A stretch of 63,995 bases of DNA, filler included, from Jimgerdemannia flammicorona (lineage: Eukaryota): the NCBI GenBank assembly GCA_003990765.1. It is 3 parts of 3 records of this genome, joined end to end, with 100 filler letters (N's around TTAATTAATTAA, not from the genome) between each part and the next. Parts side by side here need not be neighbours in the genome. Positions count along the whole stretch, not along the records: positions 1 to 21,435 come from RBNJ01001454.1; positions 21,536 to 42,964 come from RBNJ01001455.1; positions 43,065 to 63,995 come from RBNJ01001564.1. One strand, written 5' to 3'. This document shows positions 1-63,995 of this stretch, piece by piece. Below the pieces are notes generated by a model. That model ran no database searches. It was not told the DNA's origin and saw only the letters and a list, made by a program, of their open reading frames with translations. Numbering within the stretch: the stretch's first letter is position 1; every line of letters starts with the position of its first letter. A program made the position numbers and the translations under genes.

Positions 1-209
1 AAAAAAAAAACCCAAACATTCATCACGCCCTTTTCTAGTTTATTTTCAGTCCAACTAAAAAAAAGAAAAAAGAATTTTTTTTTTTTTGCCTTTTTGCACT
101 CTTTTTACCCTCAAGTTGTATACATTGTCTCAAATCAGGCAAGAGACGCTTAGGCACTATGCGTGACTTGGAACCACACTAGAAGAGCCAAGACTTTGGG
201 AAGACATAT

Positions 210-443
210 GTGTGGAAGGATTACTCATGGGCTTATGTGAAGAACACTTACATATCATTATTATCAGTTAGTTAAAATCCTGTATAAATAGCAGACTCAG
301 AGATTGCAATAAAGCTCAATCTTGACATCTCAGATAAGCAATGTGCATTTGCAAAGATCGGATATCCAAAGAATCCATGTATGATAGGTCGTTTTTCAGG
401 CTTCCCTGCCCCCTAGATTCAACAATTTCCTATTATACATCAC
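210..443 (+). mobile_element. Probable short LTR (3' end of an LTR retrotransposon running in from the window start)
   Basis: TGTG...CATCACA termini, internal TGTATAAATAG followed by AATAAA, preceded by a purine-rich 'actttgggaaga'. No second copy in the window. Confidence 0.35.
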
Positions 444-897
444 ATGGTACATCACCTCTTTATTATCAATTTCTTAACAACCAATAATGCATGTCAAGGA
501 GGATGGCAGAATTCGGAGCAGAGGTGTCTGCTTTATGGCCAACCACAGATTCCAGGTGAATTTGCATGGACATCAGATATCACATAGTCGGACTTGCAGC
601 CCAGCTGGATAATAATAATAATTGTGATGGCGTAGGAGGGGTTTCAATGATTCGCCATCCTTTCGGAATTGTGACATATCACTGGTAAGTATCTGTCACC
701 CATCATGTTTCATTGCTACATTGGGGTTACGGTCACGTCGATAGAAGAAGGCCCCCTTGTGTTTCTTTGTACCATCTTATGTTCTGGAGGGCAGTGATGA
801 AAAGCATAATCGGTCTGCTTCAGTGGCCCAACCAGAATTTTCGTGACCGCAAATAAAAGCCACCAACAATGTATCCAGTATCTTCATCCAAAAAACC

Positions 898-2943
898 ATG
901 CCACGCACATCCAAGAAAAAATCCGATACGGTATCCGCAGCGACCGTCGCCGAACCATCGGCGAGCGTCGATCTATCCTCACTCACACTCGATGCCACCA
1001 ACGGAGGCGGCGGCGGCGACGAGACGGAGCCCACACCTTTAACCGCCGCCGCAGCGTCCAAGCCGAAATCCAAGAAAAAGAAGAAGAAACCCGCGTCCAC
1101 CGTAGCAGGCCCCTCAGACCCCACGATCGATTACCCGGCTTTGATGTCCGCTTTCCCCATCACGCTGCGCACGACCAACGCCAAGGGGCGTCACTCCGTC
1201 GCGCGGGAGCCCCTTGCGGCTGGCGTGACGGTGTGTCTTGAGCGAGCGACGACGTTCATCGTGCGGACGCCGCACCTTCAGGAATTGTGCCATTGGTGCA
1301 TGGACCCGCTGACGGGCGAGGATGGGAAAGAGGAGAAGGTGACATCGCATTTTGCGTGCGAGAGTTGCGGCGTGGCGGTGTATTGCTCGAAGGGGTGTAT
1401 GGAGGAAGATGCACGCGACGGGCATGCCCTGACGTGCGGAACGGTCGGGAAGTTGAAGGATGTGGCAGAACGGACAGATGTCGATGTGGATTTGTTGAGG
1501 ATGGTGGTCGGCTTGATGGCGAGGAGGGTGGAGGATTTGAAGGAGGTGGTGGTGAAAGAGGGGAAGGTGGACAGTGACAAGAGGCGGACGCCGTTTAAAT
1601 GTGTGGGCGATTTGGTGCATCATAGAGATAAAAATGATGCGGCATTCATTAAGGTGGTGACGGCAGCCGGTGAGTTATATGTTGATGACCTGGGTGATTG
1701 AGTTTTGGTGATAGTTTAGGTGATTGAGTTCCGGTCCCGAATTTTGGTGATTGATGTTACCGTGTAATTATGTTTAGTCCTATTTGTTTTTTCTTTTCTT
1801 TCTGACATGATACATAGCCGAGGCTCTCCATGAAATCATGCCCAAAGACCAATTGGTCCCGGTGCCCGACATTGTGACTCTCGCGTGCAAGTAAGTCCTC
1901 CATCGCATTCAAACTCCGCAATATTTTTTATATACACAAACATTAATAGCTTTTCTCTCTCTCCCTCTTATATAAGGGTCAACACCAACGCCCACGGCCT
2001 TGGCGATAGCCAATCGCGCAACAAAGACGTCGCCCTGGGCCTCTTCCCTCTAGGCGCCCTCTTCTTTAACCACAGTTGTACCCCGAACTGCTGCTTCGTC
2101 GGCCAACGCCATGGGCAACTAGCCTTCCGCACTCTTCGTCCCGTTCCCAAAGATGAAGAACTAACTGTCTCCTACATCGACCTGTACGCCCCGCGCGACG
2201 AACGCCGTCTGAACCTCCTCCTGACTAAGCACTTTTGGTGTAAATGCAAACGCTGCACGATGCCGATCGACAAATCCCCCGATCGCTACCTGAACGGTCT
2301 TCTCTGCTCCAAATGCCGCAAGGGCGTTTACGTGATCCCCCCCTCGCCGACTCCAGAATCGATCATGACTCCACCCACAGGCGACCTCTCGACGCGCACG
2401 TATACGTGTGACACTTGCGGCGACGCCTTAACGCACACGGCGGCCGAGACAATCTTTGCGCGTGCCGACAGCAAGTATAGCGAGGGGATTTCGCTAATCC
2501 GTCAGCGGCGGTACCCGGCAGCGCGGATGACGTTCGCGAGACTTATCCAGTCGCACGATCCGTCGGCCTCGTCCGCCGCTGAAGCGGGCCCGCTGCTGCA
2601 TCCACGCCACGTGCTGCTACTCAACGCATCTGTGCCACTTATGAACTGCTACGTGTACGAGGGGGATCACAATGCTGCTGTGGCGTTGAACCGTCGTGTG
2701 TTGGCAATGGTGGAGGGGGCCGGGGCATTCCCGCCCAACGCGCCGGAGGTGTCGGATTATTGGTTTAATTTGGGCGAGCTGTTGATGGAGCAGGCGGGAG
2801 AACATAAGAAGGCAAAGAAGATGACATTGCAGAAGAAGTGCGAGAAGGAGGGCAAGCAGGCGTTCAGGAATTGTTGGGAGATTAGGAAGGTGGCATTTGG
2901 GGAGGGGCATGCTAAAACGGCGGCGGCGGAGAAGAGGATGTAA
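898..2943 (+). CDS. SMYD-type SET-domain lysine methyltransferase with MYND zinc finger and C-terminal TPR-like helices; 3 exons (898-1669, 1818-1890, 1977-2943)
   Basis: Split SET domain (KGRHSVA ... FNHSCTPN ... ELTVSYID), MYND-like C-x2-C...C-x2-C...YCS-x2-C...H-x3-C, post-SET CKCKRC. GT-AG introns join the exons in frame. Confidence 0.9.
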
Positions 2944-3327
2944 GAGATTCGTCTTTGATATGGGGGCTGAGATCGGCAGGATTAGGGACGCGATAAATGT
3001 GGCGAATGTCACTGTAGTAACGGACGAAAATTATATAGACTCCCCACCCCGCTGGTGGCCGTAGCGCTATGTTAAGGACAGATGTATTCATACCAATTGT
3101 TTATTATCCATGATTCTTATAATTATCAGCCATTCTACACAACCGCCTTTAAGTGAAGTCAATGACGAAGGCACCTCCTTGGTCCGCGCCCGCGTGGGCA
3201 TTATGAAGACGAACCGGAAAATAAGAAGGCTCTGTGGGCTGGCGATATCGGAGATCTGCATGTCAAGTTGAAATGTTCGGAGCAGGGGCGAGATGAGAAA
3301 AACCGTTCCAATCACTGGGTATCCAAA

Positions 3328-3403
3328 TCAAGTCCCTCGCTCCATAAAAGCCACCGCTCAAGTCCCACCCCTCAAGTCCCGCTCCATAAAAGCCACCCCT
3401 CAA
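3328..3403 (+). repeat. Short imperfect tandem duplication just upstream of the ARMT1-like ATG
   Basis: 'caagtccc(t)cgctccataaaagccacc' occurs twice. Confidence 0.6.
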
Positions 3404-3428
3404 CACATAACCTCCTGTGCACCATACA

Positions 3429-4949
3429 ATGTCCTCCGCCCCCACCCCAAACAACCCTCCTTGTCCTGCCTATCGCTGCCAGGAGAAGGATTCGTTCGCG
3501 TATCCTACCGCTGTCGAGAGGTGGCCCGTTATCCTCACAAATGTCATTGACGATGTATACAAGTCCTACCGCGACGAGGTCGACCCCCAAAAGCAGCGCG
3601 AGGCCAAGGAGATTATTGAGCGGATCGGCGCACTCAAGTATGAGATGCAGAGGGATAGGCCATTCAGGTTTGTAGGGCACATTTCTTGTGAGAAAGGGGC
3701 AGACTTCGCACGTCCTATTTACACTCTGGAGCGCGTACTCAAACTCCAGACCGATCGAAGAAGACGGCTCGACCGACTATACAACCTGGAACGCAATCCT
3801 CTCACAAGACTTCCCCAATTCTTCCTGGTTTTCGGCGACATGGCTCTTCTCTGAATGCTACCTCTACCGGCGCGTGCGTGAATCCTTCAACCTGACAACG
3901 ACATGGTCTGGGTATGACCCATTCTTCCGACAGAAGACGTCGACGTTTCAGGGCTCGTCGTCGGCGGTGTTCGACCTAGCACGGCGGTTCTCGGTGCCAA
4001 TCCCGTCGCAATCCGACACCGAGCGCCACCTGTGGTTCCACGAGCTCGCCCAGGTCTGCCTGTGGGGAAACGCCACCGACCTTAGCCTGTTGGTCAATAT
4101 GACCGAGGAGAATATCAAGAGCCTGCAGGCTACGGGAGCGCAGAGGCTCGAGGAGCAAGAAAAAAATATTATTGTGAATGATTTGGAGAGGGTGTGGGAG
4201 AAGGTGAAGGAAATGAAAGGCGGGAGAGTGGATTTCGTACTGGATAACGCGGGTAACGTATTGATGATCCCATGGTCCTTGCGACGATGTCGGCACTTCC
4301 TCGTACTCAACCCCGATCCCACTCTAACCAATGTTTGCCCATCCCAGGCTTCGAGCTCTTCGTGGATCTCGTTCTGGCCGACTACCTCCTCCAAACCTCG
4401 GCCGCGCGCACGATTTACTTCCACTGCAAGACGATTCCCTGGTTCGTCTCCGATACGCTCCCCTCGGATTTCCACTGGCTGCTCGACTCGTGCACGAACA
4501 CCTTCTTCAGCAACGCCTCGGAGCCCGATCTGGCCTCTCTCCATGCTCTGGCCCTCCGTTGGAAGTCATACCTGGCCTCGGGCGCATTCGTGGTGGAGTC
4601 GGATCCGTTTTGGTGCTCGGGATACGCGTACTGGCACCTACGGGATCAGGCGCCACAGTTGTACGAAGAATTGAGCGGATCAGACCTGGTGGTGTTTAAG
4701 GGCGACCTCAACTTCCGCAAGCTGACGTACGACTGCAAGTGGCCGGCGACCACAAGGTTCAGGGAGGCGATCGGGCCTGTGATGAGTATCCTTTTCCCGC
4801 CGTTGGTTAGCTTAAGAACGAATAAGGCGGATGTGTGTGTTGGGTTAAGGGAAGGGAAGGAGAAGGAGTTGGTGGAGTCGGGAGAGGCGGATTGGAGATG
4901 GAGCGGGAAGTTTGCTGTCGTAGAGTATTCGGAGGGGAGATTGAATTGA
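3429..4949 (+). CDS. DUF89 / ARMT1-like damage-control sugar-phosphate phosphatase; 3 exons (3429-3667, 3750-4252, 4348-4949)
   Basis: Motifs SFAYPT..RWP, WLFSECYLYRR, YDPF..QK, LWGNATDLS, VLDNAGFEL, PWFVSDT, FKGDLNFRKL, RTNKAD. Introns restore the frame. Confidence 0.93.
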
Positions 4950-5177
4950 TATTGATAGAGACGATTATTGGGCTTGGAAACGCCTCAAAACTTGCATAAT
5001 TTTAAGAGAAGAAGAGGTTACCTTCTATGTTGGATTGGATACGTGTGATGTGTGATAGGGTATTTCGCGTGTATTGGATGAGACAGGGGCATTCCAATGG
5101 TTTAATGTGTGACCGTTAATTCTGGCGGCTGCGCCCGCATAAATATCAGCCGTCCATGAGCCCCCACACTACACGAA

Positions 5178-5372
5178 ATGCGCCCGGACCAGCACAAACA
5201 GCGCGCCTCGCGCCGCTACCAGTCGAAACACAAGGCTACGGGTGACACCACCTCTGCCGATGTCGCACAGTCGAGGCGGAGGAACGCGCGCGGGAGGGGG
5301 CGTGGTGGGAGTGGGGTTGGGGTAGGGCGGAAGGAGGGAGGGGAGGCGGAAGAAAATAAGGACGAGAAGGAT

Positions 5373-5407
<35 letters not shown>

Positions 5408-7416
5408 AAATGGTAAGAGATACATGGGTTCAGATCAATATTGTCGTATCTTTTCTCTCAGGATGCTTGGGCTGATTTAATGGACTGGGTACAGGGTTTT
5501 TCAAATGACTCGTGCCATTGAATTCCACACGACAACAGTGAAAATGAAACAACCCCTTTCACTTCCACTCTCCCTTCCTCCTCTCACCAGCGCCGTCGCC
5601 CGCCGCACGCCGTAGTGGCGCCGGTTTCTCGCGCCGGAAAGTCATCAGCAACGCTCACCGGTACGAGGAGCCATCGGCGGAAGGTGATTATCCGTGGCGC
5701 GGTGGTAGTATTGGATGGGATGGTGTGGAAAGGTCCCCGTTTGGTGCTCAGATGTATTTTTACCCTATTCCTCCGTCCAGAAGCCTTGAATTATCATCCC
5801 TGACAGATCCGCCACCCACGCATATGTCTTCTTTTTATCTCTGCGCAGACGAACTCGCGGCCGAAGCCGAATTGGGCATCGACCGACAGATGGTCGATTT
5901 TATTGAATTATTGAAAAGCGGCGGTGGTAAGTATCAGTTCTTTTTGCAAACCTTTTTGAGACGGTGCCAAATTGGTAAATTGTACATTTCTCTGCTCTTA
6001 TTCACTGTCTTTTTTTGCGCTGTTACATCGCCATGATATTGTCACAGACGAGACCGAGACCGCATACGACCCCTCTACGTACTTTCAATTTAAGGAGGAG
6101 AAGGATTGGGATGACGGGCTCGGCGGAATGGAGGGTGATGGGGCAGACGAAGTGCGTGTCTTGACGGAACTCCTTATTATTAATTTATTTTGAGGAGAGC
6201 TAGAAAAGCAGATCACAGAATGGGCAAGGGTACCAAATGGCCGAACTGACTGTTCCTTTCCTCTCGCGCAGCTTTACGCGTCGCTGATGCAGATCCGGTT
6301 CGACGACCTGGAGACGTCGCTGGCCAAGGTTCCACTGCATGTGCGACTGGGGCTGGACGAACGGGATTTGGCGATGGTGGTGAGTGGGGAGGCTCTTACA
6401 TGACACCATTTGTCGTAGCCCACGTCTTATGAATATGGTGACATATTCTCGGACATATGACAAATTCTTCTCACGCGCACCAGACCGACGACTTCTACTC
6501 GGATAACAACCTCCTCTCCGCGCCCATCGTCCCGAAATTTGTCCGGTCCGAAGCCTTGCTCGTCAAAAAGGCTGGCGACGGAGGGGCCGCTGGCTCGGCA
6601 ACGACGTCCAGTGCGAATCCATCACCTGTGAGCAAGACTGTCACTTCAGCACCGGGACCGCCAACGAGGGTGTTGAGGATCGTGTCCGCAGGCGGGAGAG
6701 GTATGTCCGTTTTGTTAAGAGGGTATCAAAGGTTGAAGGGAGAGGGCAGATGGGAGAGGGGGTTTGGTAAGAGATTTAGGTCGAAGGATGGCGGAATTGA
6801 TGCCGTGGTCAATATGTCAATGCTTCGAACCCCCTCTCCATCATCCTCCATCCCACAGCCACAAAAGATGCCGACGACGACCTGGACGAACTCCTGGCGC
6901 TGGGCGACGACAAGCCCACTGCGTCGCCTGCGTCGTTCTCCCGCATACCACCCACCTCGAACGCCGCGATATCCAAACCTAGCGCGACGGCGCAGAAGGT
7001 CAAGAGCCGTGGGACAGACGCGAACGATTTCGATCAGTTCATGGACGAGATTGATGGGAAGGGCGGGGCGAAAAGTAAGTTTGTAGGACGAAGAAGAGGA
7101 AGATGTTTTTTTTTTTTTGGTTTCCAGCTGGAGGATTCCTTTGTGAGGGGGGAACGTCGATCTGTCTGTTCTACACAATGATTCATTATCAATCAATTAC
7201 ACGTTGATGTGTTCTTTTGACTTCCACCTTCACCCAGCTTCGTCCGCGAAACCTGCCTCGTCCGCCGCGCCACCGCGCAAGCTCAAGCCCCTTGCGCGGC
7301 CAACGCCAAGAGAGGGACACGTGGGTCTTGGTGCTACAGCGGCGGCGCCGCCGAAGGGCGGAAAGGGCGGGGATGGGATGGAAGATTGGCTGGACGATGT
7401 GTTGGGGAATGCGTGA
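5178..7416 (+). CDS. AVEN-like protein (RGG-rich N-terminus), multi-exon
   Basis: The spliced product contains an RG/G-rich and acidic N-terminus, FSRRKVISNAHRYEE, YFQFKEEKDW, VPLHVRLGL and C-terminal EDWLDDVL. These resemble the conserved blocks of metazoan AVEN as I recall them. Exons approx. 5178-5412, 5591-5683, 5849-5926, 6048-6151, 6272-6379, 6484 onward; later junctions are less certain. Confidence 0.72.
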
Positions 7417-8109
7417 GTTGGGGTGATGGGTAAAGAGTTTTGTTTGGTTGACGGTGAGTGATTTTGACATAATAACGATGGGATCAGTTTGCGATCTGTG
7501 TTAATGATATAAGGTACAGAGCAATTTCAAACCGACGAATTGTGAAAAAGTGCAACTATGTCAAAATGTGTCTTGTCACCATCGTCTCCATCAACAGTAA
7601 ATTACATCCTCACCAAACACCACGCATGTGTACAGTGAGGAGGCGGGAATCGTCGGATCCCCTTCCCATTTTGTATTGATTAATCGTTCAGGATATCTAT
7701 GCGGCGACGAGAATTTCTTTTCTAGCGAAGAAGAGTTGCGGAATACGATCCCAAAGTTGGAAGATAGTAAATCAAGAAGCGAAAGGGGAAGAGAGTACAA
7801 AATGATGTAACATAAAAGCAGTACAGTCAGGGACAAACGTGCACCCGTCATTCGGACACTGCCTACGCCAACGACACCACCAACCGCAAAACTCCACCGG
7901 AAAAGCGGGAAACTACCACCCAACTGCTGAAATATTTCTACCTCCTTTCCTAGCCTCCACCACTACCGCTCCGTCAAGGATATCCCATCCACATTAATGT
8001 ACATCGCGCTTCATTTCATCGCGTCCGTCCCACCCATCCCGTACATCGCGCCTCATCTCGTCGCGTCCGTCGCTCCACCCAACCCCTTCCTCTCCACCCA
8101 ACCCCTTCC

Positions 8110-9891
8110 TCATATCAACCCCTCATCGACCTGCTTCTTGAACCAGGTAATCGTCTCATTCAGACCCTGCCTCACCGCAAACCTAGGCTCCCACCCGAGA
8201 TACGTTTTCGCTCTCGTGATATCCGGCTTCCTCTTCTGCGGGTCATCTGTCGTAGCCGGAAAGATCTTGATCGCGGTGCCGGGGCTAATCTGATCCCTAA
8301 TGAGCTCTGCAAACTGACGAATGGTATACTCCTCTGGGTTTCCTAAATTCACCGGCTCAGTATAATTCTTATTCATGAGCAGAATCAACCCATCGACAAG
8401 ATCATGCACGTACTGGAACGAGCGAGTCTGCGATCCGTCGCCGTACACGGTAAGCTGCTCGCCCTTGAGGGCTTGCATGATGAAGTTGGAAACGACGCGG
8501 CCGTCGTTCTCGTTCATGCGCGGGCCGAACGTGTTAAAGATCCGGGCGACGCGAACGTCCACGTCGTCCTGGTGCATGTATGAGTACGTCAGCGTCTCCG
8601 CTACGCGCTTGCCCTCGTCATAGCATGCACGGGGGCCGATAGGATTCACGTGGCCCCAGTAGGTTTCGCGTTGGGGGTGCTCTTCGGGGTCGCCGTAAAC
8701 TTCTGGTGAATGGTGGAGGGAGATAGGCACGCGAAAAAAGGGGTTAAAAACGGATGTCGAGGTTTATATAAATAAACACAAAATAAAATAAACCCACCCG
8801 ACGTGGACGTGAGCAAGAACCTCGCCTTCGTCCTCTTTGCCAGCCCCAACATATTGATCGTCCCCATAACGCTTGTCTTGACGGTCTTGATTGGGTTATA
8901 CTGGTAGTGGGGCGGGGAAGCTGGACACGCGAGATGATAAATCTGATCGACTTCGATCATGAACGGATCGACGACGTCGTGCCTAACGAGCTCGAAGTGC
9001 GGGTGTCCAAGCCAGTGCTGTACGTTTCGCTTATTTCCCGTGAAGAAGTTGTCGAGGACAATGACGTCATGTCCCATGAGCATGAGACGGTCGACGAGAT
9101 GGGACCCCACAAATCCCGCGCCGCCGGTGACGAGAATGCGTTTCTTCTCGCTGGGACGAAGGGAACGGACGGGCGGGAAAGTCTTTTCGTGGAGATAGGC
9201 GACTGTGTTGTTTTGGCGGTTGTCGATCCGATTGTAGGGCTGCACGGGGAGGTAGACGCCGCGAAGGGTGTCGAGTGCTATCTGCGAGTTGACCGAGGGG
9301 TGCCCGACCTCGATGACGAGACCGCTCGGGTCGTGGTACTCGCGAAGCGTAGGGAAGGTCTGAGTGCTGTTGACGAAGATGTTTGGAGGGCGCGCGCTGT
9401 TGGTGGTGGCGGTGGTGGGGAGATCGGAAACGGGTTGTGCGGCGTTTTGATCTTGAGGGGTTTGGGGGGTGTCAGGATGGTGGAGGGCCATCTGGGGATC
9501 CTCGAGGGAGATGGCGGACGGGATGGAGTGGTGGAGGACAGGTTCCTCTGTTGCGATTTGAGACATGGGTTCTAGTTGTTTGAAAGCGTATAGGAATAGA
9601 GCGAGTCCTAGGAGACACCAGAAGGCCAAGACGAAAGCGGACTTAATGATTCCTGTTCTTCTGAATGGAATGGGAACTGATGTGCAAGACGAATGGTCGT
9701 AGGTGTGTCCCGAGGTAAGTCAGAGTGATGGCTGGTGTGTGAGCGGAGAGTCCAATCCAGTCCAGCTGCCTCGGATCTAACGACTTTTATAGAGCCGGAA
9801 GAACCCAACGTGGAAAACCGATACTCCCGACACCCACTAACTCTTGTAATACTCACCTCTCAACAACCCGCAACACTGCTTCACCGCACAT
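8110..9891 (-). CDS. UXS1: UDP-glucuronic acid decarboxylase (UDP-xylose synthase), with N-terminal transmembrane anchor and stem
   Basis: [63 protein letters not shown]. Intron at 8797-8703. An acceptor at about 9661 and a donor at about 9856 give an in-frame short first exon; the exact start ATG is uncertain. Confidence 0.93.
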
Positions 9892-11369
9892 ATACGTAAT
9901 CCACGCCGCTAAAATCCCTTCTTGGCATTAACCCTTTTTCGATTGTTTGATCCGCCCAGCGTTGCACTAAGACCCTGAACCTGCAATCAGGTTCCTGTGA
10001 TCTGTGATATATGGTATAGGCGCCCGACGCCGACCTACCTTCACACTCTATCTCATCCAACGGCCCGGACAAGGAATATCGACCAAAAAATAGCTACCAT
10101 AGTGTCCGCGGTCTGACGAATTTTGGTTTGGTAATTACATTGATTACATAGTGAGCGATGGTGCGGCTAACGCGGGTGTGGCAGGATCGCGAAACAGGCA
10201 CTGAATAGATATCAACAATGGAAAATACCAAACTGAAACTCCGACTGCACAGCTCCTCCCTAATCTAACTATAAATCTGACAACGAACATATCTGTTTTC
10301 AATCGCGAAACCTCATTCCCCACGAATAAATACTTCTCTCTCACCAACCAGACGAGATATCGATATAACTAACCCGACCCAGGGAACCTTCTCCAATAGA
10401 CGGAGGACGCCATGCGGCCCATCCAAGCATCCCTCAAGTCTCGGTTCCGAATCTTTGCAAAAGGAGCCTCCAGTCGACAACCCTCTCTACGATCTCCCCT
10501 TCGTGGTCAATGTGGGAGCAATCCACGTGTCTGACCTCGAAATTGAGACACTCGTGAGAGCTGCCAGTGTATATACGGCGGCGGATCAATAACGTTATCG
10601 CGTCGTCCGTGGTTATGCGGTGTTGGTGGAGTTGCACGGGAGTCGAGTAGGAGCTAGTTTTGGTCATGATGGGAATCTCGACTGGCCAAGGACAGGGTCA
10701 GAAAACTAGATTAGAATGAGAATGCGTTTATGTTTTTCGAATTCAGATTTGTGCCGAGCTCTCCTTTCGATCATGTTTGTTTTGCAGTTCTCGGCTAGTC
10801 CTAGTACTCCAACAAGTAGACTCCCGATATCACTTCCTTCGCCGACTACACTTGTATGCGCTGTTTTTTCAAGATCTCAACCGGAATACCACGACATCAC
10901 TGCATAACTTATCCTATGGATGTCATCAACACAATCGCATTCATGCGATACAGGAACTTCGGCGAGTCTAGCATTTACAGTTGTGTCGTACCGATACTCA
11001 TTCGAGTCACCGGCCACCGAACATGGATATAGCCATGGCACCCCTCGATTGGTTAACGTGAATATCAAGGTTCTGTGTTCTCCGATGCGCCACGTGCGAT
11101 GGCAATCAAATGGGGCAATGGGACAATCGATGAGTTATCATAAAGTGCTTGATTAGGTGACGAGTTCGATGATGGCCGGCACGAAGGTTTAAATGTCGTG
11201 AAGGTATAACAAGATCTTTATATATTTCTTTGGGTATTAATGACTAGAACCCATGAAAGATAATATCGCTGTATATTCTAAGAAAAAGGAAATAATATAA
11301 GTGGTTGCCTTTCTGATGTAAGTTATAAAAGTAATCATTGTCATTAAATAATAGCTGAAAAGTCTGGTT

Positions 11370-11430
11370 GCTGACCCAAACACCTCCTCAAAAATCACCA
11401 ACGCCTGTTCGTACAGCGGCTCCAAACCGT
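11370..11430 (-). pseudogene. Relic of a kinesin-light-chain-type TPR repeat gene
   Basis: EPLYEQALVIFEEVFG resembles a TPR_12/KLC repeat. It is an isolated fragment inside an AT-rich island. Confidence 0.45.
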
Positions 11431-13598
11431 AAAGTTCTTAGGCTCGTTGGGAAACTCTCGTCAGTGCAATTCAACGAACCTAAGATGTCTTCCCACAAAC
11501 AATGCAATCATATAATATATATATATATATCCTATTGTGATTATTGTTATTTTTATTATTATTATTACTATTATTATTATTTAATGGCACTAGAAAATTT
11601 CAAAGACGTATTTCTGGATCAGAGTCTGATGTCTTTTTTATCAAATATTATATCAGATTACCTATGATAGATATGACAGTAGTAGAAATAAATATGATAA
11701 TAGTCTAAACAATTAGGCTTTTATGAGATAATAGATGAAAATTTTTACAATCTATATATGTAATCGCTTAATATAACAATTTATAAGATAGAATATATAC
11801 ATATATAAATAATAGATAGAGAGTTTATAATATACTTTCTTTTTAATATCAACAATTGACTTATTCTTAAGTAATAAACAAAATTCTCATTCTTTTCATT
11901 AATAATAATATACTGCAATATACATGTGTATTATTATTAAAATCTATAATAAGACTATATAACCCATGCTGCTGGAAGCAGAGGCCAAGAGTGATTTAGT
12001 TACCGTTGAGGTTGAGAGGTAGCGTTGGAGGAATATAGATCTAGTGAAAGTTAATAACTCGACCTTTGCTGAGGCCTCGTTCTTTCGACTTTTAGCAAAC
12101 CAGCAGTCCAACCAATGGACGAAACTGACATCGAACATGTGTATTGCTTTTTAAATCTCGATTGCATGCAGCCGTCCTTGTTGTCCAACCAGTTCGACGC
12201 GAGTCGTAAAGCATGGAACCTCCCCTGCTTTGTTGTACATGGTTACCTTGCTGTCCAGCCTCCTAAATTTTATCGCTGAAAAGTTTGGATGCGTCACATA
12301 ATCACATTTGCGCTAATGACTAACCAGCCAGCCTATTGCTTGACGCAGAGAACTGACTCTCATCAAACGCATTATTTTATGCGACTCTATGATCTCGTGC
12401 CCCTACCATCATCAAATGTCATCACAATGTATGAAACCAAAACACCCCGTACAAAAACATCTATATCCACAACAGAACACTCCTTGCATAAACCAGTACC
12501 AGACGACACACTGCGGAGAAAAAACCAATGGGTGTATCATCAATGGCATCGTGCGTCATCGAGTTTCCGAATTCGACTAGGTCATCAGTCATCAACAACT
12601 GCCACTAGTGGCACCGGCTCCTTTCCAAGAAAGTGATAGACTCCCTCCGCCCTTCCTGTCATCGCAATCTCCACAATACCCTTCACGGCAATGGATTTCC
12701 TTCTCATCGCGAATCATCAACGTCACCGAATCACGTGAATTACACATCCGACTGTGGACTAAAGTCATTTGGATTAGGCGCAGCCGGTGAGGAGGGGAAG
12801 TGCAGTTGGCAAGACGTGCAGGGACTCGGCTACGATGTCGGAACCGCCGAGGATGGAGAAGATAGAGGAATGGAAGGAGCGGTGAAAAAAAAAAAAAAAA
12901 AAAAAATGAGTGGCTAAGGACGTTTGTAGAATTCCATTTACTTGGGGTAGATGATATGGATGGATCGGGTTAGCTTTTGGTATTTGGGGCCAGAGTCAAT
13001 TCGTGTCCGTATCTAATTCATTCGCTCCTCGCCCACCTTCTAGGTCTACAACAAGGTCGAAATCACCCTCGCCACTCACGATTATCCGCGCGCAACGTCG
13101 AGCTCGCCAAGTTCTGGACGCGGCGTTTGAGTCATTCTGGGTATAACCTAAGACGGTTGTTCAGGGTTAAATTCTTGATCGATTTGCCGGGAAAGACAGG
13201 AGGCAATCAGTGGATATGTATGCGTAATTGTGTTGGATTATATCCGGCGTAACAGCGTGGCTGTGTCTACTTAGAGTACAGGCATTTGATGTGCAACAAA
13301 GGTGTCCTTGTGAAATTTGTACCTACAGCCCACACGATATGTCTTTTAACTGTTTTGATGGATGGCGGGGTTATCATAGTGCGAAAGCCCAATTCGACGA
13401 GCTTGTTTTCTATATCAGCACTGTATGTACATACATAATGAAAGAAAAGGGAAATCGTTCCACTGAAGCCAATGACAGTAAAGCGAGAGTGGTATCCATG
13501 ACTTCGCGAATCGTCTGTGCTTCAGAAACGGTTTTCATGAACACTATTATATGACAAAGCCTCAATAATTTAGCACAACATAAGATTCAAACCACTGC

Positions 13599-14328
13599 CT
13601 ATAACATCGCAAGCACGCCATCCTTCCGCGTCCCTGCGCCCATGTCCTCCAGAATCTTCTTCCCCTCGTCTCCGACGAAAAAGGCGTGGATGGCGTTCAC
13701 GAGCCTATCCACCTCCTCGACCGTATTATGCCCGTGCAGGCAGATGCGCACGCGCTCCCGTCCCATAGGAACTGTGGGCGAGGCGATGGGCTTGACGATA
13801 TAGCCCAGATGGTTGAGATTGGCGGCGAGGGTGCGGACGGGGAGGTTGCCTACAATGAAAAGACAGGTGATGGTGGTCGAAATTGGATCTCACGTATCTC
13901 AAAGTTGTTTGAAAAATCAAATGAGTTGGGATGGAATAGAAAATTACCTTGCAACACAATCCCCTGAATGGGGCTCGTGGACGTTAAAAGAACCTCCCGT
14001 GGCAGCTTAGCCCCAACGGCCTCCCGGAATCGACGTGTAAGCGCGTGAACGTGACGCTGGAGCTGGTGGTAAACGTCAATGGTTGAATCAATGTAATCAA
14101 ACCTAGAAGTCACATCGGTTACAAGAACGACAAAGCCTACCTCTTCCGTTTTCCCTTCGCTTAACATCTGGTACGCGCACTTGATGCTCGCCAGGCTGCT
14201 GTACGATAGGAAAGTCGAGTAGATAAGGGGCCGGGCGTAATTGATGAGATAGTTCTTGGTAGTTTCCGAGCAGAGCATCACGGCTACAGGAAGGTATTCC
14301 GAGAGGTGTGAGTCACACTGGGCACGTA

Positions 14329-14375
<47 letters not shown>

Positions 14376-15338
14376 AGGGGGAAGCGTGATCTGGACTTGC
14401 GTTACCTCCGCTGCTGGCGAGGGCCTTGCCAAAAGTATGTAATCTTGCGAAAATAAAGGCCTCCAAACCGAGCTCGCAAACCACGCCACGGCCTTGCTGG
14501 CCATAGATACCTGTCGCGTGGGCCTAAAATAGTATGAGAGGATATCAATGGGTCTATTAATCCAGATTCCGAAACAACAAGGAACAGAATGAGAGCGGTC
14601 AGCATAATTGTGGGCTTTTTTTTGAAATTCTTCGCTCGCTATTGTAGCACAAGTCTTCATGATGCCTTTGTCCGCATTATATTACCAAGTGCACCTTACC
14701 TCATCCACAACGATGTACCCATTCCCACCACTCGGCCAGAACTTCTTCACGACCTCTACAATTTCTGTCAACGGCGCCACGTCCCCGTCCATCGAATACA
14801 CCGTCTCCACCGCAATGAAGACATTCCTCCTATCCGTCGCTTTCTTTCCCCGATCCTCCTCCACCACCTCCCTCACCGTCCTCTCCAATTCTCCGACATC
14901 ATCATGTCGAAATGCCCTCAACAATCCAGCCCGCGACATGCGCATCCCTTCATGCACGCTGGCGTGGATAAATTCATCGTATAACACGACATCGCCCGGG
15001 CGGGGAACACACGCAAAGAACCCTGAGTTGGCATCGAATCCAGAGTTAAAGAGAAGGGCGGTTTCTGCGTTGTGGAATCGGGCGATGTCTGATTCGAGCT
15101 GCTCGGCGTAAGGCGAGTTTCCCTCCAGCAGGCGCGATCCTGTTGATCCCAAGGGTGGGTGCAGGAATGCGGCTAGTTCGTCAAGGAAGAGACTTTTAAA
15201 GGTTTCGTTGCGAGAGAGGCCGAGGAAGTCGTTCGAGGAGAAGTCGATAGAGTTTGGCAGGTTTGTAATGAGACGCCGGTACATGGACCGTTGCTGGCGC
15301 GAAGCCAGGACGGCGGAAAGCTGGGATTCGAGGGGCAT
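13599..15338 (-). CDS. bioF: 8-amino-7-oxononanoate synthase (class II PLP aminotransferase), about 5 exons
   Basis: DFSSNDFLGL, GSTGSRLL, LFNSGFDAN, HASVHEG, VETVYSMDGD, VDE|AHATG, TFGKAL, ARPLIYST, PTVP..RERVRICLH. GT-AG introns. Confidence 0.92.
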
Positions 15339-15978
15339 GTGGAGGTGAGAGCAAACAACTGGGGTTCGGGACGCGTTATTTGATCTTGTGGCTTAGCATC
15401 TCCCCAAATCTGATCGGTGGCTTGGCCTCTACTTATAGGGCATTCGCTCGGAAACACAAGTGTCCCAATCGGGATGGAAGTCATGCAGCGAAGCCCAAGT
15501 TGACTTACTTGTGTTGATAAGATTAGAATCTTCAGATTCCTTCACATATATAATTGATAACATCTTATTTTCTCCTTTTTAACTCAATTTTCTCTATTAA
15601 ATCTACTTCAGATCTTGAAATATTTATATAAATAATCTTTAAGCTTTTATGTTTAAATTATAATAAAAATTAAATAATAGAATAGATATATTTATAAAGA
15701 AAATACTAAAATTAAAAATTATAAAAGATATAAGAGAATTATTAACCTAGTTATTCTTTAAGCTTTATATTTATTTTTATATTTTTACTAGTTTAATATA
15801 TTATTAAAGTTTTATACTTAATTTTATAAAATTAAAATTTAAATATATTAGTAATATTTATATTTATATAATATTTATTTTATATAATTTTTTCTATATT
15901 ATTATATAAATAATATAAAGGTAATTTTATTTATATATATTTTATTTATTTATTTATTTAAATTATTGATATATATAT

Positions 15979-17750
15979 TATAATATATTAGCTCAATAGA
16001 GATAAATTATATGCTTAAAGCTACTATATAGTTTAACTTAAGCCCCCAGTTATTTTATCAAAAGTAATAAAATATTTAATAGTTTTTGGTACAAATTTGC
16101 ATAATGTGAGTAATTTAGATAATTTTCTTAAGATAGATTCTTATAATATAGATAATTTTTTATAAAAAGATAGTAGAAATATCTATATAGTATAAGTAAT
16201 TTTCTTCTTAAATAATTTTTACATTATACATATGATAATTTTTTTATAATATATATGAGTAGTTTTCTTATATATAATTTCTGTATAACAATCTGATATT
16301 ATATAAGTAATTTGATAGACTTTCTTATTAGATAGTAAGTTAATAATTTAGCAGATAATATAGATTCTTTCTAAATCAGTAAACTTCTTAAAAATAACTC
16401 AGATAATATATATGAATTCTTTCTGAATTGGCAGACTACTTGAAAATAATTTAGATAGTATAAATTTTTCCTAAATTAACAGACTACTTAAAAATAACTC
16501 AGATAATATAAATTTTTTCTAAATTAGTAGACTTTTGACTTTATCTGACAAGTATATCAAAATATAATAGATTTTTTCTTTAGGCTTAATCTGGTAAGTA
16601 AATTAAAAATATAATAAATAAATAAAGTTATATTAAAGACTAAGATACATCTTATATATACTAGACTAACTTTATATAGATAGACTTTTTTTATATATTA
16701 GAAAGTAGACTAAAGTAGAAAATAGCTCACAATATCTTGACAGTAGCTAATTAGTAGGTTTCTTCTTCTAAATATATTAGACAATTGGCTTTTACTTTAA
16801 TTTTCAAACTGAGATTTATTTACTCTTATCTCTAAGATATTTTATATAGTTATGGTTACTATTTATATAGTTATTATATAGCTAACTATAAAATATACAG
16901 TAATACTATTTAGAGAAGAAAGTAACTAGGTGTATTTATATATCTGATAAGCACAGGTATATCTAATAAGTATAGATATATTAGATAGACATAGGTATAT
17001 CTTTAAAATACAGATTAATAAATCTGATCTGATATCTTTGACTAATTATATAAGTAATAGTATATATGACTAACTAGGTATAGATAACTATACTATATTA
17101 AATATTTATAATATCTGACTATACTCTGTTATTTGCTTATTATATATATTAGTCTCTACTAAAGAGTAGTTTGTTCTTAAACTATTCTTTAATCATTATT
17201 ATAATATCTATAAATATCTTTTATATCTATACTTATACTATTATTTTCTTTAGTATTTGAATCACTCTATTCTAGAACTCTTTTTCTTCTTATTAATAAT
17301 ACTCAGATAGATAGATATAGTTATTTTCTAAAAGTTATTTAGAGAGAACTAACTCTAGATCAGAGCTATAATATTTTATTTATAAATAGTATAGAGTCTG
17401 TCTACAGTAATAGTATTCCTTTAAAAGAGGTTAGTAGAGATATAAGTCTGTTTAGAGATTGAGAGATTTTATAATAGTTAGTTAATTATATAGTAGATCT
17501 GTAGTTGATAGACCTATAGTAGATATTCTATTAAGATGAGTTTCTTTAATATATTTAGATCTGTTAAAGACAAGTTCTATTAATTTTTTAGAATAGAAGT
17601 AAGGAGACTGATAGAGCTTAGAAAGAATTAAGAACAAGAGTCTAAAGATACTAGTCAATTTTCTGGATTATTGTATAGATAGTAGATATATCTTGAGACA
17701 GTTGATATAGGCTGAGATCTTCAGGATATATTAGTGCTCTGATTGAGTTA
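15979..17750 (-). mobile_element. Extremely decayed 3' fragment of gypsy family A (3' internal region, PPT and 3' LTR about 15979-17148)
   Basis: The reverse complement aligns to 32700-34463, e.g. 'ctttagtagagactaa' vs PPT 'ctttagtaggggctga', and 'attgagctaatatattata' vs LTR end 'attgagccaggcacattata'. Confidence 0.8.
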
Positions 17751-20560
17751 GGGAAATTTGAACCTAATTTGAATTTGCCAACCACATGTCTGATTTGAGT
17801 TAGTTTGAATTTATCATATAATGAATTCAAACTAATCTGAATTTATTATATGATGAATTTGAATCAGTTTGAATTCATTATATGATAAATTAAGATCAGT
17901 TCAAATTCATCATATATATAATAAATTCAAACCAGTTCAAATTCAAATTTATTATATAACAAGTTTAGATTGATTTAAACTCAAATTGAACCAGCTCAAA
18001 TTCACTTCAGAAGCTAGAATCCTGACAAATTCTTCCAATGATAAACCAAATTAAATTAGGAGTCAACTAGTACAAATTAAAGGCCTACCAAAAAGGACAA
18101 TTTTTTAGTAGAAAAAAAAAACCAAAAAAGAATACTATATTTGTCAAACTTCTACTAAATATTCAAAAACTATGACATAATATAAAATATCTACAGATAT
18201 TTTTACTTCTCTAAGTTTCCAAAAAATTTATTATAGCAGTATATAGCTTTTAAGATTCTGTAATAGATACTCAGAGATAAACTGTTTAAAACTTCCTTAT
18301 CTTTAATAACTATTGAACTATGTGGTTAATTTGAGTGAAATACCATCATTATATTAGACTCCAGCAGAACTCTAATATTATAAGCCAAATTATAGAACAA
18401 GCTCTCAGATTTTGAGATATACTGTTCTTTATATTTGATGATATAGAGTAAAACAGATGTCATATCTTGATCAGTATAAGTAGGAGAGCTTACACATTAG
18501 CTAAAAAATATATTACTGACTTTTGCTATATTTTGCTTAAACTGAAATCCTCCAAGTCTAAAATATATTCTAGATTGACTTAGATTTATCAGATCTCTAT
18601 CTATTTCAGGTAATTTCAAAGCTGATGAAGATGCTGATACTAAAGTTAGTAATACTAGAGATACTGGAGATATTGGAAATACTGAGAATACTGAGAATAC
18701 TAGGAATGCTAGGAATACCAAGGATGCTGGGGATGTTGAGAATGCTAAGGACACTGAGGATATTAGAATACTCTCTGAAATTTCCTCAGGAGATAAATAA
18801 TAGAGAGTATCGAACTGGTCAAAAATTGGATAAAGTAGGGGAATTTGTTACTACATCTGGTAAGAAGTATTGAAAAGAAGTAAAGCTATCTCCATAATAG
18901 CTATTTTATATTCCTTCTATTTATTTTATCTAATTTTTAGTTTAAAATTATTAAGAGGTATAATATAGCAATATATCTCTTTAGCATAAGTTAAAGTATA
19001 GCCAACTGATATATAAGATCTAGTTCCAGCTTAAGCTTTGCTATACAATCTAGCTTTCTGAACTTTGAATGCCTTCTCACAAATATTTATCAAAATCTGA
19101 CTTACTTGATCTCTCAATATCTCTCTCAAAATAATAAGAACAACTTCCTCCATATCAGCATCTAAGAGAATATAATTATGATATGAATTTAGAATATCAG
19201 CTGGCAAAGTAGAGGACTCCAAAAATGTTATAGTTCAAAAATAATTTTGGCACCCTTTTTCTGAAGACCTGACAGAATATTACCATTCTACTTCTTCTAA
19301 ATTTTACATATAAAGTGTTATTGTCTAGCCTTCTGAAAGATTAAGTCTTGAAATTCTCAGTATTTCAAAATTCTGCAGACTTGAAATATGGAACTGAGTC
19401 TAGATAAATTTGGTCTTAAGATTTTGCTGATCTACTCAGTATTGTCATTATTGATCCAAAAAATCTGCCAACTGTGCTTTATGTCAATCCTTCTTTACTT
19501 TCTAAAATTAAAATAAAAAGCAAAATAATCTTATAAATAATCTAGGTTAGATGGATATACCCCTATACCCCTCTTCTTAAAAAAAACCCCCCTCTGGAAA
19601 CTTACTTGAATAGTAAGAAGATACTGAAAAATTCAATCATATATTTTCTGACCCATCAGAGGAGGGCTCTCAGGAAAATGAAAATATCATAGCTTGGATA
19701 ATCTCTCATAGTAGGAGCTTTTAAATATCTTCTGAAGTATATCAATTCCTCACCCCATATCAATTACCAAAGCTAGCAAGCTCAAAACTTTTCCAAAATA
19801 TCACATTCTGGGGGTTTTCCAAAATCTAACTCAGGATCAACTCTATCAGATGGAAGGGTTGAGAGAATTGCCAAAGTAGTCTCCAACTCCTATCTTAAGA
19901 TAGTTAGTAATTTACTTGGGTTGAAATCAGTAGAAATAAAATCAGCATCTATTTTATAATAATATACTGAAAGAACCTAACAGTGGTGGAGAGATTGTCA
20001 AAATAGAAAAAAAAACATGGCTGACAAGGGATGCTGGGGGATACAGGAGGATACTGAAGATTAGTCATGAGAGATACTTCTCTAAAGAGAGAGGACATCA
20101 TCAGTGCAGATCAGGAGTCATCCTTCCAACTAATCTCTGGTCATCCTTGCAACATTCTCACTATGGCAAGATAGGTGAGCCCAGCTGCCAGAAGTCCTCT
20201 TCTCAAGAGTGAATATCAGAAGCTGGCTAGAAGAGGTCCTCTTCTAAAGCAAGAGTATATAGCCAGTACAAATCAAAGGACACTCCCCTGATTGGCCTCC
20301 TCAGGATGCTAAAGATCAGTCACAAGAGGTCCTCCTCTGGAGAGAGAGTACATCATCAGCACAAATTAAGGAATACCCCCCCAAATAGTCTTTCAGATAA
20401 AATATTGAAGACAGGCTATAAGAGGTCCTCCTCAGAAATGAGAGAGTATATTTTTGGCATAGATCAGAGGACACTCTCCCAACTAGTCTTCATATTGTCA
20501 GTACATCATTATAGCAAACATTGGCTTAGCAAACATCATCATAGAAAATAAATATAACAT
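17750..20560. mobile_element. Decayed DNA-transposon-like region with a TAGGG start and TTCAAA/TTTGAA subterminal repeats
   Basis: 'tagggaaatttgaacc' followed by a dense array of ttcaaa/tttgaa (decayed TTCGAA). Disrupted coding remnants on the minus strand. Family not identifiable. Confidence 0.35.
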
Positions 20561-20739
20561 ATCAAAAGCAGTAAGACAAGGTAAAGCAAGGCAAGGCAGA
20601 GTAAGGTGGGTCTGAGAACATACTATGAAACACCTTAGACAGAGAGTATAGATGATCTTTTCAAGTAGCAAGATGTGTCAGAGTGGTCAGAATAGAGTAT
20701 AGATGACTTTTTCAAGTGGTGAGATATGTGGAAGATGAG

Positions 20740-21140
20740 CTATAAGAAATGGAAAGTGAGAGAAGTGAAGTGGAGTGAGTGAGAGAAGTGAAGTAAAGTG
20801 AGTGAGAGAAGCAAAGCAAAGTGAGTGAGGAAAATAAAGTAAAGTGAGTAAGGGAAATAAAGTAGAGTGAGTGAGAGAAATAAAGTAGAGCAAGTGAGGG
20901 AAATAAAGTAGAGTAAGTAAGAGAAATGAAGCAGAGTAAGTGAGGGGAATGAAGTAGAGCAAGTGAGGAAAATGAAGCAGAGTGAGTGAGAGAAATGAAG
21001 CAGAGTGAGTGAGGGGAATGAAGCAGAGAGAGTGAGGAAAATAAAGTAGAGCAAGTGAGGAGAATGAAGTAGAGTAAGTGAGGAGAATGAAGCAGAGCAA
21101 GTGAGGGAAATAAAGCAAAGTGAGTGAGAGAAATTAAGTA
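20740..21140. repeat. Purine-rich minisatellite, unit about 24 bp
   Basis: Repeated 'gagtgagtgag(a/g)gaaatgaagca'-like units. Confidence 0.9.
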
Positions 21141-21149
21141 CAAGCATCT

Positions 21150-21435
21150 TTCTCCAGTAATATTCAGGTTACACAACTCTTTGGCAACACTTTCGACACA
21201 GTTTCTGGAGAAAAGCTACTAGTATCATGGCAACTAACGAGCATCCGGAGGTGCGTACTGGGCAGGGTGGCCCTGGAGCATTTGAATGGCAGCAAGTGGG
21301 GAGAGGCCCTGGCTTGGGGGGAAGTATGAGGGGCCTGCTGGCGGGGGGCCATAGTGGAAGAGGGAGCAGAGCTGGAGGTCAAGGGTCTGGCAGGGTGAGC
21401 TTTGCGGAGAAGGTGAAGGGGGGTCGGCAGGGAGC
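21150..21435 (+). mobile_element. 5' end (UTR and start of ORF1) of an L1/Tx1-like LINE, cut by an assembly gap
   Basis: UTR 'attcaggttacacaa..caacactttcgacac' and ORF MATNEHPE..GAFEWQQVGRG..SFAEKVKG match the 5' end of the LINE at 25443-25605. Confidence 0.85.
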
Positions 21436-21535
21436 NNNNNNNNNNNNNNNNNNNNNNNNNNNNNNNNNNNNNNNNNNNNTTAATTAATTAANNNNNNNNN
21501 NNNNNNNNNNNNNNNNNNNNNNNNNNNNNNNNNNN
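21436..21535. other. Assembly gap with artificial six-frame stop linker
   Basis: N-run containing TTAATTAATTAA; the same structure occurs at 42965-43063. Confidence 0.97.
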
Positions 21536-24500
21536 GTCATAGGCCTTCTCCTGGTCCAAAAAGACCAACCTTCCATCCAGACCACAAGCCCGGGCCCCTT
21601 CAATGACACCATGCACCCATGCAGTCCCATCTCTTATAAGCCTGCCTCCAACAAAGCCTCGCTGCTCCTCCCCCAGCACCTGTTGGGCAACTTTCTGCAG
21701 TCTTGCGATGATCACCTTAGTCACCATCTTCCTGTCCATATCCAGCAGCATGATTGGTCTTCAATTCTTCCAATCTTCCCTCCTCCCCTTGTCTTTGTAC
21801 AATAGGGCCACCAGTCCGAGGTCCTGCTCTTCAACCCACTCACCACTCTGAAGGACATGGTCACAGAGAGCAGCCATCTCACCCAAAACACCCGGGACCT
21901 TCACCATCTTCTTCCAGAAGTCCCATGGCAACCCATCCTCCCCTGGCGCCATTCCAAGCTTAGTGGCCACAAGGACACTCTGGATCTCCTCTCCTTGCAC
22001 CAGTAAGATCAAGTCACCCAGTCCATCTACTTGCGGCAGTCCCCACTCTCCTAGTGTATCCGCTATCGCCTCCCCATCAGCACCCCCTTCTCTCTCGCTC
22101 CACAAACCCTGCCATCTCTCCTTCAATACCCCTAAGATTTGTTGTGTGCCATGCACCATGTCACCCTCAGCATCTAGGATCCCCTCCCACCTATGTCACA
22201 CCCTCCTAGTCTGAAGGAGTCTTGATAAGTACCTAGTAGGCCTCTCACCCTCCTCAAGCCCCTGCCACCATAGCCTAGTAGCCATACCATGCATATGAGT
22301 CTCCTCCTCATCTCTCATTACCTGCTTCAGCTCCAATATCTCCAACTTAACCTGCTCTATCCTCCAATTCTCCACCCCATCAGAAGCAAGTAAACCTGCC
22401 CAATCTATTTGTAGTCTTCTCAGCCTGCTAGAAGCACACCTCGTGCGCTCCTTCCTCCGCCTCCCAGCGTCCTTACCAGCTCCTCCCCAATAGACCCTCG
22501 CCGCCTCTTTCAGTCTTATCCAACGGATACCCACCGACAAACCCTCATGCCTCCAATTAAGAACCTTTGCCTGAACATCCTCCACCCATGAGTCCTACAA
22601 CCCCTTCTCAGCCAGCAGGGAGGAGTTAAGGCACCAATGTCTGGGTCCATCTCCACTCCCCCCAAACTGCCCCTGCCCCAACAGTCCCCAGTGATCAGAC
22701 CATGGGCACCACTCCACCCCCAGCGCCTTCCAAACATCCAGACCCCAACACTCAGCTGTCAGAATCCAGTCAATCCTCGTACCTAAGCCATTCACCCAAT
22801 GTGTGTAGACCCTGGAGTCACCCCACCTAGATCTGCCCATATCCCCTAGGGAACTCAACTTCTCCACCTCCTCTCATGCATCCAGACCCCCACTTCTCCC
22901 CCCTGCACTCCTCCCTTCATCAGTTCTGTCTAGACGCTGATCCCAAACCATGTTAAAGTCCCCACCAAGAACATCAACCCCTACCTCCAACAGAATACCC
23001 TCCTCCAGTAGTTCCTCAATCCACACAATCCTCTCTCCCCTCACCGCAGGGCAGTAGCAAGAGCCAACCCTCACCAGCTCCCACCCCGGCTGCCGCCAAT
23101 CACCCCCAACCAAACGATCACCCCAGTTCTTGATTCCCTCCAAGTCTCCTCTACCCTTCCTCACCAGAATCGCCACTTTTCCAAACCAAGCAGTAGCCCC
23201 TCCCCATTCTCTAGTCCACTCCACACAATCACCCTCATCCTCACACTGAACATCCTATAGTAAAAAGAGATCAGCCTCCAATCCCTTGAGCTAAGTAAAA
23301 ATGCTTTTATGCCTCCCAGATCCCCACAACCCATTCACATTCAATGAGAAAATGTTAGTTGTACTGTTCATAAGGAATAATGTTGAAAGAGCAATCCCAT
23401 CATCTACAAGTCCACATTCTGCTCCTCCTGCGCCAAGTCTGAGTCATGCTCAGCAGCCAGTTCCCTTTCCCCAGCATCCTGCACCTCCAGCCCTTTCAGA
23501 AGTTCTACCATTGCCCCATCTTCTTTCTCCTCAAAGTCCTCACGATACTCCATGCAAGCCTCCCGCCAGAACTGCAGACCATGATGCTCAGCCCAACAGT
23601 AGGCTGCCCACTCACCTGCAACCACTACCAGCTCAGCCTTCCTCACCTCATCAACCTCATATCCCTCCTCCTCCAAGAGGATTGCCAGAATCTCCACCCC
23701 CAGCGCCTCCATTACCCCATCGCCACGCAGAATACTCACCCAGTGTTCCTCAGGCATTACCTGCAGGTCCACATCCCCCAATGCCTCAGCCATGAGGTTA
23801 TCCATCACCTTGCTCATCCACAGCAAGTTCCCCACCTCCTTCCCTCCCGGAGTTCCTGGCTGCCCTGCATCCAACATTGTGGTGTCAGCACCTACACTGG
23901 CAGTCTCATCCCATGCCTCCTCAGGGACATCCACCAGCTCATCCTCTCCAACCACTACCACCTGGCCCCCTTTCACCACATCTGGGACCCCAAAGGTAAC
24001 ATGCTGGGCCCCCTGCATCTGTACATCTTCCGCAACCACTCTCCGCCCCACCGGGCCCCTCCTGACTAGAGGGGGGGGAGTGCTATCAGACTCCTCCTCC
24101 CAAACTTCGTAAGTACCATCGGCATAGGGATCCCTGCCCAGCACCTTCGCAGCCCATTCCTCTGTCACCACTGCCTCCTTCCCTCCTTCGCTAGCCCATA
24201 CACTAGCTTTGATGCCTCCAGACTCCTCAATCCCATCCACCTTCCTCTTCTCCCCTCCTGTTATACTTGCCAAGAGCTCCCTCTGCCTCTTGCGGCCCTG
24301 GGCCCTCTCCCACTGCTTCCTATCAGTGCGCACATGCTTCCCATTCACAATCTCCAGATGCGTCAACTCCTCAAATAGCTTCCAGGCTTTCGTCCTCCTC
24401 TCCACAGCCCCACCCAACTCCTCCAGCGCCTCCAACAAGTCCCCCTCCTCTTCTTCACTCCCCTTTACCCTCGACACCTTACAGACGAATGCCCCCCACA

Positions 24501-25605
24501 TCAGCACCGAGGGCCAGTCACTCATCTTCCCCATGGCCTCCTTCCCTGCCAGCCGGATCCTGACATCGACATCACCCATCCTGAACATAGTCCCCTCCCA
24601 CACCTGAAATCCAACATCCACCACATCACCATACTCCACCATCACCTCCTCCACCCTCTTCCTAGTCTCCTCCTTAGACACTGTGGGCACCCCCCTCACC
24701 AGAAGCTGCACCACCCTGGGGTCCCACCTCAAGCACTGCACCATGGGTACCACCATCTCTCCAACTATAACTCCAGTCTTCAGAGCCTCATCCAGTGGGC
24801 CCGCTTCCTCAAAACCCACCTCAACCCCCTCCAAGCCCTTCAAGAACTTCACCAAGGCAGCCCCTGCCACTTGCTTTGAAATCAGCCCCAGAACCATCCT
24901 TGCCGTCACCACCAAGCCCCGGAAGCACAATGTGACTGCGAACTCCGAAATCGACTTCTTGAGCAACGGGGCCACCGCCAGCCCCGTTACACCATCTGCC
25001 AGGTCCCCCTCCCGCATCAGGAACCCCTGATCCCCCTGGCCATCAGCCGTCACATCTCTTTTTTTCTCCCGATTCGCCGTCACACCCCCATCAGCAGTCC
25101 CACCCCCAGCCACAGCTCCTCCAGACCCTACACTCATACCTCCAACCTGAGGACCACCCCCCCTCCCAAGGCTCACCTTGCCCTTCTCCACAGCAGCACC
25201 AGCCCTGTCTCCAGCCCTGTCTCCAACTGGCCATCCACTTCCCTTCACCTTATCAGCAAAGCTGGAGGGGCCAGCCCTTCCCCTGTTACCACCCAACACC
25301 AGTCCTCCTCCAGAGCCCTCTGCACCTTTCGACCCTCCAAAGGCCCCCATCCCCAGGCCAAAACCCCTCCCCACCTCCTGCCAGCTGAAAGCCCCAGCTC
25401 CCCCCAACCCAGTATGCCCATCGGAACTCTTGCTTGAAGACATGTTGATAGTACCTTCTCTCCTAGTAGTGTCGAAAACTGTTGCTTGAAGTCTTGTGTA
25501 ACGTGAATTGTACCAAAGAAAGGTGGTCTATGTTGATAGTTGTCTGTCATCAAAAATGTTGAAAAAAGTGTTGTCTGAGTCTTGTGTCACCTGAATGGTA
25601 CTAGT
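21536..25605 (-). mobile_element. L1/Tx1-clade non-LTR retrotransposon (5' UTR, intact ORF1, APE-RT ORF2 with stops; 3' part lost in the gap)
   Basis: ORF2 from about 23371: FSLNVNGL, GGDFN, TRIDWI, SDH (APE); APGEDGLP, KNWRPI, QRGFV.GR.I.D, FLDQEKAYD (RT). Confidence 0.92.
23404..25443 (-). CDS. LINE ORF1 protein (679 aa), RRM-like core
   Basis: Uninterrupted ORF directly upstream of APE-RT. LLVRGVP...YGDVVDV...GDVDVRI is typical of L1/Tx1 ORF1 RRM regions. Confidence 0.8.
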   Translation of the reverse strand: MSSSKSSDGHTGLGGAGAFSWQEVGRGFGLGMGAFGGSKGAEGSGGGLVLGGNRGRAGPSSFADKVKGSGWPVGDRAGDRAGAAVEKGKVSLGRGGGPQVGGMSVGSGGAVAGGGTADGGVTANREKKRDVTADGQGDQGFLMREGDLADGVTGLAVAPLLKKSISEFAVTLCFRGLVVTARMVLGLISKQVAGAALVKFLKGLEGVEVGFEEAGPLDEALKTGVIVGEMVVPMVQCLRWDPRVVQLLVRGVPTVSKEETRKRVEEVMVEYGDVVDVGFQVWEGTMFRMGDVDVRIRLAGKEAMGKMSDWPSVLMWGAFVCKVSRVKGSEEEEGDLLEALEELGGAVERRTKAWKLFEELTHLEIVNGKHVRTDRKQWERAQGRKRQRELLASITGGEKRKVDGIEESGGIKASVWASEGGKEAVVTEEWAAKVLGRDPYADGTYEVWEEESDSTPPPLVRRGPVGRRVVAEDVQMQGAQHVTFGVPDVVKGGQVVVVGEDELVDVPEEAWDETASVGADTTMLDAGQPGTPGGKEVGNLLWMSKVMDNLMAEALGDVDLQVMPEEHWVSILRGDGVMEALGVEILAILLEEEGYEVDEVRKAELVVVAGEWAAYCWAEHHGLQFWREACMEYREDFEEKEDGAMVELLKGLEVQDAGERELAAEHDSDLAQEEQNVDL

Positions 25606-28600
25606 GAAAGCAGCAATTGACTATTGTATATAGATTGACCAATATACCACTAAACACCAACAAGAAATCTTAGAATATTTTGCTGCTTTTAACAAAGTAA
25701 CTGGGGCTCAAGCCAAACTATACTAACCCCCAATCATATAATTTGCCTACATTGAGCCAGGCACATTACATTTGGAAGCTCAATTGAGAAGATTTCAAAT
25801 TGATGTAACTTTTTAGCTTACAAGAACCCACAGTCAAACTGGATATATTTGATAAAACACCAATCTCTACTACTATAGGAGAACCAGTCATTATCAGCAT
25901 TTGGACAGAAAGAGAAGTAATTACTTCAAGACATGCCAACTACCTAGTTTCAGAAAGATCTCAACAGAAAGCCAGCATAGCATAACATCTCTAGCAATTA
26001 TCAACACACTTATTACTAAATCAACCAGATCAACCAGATTATACAGACAGCCCTGCCAGAGTCTTTAGTGAGCTTACACAACAACTTAAAGACTTCATTG
26101 AACAAGCCTGATTTCCTTCAGAGGTTCCACCAATTTCATCCATTGAACCTCTACCACCAGCTGTCACAGAACAAGAAGACTAAGGAGTGGCTCTTTCAAG
26201 GATAGCCAGACCTATTCTACCTCATCCAAGATCTCCAACACTATCCTCAGGATATCCAAGTATCTCAAACTCTAGTAATAATTCAGAAGGTGAATCAGAA
26301 TTAGTACTAGGATCAGAACCAGAACTAGAATCAGAAGACAGCAATGATGAAATGGCTACTCTATTACTAACATTTGCAGGATACCCTAAAGAAGTCCCAA
26401 GGGAATTCCTTGATAGAATCAAAGGAATTGCAGCTCTGAAGAATCTTTCTCTCAAAAGGAAAGTTGCCAACTATAAGAACCAACTCAGAGAACCAGCTAA
26501 AGGAATTTTCACCCAAGTAAGAAATGATCCAAACCAGACCTTAGAGTAGCCATCAATGCAGCACTAACTTGGCTAGCAGAGAATGAATCCATGATCCACT
26601 GGTATATTAAAAAGAATGCAGGAAATGAGACCTGCCATATGGCTCAAGAATCTATTATAAGAATGAAGATGAACCTTAGAGAATTGTCTAGAGCATTCTT
26701 TATAAGAATTCAAAAGAGAATATATGCTGCTGGATTCAATGCTATCAACTAAGACATCATAGGTCCAATGACCTTTATGAATAGAATTCCCCCAAACATT
26801 GCTCAGAATATCTGCACTCTAGGTATCAGAAGATCTGAGGAACAAGTAGATGCAGTTTAAGGATTTTTTGATATCAGACAAGGAACTACTTAGAGGGACC
26901 ATTAAAAGAAGAATAACAAAGAAGGCATTCTGGTCAAAGCCCTACAAGGACTCCTCCAAGTACAAGAAAGATCTGAGGAAAGAAAGTCAGCCAAAGAATA
27001 GAAGAAGGGTAGAAGTGAAGTTCAAGACTTCAGTTTCAAGTTAGATTGATAGGTTGGATAAATTGAAAAACTTACCACATGTGAAAATCAGAGCTACCTA
27101 CAAAATATCAGAGGGTATATACTACAAAGAAACCAAGGTTATCCACTTAGAGATAATAGGAGCTATCAGTAAGAAGAAAGAAGATACTCTGTCTGGAACA
27201 AAGCCCAAGTCCAATACATCTACTGTAGACAATTCAGACACTATGCCACTAAACATGACAACAAAAGAAGTGACTGAAGGGACTCAGAATTACCAAACTG
27301 AAGAAATGAAACTCAGTAAGAAGACTGAAGCCCACTCTGTTAAAGATCTTGAAGAAGAAAGCAACAGTGAAGACTATAGTGACCTGGACTTACACCCAGC
27401 CAAAGTCATTATCAGTAAGACAGTCTATCTAGCAGAGAAAAGAAAGAGACCAGTGGGAAGACCATCCAGGAATACCAGCAGAAGAATTCAAGAGAAAGAT
27501 AAAGAACATAAAGAGGAGTAAGATGAACAGGAACCTGCTGCACCAAAGCCTAAGAAGTAGTATACTCTAAAGATAATACCCAGAGACATCTACAATGAAG
27601 TCTGGCAGAAAATCCAAGAAGCCAAGATGGAAGTTCCTCTCCTGCAGTTTCTGCAACTAATACTAGCTAGAGTCTGAAATAAGTTACTAAGAACCACTAG
27701 GTCTAGTACTGGCTGAGTCTCAATTCCACAACAAGAACTAACTCCCACCCCTATTCAAGCTATAGAGAGATATGGCAGCACCTACTTATATAGCAATATT
27801 GGAGGGCAAATGGTGAAAAATCTTATAGATACAGGAGCTGCTGTCTATATCATTGATAAACAATTTCTAGATACCCTTCAATGGCCCATTGATGGACCAT
27901 CTAACCTCAGTATTATCATAGCAGATAGAGCCCAAACCCAACCCCTTGGGAAAGTTTGAAACATCACTATCTCTCTTAGACACATTCAGTTTTCCATTCT
28001 AAAAGCTATTATTACTAAAGCTGTTACCTATAATATAATTCTTAGTATCAACTGGATGAAGGAAATGAATGCAGTTGTTGATATTGATCAATAAGTACTC
28101 AAGTTTGACTACTGAGGCAAAAAGTATACAGTTAAAGTGACTAGCTATAAGCAATTGAAGATAAAGAAGAAGGTCACTATCTAGAAAAAATATACTAACA
28201 GTAAAGAATCAACTACAGAATAAGAAGAAGAATATGAAGATAAAAATAATTCCAGACTCAATCCATGAATCAACCTGGTAGATGATAGGCCAGAAGACAA
28301 TGTGTGGGCCAGAAATATCATCCCTATCATAATTGGAACTATTGCAGAACAGATCAAAGGATATCCCATCTGTCTCAAAAGACACAAGTGCCCTGAGCAC
28401 TCCACAAAGATCATTGGGACATGGAATTCGCCTGGGACAGCCTGCCTGAGTGCAGAAATAGAAAGAAGAAATGCAGAAATATTCCAAAGACACTTATAGC
28501 TGAAGCTACAGAAGTCAAAGCAATCTGGGGTCAAGAATCATCTGAGGGAGAAGAAACCCCTGAATAGGAGGTTCCTAAACAAGAAATATCTAAAGAAGAA

Positions 28601-29469
28601 GAGATCCCTGAACTTATTCTCTAGGGTGATCCTTACTAGATACCACCTGAAGATAATGACCCTTGGCATATTAAAGATGGACCCAGTATAATCCCCATTG
28701 TCCCAAAGCAAGAAACATATCAGGAAAAAGCCTTTCAGCTAGAAAGATGTCTACATCAAATGGTCTTCCACTCTCCTCAAGACTACTCCAGTGCCACCTA
28801 CTGGATCTATAAGAAAGATAGAGACCCTGAAGACCAGAACTCCCAACTATAATTATACCATCAACTATCTTCCAAGAAGTCACTATAAGGTCATAAAGTC
28901 GATTTAGAGGACAAGGTCTTTTTACCCAAACAGAAGTATATCTCTTAGCCACCCTTCTCCCAACTTATAACTAAGATGGATACATACCAATTCCTAAGAC
29001 AACAGGAGATTAATAGCTGGGAACAGCATTTTTGAGTAATAGAATATTGCAACCATGGATGACATCCAGACTGCTGAGACTGCACACACCAGAAGATTCA
29101 TCTTAGCGAAAATCTAGTGGTCCATATACTAAAAATAGAAGATAATAGAACTCAGAGTCAAAAAAGCCAGACAAGAAACCAGGAAGAAGGATTTTCGAGA
29201 TCTACAATTTGGGAGAAGAGATTGTAGCTCTCATCAGACATGCAATTTGCTGAGGATGGGTAGAAGATGCTACCAATTTTTTGGAAGCCCTATACTCTAC
29301 AGGAAAAAGAGAAATCAACTAGCTCTGAGATCTCTCTACTAGAGCCAGAGTGCCACACCTTAACCTCAGAGCTTGGAGACTTTCTGCCAGTGGAGCTTCA
29401 GCCCAAAGACAGCCCAAACTTAGCAAAGATATTGCCCAGTATATCCTGCTACATCTTAAGGCCAAACAC

Positions 29470-29830
29470 TAAACCAAAGCTCACCAGGAAGATGTAGGGT
29501 ATGATCTCTACAGTCTGGAGGATGAATATATCAAGCCTGGAAGAATATTGGTATTCAGAACTGGACTAGCCATGCAGCGATCCAAAGAAACTTACATCCA
29601 ACTGACCTTAAGGTCTGGACTTGCCAGACAAGGAGTAACTGTAGAAGGAGAAATCATAGATCCAGGATATATAGGCGAAATCAAGATCATCCTGCATAAC
29701 AGTCATATAGAATGGCACTGAATTCTTAAAGGACAGAAGATTACTCAAGCAGTCTTCATGAAAGTCAAGACTCTCCAATTACAAGAAGTCTCCAAACTGA
29801 CCAAAGAAATAAGTCAAGCTGAAGAATTTG
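29470..29830 (+). pseudogene. dUTPase domain within the gypsy A polyprotein
   Basis: VGYDLYS, RTGLAM, RSGLA, GEIIDPGYIGEIKIILHN and KGQKITQ correspond to trimeric dUTPase motifs I-IV. One in-frame TGA. Confidence 0.9.
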
Positions 29831-32704
29831 AAAGTTTAGATAAAAAGGAAGTACATCTCCTTCAGGTTAACTACCTCAAGAAGAATGATCCCCAGTGAGT
29901 ATATTACCAACCAGTCAAACTGCACAAGAATCTCATCCTGGAGCCTAGAGAGCAAAATACCTTCGAAATCTTTGCTCCACCTGATCCCCAAAATCTCTTC
30001 TTTGAACCTAATAAAGATATCCCAAATCTGAATATTGAAGGACATACATTCCCTGACAAGATGAATCCAATACACTCCTGAGCAATCAACCAGAGCTGGG
30101 AAAACATTATCTTGCTAAAAGAAACCATCATTGGACATTTAGTGCTTTTTCCCAACCAAACTCACAGAGAAGTCTATGAGCTAAACTTATCAGGAAATGG
30201 AAAAAGATCTCAGAAGAAAGGAAAGACCTCTCTGCAACCTAGGAGACAGTAAAGCCTTCCACCAACATTAGAGAAGAATTGACACCTCAGCAATAGTAAT
30301 AGCTAGTAGAACTCCTCAAAAAATATCAAGATATCTCCACTACTGATTATGGTAATCTGCCATACAATTCATCATACCACTATAGTAAAAATATAGCAAA
30401 TGTAACATCTATCTGGCAGAAATCCTAGAGAATATCCCATTACCTGAAGATCTTCAAAAAGGAATATATTTAAGAACTCTTAGACAATGGAGTTATCAGA
30501 CCATCTGCTAGCCCTTGAGCCAGCCCTATACTTATTATACCAAAGAAAGGAGGATGGAGACTCTGTATAGACAACAGGAAACTCAATTTAGTTACAGAAA
30601 AGAGTATCTATCCTTTGCCCAGAATTGATGATCTCTTAGACAGTTACAAGATATCAGATACTTTAGCATTATGGACCTTTTTGCAGAATTTCACAAGATC
30701 TCTATAGACCCCAAGGTCATTCTAAAAACAGTCTTTCTTATACTAGGAAAACTGTTGGAATATCTCCAAATATCCTTTAGACTTTGTAATGAACATCCCA
30801 CCTTCCAGAGAATGATGAACTCAGTCTATAGCCAATTGATCTACTACTGCCTAATTGTATATATGGATAATTCTAATATCTATTCAGCAAATTTTGAGGA
30901 ACTACCTAGAAGAATTCTTCAAGCTCACTTATAAGAACCACCTAAGACTCAATGGCAAGAAATGCTACTTTGGAAAACAGAAACTTGAATTCCTTAGATT
31001 CATAGTTTTGAAAAAAGAAATCCATATAGATTTAAAGAAAACTGAGAAGATCAACAATTGGCCAGTACCCAAGACCTTTAAGGAAATACTATTATTTCTG
31101 ATGCTAGTGTTCTACTACAGAAGATTTATCAAGGACTTTGCCCAAATTACTACCCTAATCTGAATCCTTCACAAGAAAGGAGTATCCTATAAATAGACAG
31201 AATTATAGAAAAAACATTCAAAGAACTTAAGCACTACATTACTACAGTACTAATCCTTATTTGGCCCAATTTATAGAAGCCATTTATCTTGTATACAGAT
31301 GCCTCCAAAGATGGCCTTTGAGCAGTTCTAGTCCAAGAAGGATCTGAACAACAGCACTATAAAATAGCTTATGCAAGCTAAGCAATCAATTAGCAGCAGA
31401 TCAACTATGGTAGCACTAAATTGGAATTCCTTGCAGACATTTGGACAGTTATCCAGTTCAGGCATTATCTTATCAGAAAAAGATTTACCCTGATAACTGA
31501 CTATATAGCCCTCAAATAACTATTCAACTAAAGGAACCTACTGGAATCTTGGTCTGCTGGTTCCTCATCCTTCAAGATCATAAAATCACCATCATTCTCA
31601 AAGCAGAGAAAGCTCACAACAATATTGATGTACTTTTCCACCAACTCCAATAAATCAGAAGAAGGGTATACTAAGGAACTATACTCTAAAGGAAACTCCT
31701 TTGACCATCAAAGCACAAGAAGATCTCATCCAAAAATAACACCAGAAAGCCTGCCAAGGACAGATAAATATATATAGAAGAAAAACTGCAAATAATACAC
31801 CACCATTGATCCAATCTCAGAATACAAGTCCAAGACATACTCAAGAAATGTGATATCTGCCAAAAGTATAAAGGGAAGAAGAATTATCAAATACCATTAT
31901 AACTAAACATATCACTAGATAACATCTTCCAAAGGTGTAGAGTAGATATAATTAGATCTTTATCAATTATACCAAGAAGGAACAAGTACATCCATGTATT
32001 TGTAAAACATCTAACCAAGTGGCCTAAAGCTTTTTCAATAGAAATCACAGTGCCTTGACCATTATAGACCTCTTCTATTTAGATATAGACCTCCAGAAGA
32101 ACTTATCTCTAACCAAGGCACCAAATTCATCAATAATATAATTATAAGTTATATCTAAATTCACAAGATCCATTACAAACAGACCACATCATACTACCCT
32201 CAACCAATGGTGTGATAGAACAAATGAACCAGACCATCAAGAAAGAACTTATCTGAATCAATCCTACTAACTAGGACCTCTGCTTACCTGAGATTCTATG
32301 GGAAATTCAGAACACCCCTACTGTCTCTATCAAACAAAAGCCTTTCAAGATGATGTTTGCAAAGAAAACCAGAACTACTTATCATGAGAATCTTGGAGAT
32401 CTCCTCAAGAAGGCAGAACAGTTATATAATCAAGCCCAAGTTCAGATTATTAAGGTCTAAGAGAGACAAAAGAAGTATTATGACCAGAAGCAGAAGGATC
32501 AGAAGATTAAGATTGGAGATCAAGTACTAGTTTGGAGATGTATAATTGAAACAAACTTCACCACCAAACTGAAATCTAAATGGGAAGGACCTTATCTTGT
32601 ATATAATATCAGAGAACCCAGTATCTATTTAAGAAGTATAGATGGATAAACTCTAAGGACACTAGTATATATCAACTGCCTCAAGATATATCTCTCCCCT
32701 TATT

Positions 32705-33220
32705 ATAAACTAGACAATTGACCAGTGTCTCCAGACTCTTGTCCTAAGTTCATTCTAATTACTTCCAGTTCCTCTTACACGATTCCACTAAGCCAATGGA
32801 AACCCCCTCTAATAAATCTAGACCCATTAGGAGAACCTCACCTTGGTCAGACATTTACTATAAGTCTACCAGCTACAGGTCTACTATGCAATTAGAGAAT
32901 AGTTGTAGAACTTTCCAGCCCCAGACCTAATCTATATTAGGAACTCCACTGATCTGACCTGGAAAAACACAACTGCTGCAGACAGATTATATACAATCTA
33001 CAAACAAAATACCCCAGACCTGATATAGGTATGTATAGTTATCTCTGAGTAATATACAATAAATGAATCTTATCACCTATCTGAGTATCATCAATTATGT
33101 TGAAATCCTGTTCTTGGAAGAAGAAGAAGAACCTGTTGAATTGAGTGACTCTAATCTAAATAAAGATAATAGTTCAGGTATTGATGCTGAAGATACTTAT
33201 ACTTATTAAGATAATGACTA
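32705..33220 (+). pseudogene. Accessory ORF3 of family A (between IN and PPT)
   Basis: Reading through TAA/TAG codons: ...YQLQVYYAIRE*L*NFP...TTAADRLYTIY..., followed by an acidic tail (frameshifted). Confidence 0.6.
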
Positions 33221-34466
33221 AAGGATAATCCAAGGACAGATCATCCTTTAGTAGGGGCTGATGTGATGAGTAGCAGAATTATACAGCTGAAATCATAAAT
33301 TAGCTATACACTATATCTAGTGCTCTAAGTAACCAAGACTGCCTTATGCATAATTAGTCAGAGATATCAGAAACAGTATATTTATCTATACCAGTCCAGT
33401 ATACTATACTAAGTCAGTTAACTGTACCAGTCCAGTACACTGTACTATTTAGATATTCTTATATTGATAGTAATCTATAATTAGCTACATAGTAACTATT
33501 AGCAACCATAACTGTATAAAATACTCCAGAGACAAGAGTGAATAAACCTCAGTCTGAAATTCAGAATACATTTTAACTCCAGTCCCCTTTCTAATATGAC
33601 GCTTTGGTTTGCTTATCAGATAAGCCTGAAGAATTTGAGTAAATCTGCCACTCAAGGAAGAGCTGCTATTTTCAAAAAAAAAGGTCCACCACCTTGTCAC
33701 AAAGCCAGTCTGTTGATACAACTTGTAGTGAGCTTGTTTATGCAAATGAAGCCAGTCTTGATGTAACTTTGCCAAGAAGAAGAGAATCTGAGTTATTATT
33801 CAAGGAGTCTGCTGATTTAGAAGAATCTACATCATTTACCATTTTCGAGTTATCTGCAATTCCCAGAGAGCCCACCTTAAGGAAACTTGCCACAAGCTAG
33901 TCTATCTGATACAACTTCACAGTAGAGCCAGTTCCTCTCTGATGTAACTCTATGCAAACGAAGCCAGTCTTTGATGTAACTTACCAGGAATCCACAATCC
34001 AAGCTATCTGAATTATCTGTGCCATCCAGGTTATTTCTTAGAAGAATCTGCCAATTCAGAAGAATCCATGTCAAACCGAGTTATTCAAGTTATCAAGTTA
34101 TCTGACATTTCCAGAGAAGCCTGCCAATTCAGGAGAATCCACACCAAACCAAGTCATTCAAATTATCTGCCAAATCTGCATAAGGAATACTGCCAAGTTC
34201 ATCATGCCAAGGTCATCATACAGAAATCACATACTCTTGGAGATTGTCACCTAAGAAGAAAACTGCCTAAGGAATTGTCTATATTCAAGAACCATCTCAA
34301 TAAGAAAATCGACTGTTATATCCAGATTGACTATTATACCACTAAATACCAACAAGGAATCTGAGAAAATTTTGTTGCTTTTAACAAAGTAACTGAGAGC
34401 TCATGCCAAACTACACCAACTCCCAACCTTGTAAATTGCCTCTATTGAGCCAGGCACATTATATTA

Positions 34467-37400
34467 GAGTAAATAAACATCAGATCAAAATAGTTCAAAG
34501 CAAAGAGAAATCTAGAGAACTAGTAAGCCTACAGATAAATATACTTTGAACTCACCCACCCCTACATTCCAAGGACTCTGCAGAGTTAAGGAAGATTAAG
34601 TTTTTAAGATACAGAAATCCAATATACTTTCACAGTTATACATCTACTATGTTACAACTTAGTGCCCATTGACTGGGGATTCAAGATGAATCCCTCACTT
34701 TTAAGCTGAACAATGAACAACTGCTACTGTCTAAACAACCATATAAACCAAATGAAGACATCTGAACAAGATAGATATAAGATCACCAGTATTTCACAGA
34801 TATACTTCAGATGAATCAATTATTACCTTCAATGATGATTTTGAGCAACATGCTGCTATAAGTATGCTGAAAGCAAGGTAGCAAGTAGCCCTCATGCTCT
34901 TTAGTCTCTAAGGCCCAGCAAGAGCAGCATTCACAGCTATAACTTATGTGAGAAATGATGATAATGCTCTACAGATAGTACAGAATATCTGGCTTAAAGC
35001 CACCTACTATATAGATGAGATCAAGCAAGCCCTAAAGGATTAGCTCAACACAACATTCCAAGGAATGAATGAGGATCTAAATATATTCTACACTAGAATT
35101 TAATATCGGATAATCCTTATAGATTATAATACTGCTATCTAAGACAAAGTAGTGAAGGCAACCTTTATAAAGAGAGTTTACCCTAAAATAGCCAGAGCTA
35201 TCTGCTCATCACTAGTAGTCCTGGATCTGGTACAGAAGGTCACCTATGCTCAGCAATACTGGATAGCCAGATATTCACAAGACTACACAATGGAAAGAGT
35301 CACTGGCATCAGAATTGAAGCACTCAAGACAACTAGTGTCATTCCCACTACAGTGATCAATCAAAACACCTCAGCCAAGAGCTACTGAGCAGTAAAGAAA
35401 CAGTGACCCTATGGAGAAACTATCTAAGAAGTTAGCTGAAATGACCACCCACTTAGGAGATATAGTAAAGAAATCATAGAAAAAGTTCATCACCCATTTC
35501 GGAAGTTTGTCATTACCTCAGACAAGAAGAGGTATCTGCTATAGGAAGACAACTACTTATATGAATATATAAGTAAAACTAAATATAAGGCTCAACTAAG
35601 TAATGCTATATAAAATAGAGAACAAGCCAATACTATCACTTTTGAAGAGAGTGGAGAATCTGATAAAGAAGAATAGAAGACCTACTCTGTACAGACCACT
35701 AAGGATGTTTATAAGAAACCCTACAAGAGACCACCAGGGAGACTTAAGAAGAACCTAGTGGAGATATAGATGGAAACTACAACAGAAAGCCAAGCTGAAG
35801 AAATGGATCAAGACATGGAACTCAAGCAAGTAGTTCAAGATATTATCTGAGAAACTACCTCAGTCCCAGTCAGTAAAGGAGAAAAGGAAAAGAACCTTAA
35901 CAAAACTAAGACCTCAAGTATGATATCTTTAAGGACCTTAGCTAATAAAAGGTCAATAGAACCTTTGGCCAGCTGGTAGAAATTTCTATATTCAGACAGC
36001 AAATGAGATTTGGACTGACTGAAACAACTAAATAGCAAGGTTGGAAGATAACTGAGGCTAACAATGTTCAAGAAGACTCAAGAGAAGAAAGTGAAGATAA
36101 TTGCAAGATCTGCTATATAATCTGTCAAATTGAAGATAGAATCTTCAAGGTCATCATTGATACTGGAGCAGAAGGATGCCTCCTCAGCAAGAAAGCATCA
36201 GACTGCCTAAGTTGGGAGATTAAAGAAGCAACCAAGTTGGTATTTGTCACAGTAGATAGAATAAGAGCCATACCTCTTAGAAAGAGCTGAGCTATCTCTA
36301 TCAAGTTTGGAGAAGCAATCATCTTAGTAGATGTCATTATAACCAATGCAACCAACTATGACATTCTGATCAGCAATCAATGGCTTCATAAAGCCAGGGC
36401 AATAATCAATCTAAATTCCCAGAAGATACAAATTCCTATCAATGTCAACAAAGTAGTACTCTCTGAAATAGAGAAAGAAGAGAGTGAGCAAGAAGAAGCC
36501 TATATGGGGACTACTCAGAAAAAGAAGAAGAAAGTTGAATGGATCAGTAAAGAAGACTGGTATAAGAAGATTACAGGAGAATATACACTATAAGGAGTCT
36601 ACTCTCATGGAATTAAGATGTACTATATGGAGTATATCAATGATTGCTATCAGTATACTAGTGGAATCAAGAAGATCTACTATGAAAAAAGACAGAATAC
36701 TCTAGAGAAACAAGTAAGAGAAGAGAAGGAGGAGGAAGAGAATGACTAATTACCAGCTCTCCTGAAAGATAGTGATGATAAAGAGGAGATTAAGGTCAAG
36801 ATTTGGAAATCTACAAGAGTCAGAAAATGTAGCAGAAATGGATATCACTATTGTAGAAGAAATCATTCTTAAGGGCCAGATAACTCTGGAGATTACTATT
36901 CTAAAAGACAATATTGGAATCCTCAAGACAAGATATAGTCTGGCCAAGAGTGAAGAAGGAATCATTGATTTATAATATATTAAAGAAATACTACTTATTG
37001 CTAGAAACTACAACTCTATAATTTCATTTCCAATTAAGAAGAAGGACTGACTGACACAGATGTTAATCTTCTCAGTCCCATGACCAAAGATCATAGAAGA
37101 TAAGAAGTTGGAGGAAACAAAGGGAGGAAGGAAAGAATTTGGATCTATAGAAAGAAGATTATTCTCTAGTACTAATTTTACCAAGCTGAATTACAAGAAG
37201 GAAACCACAAACAAGTATAGCTATAAAATTGGAAATAAATTCCCACTCCAGAAAGAACTTAAGAAGATACTCTATGAATTTGATGATGTTCTAGCAATAG
37301 ATTTCAAGGATATCAAAGGAAAGACTCTACACTCCTATCATAATACAGACATGGGGGACTTCAAACCAATCTACCAAAAAGCAAGGCCAATACTACCAGC

Positions 37401-40400
37401 CTACCATGAATAGCTCAGAGAAGAAATCAAGCAGATAGAAGAAGTTGGTATCATCAAAGAAGCCAGTAGCCCTTGTGTTTCACCAGTTGTATTAGCTCTG
37501 AAGAAAGGAAGCAAACCAGGAGAATTTGTCCTAAGGCTCTGCACTGATTATAGGAATCTCAACCTGATTACTAAGAAGGACCACCAATTACTACCTCTCA
37601 TTAGCAATATTCTTGTAATCTTAAGAGATGAAGCATAGTACTATAGTATCTTAGACTTATATTCAGGATTCTATCAAATTGGTCTCACAGAAGCAGCAAG
37701 TAAGAAGTCAGCCTTCATCACCCCAGACAGAACCTATGTCTACCTTTAAATACCATAATATATTAGCAAGATTTTAGTGAATAATGAATAAAATCTTCTG
37801 CTACTATATGGAAAGATGAATGATAGTTATATGGATGATGTGATTATCTAGAGCAAGATAGCTGAAGAATATCTGCAGTATATCCAGCAGATAATGGAGA
37901 AGCTAAGGAAATATGGTCTTTACATCAAGCCCAAGAAGTGTAAGTTTGCAGAAATTGAGATCTTCTATCTTAGCCATATCATTAACTGAAATGGAACACA
38001 CACAGACCCTCTCAAGATTCAAACCATAGTAGTGTACCCAAGGCCCACAATTATCACTGATGCCCAAGCCTTTATGGAACTCACCTCATACTACTACAGA
38101 TTTATCAAAGGATTCTCTAACATTGCAATCTCAATCTATGAAATCAACAAGAAGAATAGTAAGTTCTAGTAGACAGGCAGACAACAAAAAGCATTCAATA
38201 AACTCAAGATTAGACTGACCAAAGCACCCATCCTCAGAAGACCTGATTGGACTCAAGAATTTATTCTGCAGACAGATACAAGTGCATAAGGACAAGGAGC
38301 TATCCTGGCCTAGAAGAAAGATAAAGTAAAGTATATTATAGCCAAGAAATCCAAGAGGCAGCAAAGAAATTTGAATCCTATAAGTTGGATTATCTCACAG
38401 TCATCTGGGCTATATAAAAGTTCTACTACTATCTTGCTGGAAGACACTTCACTATTCAGACAGATTATTCAGCCCTCACCTAGCTACTGACCATTGGACA
38501 ACCCAAAGGAATCTATGTCAGATAGATTATGAAGTTGTAGGCCTATGATGTAGCCATTGTATACTATTTTAGAAGAACCAATGTCAATATAGATGCACTC
38601 TTACAAATACTCTGAAGGACACTCAACCAACAAATAAATAGTGAATAAGAAGCTTTACTATAGAATTATCACCTATCTGAGATAGCAAAAGATACCCCAA
38701 CAACTAAAAGATGGACATAAATAATTATCAATAGAACATTGAAACAATTTAATACTGATAGAGAAATATTAAAGAAAGGAAAGCTACTAGTCATATCAGA
38801 ATGCAAGAAGGAGCAAGCAATGAAATCAGTACATAAACTTGGCCATCTAGAAGGAATGAATACTTATGAAAAAGCAAGAAGAACAATATATTTATCAGAA
38901 ATAGAAGATATTAGACAATTTGTCAAGATCTGTGATAAATACCAGAAATAGAAACAAGACCAACAAAATCAGACCCCAGGATCAGCACACATAGAACTAA
39001 TACTCTTTACACATATTGCAATAGATATAATTGGCCCTCTACTCTTGACTTTAACTTATAACTAATACATATTCATTATTGTAGACCTTTTTATAAAATA
39101 GATAGAGGTAGAATATCTCAAAGAAGCCAATATACAGTTATTTACTGATTTCTTCTACAAAGAAATTATATGCCAATTCAAGACCTCATTGCAAGTAACT
39201 ACAGACAGAGGAATAGAATTCATGAACCATTTTTTTAAAGTTCTCTACAAGAAGTACAAGATCCAGCATATTCAGACTACAGCATATTACTCTCAGAGAA
39301 ATGGACAAGCAGAAAGAACTAATAATACTCTTAAGAATATTATCACCAAGATCTGCAATAACTACAAAAATTAGGATAACTATCTGCCAATAGTATTATC
39401 CACTCTTTAGGATATCTGATCACAAAGTACCCATTTTATTTCTAGAGAAATACTGTTTAGAGAAGAAAGTTCCAAAGAAACTATATCATTCAATAGAGAT
39501 GCTATATAGAAACATGTAGATATAGAGATATGGAGACTATACTAAATCAGAAAGAAGGCTAAAGATTATATAACCAAGGTACAGGTTATAATAGAATAAT
39601 ATAGAAAAGATTCACAAACTTCTGGAGATTATCAAGATAGGAGACAAAGTTCTAGTATATTGATATATAGTAGAAGCTTCATGGTTACAAAAACTAGAGC
39701 CTAAGTGGGGAGGACCTTACCTGATACAAGATATGAAAGGAACCACATTTTGGCTATGAAAACTCTCTCATATAATCATCCTCCATACCATCTACTAAAA
39801 CTGATACAAGAAGTATCATGGCTAACAAACTAAGTACTGCTGCAGTCCTCAAGATAACCAGTGCTGCCCAAAGTACTATAGAAAGACAATGGTATACTAC
39901 TGAGCCACCCTCTATGGAATAGTATCCAGAGCATAGTCCCAATATACTTATTGTGAATTTCACATTTCAAGATCTACCAGAACTGGACCAAGTTTCAAGA
40001 ATACTTCAGTTAGGACAGCTACTGAATGTGCAGCTAGAGATAGGAAAAGAAGACTAGATTAGCAAGTGTCAGCTCTCTTATACTTAGATTACAATCACTA
40101 AATAAGTTAATAAGTTATTCGAAGATAATAAGCCAGCTATAGCTCATTTCTGAGAAGTAGTCCCAGGAGACTTTGGATATATTAAGAGTTATTATTGAGA
40201 GAGTATAATGATACAAATCATATAGTACAAGGAGATAAAACTTATGTAAGCTTAGGAGTTCTAGTAAATAGGATATTACAGAGACAAATCACCTATTCAG
40301 GAGGAAGTTGTGACAGTTAATCCAAATTAGAAACATGAATCAGAGGAATAGATATTTGATCATAGTATCTGAATCCAATTCCCTAATATAGTATAGCCTT

Positions 40401-40790
40401 GCAAATAGTAGTCATTTTATAAATTTTAAAGTTTTAATAAATGTTAAAGTATTTACAAATGTCTATATTAAAGTTTTGACAATTATCAAGATTTAACAGA
40501 TATCAAGATTTAACACTTGTGAAAAGTGACTCATAGGAAATATAGTCATAACTTAGCTATCTTATAGCTAGCAAACTTGTATAAATATCTCCAATATCTA
40601 AAGTAAATAAACCTCAGATCAAAATAGTTCAAAGTAAAGATAAAGTAAGAGAACTAGTAAGTCTTTAGGTAGATATACTTTGAACTCACCCACCCCTATA
40701 TTCCAAGAACTCTGCAGAGTCAAGGAAGATCAAGTTTTCATAATACAGAAATCTGACATACTTATATAGTTATACATCTACTATGTTACA
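34467..40790 (+). mobile_element. Ty3/gypsy LTR retrotransposon family B (gag-PR-RT-RH-IN-ORF3), decayed
   Basis: 5' LTR remnant 34467-34656 matches 3' LTR 40309-40790. PBS-like tagtgcccattgac at 34660; PR IIDTGA about 36155; RT YMDDVII about 37830; IN TDRGIEF and KWGGPY; PPT ttcaggaggaagt. Confidence 0.92.
39818..40260 (+). pseudogene. Accessory ORF3 of family B (between IN and PPT)
   Basis: MANKLSTAAV...SRILQLGQLLNV...ITITK*VNKLFEDNKPAIAHF*EVVPGDFGYI, with several stops. Confidence 0.65.
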
Positions 40791-42960
40791 ATATAAAGTC
40801 CAACTTCTTTAATATTTGTTATAGCCAAATAGCTTCTTTTATTGTTGTGGGCAATGCTTGATATTTAGCTTATATAGATGATATTACTACTGAGCTCTGC
40901 TTAAAATATAACTCCTTTATTTAATTAAAAGAAATATCAAGTTATAAATCAATAATTATTAAAATCTCTAGCCCAATTAGTATCACAAGTACCAGATAGC
41001 TAGATACTATAACTCTTACTATTACTCTCACTTAATTCCATATTCCTACTCAATATAAATATATAGTATACCAATCTCTTTAAGTATCAAAAAATCCTCT
41101 TGATTGCTGACCAGTTTGAGTTATTATAGTATGAATAATACTGTACTACTTTATTGATAGTTTAGAATATATTAGACCATATTTAAAGTATGAGATATAT
41201 TAGGGAACTGATGGATTATTAATAGGGGATATTGGTAGTAATATATTTAATAGATATATTATTATCATCCTCAGATATAGTATTGTTATTCTCTGGCCTC
41301 CTTAACTTTATAAAAGTCTATATTAGGGTGTTAATAGACTTGGAATTACTTATATTAAGTATTCTAGAATTGTTTAAAAATAAATTTACTGTGATAGATA
41401 TATAGTATATATGTTTTTATCATATATAATATATAGATATTCTTAAAAGAAAAAATATTTTGTCCATGTTTATCATTTTCAATTTTTAGTATAAAGTTTC
41501 TTTAACTCTATTAAATCTATTCTTTATTATAATAATGATATACATATCAACCCAAATATCTATAAAAGCAACTCTATTAGTATATTATTATATATATATA
41601 TATATAATTATCTATTTTATATTATTATAATCTATTATTAAGGAGATATTTATTGTTTTTTCAGTTCTATAGATTGACTGCTTGCTTAATATCATCTAAC
41701 TCTTTATGTAGTATCTTTTTATAGTTTATATACTAACTTGTTATTCTAGTCTAATATTCACAATAAATTGAATTAAATTAAATTTGACTGAAATTCAATT
41801 TGATTCAATTAAATCAAAGACTAATTCAATTCAAAATATAATAACTTAACAAATATATATCCAAATTGAATAGTTTTTAACTTATTAGATTCTACTATAT
41901 AGAGTAAATATAACAAGCAAAAAATTATTAAATTTGGATATGATTTTGTCAAGTTATTGTATTCCTAAAAATATTATTCAAATTGGACCCTTGTTTTGAT
42001 TTGATTGATTTAGAAATACTATTCTGACCATTATATAGCTCATATTCTTATAGCTAGTAAATGTATAACTCTATATATATCTATATATATTATTGTTAAA
42101 AAAGGCTATCTTATATTTATCTGATAAATTTCCAGATTATATAGCATCCAAATTATAAGAAGTATTCTCAGAAAAGTAAGTTTGAATGGTGGAGAAAATG
42201 TCTTATTATTGTTAAAACTAAAATCTTATAAATAATCCTTAGTAATGAAATGTACTTTAAATAATTCTACAATTTGATAACTTTTGTAATTAGTCTTATA
42301 GACTAAATGAGATCCAATAGTCTGTCAATTAGCCAGAAGTAGTATTAGATCCCACATTCTATTCTTGATAAGTAAATTATACTCTTCATCTATAGCACAT
42401 TTCTATTTCTTATTGTTAGGAGAGATTATTACTTTATTATATATACTTATCACATTGGAAGTTGGGATAAATATATATTTATATACTTCAGCATAACTCA
42501 TGTGATCTGTCTGAGGCTTACTGGTATATTCTAATAACTTTCTAATTCAGAATATATCTCATTTCTGAGCTTATGCTTTGGCTTTTACTTACTCTTATAT
42601 ACTCTTAATAGATCTCTTATCACTGGAGGCTTTATTATTATCTTTATTATTGATTTCTATTATCCTTGGCTCAGATAACACTAATAGCTGTGAATAATTT
42701 TCAACCAACTGTATTTGAAATATTTTTCTTTACTGCTAAAAGTTAGAGATAGAAATAATAATTACACTGGCTACTATATTTATACTAACTGAGATAAAGA
42801 GGTTTTGATAGATATATCTATATAAATCTCCTGATTGTTGTCTTTCTTAAATATAATATTATATAAGATTACTATTGATACTTATATAGATTTCACAGTC
42901 TATATAATTTATTATTATATATAAAAAATATGTATCTATCTATCTTAGACCCAAACTTAT
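40791..42960 (-). mobile_element. Ty1/copia RT-RNase H relic, with a small AT-rich insertion at about 41755-41990
   Basis: AIDEEYNLLIKNRMWDL (RT start), WSAIKRIF*YLK, AKYQAL...KEAIWL (copia RNase H). Confidence 0.8.
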
Positions 42961-42964
42961 ATCT

Positions 42965-43063
42965 NNNNNNNNNNNNNNNNNNNNNNNNNNNNNNNNNNNN
43001 NNNNNNNNTTAATTAATTAANNNNNNNNNNNNNNNNNNNNNNNNNNNNNNNNNNNNNNNNNNN
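42965..43063. other. Assembly gap with stop linker
   Basis: N-run containing TTAATTAATTAA. Confidence 0.97.
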
Positions 43064-43572
43064 NTTTTTTTCATAGTCACTTGGACTTCTCCATTTATTA
43101 CTAGTCTATTAATAAGATTACAGTATTATCTCTCACTACTCAATCTCCATAGGGGAGCTCCTCTCTACATTATCATGAATAAAGACTACTTTCTCACCCA
43201 CTACTCCAACCCTCTCCCTACTCTGCCTACAGACTTTCTCTACTAAGTGATATCTCTGACCACCCTACAAATCCCAACCAAGTCACCAGTCTGTCAAAGT
43301 ATCTTCCATAAGCCTTTGCCAATATAACAGCTAGACCTCTAAGCCCAATCTTCTTCTATCCTCAAAAACAAATAACCAGTAACTGGTCAGCTTCACTCAA
43401 ATCACCAAAACCCAACCTAAGATAAGCCACTCCTTCCCCACTCCCCCCACTAGTCTATTTCTCAAATCCTCTCATTGACTCTATATACTATCCCCTCTAC
43501 ACACTACCCATAAATAATTCCCAACAGCCTGCTAAAAGTTACTAAGTATTTTACACTCTCCTAGTCAATATT
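43064..43572 (-). mobile_element. 3' end of an L1/Tx1-like LINE with poly(A)
   Basis: Aligns with 58179-58650. The T-run plus 'atagtc' matches the LINE tail at 63971-63995. Confidence 0.75.
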
Positions 43573-43639
43573 CTAGTATTAGTGCTCTGCAAACCTGACC
43601 CAATTAACCTGAAACCTGACCTGTAAAACAGCCAACCTG

Positions 43640-43860
43640 GAATTAGATGTCACCTATCTTTAATCTAACCCAGAATTATACATCATCCATCTTTAATCTG
43701 ACCTAGAATTATATATCACCCATCTTTAACTTGACTCAGAATTGTATGTCACCCATCTTTAATCTGATCTGAAAAGATATATTACCCATCTTTAATCCAA
43801 CTTGGAATTAAATATAATCCATCTTTAGCCTGACCTAGAAATATATGTCACCTGACCTGT
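43640..43860 (+). repeat. 33-bp tandem array (left subterminal repeats of the hAT element)
   Basis: Unit about cacc(c/t)atctttaa(c/t)ctgacc(c/t)agaattatat(a/g)t; inverted relative to 57900-58145. Confidence 0.85.
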
Positions 43861-45076
43861 TATTTACCCTTAACCCAAATCTAAACCTGACCCCTGAACC
43901 CAACTCTGAACCTGACCTCTAAACCCAACCCTGAACCCAATCCTCTGAACTCTGCTCTGAAAAAATGATTTGGAAAATATTTAGATAATATTCAGAGTAA
44001 TTGAAAGTGAAAAATATCTGAAGACTACCAAGAATCTAAACACATATATGCATGAATTATATTTACACATAAGCTATTTCGACATTCAGTCACTAGCTCA
44101 CCAGCAATAGAAAAAATACATTCAGATGGAACAGATGTTGCTGAAATAGTAAGATAATTGTAAGCCATTTATGAAAGATTAGGATATACTGACTGATTTC
44201 ATCACCATCAATCTAGTATATCTATAGGAGGATTAGATAGATTCTCTAACAAATAACTGAAATAGAGAAAGATGAGTGAAAATTAACCAAGTTAACCAAA
44301 AAACATAAAAACAACACCCATTATTCAAGCTCATCATCCACATCAATATGCTGTTTCTTCTCATATATTGAGTTGATAAAATCATTGACATCATGAGATA
44401 TTGAGGGTATAATGACAGCATTAATAGGCTTATACTCCTTTTACCAGATATATTCCATCTGATTCTTTCATTCATCAATTAAGGATTTTTTTCATTGCTT
44501 ATGACAGAAATAATGCATATTGATATGTAGATCTAAGGCTGAAGCTATGCTATATAATGGTGTTGTCTTGTAGTAATACTTTAGAAGTTTCATATGCTGT
44601 CATGTAGTGGTTGCTGAGTTCTTCAAATATGCTAGATTCTCTTCAAGGTGTATCTCTTAGACTAACTCAAGTTTGTTATAAGCAAGTTCTTATTGGAGTA
44701 CCTTCCCAAGGTCTTATAGTCCTCAAACTTCTTATCTTTAAACTGTCTTATTATCTCTTAGATTGCTTGCAAGGAAGTGTGTGTATTGCACTGAGAAAAC
44801 TGACTTTATTTCAGAGAAAATAAGAGGGGTATTTATACAAAATATAATTCAATGGTTGCTAAGATATAAAGCTAAATATAAATTTTAATAACTAAAACTA
44901 CTAAGTTCCAGGGTCAGCACTGATGGTTGTATAGGTTCAGAATGCTGGTATAATTCAGTATCACATTAGAATACTGGTGCTAGAACAATTTTGCATTACC
45001 TCAGAATGCCAGTACTGGCATTATCCAGTGTTACATCAAAATACTGGTGCTGGCATTATTTAGTATAACAAGGAAC

Positions 45077-45874
45077 TTAGAGCAGAATGTTCAGGATCAT
45101 GGGGGCTTCATCATCATCATCATCATCACTGAAGGAGATGAGATCTGCAAATTCATCATTTTCACATGCTTTGATATCGCATGGGATGACATCATCACTG
45201 ATGATGTCATCACATTCGGTGGTAGGGAAATCGGGGGCTCTCCAATCTATGAGGTTCTCTTCCACAAAATAAGGGACAAATGTGGGATCTTGGGGAGATC
45301 TAACCTGGATACTTGGGCCTTGGAATACTGAGATCAATTCTTGCAGAAATTGGTCTGAGTTGTTCTGAAGGATGGGGTGCTAGAAGTTTTCTACTTCTTC
45401 ACTGTTGAGGGTGATAGTGGACTGGGCTTCTGTAGCTACTCTGGCTTCTAGTGCATTGATGCAGTGGGATGACAGGTCTCTGAAATCTGAGACTCTAACA
45501 TACTCTAAGTTGGGGATCAACTATGGTGTATGCCTGAAGATCTAATGGATCTTCTTAGCTGTTCTTGTTTCATGTATATCCATGGGAGTGGCATCTTGTA
45601 GCTCTTGAGTACTGGCCTGTGGGAACTCCTGGCAGAGGAGGTTTCCTATTTCATACTTCTGCCACATTTGGAGGCATTCGGTAGCAATGATGATCCTTGT
45701 TTCTATTTCACAGTGGTAGAGGATAAAGTGATAGGGATCTGCAGTACCAAGGTTGATACTAGGAGTCCTTCTTGAGTGAGTCCTCATGGCTCTTCTGATG
45801 TCTTGGAACATCCTTTCCTCAACTGAGATGCCTTGGTAGTTCCTTGACCTTGAGGTTTGGTGAGTAGCAGGCAT
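45077..45874 (-). pseudogene. LTR-encoded accessory ORF3 of family C (3' LTR copy, 265 codons, several stops)
   Basis: Same length and frame as 52359-53156. Its stops fall at different positions from those in the other LTR. Confidence 0.8.
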
Positions 45875-48800
45875 TTCATTTGTGGTAAGTCTTTGAGCTA
45901 TTTTGGGATTAGTGGTTCTTGTTGGTTGCTGCTACTGCAGTTCCTTGATCTTTCTTTTATATTCTTCAGGATGCTTGAACTGTGGTCACAATGACTCACA
46001 GTTGGTCATCATTACTCATCTCATATGCCATATGATCTTCTTGTGCTCTGATCTGGTGGCTTGCAAGGAAAGGCTGTCTCCTGTACTGATGTCATCATTC
46101 TGGGGTTACTGTTATATCTTCCTCCTGAATAAGGATCTTCCTGAGCATCCTTATTCATTGGTCCAGTTCTGAAAAATTTGCTGATCCCATAACCTCTGGC
46201 AAGGGGTTGAAAAGTGGTATTAATGGGCTGGCATCTTCCCTTTGTATTTTGACATAATGGTGAAGGGTCACTCCCTTCATATAGAGCAAGGGCCTGATTC
46301 TGATCTTGATCAATCAGTTGATGGTTTGAACTTCTCTGACTTTGAAAGTCTTATGGATGAGTAGTTGCTAGTGCCATATCCCTTAGAGAATGGTTCAGAC
46401 AGATAGCCTGCTGGTCATGAGACATGCTGTTATGATTCATGGACTAGAACCTCATGGGTGGTCATCACATTTTGCTTCTCTTGTATAGATTTATGGTACT
46501 TCTTGAGTCTGTTCCTATATACTATAGTAGGCAGTATAGTCCCTGAGATTTTTCTAAGCCAGAAGGTAGTTCTCTTAATATCTTGCACATAGACGGGTCC
46601 TTCCCATTTGGGCTCTAGTTTTTGTGACCATAAGGCTTCTACCATATTTTGATATAGTAGAACCTTTTCTCTGATTTGGATGGGTTCTAGGGCCATGTGA
46701 TTCTTTTCTGCATTCTTCCTTGTCAGCACTTGTGACTTGGTGATGTAATCTTCAGCCTTCTTCCTGATTTGGTGTAGTCTCTGGATTTCTGCATCAACCT
46801 GTCTCCAGTTAGGTCTAGATTTGTGGCTGAGGTTCCATCAGAATCTTCTTCTCTGAAGAGCAACTCCCTTGGGGTAAAGTGTGTACTCTGTGACTGTATA
46901 TCTCATAGAACAGAGAGGGCAGTTGGGAGATAATTATCCCAATTCTCATATGTCTCTGAGATCTTCACTAGGATGTTCTTGAGGGTCTTGTTGGTTCTCT
47001 CTGTCTATCCATTTCCTTGAGGGTGGTATGCAGTAGTCTTGATGTGCTGGATCTTGTATTTCTGATACATTATCTCATGGAATCCATTGACAAATTCTGT
47101 TCTATGGTCTGTTGTGATTTACTTTGGTGTCTTATAGTAGCAGATGATTTCTCAGTACAGGAAGTCAGCTATAGAGAGGACATTAGCTTCTTGTAATATT
47201 CCTGTCTCTATCTATTTGGTGAAGAGGTCTATAATAACTATAATATAATGGTTTCCTGATAGTGTTACTGATAGCAGTCCAATGATATCCATTGCAATGT
47301 GGTGGAAGGGGATAGGCTCAATTCTTGATGATCCAGGTATCTGGTCTTGCTGATCTTATTTCTGTTTTTGGCACTTGTCATACTCTTTGACAAATTGGTA
47401 CAGGTCTTCTTCCATCTTGGGCCACCACATGGTTCTTCTTGCCTTGTCATATGTATTGGTTCTTCCTAGGTGTCCTTGCTCATATACTTCCTTCATTACT
47501 TGATACTTCTTGTGTTTGGGTATTTCTAGCTTTCTTCCTTTTCTGAGTGTAGTGTTGTCTAGTTTAAACTGTTTCCAAGTCCAGTTGATAATAGTGATTG
47601 TCCAGGGTTCGAGGTGGTTGGACATCTTCCGCTGCCCAAGATAGCTGATTAATCCATAGTATAGCTCCTTATTCATGTTGAATAGTCTTGATGGAGGTGT
47701 TTCGGGGTATCCTTGAGAGTGCATCGGCATTGGTATTGGTCTTTTCTAAGTGGTGCTTAATAGTACAGTCATACTCTTGCAGCCTGTAGATCTATCTGGC
47801 ATATATTCCTTTGGGGTTCAGAGTGTGGAATAGTCAGGCAAGAGTGGAATGGTCTGTTTGAATGGTGAAGTGTTTTCTGACTAAGTAGTAGTGGAACTTG
47901 TCTACTGCTCAAACTACTGCTAAGCATTCAAGCTTGCATGACTTGTAGTTCTGTTCTGCTCTGTGGGTACCTTGGCTTACATAAGAGATGATATATTCAT
48001 GTCCATCTTTCTTCTGAGCTAGAACTGCTCTAAGTCCTATAGTACTTGCATCTGTCTGCAGGATGAATTCTAGGTTCCAGTCTGGTCTTCTGATGATAGG
48101 TGTTTGAGTTAATCTGATCTTGAGTTTATTGAAGATTTCTTAGTGCTCCTTGGTCTATTTGAATTTGGTCTCCTTATTCAGTAGCTCATAGATAGGTGCT
48201 GCAATGTTGGAGTATCCTTTGATGAACCTTCTGTAGTAGCTGGCCAGTCCAAGGAAGGCATGGACTTCTGTGGTTGTTCTGGGTCTTGGATAGGCTGCAA
48301 CAGCCTCAATCTTTATGGGGTCTATGTGGATTCCAGTCTGGTTGATGAGATGTTCTAGATAAGCGATTTCCTGGGCTGCAAACTTATATTTCTTGGGCTT
48401 GATGTAGAGGCCATGCTCCTTGAGCTTCTTGAGGACTAGCTGTATGTGATTGACATGTTCCTGTACAGTGTTGCTGAAGATGATCACATCATCAATATAG
48501 ATAAAGAGCCATTTTCCAATCTCATTGCTGAAGACTCTGTTCATCATTTACTGAAAACTTGCTAGGGCATTACACATTCCAAATGGTATTTGCAAATAGA
48601 TATAGGTGATGTCAGGTGTGATGAAGGCTGATTTCTTACTGGCATCTTGAGTGAGACCAATCTGATGGAAGCCTGAGAACAGATCCAAGGTGGTGTAGTA
48701 TTTGGCTTTGCTTCCAAGAGTGGTAAGGATTTCTTGAATATTCGGCAAGGGCTGCCTATCCTTCTTAGTAATGGTATTAAGCTTTCTGTAGTCAATGCAG

Positions 48801-51800
48801 AGTCTTGGTGCAAACTCTCCAAGCTTGCTTTCTTTCTTTGGGGCAAGAACAATGAGTGAGGCCCAGGGGCTGATAGCTTGCTTGATGATTCTGACTTCTT
48901 CTATTTCCTTGAGTTCTGCTCACAGCCATTCTCTGTAGGCAGGTGGTATGGGTCTGGCTTTCTGGTAGATGGGCTTGGTATCACTGGTGTCAACTTTGTG
49001 ATAGTACTTAGGTTCTTGATTGTGGATATCCCTGAAGTCTGTAGCAAGTACTCCTTCATTCTGATACAGGATCTTGAGAAGTTGTTCCTCCAGGGAAAAG
49101 TTTTCTCTAATAGTATATGTGTACTTGTTCTGGTCCTTGTCTTTCTTGTATTTAAGTTCAGTTATCTTAGTGATGGTATAGGCTCCTCTTTCAGTAGATC
49201 CAAAGCCTTGTTCTCCTCTCTTGATCTTGATGAGTTCAATGACTTCAATGATCTTGGGTTTCTTGATTTCATGGATCAGCTGGCCAATCCTGTCATGCTT
49301 CTTAACTTCAAATGGGGTGGTGTGGTTGTGATTTCTGACTATGAGGAAGATCTCGCCAGTATAATCAAGGTCAATTACTCCTCCTTCAACTGAGATTTCG
49401 CTTTTGGCCAGACTGCTCTTAGTCTTGATGATTCTGGTATAGTTCTCTGGTAACTTGACTCCAATTCCTGTGCCAAGTAGAGTGGTGGTCTATGGTTCAA
49501 GGGTAGCATCTTGAATGCTGGCAAGGTCCATTTCTATGGCTCCTTCAGTCTTATATTCTGGGATCTTGGCTTCAGGGTGAAACTTCTTGACCTTGAGGGT
49601 GATATCTGATTCTTGTTCCTCCTCATTGTCACTGTCAGCTTGAAGTTCTGGGGGCTGGTCATCTTCTTCAGCTTTCCTTTTTGCTTCGGCAGCTTCTTAC
49701 TCATGTTTCTATTGGTGGATTTTCCTGACTTCACTGATATAGGACCAGCAGTCATTCAGGTATTTAGAGCAGTACATCCTAGTACTATGGAGGCATCTTC
49801 CTTGAGGGGCATACCTATCGATAATCTTATTGTACCACTGCTCATCTGTGAGCTTGGGTGTCTTGTTCTTGTTCTTGTTCACCGAGTGTATGAAGACTTC
49901 TGTGTCTTTTTCATCTCCTTCCTCTATATCTGGTAGAACTTCTTTTTTTTTTTTTTTTTTTTTTGGTAGAACTCCTTTGTGGACATTGATAGAGACTTGT
50001 ACCTTTGTTCCTCTATAGTTGATCTGCATCTTCTGGGCATTGAGATCAATGATGGCCTTGGCCTTGTGAAGCTATTGGTTACCAATGAGGATGTCATAAT
50101 TGGTGGCACTTGTAACAATCATGTCTATTGGGATGGTAGCTCCTCCTATCTTGATGGGGACTTCTTGGATTTTGCTAAGGAGGATAGCTCGTATACCATC
50201 TGCTGTGACATAGACCATCTTGGTGGACTCTTCAATATCCCAGCCTAGGTGGTCAATTGCCTTCTTGCTCATGAGGCATCCTCCAGCACCAGTATCAATG
50301 ATGGCATCAAAGATACAGTCTTTGATCTGACAGGGGGTATAGGCTGATATCTTGTGCTGGTCTTCAGATTCTTCACCTGAGTTCTCAGATTCTTTCTGTA
50401 CATTGTGAGCTTCTACAATCTTATACTCTTGATTCTTGGTGGTAGTTGCAAGTCCTACTCTCAACTGCTGTCTGAAGGCAGTAACTTCAGTTAGTTGTCC
50501 AAAAGTAGTATTGATCTTCTGTTTCTTGAGGTCCTTGTAGATGTCATACTGATGGATCTTGGTCTTATGCAGCTTCTGTTTCTTCTTGCTTTCACTTTCT
50601 CCTGAGACTGGAGTAGTGCCTTCAATGATTTGGTGGGTAGCTTCATCTAACTCCATGTCTTGATCAATCTCCTCAGGTTGGATATTGCTTTGAATAGTGA
50701 CAGCTAGGGTCTTCTTTGGTCTTCCAACTGACTTGCTGTTGCTCTTCTTGTCATAGGACTTGGACTGGGTTCTGGTACCTTCAGTAGCAGGGTAGAATTC
50801 AAGCTCCTCATAGTATTCTTTATCATCAGTATCACCAATCTCCTTGATGACAACTGTATTGATTTGTTCTCTAGTTCTGCTAGCATTGCTTGGTTGGGCT
50901 TTGCATCTTGTTTCAGTCATGCAACTCTTTGCATAGTGGTCTTCTTCTCCACATCTGAAGTATATAATATTGTATTCTTCTGTAGCAGCTGCAAATCTCT
51001 ACACTGGTCTCCTGTTGGCACTTCAGACTTCTCTAACAACATCACCAAGGTGTGCAGTCATCTCAGTAAACTGCTTGGTGAGTTCTTCCACTGGGTCAGC
51101 TTTGGCTGTCTTGGGGGTAGATGGGGTTGGTTGTCTGTTTACAACTGTGGCAGGTATAATACTAGTTGGCTTTGATGGCTCTATCTTGATGCCAGTTATT
51201 TTCTCTATTGAGTGTTCAGCAGGGTGTCTGGCAGTCCAATATCTCTGTGCAAAGACCACTTTCTGATCAAGAGTCAGTGCAGCTGAGGTAGATCGGATTG
51301 CTAGGGCAATTTCAGGATGAACTCCTTTGAGGAAGATTGAATCTGCTATTTGTTTCTTGAGGTGGTCATCATAGCCAGCCAAGACAATCTAATGGCAGAT
51401 TTGGGTATAGAATGAGTTGGGATCTTCACTAAGTCTCTGGCAGATAGTATTGAGTTGATCCTTGAGAGCTTGCTTGATCTCTTCAGTATAATATGTTGTT
51501 CTGAGGAAGACCTTCATGTTGGCAAGTTTGGCTGCACCAGTATTAGCAATGGTAGCTGTATTGAACTTGTCTCTGGCAGGTCCTCTGAGACTGACTGATA
51601 GAAGGGCTAATTGAGCATCCACACCAAGGGCTCATATGGTGGCGAAATGTTCAAAGTCTTCAATGAAGGTCAGGATTGACTCTTCAGTAGTATATTCATA
51701 GAATGTGGGGGGATGCATTTCCATCTTGTCTTGAATTCTTGCAGGGGTGACTCTTGTAGTCAGGGTAGTTGTTGTGGGGATTGTTTGTTTTTCAGCTTGA

Positions 51801-52358
51801 AAGTGAGGGATTCATCTTGAATCACTAGTCAATAGGCACCAAGTTGTCATGTAGTGGTTGCTGAGTCCTTCAAATATACCAGATTCTCTTCAAGGTGTAT
51901 CTCTTAGACTAACTCAAGTTTGTTATAAGCAAGTTCTTATTGGAGTGCCTTCTCAAGGTCTTATAGTCCTCAAACTTCTTATCTTTAAACTGTCTTGTTA
52001 TCTCTTAGATTGCTTACAAGGAAGTGTATATATTGCACTGAGAAGACTGACTTTATTTCAGAGGAAATAAGAGGGGTATTTATACAAAATATAATTCAAT
52101 AGTTGCTAAGATATAAAGCTAAATATAAATTCCAATAACTAAAACTACTAAGTTTCAGAGTCAGCACTAATAGTTGTACAGGTTCAGAATGCTGTTATAA
52201 TTTAGTGTCACATCAGAATACCAGTGCTAGAATAATTTTGCATCACCTCAGAATGCCAATGCTGGCATTATCCTGTATTACATCAAAATACTAGTACTGG
52301 CATTATCCAGTATTATATCAAAATACCGGTGCTGGCATTATTCAGTGTAACAAGGAAC

Positions 52359-53156
52359 TTAGAGCAAAATGTTCAGGATCATGGGGGCTTCATCATCATC
52401 ATCATCATCACTGAAGGAGATGAGATCCATGAATTCATCGTTTTCATGTACTTCGATGTCATGCAGGATGACATCATTGCTAATGATGTCATCACATTTG
52501 GCAGTGGGGAAATCAGGGGCTCTCCAATCTATGAGGTTCTCTTCCACAAAATAAGGAACAAATGTGGGGTCTTGGAGAGATCTAACCTGGATGCTTAGAC
52601 CTTGGAATACTGAGATCAATCCTTGCAGGAATTGGTCTGGGTTGTCCTGAAGGATGGGGTGCCAGAAGTCTTCTACTTCTTCACTATTGAGGGTGATAGT
52701 GGACTGGGCTTCTGTAGCTACCCTGGCTTCTAGTACATTGATGCGGTGGGATGACAGGTCTCTGAAATCTGAGACTCTAACATACTCCAAGTTGGGAATT
52801 GACCATGGTACATGTCTGAAGATCTGATGGATTTTCTTAGCTGTCCTTGTTTCATGTATATCCATGAGAGTGGTATCTTGTAGCTCTTGAGTACTGGTCT
52901 GTGGGAACTCCCGGCAGAGGAGGTTTCCTATTTCGTACTTCTGCTACATTTGGAGGCATTCAGTAGCAATGGTGATCCTTGTTTCCATTTCACAGTAGTA
53001 GAGGATAAAGTGATAAGGATCTGTGGTACCCAAGTTGACACTAGGAGTTCTTCTTGAGTAGGTCCTCATGGCTCTTCTGATGTCTTGGAACATCCTTTTC
53101 TCAACTGAGATGCCTTGGTAGTTCCTTGATCTTGAGGTTTGGTGGGCAGCAGGCAT
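52359..53156 (-). pseudogene. LTR-encoded accessory ORF3 of family C (5' LTR copy, single TGG>TAG stop)
   Basis: The ORF-track pieces 52944-53156 and 52359-52865 are one frame. The TAG at 52944 is TGG in the other LTR. Confidence 0.82.
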
Positions 53157-55484
53157 TTCATTTGTGGTAAGTCTTTGAGCTATTTTGGGATTAGTGGTTC
53201 TTATTGATTACTGCTACTGCAGTTCCTTGATCCTTCTTTTATATTCTTCAGAATGCTTATACTGTGGTCACAATGACTCACAGTTGGTCATCATTGCTCA
53301 TCTTGTATGCTGTATGATCTTCTTGTGCTCTGATCTGGTGGCTTGCAAGAAAAGGCTGTCTCCTGTACTGATGTCATCATTCTGGAGTCACCATTATAAT
53401 ACATTCTCAGTAGCAGTAAGCATTATCTATAAAAAATAAAAATATATACATATTACTTCCCAATTACTTACTAAATTAGTTCCTAAATTCACAAATAAAA
53501 TTACTTTCAAAATCATATATATACCTGATTAAAATATTCACCAGTTTGATATATATTGATGATATCTTTGAGGTGATCACATAACCGATTAAATAGTGAG
53601 ATAACAGCTGCTATTGTAAGATACTTCGAAGTTGACATCACAGTTGTCACTTTGGTAAAAGGCTCAAGAAATTGGCAAATCAATTCAAATTGTTGTTATG
53701 CATCTTCAGATATATTACTCATTTGCTTATCTATGATACACAATATATCCAAACCCTATTTAGATGTAATATCAATTTATTTAGTACCAAAATACTTCTG
53801 AATCATATTCCAAAATCTATACAAATAGATTTAAAATCTTATCTTATGAATCTCTAGAGTATATGCTAACATTTCATATATAGAACTCCATCTCATCATA
53901 ATATCTAAGAGAGGCTTCAAAATAGGAATTCTGGAGGATTCACAGACCTTTGCTAGTTGTACTTATCATTGTGCTAAATTTTTGATCTTCTTTATTAACT
54001 CCTATAGCTTTTCAATGGGCTCGCTAAGAGAACCAAGAGCATTATAAACAACGAGATTCAATATATACCTGAAACAGCATACATGAGCAAGTGGATGATG
54101 GAGATTCTCAAACAGAGTATTATTGTTACTAATATTATTATACACAATAGCAATGATTTAATTATCACTAGGTAATAAATCATCTATTACCAGCTTCAGA
54201 CTTTTTGCAAAATTGGCACCCATGTGTGTTATTTTGCTAATATTCACAAAGTCTAAGATAATGTTATATATCTTCCAATCACTGTCAATCTAATGAGCTG
54301 TTATTCCAAGGAAGGCCTTGATGTTAACATCCAATGTCCACTAATCAAGTATAAGTGACACCTTCAACTTGAGCCCTGTTAGCCTTGCTTTTACTTGAGT
54401 CTGCAATAGTTTGAATTCCTTTTGAATAACTCATGAAATTATATCAGCTGATAGAAGGGCCAGATTAGGGCATAATATGTGAAGAAGATACTTGAAGCCA
54501 GTGTTTTTGATAGTGGAGAATAGCTGATATCCAGTGATAATAAAGTTGGTAATTAACCAATAGAAATTTTCATCACTTAAAGTCTTGCTAGTGTGTTCTT
54601 ATTTATAATCTAATAACCTCCTAAGTACTTCCTGAATTCCATTCTATCCATACTCACAATATCATCTTTCTTAGACCAGTGAGGATTCTCAGCATACTGA
54701 AGAGGTAAGAGCATGGCATTGTGATGCTTTCAGAGATGTTGTTTAAGATTGTTGATATTGCCATCCTTCAATATATAGCTCTAAGTTATGCAATAGTTAC
54801 AACTGATGAGCTTACTTTGTAAATTCTATTTGAATAGAGAGATATGAGACTATATTAGAACCTCAACCACTTACAACTGACCACCCACCCTTACAACTGA
54901 TGAGACCAATTATCCCTGTAAATGCAACTATTAGTACAATATATAAAACTACCTTTGTGATATGATTCCACACTCAGCTATTACCAGGTTTTGTTTTTAT
55001 TTTTTTCTTGTACTTATTGATGATAACAAACTAGTGGAGACATCTGATATATCCTTCAATATATCCTCTGATATATCATCCGATGGTTATGAGATTTCTC
55101 CTAAATACACTTCTTGATCTTTAGACATTTCAAATATTTAATGATAGTGGGGACTAGGAGCTTGAGTGGGAGGCCAAGAGCTGGAAAGTAGCTAGGAAGT
55201 GGTGAGCTAGAGAGTGGTGAACTGGGAAACAAGCTGGGGGGGCAGTGAACTAGAGGGCAGGGAGTTGAGAGGAGGTGGTGAGCAGCAGGAAAAGCCAGGA
55301 ACTGTGGGGCCTGAAACAGGAGTCAGCAAGCTGGGGGGCAGCAAGAGAGAGAGCAGTAAGGTGGTGTGCAATAGCCAATAATTGATTGTGGACAGAGGAT
55401 GGATGAATAAATATGCATGGGTGGTGAACTGGTACCCATCATGCAACTGCAAACAGCAAACATACTTTGGATATTCAGCATATT

Positions 55485-55782
55485 CTGTGTAAGCCCCGAT
55501 TGAGCAAGGTTTGCAATAATATTTAAGCGAGATTTGTAGTGTGTTTGAGTGAGATTTGCAGTGAGGTTCAAGTAAGATTTGCAAGCAAGATTAAAGCAAG
55601 ATTTGCAAGTAAGATTTGCATGTAAGATTAAAGTGAGATTTGCATAAACCAGGCTTTGCAAATCTTGCTTGCAAATCTCGCTTGAACCTCACTATAAATC
55701 TCACTGCAAATCTCACTCAAACACACCACAAACCTCACTCAAACATCATTGCAAACCTCACTCAATTGGGGCTTATACAGAA
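55485..55782. mobile_element. Foldback/MITE-like palindrome 1
   Basis: tctgtgtaagccccgattgag ... ctcaattggggcttatacaga, with long inverted arms built from gatttgca units. Confidence 0.8.
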
Positions 55783-55797
55783 CCCACTGAATCACAG

Positions 55798-56000
55798 AGA
55801 GGAGTAGAACGTAGTGAGGGAAGCTCCAGATTGCAAGCATAAGTGTAAGCACAAGCTTTGCTCCACTCAGTCTGACAAGCTGATAATAAGCTAATATCAT
55901 GTAATATCAGCTATCAGCTGAGTGGAACAAAGCTTGTGCTTGTACTTACACTTATGCTTATGCTTACAATCTGGAGCTTTCCTCACTATATTCCACTCCT
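55798..56000. mobile_element. Foldback/MITE-like palindrome 2
   Basis: gaggagtagaacgtagtgagggaagctccagattg ... caatctggagctttcctcactatattccactcctc inverted arms. Confidence 0.8.
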
Positions 56001-56739
56001 CTTACATTCCACTCCTCTTGCATTCTACTTCTCTTATATTCCACTCCTCTTGTACAACCCTCACATATTCCTCCATCTCTCTCACCCTCATTCCTCAGAT
56101 TGCAAATAATATGTAATTTAGAAATGAGTTTCAAAAGAGATTTTGAAGAGATTCTGAAAGAGATTTTGGAGAGATTCCAAAAGAGCTTCTGAAAGATATT
56201 ATAGCTTTTGAACATTTAAGATATCAAAAGCTTACTTTCACCTCTTGTTCTTTTCGCTCCATCCTTCACTTCATCTTGTCCTTTGCTTCACCTTACTTAA
56301 TTCACTGCTATGTTGAGAAAATGTGGATATAACTGCCTGGCCAATAAGTATTTACTTGGCCCCCCCCAAGCTTGATGCACTTCAGCTCACTATCTCAAAG
56401 TTCAGTGCCCTAAAGATGCCCAGCTTGCTGACACCCAGTCTACTGAGCTTGCTGGCATCCAGCCTGTCGAGCTTGCTGACACCCAGCTTGCTGAGCTTGC
56501 CAACACTCAGCCTGCTGAGCTTGCTGACACTCAGGTTGCCAAGCTCACCAACTCCCAGCTCACTGACTCTCAGCTCTCTGATCTCCAGCTTGACCACCAG
56601 CTCGCCACTAGTCTGTAAGCACAAGGTCCCCCATCAGATCCCAATAATATAGCTTAAAAAAGTTAGTTTTTTTTTTTTTTCTTTTTAAATCAATGTCTGA
56701 TTTTTTTTCCTAATAACATTTAAAATATACATATCCTCC

Positions 56740-57628
56740 AGTTTCTAAGCCTGGGCTAGAGTGCAAATCTTGCTACAATTGCCATTTTTGCTATCAAGTT
56801 TGCCCAAGCACTATCTGGAAGCATTACCAAATCAATTTCCTGGATGTCCCAAACCTCATAGAGAAAAGGCCTTATAAATCAGACATTAGGCATACTTTCA
56901 CTGTAGCCAATAAATGCATTAAGAAAGTACATGATGACTAACTAAGGCAAGAAGTCATAAGAGTGATAGAAAACCATATAAAAATTATGGAACATTTGTT
57001 ATACCATACCGGCTTCAAGGTAAATGCCAAAGCATAGAATAAGTAAGGTTGTCCAGATGGAATTATCATCATGGATGAATATGAAAAACTGCTGACCATA
57101 TTTGAATGAGTACCAGTGAAGAATGACAAAATGCTTTATATGTAACTGATGGATGGCAGGCTTGTGTATTTTGTTGAGGAGGGTAGTGGTGGAGGAGATA
57201 GAGAGGTGAGAGAGGTCAGTGCCAGTGGAGGAGTTGGCACCAGTGGAGAGGTTGATAGAGAGATCGGTATGGGGGAGGTTGGCACAGGGGAGGTTGGTAT
57301 AGAGGAATATGGGGAGGTCAGTACAGAAGAGGTTGGTACAGAGGAACATGAGGAGGTCAGCATGAGGGAGGTCAGTGCAGAGAAATATAGGGAGGTTAGC
57401 ATGGGGGAGGTCAGCATGGAGGAATACAGGAAGGTTGGTACAGAGGAATATAGAGAGGTTGGCACAGAGGACAAAATGGAGATTGGTATAGAGAAGGTCA
57501 GTATAGAGGAGGATATAGAGGAGGAGGATATAGAGGAAAGCAGTTTGAAATATATAGAGGAAGATGATCAGTTGGTTTATAGCAATGAAGAGAAGGAGGA
57601 TCAGTTGGTTTATAGTGATGAAGAGTAA
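56740..57628 (+). pseudogene. Decayed ORF of unknown function with an acidic repeat tail, inside the hAT element
   Basis: One frame with a few stops runs from about 56740 into the E/V/G-repeat ORF 57149-57628. Confidence 0.45.
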
Positions 57629-57899
57629 GATCTATTCACACCAGTAAGTTCTTTATTTTTCTGATTTACTTCCTATTTATTTCTGATTTCATTTTCATTT
57701 CTGATTCCTAATTATATTTCTGTTTATTTATTCTAAATATATATCTTAGATGTGCAATATTTTTTTTTTAGTGTCTTGTAGCTTAAAGGCAGATTAAAGA
57801 TGGGTCTGTGTCAGATTAAATATAGGTCAGGGTTGAGTCATATATATTTCTCAGGTCAGGTCATGTATATTTCTCAGGTTGGGTTACATATATTTCTTG

Positions 57900-58145
57900 G
57901 GTTGGGTTAAAGATGGGTTATGTATAATTCTGGGTCAGATTAAAGATAGGTGATATATATTTCCAGGTTGGGTTAAAGATGAGTGATATATAATTTTGGG
58001 TTAGGTTAAAGATAGGTGACATATTATTCTGAGTTGGATTAAAGATAGGTGACATATAATTCTGGGTCAGGTTAAAGATAGGTGATATATAATTCCAGGT
58101 CAGGTTAAAGATAGGTGATATATAATTCTGGGTCAGGTTAAATAT
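57900..58145 (-). repeat. 33-bp tandem array (right subterminal repeats of the hAT element)
   Basis: Unit about ggtcaggttaaagataggtgatatataattctg. Confidence 0.88.
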
Positions 58146-59764
58146 GTACATGGGTTGGCTCAGGTTACAATATACTAGCCATTTATTATCAGTCTATTAA
58201 TAAGTTTACAGTATTACCTCCCACTACCCAATCTCTATAGGAGAGCCTCTCTCCACATTATTATGAATAAAGACCACACTACTCCAACTCTCCTCCCACT
58301 CTGCTTACAGATTTTCTCCACCAAGCAATACCTTCAACTATCCTACAACCCCCAACCAAGCCACCAGTTTGTCAAGATGTCTTCCATAAGACTATACCAA
58401 TGCAACAGTCTGTCCCTCAAGCCCAGTCTCCTTCCATCCTCAAAAACAAATAATCAGTAACTGGCCAACTCCACCCAAATCACCAAAACTCAGTCTAAGA
58501 TAAGCCACTCCTTCCCCACCCCCCCCACCAGTCTATCCCTCAAATCCTCCCACCAACTCTGTACACCATCTCCCCTACACACTACCCCTGAATGATCCCC
58601 AACAGTCTACCAAAAGTCACTAAGTACCTTATACTCTCCTAGCCAATGTTCAGACATCTGCACATATCTCCCTTCCTGCCCTACATTATGGCACTCCTCA
58701 CAGGAAGTAACCTCCCTCGATAAGATGACCTAAGTAGAAGTTGAGCATTATATTTCTCCTCATCAGACCACCTAATATTTTGGTAGTATCTATCTCCTCA
58801 CCTCAGCACTCCAGGTCCAAATACTATGCCAGTTCCACTCCTCTAATACTCACTCCCTGCCATCTGTTAGGCTACAGATCCTGGCCTGATCCCCTTTGGC
58901 ATTCTATCCTATCACTAATGTCAAACTCAATTAAGGGAATGCCTCTCAGTAATACTCAGTTCCATCTTCACATTACTGAGTCTCAAGCTACCTCTCCTTT
59001 ATTTCTCTGCCAAAAAATTACAATATAGTGTACCTCCTCTGCTACCCTACACCAGAAGTCTTTGAATTACAATTTTTCAGTATTCTGAAGTCCAACCAAT
59101 GACAGGAGATCTCCTGTCATGCCTCTTGGTGAGGATCTCATCTCTCAGACCTTCTGTAATAGGGGGACCTAACTGCCCCCTCTCAACTCCACTGCTCTCT
59201 TTAACCACCATGCTCTCAAGCAGTATAGCCTCTTTGGAAAGTCAACCAGCCTAAGTCCTCCTCTTGCCACTGGTAAGGATAAGACCTCCCAACTGATCTA
59301 ACTCCTTCTTCTAGCCCAGATCCACTCCTTGGCCAGCTTTATCAATCTCTTCACTACCCAGGCTGGGAAGTCCAGATGATAAGCCAGATACTACAACTTC
59401 AGCAGCCAATAGACATTCAAAATTGAGACATGCTCTGCTAGAGATAAGTGGCAACCCCCCCAACTCTGCAGGGCCTTTGTAAGAGGGTTGCTTTTTAAGA
59501 GTAACCATTATGTAGTTCTGGAAGGATTTTCTGGAAGTTCTGGATGTTCTGGAAGACTGTTTTCTTATGGTCAAGATCAATTTAATATGGAGTATATCCT
59601 CTATGCTTATTGATTTCAAGATCAGGTTGACATCTCAACCAAAGTTCTTTTTTTGAACTAGTTCTAGATGTTCAGGATTTTCAGTATTTTAGGAAGTTCA
59701 AGAGACTAAGACCAGCTTAGTTGAATTGGTATATTGCTGTAGACAATACCCAATTAGAAAATTT

Positions 59765-61544
59765 TGTGATGTGGTTAGGAGTGGGATCTAATAGAGAGCG
59801 GATTTACTTAAGAGTGGTTTGTGGGTTATTTGAATAGGTTTATTTGCTATTTCATGATATTGCTATACTAGGAGTAGTTGTGTGAAGGGATATTATAGGG
59901 AAGTATTCAGGAATGTTCTTGTGTATTTGAGTCTGAGATTCTGAGGTCTAGGGGAGGGGGTATTTATACTAGTGAGGGGCTATCTAGACTATGCTGAATA
60001 TGGATGTAGCACTAAGTACCTTGCTGAGTCAGAATGCAGTCACATAGTACAAGTGTGATCTGACATGTCAAGAGATCATCTGACTGCTGAGTCAGTTCAC
60101 AGTCACATCGTACAAGGCTAATCTAACTATACTATGACTGCTTAGGCTATTTATAGGTTTAGGCACTGTCTGGGTAGTCCTCGATGACATCACCATCAAT
60201 TGTATCATCTCTGATGAAGTAGTCATCTAGAAAGAGTGGTTCACAGATTACTTCTCCTTGTTTGCTGAGGTAATAATACATTGGAACTTCGTCTCTATCC
60301 TACAAGATGGCATCATCAGTCTCATATGCTGGATAAGGTGTTGGTGGACAAAAGAGGGGTGCATCATCTTCACTTTTGTCAAATTCGCTGTCTGCATATC
60401 TTCTGTAGGTTACAGCACTATGAGTCATGGGGTTGTAGTAAGCTGGTGGCTGTAGTTCATGTTGCTCATACTCAGGTGGTGGAGTGGTTGGTTCAATCTC
60501 GAGGGTTGTCTGGAGGTACAGGTTGTGTTCTCTGGTCTCTTCATTGTAGTTGAAGTAATCAGGGGTAAATGCGGGTTAGTATTCATACCAGTGGTTATTG
60601 TCCCAATAAGTCTCATAGGCTGTTATGAATTGTTGTAAGTTCATCGGCAAGGTTGGCAGTGTGATCAGGGTTGACAGAGATCCTTGGCTAGAGGTCATGT
60701 TGGCATTAGAGAGATCATTGTCTTCTGCTTTATCTTCATCGAAGTAGATTATATCATAGATGTCCTTCATGGCATATCCAACTTGGGGTATTTGCAGGAT
60801 ATGATCATTGGGGTGTGGGAAGGTTCTGTCTGTAGTTTCGATGTACTTGAGGTACTTGTAGTTGAGTTCTTGTATCATGTCATTAATTTAGCCATAGGAC
60901 AGGGTAGCAACCATTTTGGCTGTAGTAACTCGAAGGTGGGAAATAATGGTGCTATACTCGTAGAAGAGTTCTTGATGTTTGCAGGCAATGAGCTTCTGGT
61001 GTTGAGACATCTGGGTAATGTCTGTATCGTGGTGATGTTCGATCATGTCTTTCAGGAGGTGGCCAATCTGGTAGTAGCTTGAGATTTGTCTGATTCAGTG
61101 GGCCTTACTAAGCATGTTCAGAGCATTTCATTGGGCTTCCACAAAGTAGAGGGGTGCTAGGCTATGGATATTCATGAGGGGTAGAGGGGGTGTGGCTCAG
61201 TTGACAATGGTATTCCAAATGTCAGCACAGATACAGGTATAGATCTCAGTGGTCATGTTTGTGTGTTTGGAAGTTGTGGTTATTGTTTGTTTTGGTTCTC
61301 TGATTCGACGCATCTCAGTGCTCGGTATATATATATTTGATCCTGATTGGTAAGATTCTATTTGTGTAAATCTTGTGTTCTGTGACTTCATATTGACTCA
61401 GCTTTGTATGCTGTAACTTCAGTTTGACTCAGCTTCATAATCAAGCAGGTGATTTCCAGATATGTTCAGAGGTCGCATGTGATTTCAGTGGCTTGTTCAG
61501 AGGGTGATGTGTAATTTCGGTGGCTTGGAGGTTGTGCACTTACA
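59765..61544 (-). mobile_element. 1.78-kb LTR of family D containing ORF3, followed by about 300 bp of presumed internal sequence (59470-59764)
   Basis: Termini TGTAAGTG...CACATCACA; GTATAAATACCCCTC TATA (same as family C LTR) followed by AATAAA; inserted in LINE ORF2; no TSD. Confidence 0.75.
60159..61256 (-). pseudogene. LTR-encoded accessory ORF3 of family D (365 codons with in-frame stops)
   Basis: Single frame MTTEIY...SSYYQIGHLLK...IACKHQELF...LSYG*INDM...PPPEY..PPAY..acidic tail. Stops are TGA/TAA/TAG compatible with CGA/CAA/CAG. Confidence 0.75.
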
Positions 61545-63970
61545 GCCTTCCCCCAGATTCCAACCCTCTGCTCCCACCAAAGTCTGAGTAGGACTGACCC
61601 ATATATTATAAATAAATATCCAAGTACTGCACTATCTCACCAGTAGGGATGATTGTTCTAATAATATCCCCACCCACCAGACTATTGCCTAATACCATTG
61701 TTTCACACTTGTACCAATTGAGTTTAGCCCCAGAGTTTTCCTCATACTACTTCACTATCTCCTTGAGCTCCTCAATATCAGCAATTGATCTCAGACCAAT
61801 CACTATATCATCTGCAAAGGCTCTAACTTTCCACCCAATTCCAAAAATGGAGAGCTCCACTATCTTCTGCCTAATTCTGTCCATTAGGGGTTCTAGAGAA
61901 AGAGTATATAGAATGGGGGATAGTAGGTCCCCCTGGGGCATACTGATACCCAGGGGAAATGATATCCCTCTATATCTATTACATATGAGTGCAGTCCTAT
62001 TCCCTTCCAGTAGGCTAATCATTACTGACCAGAACTAGTACAGTATCCCAGTTCTATCTAAGACTTTCACCAGTCAAACTCACTACACCTAGTCATAAGC
62101 CTTCTCCTGGTCTAAGAAGACCAGTCACCCATCCAGTCTACAAGCTTGTACTCCTTCAATAACTCCATATACCCAGGCTGTATCATCCCTAATGAGTTGG
62201 CCTCCTACAAAGCCCCTCTGCTCAATACCCAAGACTTGCTGGGCCACCTTCTGTAGCCTCACAACTACTACCTTAGTCACTGACTTTCTATCCATGTCTA
62301 GAGCATAATCAGCCTCCAGTTCTTCCAGTTCTCTCACCTTCCTTTGTTCTTATAAAGCAATGTCACCAGCCCCAGATCCTGCTCCCCCACCCATTTCCCT
62401 GTCTGTAGTATAAAATCACACAATATCATCATCTCATTCAGTACTCCTGAGACTCCCACTATCTTCTTCTAGAAGTCCCAGGGCAGATCATCCTCCCCAG
62501 GTGCTGTACCTGGTGTCATCATGGCAAGAATCTAGAGGATCTCTTCCTCTTGTACTGACAATATCAAGTTACCCAGCCCATCCACTTGTGGAGGGTGCCA
62601 ATCCTCCAATGCCCAGTCAATAGCAGTAGTATCAGCCCCACCCTCCTTCTCACTCCATAATCCACTCTATTGCTTCTTTAATAATTCAAGAATGTCTTGT
62701 ATACTATGCACTAGTATACTATCAGAGTCAAGTATCTCCTCCCATCTTTGCTATATCCTTCTCACCTGAAGGACCCTTGTAAGATACTTTGAGGGCCTCT
62801 CTCCTTCCTCCAAACCCTGCCAATGAAGCCATACTACCAAGCTCTGCACCCTTATCTCTTCCTCTTCCCATAATACCTGTTTTAATTCTCCAATCTCTAT
62901 TTTTGCTCTCATTAATCTCCAATCCTCTCTCTTCTCTAATATCACTAGCCCTGTCTAATCTTCCAAGAGTCTAGCCAGTCTAACAGAAGCCCATCTCACT
63001 TGTCACCTCCTCTGCTTCTCAGTCTCCTTGTCAGCCTCACTCCAGTAGACCCTGGCCATCTCTTTCATTCTCATCTACCAAACACCAACTGGGGTACCTT
63101 TTTGTCTCTAGCTCTCTACCCTCAGTTGAATGTCTTCAGCCCACTCATTCCACCAGATCCTATCATCTCATAAAGAGAAATTGAGGCACTAATGTCCAGG
63201 CCTATACCCACTCCCTCCAAAGTGCCCCTGTCCTAACAGCCCTTAATGATCTGACTATAGACACCATTTTACCTCCAGCAACTTCCAAACATCCAAGCCC
63301 CAGAAGCTAGCCATCAAAATCCAGTCAATCCTCATCTCCAGGCCCCCTGCCCAATGTATATATACTCTCTTATCTCCCTAATACTCCCTACCAGTATCTA
63401 TCGGAGCACTTAGTCTTTCTACTACCTCTCACACCACCAGCCCTCCACTCCTACTCTCAGCTCCCTGTCCTCTATCTGTTCTATCCATCAGTACATTCTG
63501 GACCATATTAATGTCTCCACCAAGCATATATACCCCAGCCTCTATAAGAACCCCACTCTCCTGGAGACTCTTCACTTAATCCACATACTCACTCTATACA
63601 GCAGAGTAGTAACAGAAGTCCACTGTGACTGACTTCCAACCTGTATGTATCTACTCTCCCCAGACCAATCTATCCCTCCAGCTCCTCATATCCCATATCT
63701 CCCCTCTGCCTTTCCAGACCAGAATCCCAATCTTGCTCTTCCAAACTATCTCATCTCCTCATTCTTTCATCCATTCCAGCCTATCTAAATCATTCTCACA
63801 CCTGATATCCTGCAAGAGGAAGATATTTGCCTCCAATCTCTTCAGCTAAATAAAAATGTTCCTACATCAAGAAGTACCCCATAACCTATTCACATTTAAA
63901 GAAAAAATGTTAGTTATATTATTCATAATGAAATATAGTGTGTTATCAAGTCTATCTCTACTGTTTCATA

Positions 63971-63995
63971 TTTTTTTTTTTTTTTTATAGTCCCA
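63971..63995 (-). mobile_element. Poly(A) 3' tail of the next LINE copy
   Basis: T-run plus 'atagtc', as at 43064-43077. Confidence 0.5.

Follow-up and report, generated by a model that had tools for sequence, protein, structure and literature searches.

RIP-like decay of repeats by C-to-T mutation in fungal DNA assigned to Endogonales

Is mutational inactivation of transposons of the kind known as RIP at work outside Dikarya? RIP and RIP-like defences are currently viewed as a Dikarya feature, in practice one of Ascomycota. The window analysed here, the whole stretch of 63,995 nucleotides, raises the question for an early-diverging lineage: C-to-T changes are confined to its repeats, and the adjoining genes are spared.

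Genes and repeats in the window

Exons of an ARMT1-like gene match named Jimgerdemannia flammicorona proteins at 99.5-100% identity (two named isolates being nearly identical to each other in the one gene compared), and on this sequence identity the host is J. flammicorona itself or a very close relative in Endogonales (Mucoromycota). The host is therefore non-Dikarya, the condition under which the sequence-only reading had thought its finding notable. Jimgerdemannia is a mycorrhizal or root-associated, early-diverging fungus of the Mucoromycotina. The J. flammicorona genome, of ~240 Mb (PMC7928374), is rich in transposons. That first reading had described the signature over 15520-63995 as one span; the span in fact belongs to three contigs with two artificial joins within it (table 1), but the contrast between genes and repeats is still valid, because the switch occurs inside the first contig.

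Table 1. Features of the window, with positions along the whole stretch
Feature	Position	Strand	Evidence or properties
Gene-rich unique host DNA, internal control	1..15500	.	CpG not depleted; Pfam matches
AT-rich repeat relic, almost without CpG, end of contig 1	15501..21435	.	15501-20700: GC 0.27, CpG O/E 0.01, TpA/ApT 1.07
Artificial contig join	21436..21535	.	N44-TTAATTAATTAA-N44; N runs and linker
LINE-like retrotransposon relic	21536..25600	-	GC 0.55, CpG O/E 0.28; ORF list
Gypsy-type pol relic A	27500..33000	+	tblastn of 85 homologues
Gypsy-type element B	34461..40791	+	LTRs 34461-34657 and 40594-40791; pol relic 35000-39800; PBS TAGTGCC
AT-rich relic, almost without CpG, end of contig 2	40792..42964	.	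40001-42964: GC 0.25, CpG O/E 0.02, composite RIP index +0.03
Artificial contig join	42965..43064	.	N runs and TTAATTAATTAA linker
Older repeat, left copy	43091..43859	.	Direct part 43091-43573 and 33-bp array 43635-43859; partner 57875-58651
3' LTR of gypsy element C	44598..46116	-	LTR pair alignment; target-site duplication
Element C interior: gag, protease, dUTPase, RT, RNase H, integrase	46117..51844	-	Frame translations; Pfam matches PR, dUTPase, RVT_1, Integrase_H2C2
5' LTR of gypsy element C	51845..53398	-	LTR pair alignment; PBS-like TGGTGCC 3 nt into internal region
Older repeat, right copy	57875..58651	.	Inverted 33-bp array 57875-58145 and direct part 58179-58651
Second, more decayed LINE-like copy	60001..63995	-	RVT_1 match 61750-62034; GC 0.43, CpG O/E 0.10

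As had been claimed from the sequence alone, CpG is abundant in the genes and nearly absent in the repeats: 1039 are observed in 1-15500 against 970 expected (O/E 1.07), and 153 in 15501-63995 against 1740 (O/E 0.088). The Pfam matches of the control region comprise a SMYD-like zf-MYND+SET protein, an ARMT1-like phosphatase, an NAD epimerase/dehydratase and an aminotransferase, and the repeat boundary lies ~160 bp upstream of the aminotransferase ORF start. The switch is sharp to ~250 bp: GC is 0.55 in the 250-bp interval that ends at 15500 and 0.18 in the one that ends at 15750. The stretch 15489-21194 holds a single CpG, at 18811. Nor can the loss be put down simply to low GC, since a unique genic stretch of GC 0.40 (10001-12000) keeps a CpG O/E of 1.14. 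No repeat in the 64-kb window is less decayed than the GC-rich LINE-like relic (21-26 kb), and it accounts for almost half of the CpGs still present in repeats (75/153); one of its frames is open over 707 codons, and its ORF2 is broken and truncated at the contig edge. Most repeats have TpG and CpA in excess (O/E 1.0-1.6), and the old relics stand at 22-27% GC with TpA/ApT ratios of 1.07-1.17.

Repeats are common to contigs 1 and 2, where 17148-17709 is 66% similar to 32668-33262, and to contigs 2 and 3, where the LINE-like copies (62092-63932 and 21536-23377) share 64% identity. The relic that ends contig 1 also includes a 23-bp tandem array (20755-21140, TRF).

Spectrum, direction and context of the changes

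The LTRs of element C are a genuine pair, as first noted, but at ~1.5 kb each they are longer than was then implied; both copies start with TATAA, the LTR ends in ...GACA, and the target-site duplication is of 4 bp (ATGC/ATAC). Over 1519 aligned sites they differ by one indel event and 123 substitutions, 120 transitions and 3 transversions (40:1), an excess with a probability of 9e-18 (at least 120 of 123) under Ts:Tv=2. Outside CpG there are 84 transitions against the same 3 transversions (28:1; P=7e-12 under Ts:Tv=2 and 1e-4 under 5:1); the non-CpG changes noted in the sequence-only reading are real. The changes are shared out evenly between the two copies (58 and 62). Among 23 inferred ancestral CpGs none is kept in both LTRs and 10 survive in one only; the reciprocal CA/TG differences on which that reading had dwelt amount to 13 adjacent pairs, and both strings that it quoted were recovered at the stated positions, 45163 and 52445 (alignment columns 600-623). 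Per copy, the C>T rate is ~0.76 at CpG, ~0.10 at CpA and CpC and ~0.016 at CpT, with transversions at ~0.001 per site. The mutation load of the element's interior is similar to that of its LTRs. Stops are numerous there, and RNase H and integrase are separated by at least one frameshift; the claim that indels are few fits the LTR pair, although element C did not escape frameshifting. The TGG>TAG change reported for the PBS is found in element B (TAGTGCC, at ~34661), but element C retains TGGTGCC.

Transitions prevail in the older repeats too, which speaks for hypermutation and against drift. The LTRs of element B (87% identity) differ by 18 transitions and 7 transversions, the direct parts of the repeat shared by 43 and 58 kb (81% identity) by 78 and 7, and its mutually inverted 33-bp arrays by 40 and 5; pooled, five older repeat pairs show 172 transitions and 32 transversions. 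If the GC-rich copy of the LINE-like pair is assumed to be the less decayed, C>T and G>A changes number 270 against 137 for T>C and A>G.

The direction of change was polarised by comparing the three gypsy pol relics with 85 database homologues (tblastn; 409 conserved codon columns, non-synonymous opportunities); the nearest database pol is only 45% identical. C>T and G>A account for 59/305 opportunities and the reverse changes for 4/307 (Fisher p=4e-15), an asymmetry that is present in each element (relic A, 19/81 against 1/105; element B, 27/106 against 1/96; element C, 13/118 against 2/106) and that upholds the proposed C>T/G>A polarity. At codons aligned to homologues we counted 48 stops, distributed over all three relics. 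These had been ascribed to changes of CAA, CAG and TGG. For 23 of them the homologue consensus reaches at least 0.4, and up to 17 of the 23 can be derived from W, R or Q codons by C>T/G>A steps alone (W>TAG 8, W>TGA 1, R>TAA 3, R>TGA 2, R>TAG 1, Q>TAG 2); the other six require a transversion or several steps.

Sequence context was counted over six repeat pairs, at sites whose 3' neighbour is unchanged. Changed sites were 14/14 for CG, 112/407 for CA, 72/236 for CC and 23/362 for CT (chi-square p=4e-16 for the contrast of CA, CC and CT), CpC being mutated about as often as CpA. Polarisation on pol gave 7/9, 33/96, 16/97 and 3/103, respectively, and the order CG >> CA >= CC >> CT is therefore reached by two independent routes. 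The non-CpG transitions do have a strong dinucleotide preference, the lack of which was half of the test that the sequence-only reading had set against itself. CpG was changed at 36 of 46 cytosines and CpA at 47 of 244. The 3' neighbour sets the target (p=5e-15) and the 5' neighbour has a weak effect (p=0.025); within NCG, changes were seen at 7/13 TCG, 7/7 ACG, 9/10 GCG and 13/16 CCG.

Comparison with known mutational systems

Several traits are those of canonical RIP, the RID-dependent, pre-meiotic process of Neurospora crassa and other Pezizomycotina: C>T/G>A transitions limited to repeats, on the polarised counts, the LTR spectrum and the CpG contrast alike, nonsense mutations in transposon genes, AT-rich old relics, sharp gene borders, and very rare transversions and indels. 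CpA dominance with a positive composite index, on the other hand, was not found. Neurospora RIP is CpA-dominant, whereas here the most heavily hit context is CpG, with CpC hit about as often as CpA; the composite RIP index runs from -0.97 to +0.03 over nine segments (substrate index 1.04-1.56), and C>T and G>A showed no strand clustering when the two LTRs of element C were put to a runs test (31 runs against 29.9 expected and 33 against 29.4; P=0.66 and 0.87), although many superimposed rounds could mask such runs. Neurospora-type RIP was rejected on these grounds; the lack of clustering, with the even split between the LTRs, fits many independent single-site events. The first proposal, a RIP-like process or heavy non-CpG methylation, is thus sustained in its repeat limitation, polarity and dinucleotide preference and fails in the canonical signature and strand clustering.

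In Basidiomycota, hypermutation is directed to CpG: Rhizoctonia solani AG8 reportedly shows it, and in Pucciniomycotina, for instance Microbotryum, a RIP-like form prefers TpCpG. The conversion of transposon CpG to TpG/CpA in a fungus without RID is similar, yet TCG is the least changed of the four NCG contexts here, and CpA and CpC are strongly targeted as well; a process of this type was likewise rejected. Passive 5mC deamination in plants and animals also leaves CpG depletion with TpG/CpA excess in methylated repeats beside unmethylated genes. Here, by contrast, Ts:Tv is 40:1, and the strong targeting outside CpG lacks the CHG symmetry that plants show (CAG changed at 22/98, CTG at 8/98).

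The mitotic RIP-like mutation of Zymoseptoria tritici is transposon-restricted too, with more than 95% of mutations being C>T in methylated regions, according to the relevant sections of PMC8016269. These give Dim2-dependent transposon methylation as 43-61% at CG, 10-22% at CA, 3-8% at CC and <0.01% at CT, an order that the mutations measured here, not methylation, reproduce, and they describe Dim2 as promoting C>T mutation in methylated repeats. The same sections place the Dim2-dependent mutator at CA and report CG as spared, whereas CG is the most affected context here and almost wholly lost, which counts against the analogy. Z. tritici belongs to Ascomycota and the present host to Mucoromycota, with CpC relatively more affected: in Z. 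tritici CpC is clearly less methylated than CpA.

RID is reported only from Pezizomycotina in the part of PMC9963178 that treats its distribution, and a kingdom-wide k-mer screen, in its summary of results, found RIP-like signatures only in Ascomycota, with scaffolds <50 kb dropped (PMC12543289). Our literature search on RIP-like mutation in Jimgerdemannia or in Endogonales returned no paper that makes this connection.

Probable origin of the mutations

Overall, we suggest, with a probability of about 0.58, that the repeats are targeted by DNMT-linked, DIM-2-like methylation and subsequently deaminated. Cytosine-5 methylation by an enzyme of the DIM-2/DNMT1 superfamily type would be directed to repeats with a preference of CpG >> CpA >= CpC >> CpT, and deamination, spontaneous or enzyme-helped, would convert the methylated cytosines to thymine. 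With time, CpG would be lost almost totally, many CpA and CpC would become TpA and TpC, stops would accrue in gag-pol and the GC of old copies would be pushed to 22-27%. Genes only a few hundred bases away would stay unmethylated and keep their CpGs. The outcome is best read as RIP-like, in the sense of an irreversible mutational inactivation of transposons, and not as canonical RID-dependent, CpA-directed RIP. The targets of APOBEC-type deaminases are usually defined by the 5' neighbour; the 3'-neighbour rule found here points instead to a DNMT-like specificity. Beyond this, the link to 5mC and to a responsible enzyme draws on the Dim2 analogy and on the published gene inventory: DIM-2-like genes are reported in Endogonales, and Dataset S1 of the same source lists three DIM2-class proteins for J. 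flammicorona (PMC9963178). In the DNMT1 block of that dataset, from the Phascolomyces rows on, no J. flammicorona row stands directly before the Endogone rows, its place by the order of the DIM2 block, which suggests that those rows document no dedicated CpG maintenance enzyme for the species. Against methylation, the passage on early-diverging fungi in a 2026 review gives them near-undetectable 5mC (PMC13297926).

The 28:1 ratio outside CpG is more extreme than is usual for passive 5mC decay in plants and animals, and it points towards an active mutator. A RID-independent mutator in Endogonales that senses duplication, possibly in a sexual or pre-meiotic stage, and deaminates enzymatically, perhaps by a DIM-2-like paralogue acting at CpG > CpA ~ CpC, is unlikely in our judgement, though it deserves serious weight. 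It would explain the nearly exclusive transitions, as in RIP, the gap between C>T rates and transversions, the AT-rich old relics and the stops in all three gypsy relics; the three DIM2-class paralogues would supply candidates, and DIM-2-family enzymes of Neurospora and Z. tritici contribute to or resemble RIP, in the pertinent sections of PMC12543289 and PMC8016269. On the other hand, strand clustering within a copy is absent, composite indices are negative or near zero in 9/9 segments, CpG is preferred, the surveys cited above confine RID to Pezizomycotina and RIP-like signatures to Ascomycota, and element C shows similar mutation in its interior and in its LTRs, so that the linked duplicates show no excess. 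A cytosine deaminase other than a DNMT (AID/APOBEC-like or other), or a heterochromatin repair defect with poor U:G or T:G repair, each with CpG methylation decay superimposed, appears improbable: the C>T polarity and transition-only spectrum suit it, as does the excess of C>T over transversions even at CpT, but the 3' neighbour governs the changes, and a general repair defect would not set CpA and CpC apart from CpT four- to six-fold.

CpG-only methylation decay with neutral drift, the non-CpG pattern being a by-product of alignment, ancestral reconstruction or transposon composition, is very improbable. CpG loss is indeed the largest single effect and TpG and CpA are in excess, both in its favour; it does not, however, account for the non-CpG transitions, and the contrast of CA and CC with CT persists at sites with unchanged neighbours and recurs in the protein-anchored polarisation and in five further repeat pairs. 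We give least credence to an artefact, whether repeat contigs from another organism in the sequenced material or damage and assembly errors. The window is made of concatenated contigs, host genes are absent from contigs 2 and 3, and the nearest database pol is distant; but the same CpG-free, AT-rich DNA is joined physically to J. flammicorona genes in contig 1, repeats link the contigs, and damage would respect neither the gene/repeat boundary nor the 3'-neighbour rule.

The repeats bear a RIP-like scar in Endogonales, for which no such genome defence has been described so far. Under the DIM-2-like methylation reading, cytosine methylation, possibly with a DNMT-linked mutator, would shape the genomes of this lineage, which would also provide a natural system for testing whether DIM-2-family enzymes have long had mutator activity. 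A stronger proposal, that Endogonales possess a RID-independent, repeat-directed cytosine mutator driven by expanded DIM-2-like methyltransferases and acting at CpG, CpA and CpC, is tentative and more doubtful than probable. If true, mutational defence of the RIP kind would be either ancestral to the fungal DIM-2/RID/DNMT1 superfamily or independently evolved outside Dikarya. Index-based and k-mer surveys would miss such a mutator, because CpG-to-TpG/CpA conversion masks CpA loss and the assemblies are too fragmented; standard RIP indices overlook CpG-led variants. The sections of PMC11105155 on Zoophthora radicans (Entomophthorales) likewise suggest decay of a RIP-like kind in a non-Dikarya fungus, a zygomycete whose genome is inflated by transposons and encodes DNMT paralogues. 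That report concerns Zoopagomycota and employs window-based, CpA-type RIP indices, which the signature found here would mostly fail.

Confinement of C>T change to repeat DNA

This non-Dikarya fungus carries C>T hypermutation that is repeat-confined, polarised and context-specific. CpG occurs 1039 times in positions 1-15500, where 970 are expected, and 153 times in 15501-63995, where 1740 are expected. The switch falls within contig 1, the last dense CpGs lying at 15445-15489 and the next CpG at 18811, and GC drops from 0.55 to 0.18 across adjacent 250-bp windows at the border between genes and repeats, ~160 bp upstream of the aminotransferase ORF. Low GC cannot by itself account for this loss, since the unique stretch 10001-12000, with a GC of 0.40, has a CpG O/E of 1.14. 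TpG and CpA are in excess across most repeats, and a single LINE-like relic at 21-26 kb, rich in GC (CpG O/E 0.28), accounts for half of the surviving repeat CpGs (75/153).

Two N44-TTAATTAATTAA-N44 linkers (21436-21535 and 42965-43064) divide the window into three contigs, so that it is not one piece of chromosome, and any inference of adjacency across either would be an artefact. Host genes occur on contig 1 within 1-15.3 kb (zf-MYND+SET, ARMT1-like phosphatase, NAD epimerase/dehydratase, and aminotransferase); contigs 2 and 3 contain nothing but repeats, and common repeat families tie them to contig 1 (table). In a database search, the top matches of the ARMT1-like ORF were named Jimgerdemannia flammicorona proteins, followed by Bifiguratus and Endogone. 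Except for one intron-reaching aligned stretch in each, its exons are 99-100% identical to two J. flammicorona proteins, the second of which (P0087) matches the three exons at 100%, 100% (up to the intron), and 99.5%. This identity makes the host J. flammicorona, or else an organism very closely related to it (Endogonales, Mucoromycotina), in line with the non-Dikarya origin under which the sequence-only reading had held the pattern to be of note. It also indicates that the sequenced isolates are very close and that comparing them would yield little background mutation signal; a between-isolate protein comparison was thus rejected as a control, the ARMT1 exons being too little diverged. Sampled words of 1-10000 were found in the public sequencing runs X1 (57%) and X2 (41%), and two root metatranscriptomes share 7-9% of them, too small a share for habitat evidence.

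Features of the window, with positions along the whole stretch
Feature	Positions	Strand	Remarks
ARMT1-like gene	3429-4946	+	Near-identical to proteins of two J. flammicorona isolates; 1 substitution/200 residues, last exon
Repeat family linking contigs 1 and 2	17148-17709 with 32668-33262		
Repeat family linking contigs 2 and 3	21536-23377 with 62092-63932		
Repeat family linking contigs 2 and 3	35790-39767 with 46545-50681		
Element C	44598-53398	-	Gypsy-type; gag, protease, dUTPase, RT, RNase H, integrase
Element C LTRs	44598-46116 and 51845-53398	-	1.5 kb long
dUTPase domain of element C	48923-49489	-	Between protease and RT; PF00692, E=1.5e-17
Common sequence just inside 5' LTR	34658-34680 (element B) and 51820-51844 (element C)		
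LINE-like open frame	23407-25527	-	707 codons; no Pfam hit
33-bp tandem arrays	43635-43859 and 57875-58145		Mutually inverted
Direct repeats adjoining the 33-bp arrays	43091-43573 and 58179-58651		
Outer-repeat copies	43091-43859 and 57875-58651		Left end cut by contig start
Palindromic (self-inverted) repeats	55483-55782, 55798-56002, and 17755-17943		190-310 bp; arms 73-78% identical
23-bp tandem array	20755-21140		~17 copies, purine-rich unit; contig 1 end

Sequence context and direction of the changes

The LTRs of element C, whose target-site duplication is 4 bp long (ATGC/ATAC), differ over 1519 aligned sites by 120 transitions, 3 transversions, and 1 indel (a 35-bp repeat unit). This transition excess is not drift: 120:3 has P=9e-18 under Ts:Tv=2, and the non-CpG changes (84 transitions vs 3 transversions) have P=7e-12 under the same ratio and P=1e-4 under 5:1. 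The two copies have taken nearly equal numbers of hits (58 and 62), and the interior is mutated to about the same degree. None of the 23 inferred ancestral LTR CpGs is retained in both copies; 10 are kept by one copy, the partner reading CA in six cases and TG in four, and the other 13 form reciprocal CA/TG pairs, the difference that the sequence-only reading had recognised in two quoted LTR strings, both present where it had placed them. Per-copy rates are estimated at 0.76 for CG, 0.107 for CA, 0.10 for CC, and 0.016 for CT (about 100:14:13:2), with transversions at ~0.001 per site. The closest database homologue of this gypsy family is 45% identical, and a search of metagenomes with the 308-aa gag-PR ORF as query turned up no relative. 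The PF00692 domain of element C is also present in its nearest database homologues, the proteins P0001 (45% identity) and P0002 (39%); a dUTPase borne by a transposon is notable where the genome's repeats undergo C>T decay. Just inside the 5' LTR, the sibling gypsy elements B and C have a stretch in common, the primer-binding site reading TAGTGCC in B vs TGGTGCC in C, a G>A at TpG.

Taking C or G as ancestral at every transition difference, cytosines changed in either LTR of element C number 36/46 in CpG, 47/244 in CpA, 30/165 in CpC, and 7/217 in CpT. Five older repeat pairs (172 transitions vs 32 transversions) give the same order, with CpG 30/34, CpA 65/163, CpC 57/168, and CpT 16/145. As a guard against reconstruction bias, the count was then limited to sites at which both copies have the same 3' neighbour; pooled, these give CG 14/14, CA 112/407, CC 72/236, and CT 23/362, and the CA/CC/CT contrast is strong by chi-square (p=4e-16 pooled; p=5e-8 in the element C LTRs alone), so that the non-CpG changes, previously described as frequent, prove context-dependent as well. 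The effect depends on the 3' neighbour (p=5e-15), with little influence of the 5' neighbour (p=0.025); NCG contexts of the element C LTRs show no TpCpG preference. Plant-like CHG methylation was rejected, CAG (22/98 changed) and CTG (8/98) showing no symmetry, as was UV-type dipyrimidine damage, given that CpT is mutated less than any other context.

Copy pairs are unable to show direction, and the pol relics were therefore anchored to homologues. Three gypsy pol relics (27.5-33, 35-39.8, and 46-51.8 kb) were compared by tblastn with 85 database homologues, and polarisation used the 409 codons with at least 12 homologues aligned and at least 70% agreeing on the residue. One-step codon differences comprise 21 C>T, 38 G>A, 3 T>C, 1 A>G, and 28 transversions, the last of which may in part be old family differences and not decay; 25 more columns needed several steps and 9 were ambiguous. 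Per non-synonymous opportunity, C>T plus G>A reach 59/305 vs 4/307 for the reverse (p=4e-15), and the asymmetry is visible in each relic alone (19 vs 1, 27 vs 1, and 13 vs 2). The order of contexts is reproduced (CpG 7/9, CpA 33/96, CpC 16/97, CpT 3/103). Together with the CpG counts, this polarity of 59 vs 4 confirms the repeat-restricted C>T/G>A hypermutation of the sequence-only reading, and its many CAA/CAG/TGG>stop changes are also borne out: aligned codons hold 48 stops, 23 of them with a usable consensus, and for up to 17 of these 23, C>T/G>A steps suffice to derive the stop from a W, R, or Q codon. Majority-consensus polarisation of eight tandem arrays gave C>T at 59/471 C sites vs T>C at 52/802 T sites, a weak and biased result that does not enter the conclusions, and two LINE copies, saturated at 64% identity, gave a two-fold difference (C>T plus G>A 270 vs T>C plus A>G 137) with no clear context; both results weakly favour the same direction as the pol relics.

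Canonical RIP, probable methylation and possible active mutation

Canonical RIP has CpA as its main target and is expected to leave a high TpA/ApT and a low (CpA+TpG)/(ApC+GpT). Across nine segments the substrate index ranges from 1.04 to 1.56 and the composite index from -0.97 to +0.03, and only in the oldest relics do 2-kb windows (GC 0.22-0.25) approach the usual RIP thresholds (e.g. TpA/ApT 1.17, substrate index 0.78). Since CpG decay keeps generating new TpG and CpA, loss of CpA is hidden in these indices, and index-based scans would therefore label most of the repeat DNA "not RIPed". Strand clustering is also lacking, C>T and G>A being randomly interspersed within each LTR copy (runs test P=0.66 and 0.87). 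The hypermutation is not canonical RIP: in the Neurospora type CpA is the chief target, whereas here CG >> CA >= CC >> CT. Of the earlier proposal of a RIP-like process or heavy non-CpG methylation, the repeat-confined, polarised, and context-specific character in a non-Dikarya host stands, but the canonical signature, in indices as in strand runs, does not. Our search of the literature on Jimgerdemannia, Endogonales, and Mucoromycota, apart from the Endogonaceae genome paper, found no RIP-like signature in Endogonales. In their screen across the kingdom, Badet and Croll report RIP-like k-mer signatures in ascomycetes only, from scaffolds >50 kb (PMC12543289), a limit to be set against the ~21-kb contigs here.

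The order CG >> CA >= CC >> CT, set by the 3' neighbour, is a specificity of the type found in cytosine-5 methyltransferases, and the mutation spectrum agrees best with methylation of the DIM-2 type. According to PMC8016269, transposon methylation in Zymoseptoria tritici with functional Dim2 reaches 43-61% in CG, 10-22% in CA, 3-8% in CC, and <0.01% in CT, and methylated repeats acquire a Dim2-dependent spectrum of >95% C>T, which its authors term a mitotic version of RIP. PMC9963178 reports DIM-2-like genes from Endogonales and RID from Pezizomycotina only; its Dataset S1 credits J. flammicorona with three proteins of the DIM2 class and Endogone sp. with a DNMT1 as well as DIM2. In the stretch of the DNMT1 block examined, from the Phascolomyces rows onward, J. 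flammicorona has no row at its place in the taxon order, directly before Endogone. From the neighbour rule, the Z. tritici Dim2 pattern, and these published genes, we favour a model in which repeats would undergo DNMT-linked methylation and the methylated cytosines would then deaminate. An active mutator is kept under consideration by two points: passive 5mC decay gives a less extreme transition excess than that of the element C repeats, and the mutator of Z. tritici spares CG (PMC8016269), whereas in the Jimgerdemannia repeats CG is erased.

Other repeats

The coding strand of the LINE-like open frame is strongly enriched in G and poor in C (GC skew of the + strand between -0.4 and -0.5), and the frame's persistence may simply be an effect of this strand, which yields few stop codons; ORF2 downstream is fragmented into pieces of 92-144 aa. 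Between the two outer-repeat copies lie element C and ~5 kb of other repeats. The one palindrome tested, at 55483-55782, has the same transition bias (20 transitions vs 5 transversions), and the 23-bp array directly precedes the return of CpGs at 21194.

Follow-up and report, generated by a model that had tools for sequence, protein, structure and literature searches.

Decayed Ty3/gypsy retrotransposons of Jimgerdemannia flammicorona probably carry a conserved accessory gene beyond gag-pol, recognisable both as a gene family and by its placement. In elements C and D the gene lies within the long terminal repeat (LTR) itself, which is unusual, and it is absent from the family databases that we searched. 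It is best explained as an accessory gene restricted to one lineage, a group of fungal Ty3/gypsy retrotransposons in some of which pol contains a dUTPase. The window analysed here is a stretch of 63,995 nt made of three joined records, and all positions count along the whole stretch (Table 1). Loci A to D lie where the original prediction had placed them, each on the sense strand of its own element, and the observation as a whole is largely upheld for the C and D genes and the two placements, but A is a wreck and B is weak. The description of four LTR families needs qualifying, as D is seen just as a solo LTR and B and C are related (pol 67% identical in DNA, primer-site leader identical).

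Table 1. Positions of the accessory gene copies and of the associated element features in the window
Feature	Position	Strand	Basis or remark
Element C, full-length Ty3/gypsy, 1.5-kb LTRs	44598..53398	-	LTR pair and Pfam pol domains
5' LTR of C	51845..53398	-	LTR pair; TGG-containing leader next to it
3' LTR of C	44598..46116	-	LTR pair; polypurine tract precedes
TGG-containing leader after 5' LTR of C	51803-51833	-	common to B
Polypurine tract of C	46117-46127	-	purine run directly adjoining first base of 3' LTR
dUTPase domain in pol of C, between protease and reverse transcriptase	49193..49573	-	PF00692, E 1.8e-22, residues 758-884 of read-through frame
ORF C, 5' LTR copy	52359..53156	-	265 codons, 1 internal stop; 86% identical to intact P0001
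ORF C, 3' LTR copy	45077..45874	-	265 codons, 3 internal stops
TATA box about 85 nt upstream of ORF C start	53234..53246 (second copy 45952-45964)	-
TATAAATA box then AATAAA, downstream of ORF C	52046..52086 (second copy 44799-44839)	-
B, possible remnant in decay, located after pol and before polypurine tract; element B spans about 34466-40791	39818..40260	+
Polypurine tract of B	about 40296-40309	+	aligns with that of C
3' LTR of B	about 40310-40791	+	start aligns with that of C; TATA 40577-40592, AATAAA 40602-40617
D solo LTR, 2,067 bp, within LINE	59478..61544	-	ends TGTAAG...CTTACA and target duplication
ORF D	60159..61256	-	365 codons, 6 internal stops; intact relatives P0013, P0007
TATAAATA box (59956-59970) and AATAAA (59836-59848), downstream of ORF D	59836..59970	-
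A, decayed gene remnant directly after pol of element A (25615-34465)	32726..33220	+	HMM, hhalign
TATA/AATAAA module downstream of A	33512..33552	+	18-nt exact match to L002
A2, another copy of A tail in advanced decay, covering pol end, ORF region and TATA/AATAAA	16800..17720	-	66% identical to 32668-33262

Gene copies in elements A to D

Element C has the hallmarks of an LTR element, namely direct LTRs (90% identity over 1556 columns), a TGG-containing leader at the primer-site position and a polypurine tract preceding the 3' LTR; its target duplication, read by eye, is ambiguous (GTAT against GCAT). Pfam searches revealed the pol order protease, reverse transcriptase, RNase H and integrase that characterizes Ty3/gypsy elements (Metaviridae). 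The protease (residues 502-600), RVT_1 (1014-1163) and RNase H (1231-1358) share one read-through frame, and Integrase_H2C2 and rve lie downstream in a different one. The pol regions of both C and A contain a dUTPase (PF00692, E 5.8e-20 in A), as do the dUTPase-bearing fungal Gypsy elements (PMC2864245).

As predicted, ORF C is located inside the LTR; both LTRs of the element contain it, and the polypurine tract directly adjoins the LTR. No codon is stopped in both copies, and every internal stop is a TGG>TAG or CAG>TAG change relative to the sister LTR. Because the stops differ between the copies and each is a sense codon in the sister LTR, ORF C was open when the element inserted. ORF D likewise lies inside an LTR, a solo LTR flanked by the 5-bp target duplication AAGGC (61545-61549 and 59473-59477) and inserted at a point where the reverse-transcriptase frame of a LINE is broken. 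Two intact relatives, P0013 and P0007, cover its N-terminal 128 and its last 247 residues, respectively, and at six of six stops P0013 or P0007 has R, W or Q. All internal stops of ORFs C and D are C>T or G>A changes from a sense codon, as judged from the sister LTR or from intact database relatives; both were once intact genes, open at insertion.

Remnant A matches HMMs of the N-terminal domain shared by C and D at 10.7-13.9 bits (HMMER, E 0.002-0.018, at 32804-33004) and the domain profile by hhalign (P 0.0028). Its signal is confined to one of three frames, and none of 500 shuffles scored as high when the profile scoring allowed for C>T and G>A decay. This modest domain match is what survives of the alignment proposed for A, which has stops throughout (22 in 165 codons, and 8 within the matched 78 codons) and whose acidic tail, near 33100-33220, is in a frame other than that of the domain. 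A is a wreck rather than an ORF; it requires a frameshift and the read-through of 22 stops. The polypurine tract and LTR start of element A are uncheckable because its 5' LTR is reduced to 159 bp; the gene was probably internal, before the polypurine tract. In A2, no trace of the family's protein signal is left.

The B remnant possibly carries the N-terminal domain of the family. It matched the domain profile by hhalign with P 0.006 over 49 columns (residues 76-124, about 40043-40189) in the register read by eye, ahead of 150 out of 150 random pieces of the window (best control 0.025) and in one of three frames, but HMMER returned nothing significant (2-3 bits, E 3.6-8.2), and the match of B is weak. 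Under decay-aware scoring, 16 of 500 shuffles were as high, and no acidic tail was seen. The placement of B is as predicted: the ORF precedes a polypurine tract and an LTR start that are both homologous to those of C. The terminal 198 bp of this LTR recur at 34461-34657.

Shared domain, database relatives and selection

The alignment of C and D made by eye is real. Comparison of hhalign profiles built from 12 C-type and 3 D-type sequences gave 91% probability (E 1.1e-6, 123 columns) in the very register first proposed, a stronger result than earlier comparisons by plain blastp (E 2.8) or by hhalign with few sequences (P 0.018). Moreover, an HMM for which no sequences other than database proteins were used scored 27.2 bits on D (E 1.3e-7 among 852 window pieces), against a maximum of 10.2 bits over 25,560 shuffled decoys. 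HMM matches to the domain lie at 52719-53096 and 45437-45814 in the ORF C copies and at 60867-61229 in ORF D, and a six-frame HMM search of the window, gag regions included, had no match outside C, D and A. A predicted helical N-terminal domain of about 125 residues is shared by C-type and D-type proteins and, at a modest level, by A; it is marked in C and D by the motifs Y-x-I-G-x-x-L and A-[KR]-[KR]-x-H-Q-[IV]-F-x-H-x-P. Beyond it, neither HMM nor hhalign aligned C-type with D-type sequences. The tails are acidic and otherwise unrelated or variable; the acidic tails noticed at the outset hold for C-type and D-type proteins (8 database proteins, full-length or C-terminal, have 12-21 D+E among their last 70 residues), but that of A is off-frame. 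Family proteins have a net charge of -20 to -36, and the C-types closest to the window copy (P0001, P0002 and P0015) have 9-10 K+R in their first 45 residues.

The helical core first proposed agrees with predicted helices, but in low-confidence models (pLDDT 56 and 52), and a fold search with both found nothing above coiled-coil noise. The protein is not env-like, as stated originally: the maximal 19-residue Kyte-Doolittle mean is 1.05 among 9 proteins, with no membrane segment and no Pfam env family. Nor did any named family match: 8 proteins had no Pfam match at E<=0.1, and a search of PDB sequences gave no match. At E<=1, Pfam matched none of C, D and A and none of 7 of the 8 database proteins; the best match for the remaining one, GAE_BBS1 (E 0.23), is unrelated. 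Such ORFs are masked along with repeats, which explains why the protein-family databases searched lack this family.

Protein databases contain six relatives among 1.84 billion representatives, all on short metagenome contigs. By search, intact relatives amounted to 6 of 197 candidates and to 1 of 243, and more were recovered as cluster members of 247-342 residues, the frames being intact although the relatives are only 20-80% identical. The interpretation of a retained, selected, non-env accessory protein is borne out, except that "old" is relative, the family being very narrow, and that only the N-terminal part is shared.

Comparison of C with the metagenome relative L002 gave a dN/dS of 0.18-0.19 (differences by codon position 86/63/127), below the 0.37-0.64 of neutral simulations with the same transition bias, in which 0 of 300 copies remained stop-free at 30% divergence. 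The gene is under purifying selection, as the claim of retention implied. The two C LTR copies (dN/dS 0.25) also fall below the simulated range, and the simulation may therefore understate mutational bias. These results bear on the reading that the ORFs are chance open frames in long LTRs, alike through shared LTR DNA ancestry rather than as proteins. This reading could draw on the many stops in A and B and on the lack of significant pairwise blastp matches among A-D. It is nevertheless very improbable, being already contradicted by the dN/dS values, the simulations and the C-D hhalign match; it also conflicts with the length of the open frames across such divergence, the third-position excess and the confinement of the A and B signals to one of three frames. 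Furthermore, C and D LTR DNA is not alignable apart from short motifs, yet the protein domains align.

Because the relatives' contigs are short (<=4.8 kb, without pol), their only links to retrotransposons are LTR-like motifs in L002 and an upstream TATA in L001. LTR elements can transduce host sequence, and relatives confined to short pol-less contigs could be host genes, of which a captured piece is carried by the LTRs. This origin is improbable given that L002 has the TATA/AATAAA module of the window LTRs after its ORF, that L001 and L002 share the leader of C just upstream of the start codon, and that at least three types of element, unrelated in LTR sequence, contain the gene. Introns are not visible, and six relatives in so large a database ill suit a conserved host gene.

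Gene placement and a putative expression module

Downstream of the ORF, a TATA/AATAAA module is present in A, A2, B, both copies of C, D and L002. A TATA box also precedes the ORF in C (both copies), L001 and L002, with a TATAAAAG box at a similar distance in L001 and L002. We infer from these motifs that the TATAAATA/AATAAA module corresponds to the LTR core promoter and poly(A) signal, the U3/R/U5, promoter and poly(A) assignments being motif-based throughout. In every case the gene sits 3' of pol and 5' of this conserved module.

The two placements of the gene are real: before the polypurine tract in B, and within the LTR in C and D. In B, and probably in A, the polypurine tract follows the gene, which makes the gene internal. 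In C and D the gene would be part of U3 because the polypurine tract precedes it; it would then be copied to both LTRs and persist wherever a solo LTR remains. In C-type copies, where the start codon follows a TATA box by about 60-95 nt, each LTR would resemble a small self-contained gene made of TATA, ORF and AATAAA. None of the listed sequencing runs holding the sequence is recorded as RNA.

This organization raises the rather unlikely prospect that the LTR is an autonomous gene, that solo LTRs encode a family-wide trans-acting regulator and that the cassette is modular and exchanged among lineages. Such an LTR would have a TATA box to itself and, with its poly(A) signal, would frame an ORF of 265-365 codons. 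Solo LTRs could stay coding in their thousands, their product acting as a "public good" activator or as a copy-number brake. The gene's position before the polypurine tract in B and in U3 of the close relative C would mean that the cassette moved or the tract shifted, and the cassette may have passed among retroelement lineages having unrelated LTRs.

Possible functions and comparison with known systems

Our best guess, though one of low probability, is that the protein acts in the nucleus to regulate how its own element is transcribed or silenced; it would have a basic patch near the N-terminus, and its acidic tail may resemble an activation domain. Alternatively, the protein could help the particle or its RNA rather than transcription, as a chaperone, as an aid to packaging or nuclear import, or as a partner of Gag, made from a subgenomic or LTR-born mRNA. 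This would fit with a gene that A, B and C keep in cis with their gag-pol, with the strong charge of the protein and with a long predicted helix that could oligomerise. We consider such a role rather unlikely, as Pfam shows no zinc knuckle and no known RNA-binding domain, the gag regions gave no match to the family HMM, and the net charge is atypical of a nucleic-acid chaperone.

A counter-defence factor against host silencing (RNAi, DNA methylation or repeat-induced mutation) would follow a logic comparable to that of plant VANC proteins. The window copies are heavily decayed by C>T/G>A changes, for the most part at CpA/TpG sites (47 of the 92 transitions scored between the two LTRs of C), from which we infer a strong host defence against these elements, and the family is narrow and fast-evolving. 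However, no known suppressor is similar in Pfam or PDB and all window copies are themselves dead, which makes this function unlikely.

If fungal LTRs do contain a conserved protein family under selection, solo LTRs, usually seen as inert scars or promoters, would be able to encode protein, and the family would offer an inroad to self-regulation or genome-defence resistance of fungal retrotransposons. The family is testable, with intact members, a defined domain and clear transcript-end predictions, and it matters for annotation that repeat masking hides its LTR-borne ORFs. Extra genes in LTR retrotransposons are rare and largely uncharacterised.

To our knowledge, a sense gene inside an LTR is known mainly from one mammalian retrovirus. 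The superantigen gene sag of mouse mammary tumour virus (MMTV) lies in U3 and encodes a membrane glycoprotein; like the gene described here, it is a sense gene 3' of the polypurine tract, doubled in both LTRs. The fungal proteins differ in having no hydrophobic segment, no Pfam match and an apparent TATA box of their own. The Pfam search did not place them in the MMTV Sag family, although the placement in U3 is common to both. Complex retroviruses likewise have extra, regulatory genes 3' of pol: foamy-virus Tas/Bel1 acts as an activator in the nucleus, has an acidic activation region and is driven by an internal promoter distinct from that of the LTR, and nef of HIV/SIV overlaps U3. Searches of Pfam, PDB and folds found no sequence or fold similarity.

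Among mobile elements, bdelloid rotifers have additional ORFs common to diverse retroelement types (PMC5408684), which, going by their description only, are comparable as one accessory family across LTR-element lineages, in an animal host. Some fungal chromodomain Gypsy elements are drawn with an "additional ORF with unknown function" and some dUTPase-bearing basidiomycete elements have the dUTPase flanked by protease and reverse transcriptase (PMC2864245), as in A and C. In both cases a fungal Ty3/gypsy element bears an additional ORF; the likeness is one of description, as the available text gives neither the sequence family nor the position of the ORF that is drawn. In Boty-like elements of Botrytis cinerea, the extra gene brtn (PMC8365987) is similarly an addition of unknown function to a fungal gypsy element, but it is antisense, whereas the gene in the window has sense orientation and, in C and D, lies within the LTR.

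Relatedness of the accessory ORFs

On sequence evidence we regard as real an accessory gene family of fungal Ty3/gypsy elements that is unannotated in the family databases searched, and two instances of this gene lie inside LTRs. The original prediction had assigned the extra sense-strand ORFs of four LTR-element loci (A to D) to one family. Pairwise blastp among the four loci in all sense frames gave nothing significant between types (best E values of 2.8 for C-D and 0.5 for B-D); an A-B match at E 3e-11 falls in the integrase end. Comparison of C with D by hhalign gave P 0.018 with few sequences, and a probability of 91% (E 1.1e-6, 123 columns) with 12 C-type and three D-type sequences. A HMMER profile built from database proteins alone scored D at 27.2 bits (E 1.3e-7, 852 six-frame pieces of the window), against a maximum of 10.2 bits among 25,560 shuffled decoys. 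These profile comparisons place C and D in one family through a shared, predicted helical N-terminal domain of about 125 residues (N-domain), to which their alignment is confined.

The evidence for A and B is graded. A is likely a decayed member of the family, judging from its HMMER scores (10.7-13.9 bits, E 0.002-0.018), which exceed those of every decoy in each of three profile versions, from hhalign (P 0.0028, 78 columns), and from profile scoring made tolerant of T<-C and A<-G decay, in which none of 500 codon shuffles reached the observed score. For B, HMMER found nothing significant (E 3.6-8.2), the decay-aware score was reached by 16 of 500 shuffles, and hhalign gave P 0.006 over 49 columns; B is a possible decayed member, the sequence comparisons leaning modestly that way. 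In each of A and B the signal is restricted to one of the three frames. As hhalign controls, 150 random 150-residue pieces were drawn from the window's retroelement part, and none scored at P<=0.01 (best 0.025). Two further sequences, the C spacer between pol and the polypurine tract, and A2, a second, decayed copy of the element A tail, gave P 0.35-0.85 against the family over all frames. When purine/pyrimidine-coded DNA of A and B was compared with the ORF DNA of C, D and two metagenome loci carrying relatives (L001 and L002), under scoring that was in the wrong regime, seven of eight comparisons fell within the shuffle range, and for B versus D 4 of 100 shuffles scored as high. The four-locus family stands for C and D, is likely to include A, and extends to B as a possibility.

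Coding status and predicted protein

Transitions make up about 87% of the base differences between the element C LTRs, and 47 of the 92 scored transitions lie in a CpA/TpG context, a decay that generates many TAG and TAA stops. The two ORF C copies carry one and three internal stops, with no codon stopped in both and each stop explained by G>A or C>T; at all six internal stop positions of ORF D, the intact relatives have R, W or Q. Database searches yielded intact proteins for C (6 of 197 candidates) and for D (1 of 243); the C profile found six relatives among 1.84 billion cluster representatives, P0013 has an intact D-type N-terminus, and additional intact cluster members span 247-342 residues. 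All intact relatives lie on metagenome-assembly contigs of <=4.8 kb. The third of the word-based searches, in which the alignment was mixed, gave only 2 of 1,364 candidates. None of 34 pattern matches in viral contigs was confirmed, as against 2 of 159 in metagenome contigs, both on contigs of <=1.5 kb; the 4.8-kb contig of the relative P0010 was not recovered.

Taken together, the sequence data show that ORF C and ORF D are genes. Between C and the L002 DNA dN/dS is 0.18-0.19, with a third-position excess of differences (86/63/127 by codon position), and neutral simulation with 87% transitions gave 0.37-0.64, none of 300 simulated copies staying open at 30% divergence; the true neutral value may nevertheless lie below the simulated one, since the two ORF C copies in the LTRs of element C, where neutral drift is expected, themselves differ with a dN/dS of 0.25 (codon positions 22/14/34). 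Context-dependent CpA>TpA mutation bias may account for this low value.

The protein matches no described domain by Pfam, PDB sequence or fold search. Pfam gave no family at E<=0.1 for window ORFs and eight database proteins, the PDB sequence profile search had no match at E<=1, and Foldseek had none against PDB at E<=0.001. A wide VIA-align search returned long-helix matches throughout (best Z 4.7, none at Z>=5), and nothing in the fold search overall rose above coiled-coil noise; the top match in the protein atlas, at 0.91 and with low recognition, was to an unnamed cluster and gave no lead. AlphaFold models reached a pLDDT of 56, or 52 for the N-domain alone, the former being the one used in the fold searches, and both weak models agree on a predicted N-domain of six or seven helices, one of about 37 residues. 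The proposed acidic tail and lack of a membrane segment are borne out by the composition of the family proteins: the tails are acidic, net charges of whole proteins range from -5 to -36, and no membrane segment was found in the proteins examined. Of the C-type proteins, the three nearest to the window copy (P0001, P0002 and P0015) have a basic N-terminal patch. That the protein acts as a nuclear regulator of the element is a reasonable guess, and we put it no higher. Comparison systems are MMTV sag, nef, Tas and VANC.

Organization of the elements and position of the ORFs

Element C has LTRs of 1,519 and 1,554 bp with 90% identity in self-comparison, encodes protease, dUTPase, RT, RNase H and integrase domains in pol, and carries ORF C starting 242 nt inside each LTR. 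Locus D had been described as an LTR element with the ORF inside its LTR; the position of the ORF holds, starting 288 nt inside, but the ends and the AAGGC duplication identify a solo LTR rather than a full element. Its insertion site is the reverse-transcriptase gene of a LINE. The LINE-like element it splits has an endonuclease-like start by eye and RVT_1 by Pfam; a second, 65% identical copy opens the middle contig, whose end truncates it.

Positions of features in the window
Feature	Position	Strand	Remarks
Element A	25615-34465	+	pol with dUTPase
dUTPase domain, element A	29464-29820	+	in pol
A2	16800-17720	-	second copy of element A tail
ORF B	39818-40260		
Element C	44598-53398	-	self-comparison and junctions
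LTRs of element C	44598-46116; 51845-53398		
Polypurine tract of C	46117-46127	-	abuts 3' LTR
dUTPase domain, element C	49193-49573	-	in pol, between protease and RT
D solo LTR, 2,067 bp	59478-61544	-	ends TGTAAG...CTTACA; 5-bp duplication AAGGC
LINE-like element split by D	58600-59472; 61550-63995	-	
Second LINE-like copy	21536-23377		start of middle contig
Repeat family (81% identical) with 33-bp tandem arrays beside it	43091-43573 and 58179-58651; 43607-43870 and 57865-58178		
23-bp tandem unit	20685-21184		just before first contig joint
Further TATAAATA...AATAAA module	271-345	+	window start

By sequence, element B is a relative of element C: their pol regions have 67% DNA identity, and the two share the leader that follows the 5' LTR. 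At ~40296-40325, B aligns with the C polypurine tract and the start of the C LTR, which leaves a B 3' LTR of only ~480 bp (40310-40791). The proposed location of ORF B before the polypurine tract is thereby confirmed. A placement of ORF B within a long LTR, with its 5' copy interrupted by A, was also considered and was rejected because the C-homologous tract and LTR start follow the ORF. Self-comparison and junction reading show that only the last 198 bp of the B 5' LTR are left, directly abutting the end of element A, as expected if A is nested there; the simplest reading, consistent with these junctions, is that A inserted into the B 5' LTR, with the other half off the contig. At 34461-34466 the 3' end of A meets the 5'-truncated B LTR a few bases ahead of B's AATAAA. 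Element A retains 159 bp of its 5' LTR, beside a LINE running off the contig. A2 extends from the last pol codons to ~25 nt past AATAAA with no detectable pol upstream; in form it resembles a copy made from the 3' end of a polyadenylated transcript and truncated on its 5' side, more than it does a solo LTR.

A literature search on ORFs inside retrotransposon LTRs found no fungal LTR-embedded sense gene. PMC2864245 describes dUTPase in Gypsy elements of basidiomycetes, and also an 'additional ORF' of Gypsy elements that is uncharacterised; PMC8365987 describes brtn as an antisense extra gene of Botrytis elements.

Transcription motifs and setting of the window

A conserved module, a TATAAATA-type box with AATAAA ~20 nt after it in most copies and ~110 nt after it in D, follows the ORF in A, A2 and B, in both LTRs of C, in D and in L002. 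We interpret this module as core promoter and poly(A) signal of the LTR, a reading that would place ORF C and ORF D in U3. In C, L001 and L002, a second TATA box precedes the start codon by ~60-95 nt, and a conserved leader lies directly before the ATG; judging from these motifs, the LTR looks like a self-contained transcription unit. The further module at the window start, in the same style, may mark another LTR fragment. Near both ends of L001, at about 165-200 and about 1475-1510, lies a similar 30-40-nt motif, ~1.3 kb apart, and this contig may have been assembled across LTR copies in tandem or in circular form.

Of the 22 runs that contain the sequence, none is on record as RNA. Contigs of four runs were placed on 44400-53600. 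In X13, whose RNA label is a guess, they lie on the LTRs at high word depth with most inner bins empty; contig depth cannot rank element parts, nor can contigs give transcript ends, and this pattern carries no weight for or against expression. At the LTR edges some X13 contigs continue into unlike sequence. Coverage by the two DNA runs is even over all 30 bins of this interval.

The window consists of three contigs, linked at 21436-21535 and 42965-43064 by N runs around TTAATTAATTAA, and adjacency across either joint is thus no evidence. Bases 1-16000 hold fungal-looking ordinary genes (G+C ~55%), which by eye in the printed frames we take to include a SET/MYND protein, a UDP-glucuronate decarboxylase and others; beyond them lie nested and decayed retroelements (G+C 25-42%). 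Another repeat family has adjacent arrays of a 33-bp tandem unit, with opposite orientation at the two sites, and a 23-bp unit is repeated in ~15 or more copies just before the first joint.

Follow-up and report, generated by a model that had tools for sequence, protein, structure and literature searches.

Element A is a Ty3/gypsy retrotransposon whose host belongs to the Endogonales (Mucoromycota). It is an old copy with CpG decay, and each of its two ~1.5-kb LTRs carries a complete 265-codon gene from an orphan protein family. This gene belongs to the LTR across the whole family and does not reflect a local rearrangement. Apart from this fungal gypsy element, such a gene-bearing LTR layout is familiar from mouse mammary tumour virus (MMTV). 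LTRs of elements other than retroviruses are commonly regarded as regulatory and non-coding, and TE annotation pipelines mask them. We assign a probability of about 75% to the overall explanation, in which element A is a decayed gypsy copy with genuine gene-bearing LTRs of ~1.5 kb and the ORF would lie in U3, possess its own promoter and encode an accessory factor. The window referred to below is the whole stretch of DNA that was analysed (63,995 nucleotides, filler included).

Identity and boundaries of element A

Element A occupies 44598-53398 on the minus strand, and Pfam searches of its minus-strand ORFs recovered the Ty3/gypsy order protease (PR)-dUTPase-RT-integrase (IN); RNase H gave no separate Pfam match among the ORFs scanned. 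Because PR, dUTPase, RT and IN are all encoded on the minus strand, 53398-51845 is the 5' LTR and 46116-44598 the 3' LTR. The features are as follows.

51845-53398, minus strand: 5' LTR of element A, a direct repeat of 1,554 bp with termini TA...CA
44598-46116, minus strand: 3' LTR of element A, 1,519 bp, one 35-bp tandem unit fewer than the 5' LTR
46117-46129, minus strand: polypurine tract (PPT) TTCAGGAGGAAGA, adjoining the start of the 3' LTR; also in the metagenome contig L001
51825-51841, minus strand: PBS-like sequence TGGTGCCTATTGACTAG, 3 nt past the 5' LTR
46130-51844, minus strand: internal region with a decayed gag-pol and many stops (Pfam)
50072-50998, minus strand: protease (Pfam)
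48920-49489, minus strand: dUTPase, between PR and RT (Pfam)
48155-48919, minus strand: RT (Pfam)
47356-47745, minus strand: integrase zinc finger (Pfam)

When the flanked LTR regions were compared by BLASTN, 44598-45066 matched 51845-52313 (92.5% over 469 nt, E = 0) and 44992-46116 matched 52274-53398 (91.1% over 1,127 nt, E = 0), giving exactly the repeat ends that the sequence-only reading had proposed. An additional 35-bp tandem unit shifts these segments relative to each other and accounts for the LTR lengths of 1,519 and 1,554 bp. These ends also coincide exactly with both priming sites, as had been claimed: the LTR starts directly after the PPT and ends before the PBS, its 5' copy terminating in ...CATGACA followed by ACT and TGGTGCCTATTGACTAG. 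The PBS is of the TGG type and begins TGGTGCC; an ARAGORN scan of the window returned a single match, which is unrelated.

Aligned with MAFFT over 1,554 columns, the two LTRs differ by 120 transitions and 3 transversions, and 35 columns are gapped; the CpG observed/expected ratio is 0.07 in element A versus 1.06 in host genes. Both window copies have the termini TA...CA, whereas in L001 the PPT is followed by TG; TA in place of TG fits a G-to-A change in such a CpG/TpG-decayed copy. The element is flanked by ATGC and ATAC (plus strand), which are alike at three of four bases, and there is no 5-bp match. Its direct flanks are unique in the window; farther out, 33-bp arrays and a 480-bp repeat recur. 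A gene neighbouring element A is 86-96% identical to Jimgerdemannia flammicorona proteins, which identifies the host as a fungus.

Both LTRs contain a complete ORF

The ORF begins 243 nt inside the LTR and also ends within it.

52359-53156, minus strand: LTR ORF, 5' LTR copy, 265 codons plus stop; TAG at 52946-52944
45077-45874, minus strand: LTR ORF, 3' LTR copy; TAGs at 45544-45542, 45523-45521 and 45382-45380

The sole in-frame TAG of the 5' copy is codon 71, where relatives have W, and those of the 3' copy are codons 111, 118 and 165. All in-frame stops in the two copies are thus TAG and fall at non-shared codons, so the frame was open when element A inserted. One TAG against three others at different codons bears out the proposal of a complete 265-codon gene in each LTR descending from an open ancestor.

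LTR signals and the placement of the ORF

52052-52084, minus strand: core module of TATAAA (52084-52079, 'P2') and AATAAA (52057-52052), 27 nt apart; putative U3/R junction and poly(A) signal
53238-53243, minus strand: upstream TATAAA ('P1'), candidate ORF promoter, 87 nt before the ORF ATG
45956-45961, minus strand: TATAAA, twin of P1 in the 3' LTR
52197-52346, minus strand: 35-bp tandem repeats of variable copy number that separate the stop of the ORF from the core promoter (TRF)

Each LTR has one AATAAA, located downstream of the ORF, and exactly two TATAAA motifs on the element strand. The ORF is probably in U3, because it precedes both the single AATAAA of the LTR and a TATA module that recurs in the sister family B. 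As the sequence-only reading had it, the ORF (53156-52359) falls between the LTR start at 53398 and the TATA/AATAAA module at 52084/52057; the assignment to U3 itself is the step that we infer. On this placement U3 would measure ~1.34 kb and U5 ~0.2 kb, with R being very short. In other family copies, joints and skips of 35-142 nt occur within the 35-bp repeat region.

P1 is a plausible source of the ORF transcript. Upstream of it lie TGAGTCA and TGACATCA motifs (AP-1/CRE-like), and the block GAATATAAA(A/G)GAA is kept in all three aligned copies, L001 included; this conservation argues only weakly for P1, since the three copies differ by just 8-23% in that stretch. P1 would drive the ORF and the LTR's own poly(A) signal would end its transcript. 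Any LTR, even a solo one, would then form a self-contained transcription unit of ~1.2 kb.

The same TATAAA could instead be the main promoter of the element, placing the ORF in an R of ~1.2 kb as the first cistron of the genomic RNA, with the poly(A) signal of the 5' LTR being read through. The canonical motif with its AP-1/CRE-like neighbours, a distance of ~155 nt from the LTR start (a usual length for a U3) and a conserved ORF start codon 87 nt downstream all agree with this arrangement. We nevertheless consider it unlikely: the TATAAATA-AATAAA module, which is 3' of the ORF, is the sole LTR feature conserved with family B, and with an R of 1.2 kb the poly(A) signal, 1.2 kb away from the cap, would have to be bypassed. 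We know of no retroelement with an R of ~1.2 kb. Inspection of the leader by eye revealed no convincing splice donor. The placement that we favour remains an ORF in U3 with P1 as its own promoter.

The ORF protein and its relatives

Of 237 candidates compared with the ORF protein, 5 proved to be relatives at E ≤ 0.001; a larger search returned 6 of 1.84 billion representatives at the same threshold, 5 of which were counted as real. Intact relatives are 29-86% identical and, among the collections searched, were found in metagenomes only. They share an MP start, conserved blocks and a conserved C-terminus preceded by in-frame indels, and even at 29-47% identity the frames are open over 200-342 aa. 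Judged by these sequences, the ORF is kept open in diverged relatives, although the 'intact' ones are a biased sample because gene callers report open frames only. The distant relatives (P0008-P0010) are known as proteins and need not lie in LTRs.

Inspected by eye, the protein is basic at its N-terminus and acidic in its tail, and nothing hydrophobic in it resembles a signal peptide or membrane anchor. The N-terminus would be rich in Arg, the core helical by prediction and the tail (DLISF...DEDEAPxILNFLL) acidic-hydrophobic. The window protein (P0001) matched no Pfam-A family at E ≤ 1, Sag and Nef families included, and when nine family members were compared with Pfam the only match was ATG5_HBR at 0.088, a chance-level value seen in two of the nine. 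Structural searches were equally unrevealing. The best E value of a PDB profile search with the ORF family was 0.23 and was disregarded; the ESM Atlas comparison was uninformative (best feature score 0.83, TM ≤ 0.33). AlphaFold2 models were of low confidence (pLDDT 35.7 with 5 sequences and 47.3 with 9), and Foldseek with such a low-confidence model as query gave no match at E ≤ 0.001 in PDB or BFVD. A scan of IMG/VR with the family alignment produced 49 pattern matches, none of which was confirmed, and a search for longer, fused forms of the protein scored 0 of 2,424 candidates, which is weak evidence. Comparison with the gag ORF of the element itself by hhalign returned a probability of 0.13%.

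Most likely the protein acts inside the cell as an accessory or regulatory factor of the element, for example as a transcriptional activator or silencing antagonist, and is not a structural or membrane protein. The earlier analogy to sag and nef stands for the position of the gene and falls for the protein, which resembles neither family in Pfam.

Could the ORF be a functionless passenger, a captured or chance frame riding in U3 without selection? It has no known domain, fold or named homologue, both window copies are broken, and since insertion the ORF part has diverged by 9.3%, slightly more than the remaining LTR (6.7-7.0%). Decay inside one dead copy is, however, uninformative on selection in active lineages, and frames that are still open at 29-47% identity with the MP start, blocks and C-terminal motif kept make a passenger very improbable. 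An accessory gene maintained by the family remains our preferred explanation.

The ORF belongs to the LTR throughout the family

An independent metagenome contig, L001, is collinear with element A and 86% identical to it over 2,116 nt. It contains an intact 462-aa integrase ORF with the IN zinc finger and rve core, followed by the same PPT, a TG-starting LTR and codons 1-40 of the ORF. The chromodomain expected of a chromovirus gave no match at E ≤ 0.1 in this integrase ORF.

Contigs from all four public runs join the PPT to the LTR start; the 11 contigs concerned link 53384-53393 back to 46108-46168 (3 in X1, 3 in X2, 1 in X4 and 4 in X5). The depth of the ORF-bearing bins (52605-53384) relative to 22 internal bins was 2.6, 3.5, 3.2 and 2.8 in the four runs, values that were counted from contigs and are not copy numbers. 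Beyond 53385 the signal collapsed, the next two bins reaching at most 2.8% (X1), 0.7% (X2), 2.3% (X4) and 9.4% (X5) of the ORF-bin mean; past 53398 family depth is below 8%. Taken with L001, this depth profile and these joints disfavour the case that the sequence-only reading had itself named as refuting. A three-LTR structure at this locus, tandem or truncated, with a true LTR of ~0.5 kb, the ORF as an internal 3' gene and the upstream copy contributed by a truncated neighbour, would suit the 482-bp 3' LTR of family B and the missing clean TSD of element A, but is scarcely credible given that the upstream copy would need truncation exactly at the base following the PPT, that the ORF-bearing part is 2.6-3.5 times deeper than the interior in every run while the family ends at 53398, and that no joint from the PPT to ~52350 is present among those listed in the four runs.

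Sister family B and the origin of the ORF

The PBS and leader of element A are 88% identical to 34654-34720 of family B, and the family B PPT (40296-40309) is almost identical to TTCAGGAGGAAGA. Homology in pol between the two can be detected up to 416 bp (A) and 529 bp (B) upstream of these near-identical tracts, which places the PPT at an equivalent position in both. In the LTRs, the core-module sequence TTGTATAAATA is identical at 11 of 11 positions, and family B shares the TATA-to-AATAAA spacing, given as 26 nt there and as 27 nt in element A. Elsewhere, an alignment of the A and B LTRs aimed at finding the insertion point of the ORF cassette detected no usable homology (score 226.7 versus 223.3 ± 10.6 for 30 shuffles, maximum 244.3), and tblastn found no homologue of the LTR ORF anywhere in family B.

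An upstream shift of the PPT/LTR boundary had been suggested by comparison with family B, whose LTR was taken to be ~480 bp. The near identity of the PPTs was confirmed, and the length applies to the 3' LTR (482 bp); the two family B LTRs have just their last 198 bp in common, which makes this family a weak yardstick. The boundary shift itself was not upheld, the PPT being equivalently placed, family B having no ORF and the LTRs being unalignable. It is simpler to suppose that, within the LTR, ~1 kb was added to the U3 of family A. The ORF would have entered or arisen within U3, and a shift of the PPT would not be needed.

Implications and comparison with known systems

If the conserved LTR gene holds, accessory 'complexity' of the MMTV kind arose independently in a Mucoromycota retrotransposon. 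Solo LTRs, usually counted as dead remnants, could be multi-copy coding genes, and a whole protein family, known from metagenome gene calls only, would have been missed by annotation. The element A family would also be a test case for expressing a 3'/LTR gene without env-type splicing. More tentatively, and as a possibility rather than an expectation, the LTR may be a self-contained mobile gene (TATA, ORF and poly(A) signal) for a new, element-specific nuclear regulator, basic at the N-terminus and with an acidic, activation-like tail. Its action in trans would be directed at the promoter of the LTR or against host silencing, with solo LTRs being expressed. This would amount to a 'complex' retrotransposon in an early-diverging fungus, in which expressed solo LTRs spread the dosage of the factor genome-wide.

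The closest parallel is MMTV sag, a superantigen ORF in the U3 of an LTR of ~1.3 kb, and literature searches on an ORF within an LTR return MMTV papers. In both systems an entire ORF, a few hundred codons long, lies in the U3 (the probable U3 in element A) of an unusually long LTR, and hence in both LTRs. MMTV is, in contrast, a betaretrovirus, whereas element A is a fungal Ty3/gypsy element without env; the proteins have no sequence relation, the fungal one shows no membrane-anchor-like segment by eye, and its ORF comes with its own candidate promoter, also located in the LTR. HIV/SIV nef and foamy-virus tas/bet are 3' accessory genes overlapping U3, and foamy viruses use an internal promoter. 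They resemble the fungal gene in being accessory genes at the 3' end that share sequence with U3, and the idea of a separate promoter also fits. These genes, however, begin upstream of the PPT and merely overlap U3, while the fungal ORF is wholly in the LTR and has no homology to them.

Among fungal elements, dUTPase-bearing Ty3/gypsy elements comprise PosPlaTy3-5 (Postia placenta) and Phanerochaete and Tuber elements, in which the dUTPase lies between PR and RT as in element A (PMC2864245). Their hosts are Dikarya, in contrast to the Mucoromycota host of element A. The accessible part of that source describes no LTR-borne ORF for them; a figure legend mentions 'additional ORFs of unknown function' and gives no position (PMC2864245). 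In plants, Retrosat2/RIRE3/RIRE8 and Athila likewise combine long LTRs, over 3 kb in Retrosat2, with lineage-specific extra ORFs of unknown function, env-like in Athila, but the ORF0 of Retrosat2/RIRE3/RIRE8 is outside the LTR, between the 5' LTR and gag, whereas the ORF of element A is inside, as far as the accessible text goes (PMC3485330). The wording 'in/within the LTR' did not occur in the accessible portion of a review of plant aORFs (PMC7264820). Woot of Tribolium, considered for possibly unusual LTRs, was set aside, being described in the available excerpt just as a gypsy-class element. The Cassandra TRIM, according to the available portion of its description, has a 5S rRNA gene-derived sequence and its promoter in each LTR, and so resembles element A in carrying a gene-like unit with its own promoter per LTR that is spread by solo LTRs. 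In Cassandra, however, the LTRs carry a fragment of a pol III RNA gene and the element is a non-autonomous one of plants, compared with a protein gene in a fungal element of autonomous type.

Structure of element A

The gene-bearing LTR architecture of element A, a Ty3/gypsy element at 44598-53398, was confirmed and is family-wide. BLASTN of the two repeat regions returned two segments, 44598-45066 against 51845-52313 (92.5% identity) and 44992-46116 against 52274-53398 (91.1%), both with E = 0 and displaced from each other by a single 35-bp tandem unit. The direct repeat is genuine, its similarity far above anything expected by chance. The ORFs that lie between the two repeats on the minus strand match retroelement domains, which places the element on that strand.

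53398-51845, minus: 5' LTR (direct repeat, element orientation)
50072-50998, minus: aspartic protease (PR)
48920-49489, minus: dUTPase (Pfam E 1.5e-17), between protease and RT
48155-48919, minus: RVT_1 (RT)
47356-47745, minus: integrase zinc finger
46129-46117, minus: polypurine tract (PPT) TTCAGGAGGAAGA, immediately before the 3' LTR
46116-44598, minus: 3' LTR (direct repeat, element orientation)

The 5' LTR ends in ...CATGACA, followed by ACT-TGGTGCCTATTGACTAG. The flanks read ATGC and ATAC (3/4 bases alike), which makes no clear target-site duplication. Fungal gypsy elements that carry a dUTPase between PR and RT have been described (PMC2864245), among them PosPlaTy3-5 of Postia placenta, which element A resembles in this respect.

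The element is set within a larger repeat structure (43091-43870 and 57865-58651), comprising a ~480-bp repeat in direct orientation (43091-43573 versus 58179-58651, 81%) and adjoining arrays of 33-bp units (43607-43870 and 57865-58178) whose mutual match is inverted.

An ORF in each LTR

Each LTR holds a frame of 266 codons (265 + TAA).

53156-52359, minus: LTR ORF, 5' LTR copy; one in-frame TAG, at codon 71
45874-45077, minus: LTR ORF, 3' LTR copy; in-frame TAGs at codons 111, 118 and 165

As the two copies have no stop in common, the ORF was open when element A inserted, in agreement with the sequence-only reading of a complete, formerly open 265-codon ORF in each LTR. Between the LTRs there are 120 transitions against 3 transversions, a divergence of 8.1%, and the CpG observed/expected ratio, 1.06 for genes located at 1-10 kb, drops to 0.07 in the element. 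The decay is of the cytosine-deamination type, which inflates the 8.1% figure. The low CpG ratio and the 120:3 bias suggest methylation-driven deamination of transposable elements in this Mucoromycota genome; if so, LTR divergence overestimates insertion age.

Putative promoters and LTR layout

On the element strand each LTR contains exactly two TATAAA motifs and one AATAAA.

53243-53238, minus: upstream TATAAA, 87 nt before the LTR ORF ATG
52197-52346, minus: 35-bp tandem repeats between LTR ORF and putative core promoter, varying in number among copies
52084-52079, minus: downstream TATAAA, part of the TATA/AATAAA module
52057-52052, minus: AATAAA, 27 nt from the downstream TATAAA

The upstream TATAAA, preceded by TGAGTCA and TGACATCA motifs, lies in a block kept in 3/3 aligned copies. 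In the main alternative, this TATA would drive transcription of the genomic RNA, and the LTR ORF would then fall in a long R. The downstream module contains TTGTATAAATA, identical at 11/11 bases to the sister gypsy family B, where TATA and AATAAA are 26 nt apart, reported as the same spacing. Outside the module the LTRs of A and B align no better than shuffled sequence (score 226.7 versus 223.3 +/- 10.6). Because the module is common to both families while the rest of the LTRs is unalignable, we infer that it probably serves the genomic RNA as core promoter and poly(A) signal. With the module as core promoter, the LTR ORF would fall in a U3 of ~1.34 kb, R would be very short and U5 would measure ~0.2 kb. 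That the ORF lies upstream of the module, as earlier claimed, holds: 53156-52359 precedes 52084/52057 on the element strand. In the proposed mechanism, the LTR ORF would be transcribed from an LTR-internal promoter at the upstream TATAAA and its transcript polyadenylated at the LTR's own signal, making every LTR a putative gene of ~1.2 kb.

Comparison with family B

34461-40791, plus: element B; primer binding site and leader 88%, pol 69-74% identical to A
40296-40309, plus: PPT of B, ATTCAGGAGGAAG, directly before the 3' LTR
40310-40791, plus: 3' LTR of B, 482 bp

Nucleotide homology in pol ends at 46545 in A and 39767 in B, which is 416 and 529 bp upstream of the PPT of each element. This leaves no room for a displacement of the PPT by ~1 kb, and the proposed upstream shift of the PPT/LTR boundary relative to B was not upheld. 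A tblastn search of the window with P0003, a relative of the LTR ORF protein, found no homologue outside the two LTRs of A (one other match, E 7.7). An unmoved PPT and the lack of an ORF homologue in B point to the gain of an ORF cassette inside the LTR, in the U3 of family A. Element B is a damaged comparator, its LTRs sharing only the last 198 bp (40594-40791 versus 34461-34657, 86.9%); its 5' U3 is gone, through either replacement or loss. A second copy (84%) of the 159 bp that precede the 5' LTR remnant (34307-34465) lies at 25615-25772.

The gene-bearing repeats are family LTRs

That the upstream ORF copy is a truncated tandem neighbour produced by local rearrangement, the true LTR being ~0.5 kb, is contradicted by three independent lines: the repeat boundary, a metagenome contig and public sequencing runs. 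The first base of the upstream repeat copy is the base right after the PPT in the downstream copy, and a tandem neighbour would need truncation at that very base. The contig, L001 (2109 bp), was the sole confirmed relative among 63 pattern matches and is 86% identical to element A over 2116 aligned columns. It independently shows the same order: an integrase ORF of 462 aa, still intact, is followed after ~300 nt by the same PPT, the LTR and LTR ORF codons 1-40. A search of this integrase ORF found no chromodomain. The LTR of L001 starts with TGTAATGG after that PPT, so the TA start of the window LTRs is probably a decayed TG.

Contigs of four public runs (X1, X2, X4, X5) were placed on 46105-53900, and 4/4 runs were usable. 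Eleven contigs link 53384-53393 back to 46108-46168, joining LTR start to PPT (3, 3, 1 and 4, respectively). Mean depth over the ORF-bearing bins (52605-53384) was 2.6, 3.5, 3.2 and 2.8x that of 22 internal bins; these ratios above 2, being contig depths and not copy numbers, fit the existence of solo LTRs. In two bins past 53385, depth fell to <=2.8%, 0.7%, 2.3% and 9.4% of the ORF-bearing mean. Among the joints listed for the four runs, in a display that leaves out 445 loose ends, none led from the PPT to ~52350, the expected start of a 0.5-kb LTR. The 1.5-kb gene-bearing repeats, originally read from the sequence as the LTRs of this element, are thus LTRs across the family, and the boundary base, L001 and 4/4 runs argue against a tandem or three-LTR locus with a ~480-bp true LTR. 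The element occurs in soil metagenomes, consistent with an Endogonales (Mucoromycota) host.

The LTR ORF protein family

Of 237 candidates, 5 are relatives of the window protein (P0001) at E <= 0.001. When 1.84 billion cluster representatives were searched with a profile, 6 passed this threshold, five of which are counted real (P0002, P0007-P0010); the sixth, a repeat-rich protein (E 6e-4), was judged spurious. Identity to the window protein or P0003 lies between 29% and 86%. The six clusters that were looked up all derive from JGI/IMG or ENA metagenome data and are named 'hypothetical protein' at most, without accessions. The relatives keep the start MP..R, the blocks WxEYEI, AKKIHQVFRH, WNPILQDNPDQFLQGL, PQDP..PYF and I.WR.P, and the C-terminal motif DLIxF...P..LNF, while an acidic region between conserved parts varies through in-frame indels. 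Such conservation speaks for selection to maintain the frame, bearing in mind that gene callers report open frames only. Judged by these relatives, the LTR ORF represents a real protein family.

Neither the protein nor its relatives matched any Pfam family; a profile search of PDB sequences and a search of the ESM Atlas gave no match, and the protein is unrelated to the element's own gag ORF. A longer fused form was not found, which is weak evidence. AlphaFold2 models were mostly helical (pLDDT 35.7 and 47.3), and Foldseek with such a low-confidence model returned 0 matches at E <= 0.001 in PDB and BFVD. On visual inspection, the N-terminus of the protein is basic and rich in Arg and its tail acidic-hydrophobic, with no stretch resembling a signal peptide or membrane anchor. 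Our best guess, on composition and analogy only, is that the protein acts inside the cell in an accessory or regulatory role for the element.

Relation to known systems

Element A is a Ty3/gypsy element of an early-diverging fungus with a putative LTR-borne accessory gene, which encodes a member of an orphan protein family. Its likeness to MMTV is positional. ORF0 of Retrosat2 is internal (PMC3485330), unlike the LTR-borne ORF here. Cassandra LTRs carry a 5S-derived unit. Phrase searches for ORFs within LTRs, in a corpus with few subscription journals, brought up nothing beyond MMTV sag and foamy-virus LTR miRNAs, and a plant aORF review (PMC7264820) uses none of six phrasings that would place an ORF in the LTR. 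Within that literature, such a gene in a gypsy element was not found described.

Other features of the window

847-2943, plus: MYND zinc finger and SET domain pair, host genes
3676-4674, plus: ARMT1-like damage-control phosphatase, host gene, closest to Jimgerdemannia flammicorona

Over aligned parts, the ARMT1-like gene shares 86% and 96% identity with two J. flammicorona proteins and 78% with an Endogone protein, which places the window in an Endogonales fungus (Mucoromycota). ARAGORN's 'tRNA-Pyl (cta)' at 17972-18056 (minus), in a region of ~20-28% GC, is most likely a false positive. The N runs lie at 21436-21535 and 42965-43064, and near the first is a 23-bp tandem array of at least ~15 units (20685-21184). 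A 707-aa stop-free frame at 23404-25527 (minus; GC skew near -0.5, 53-58% GC, no Pfam match) may be low-complexity or repeat-driven rather than a gene. Blocks 21536-22813 and 62092-63368 (D7, D8), 73% identical in direct orientation and ~40.5 kb apart along the joined window, are another dispersed repeat family.
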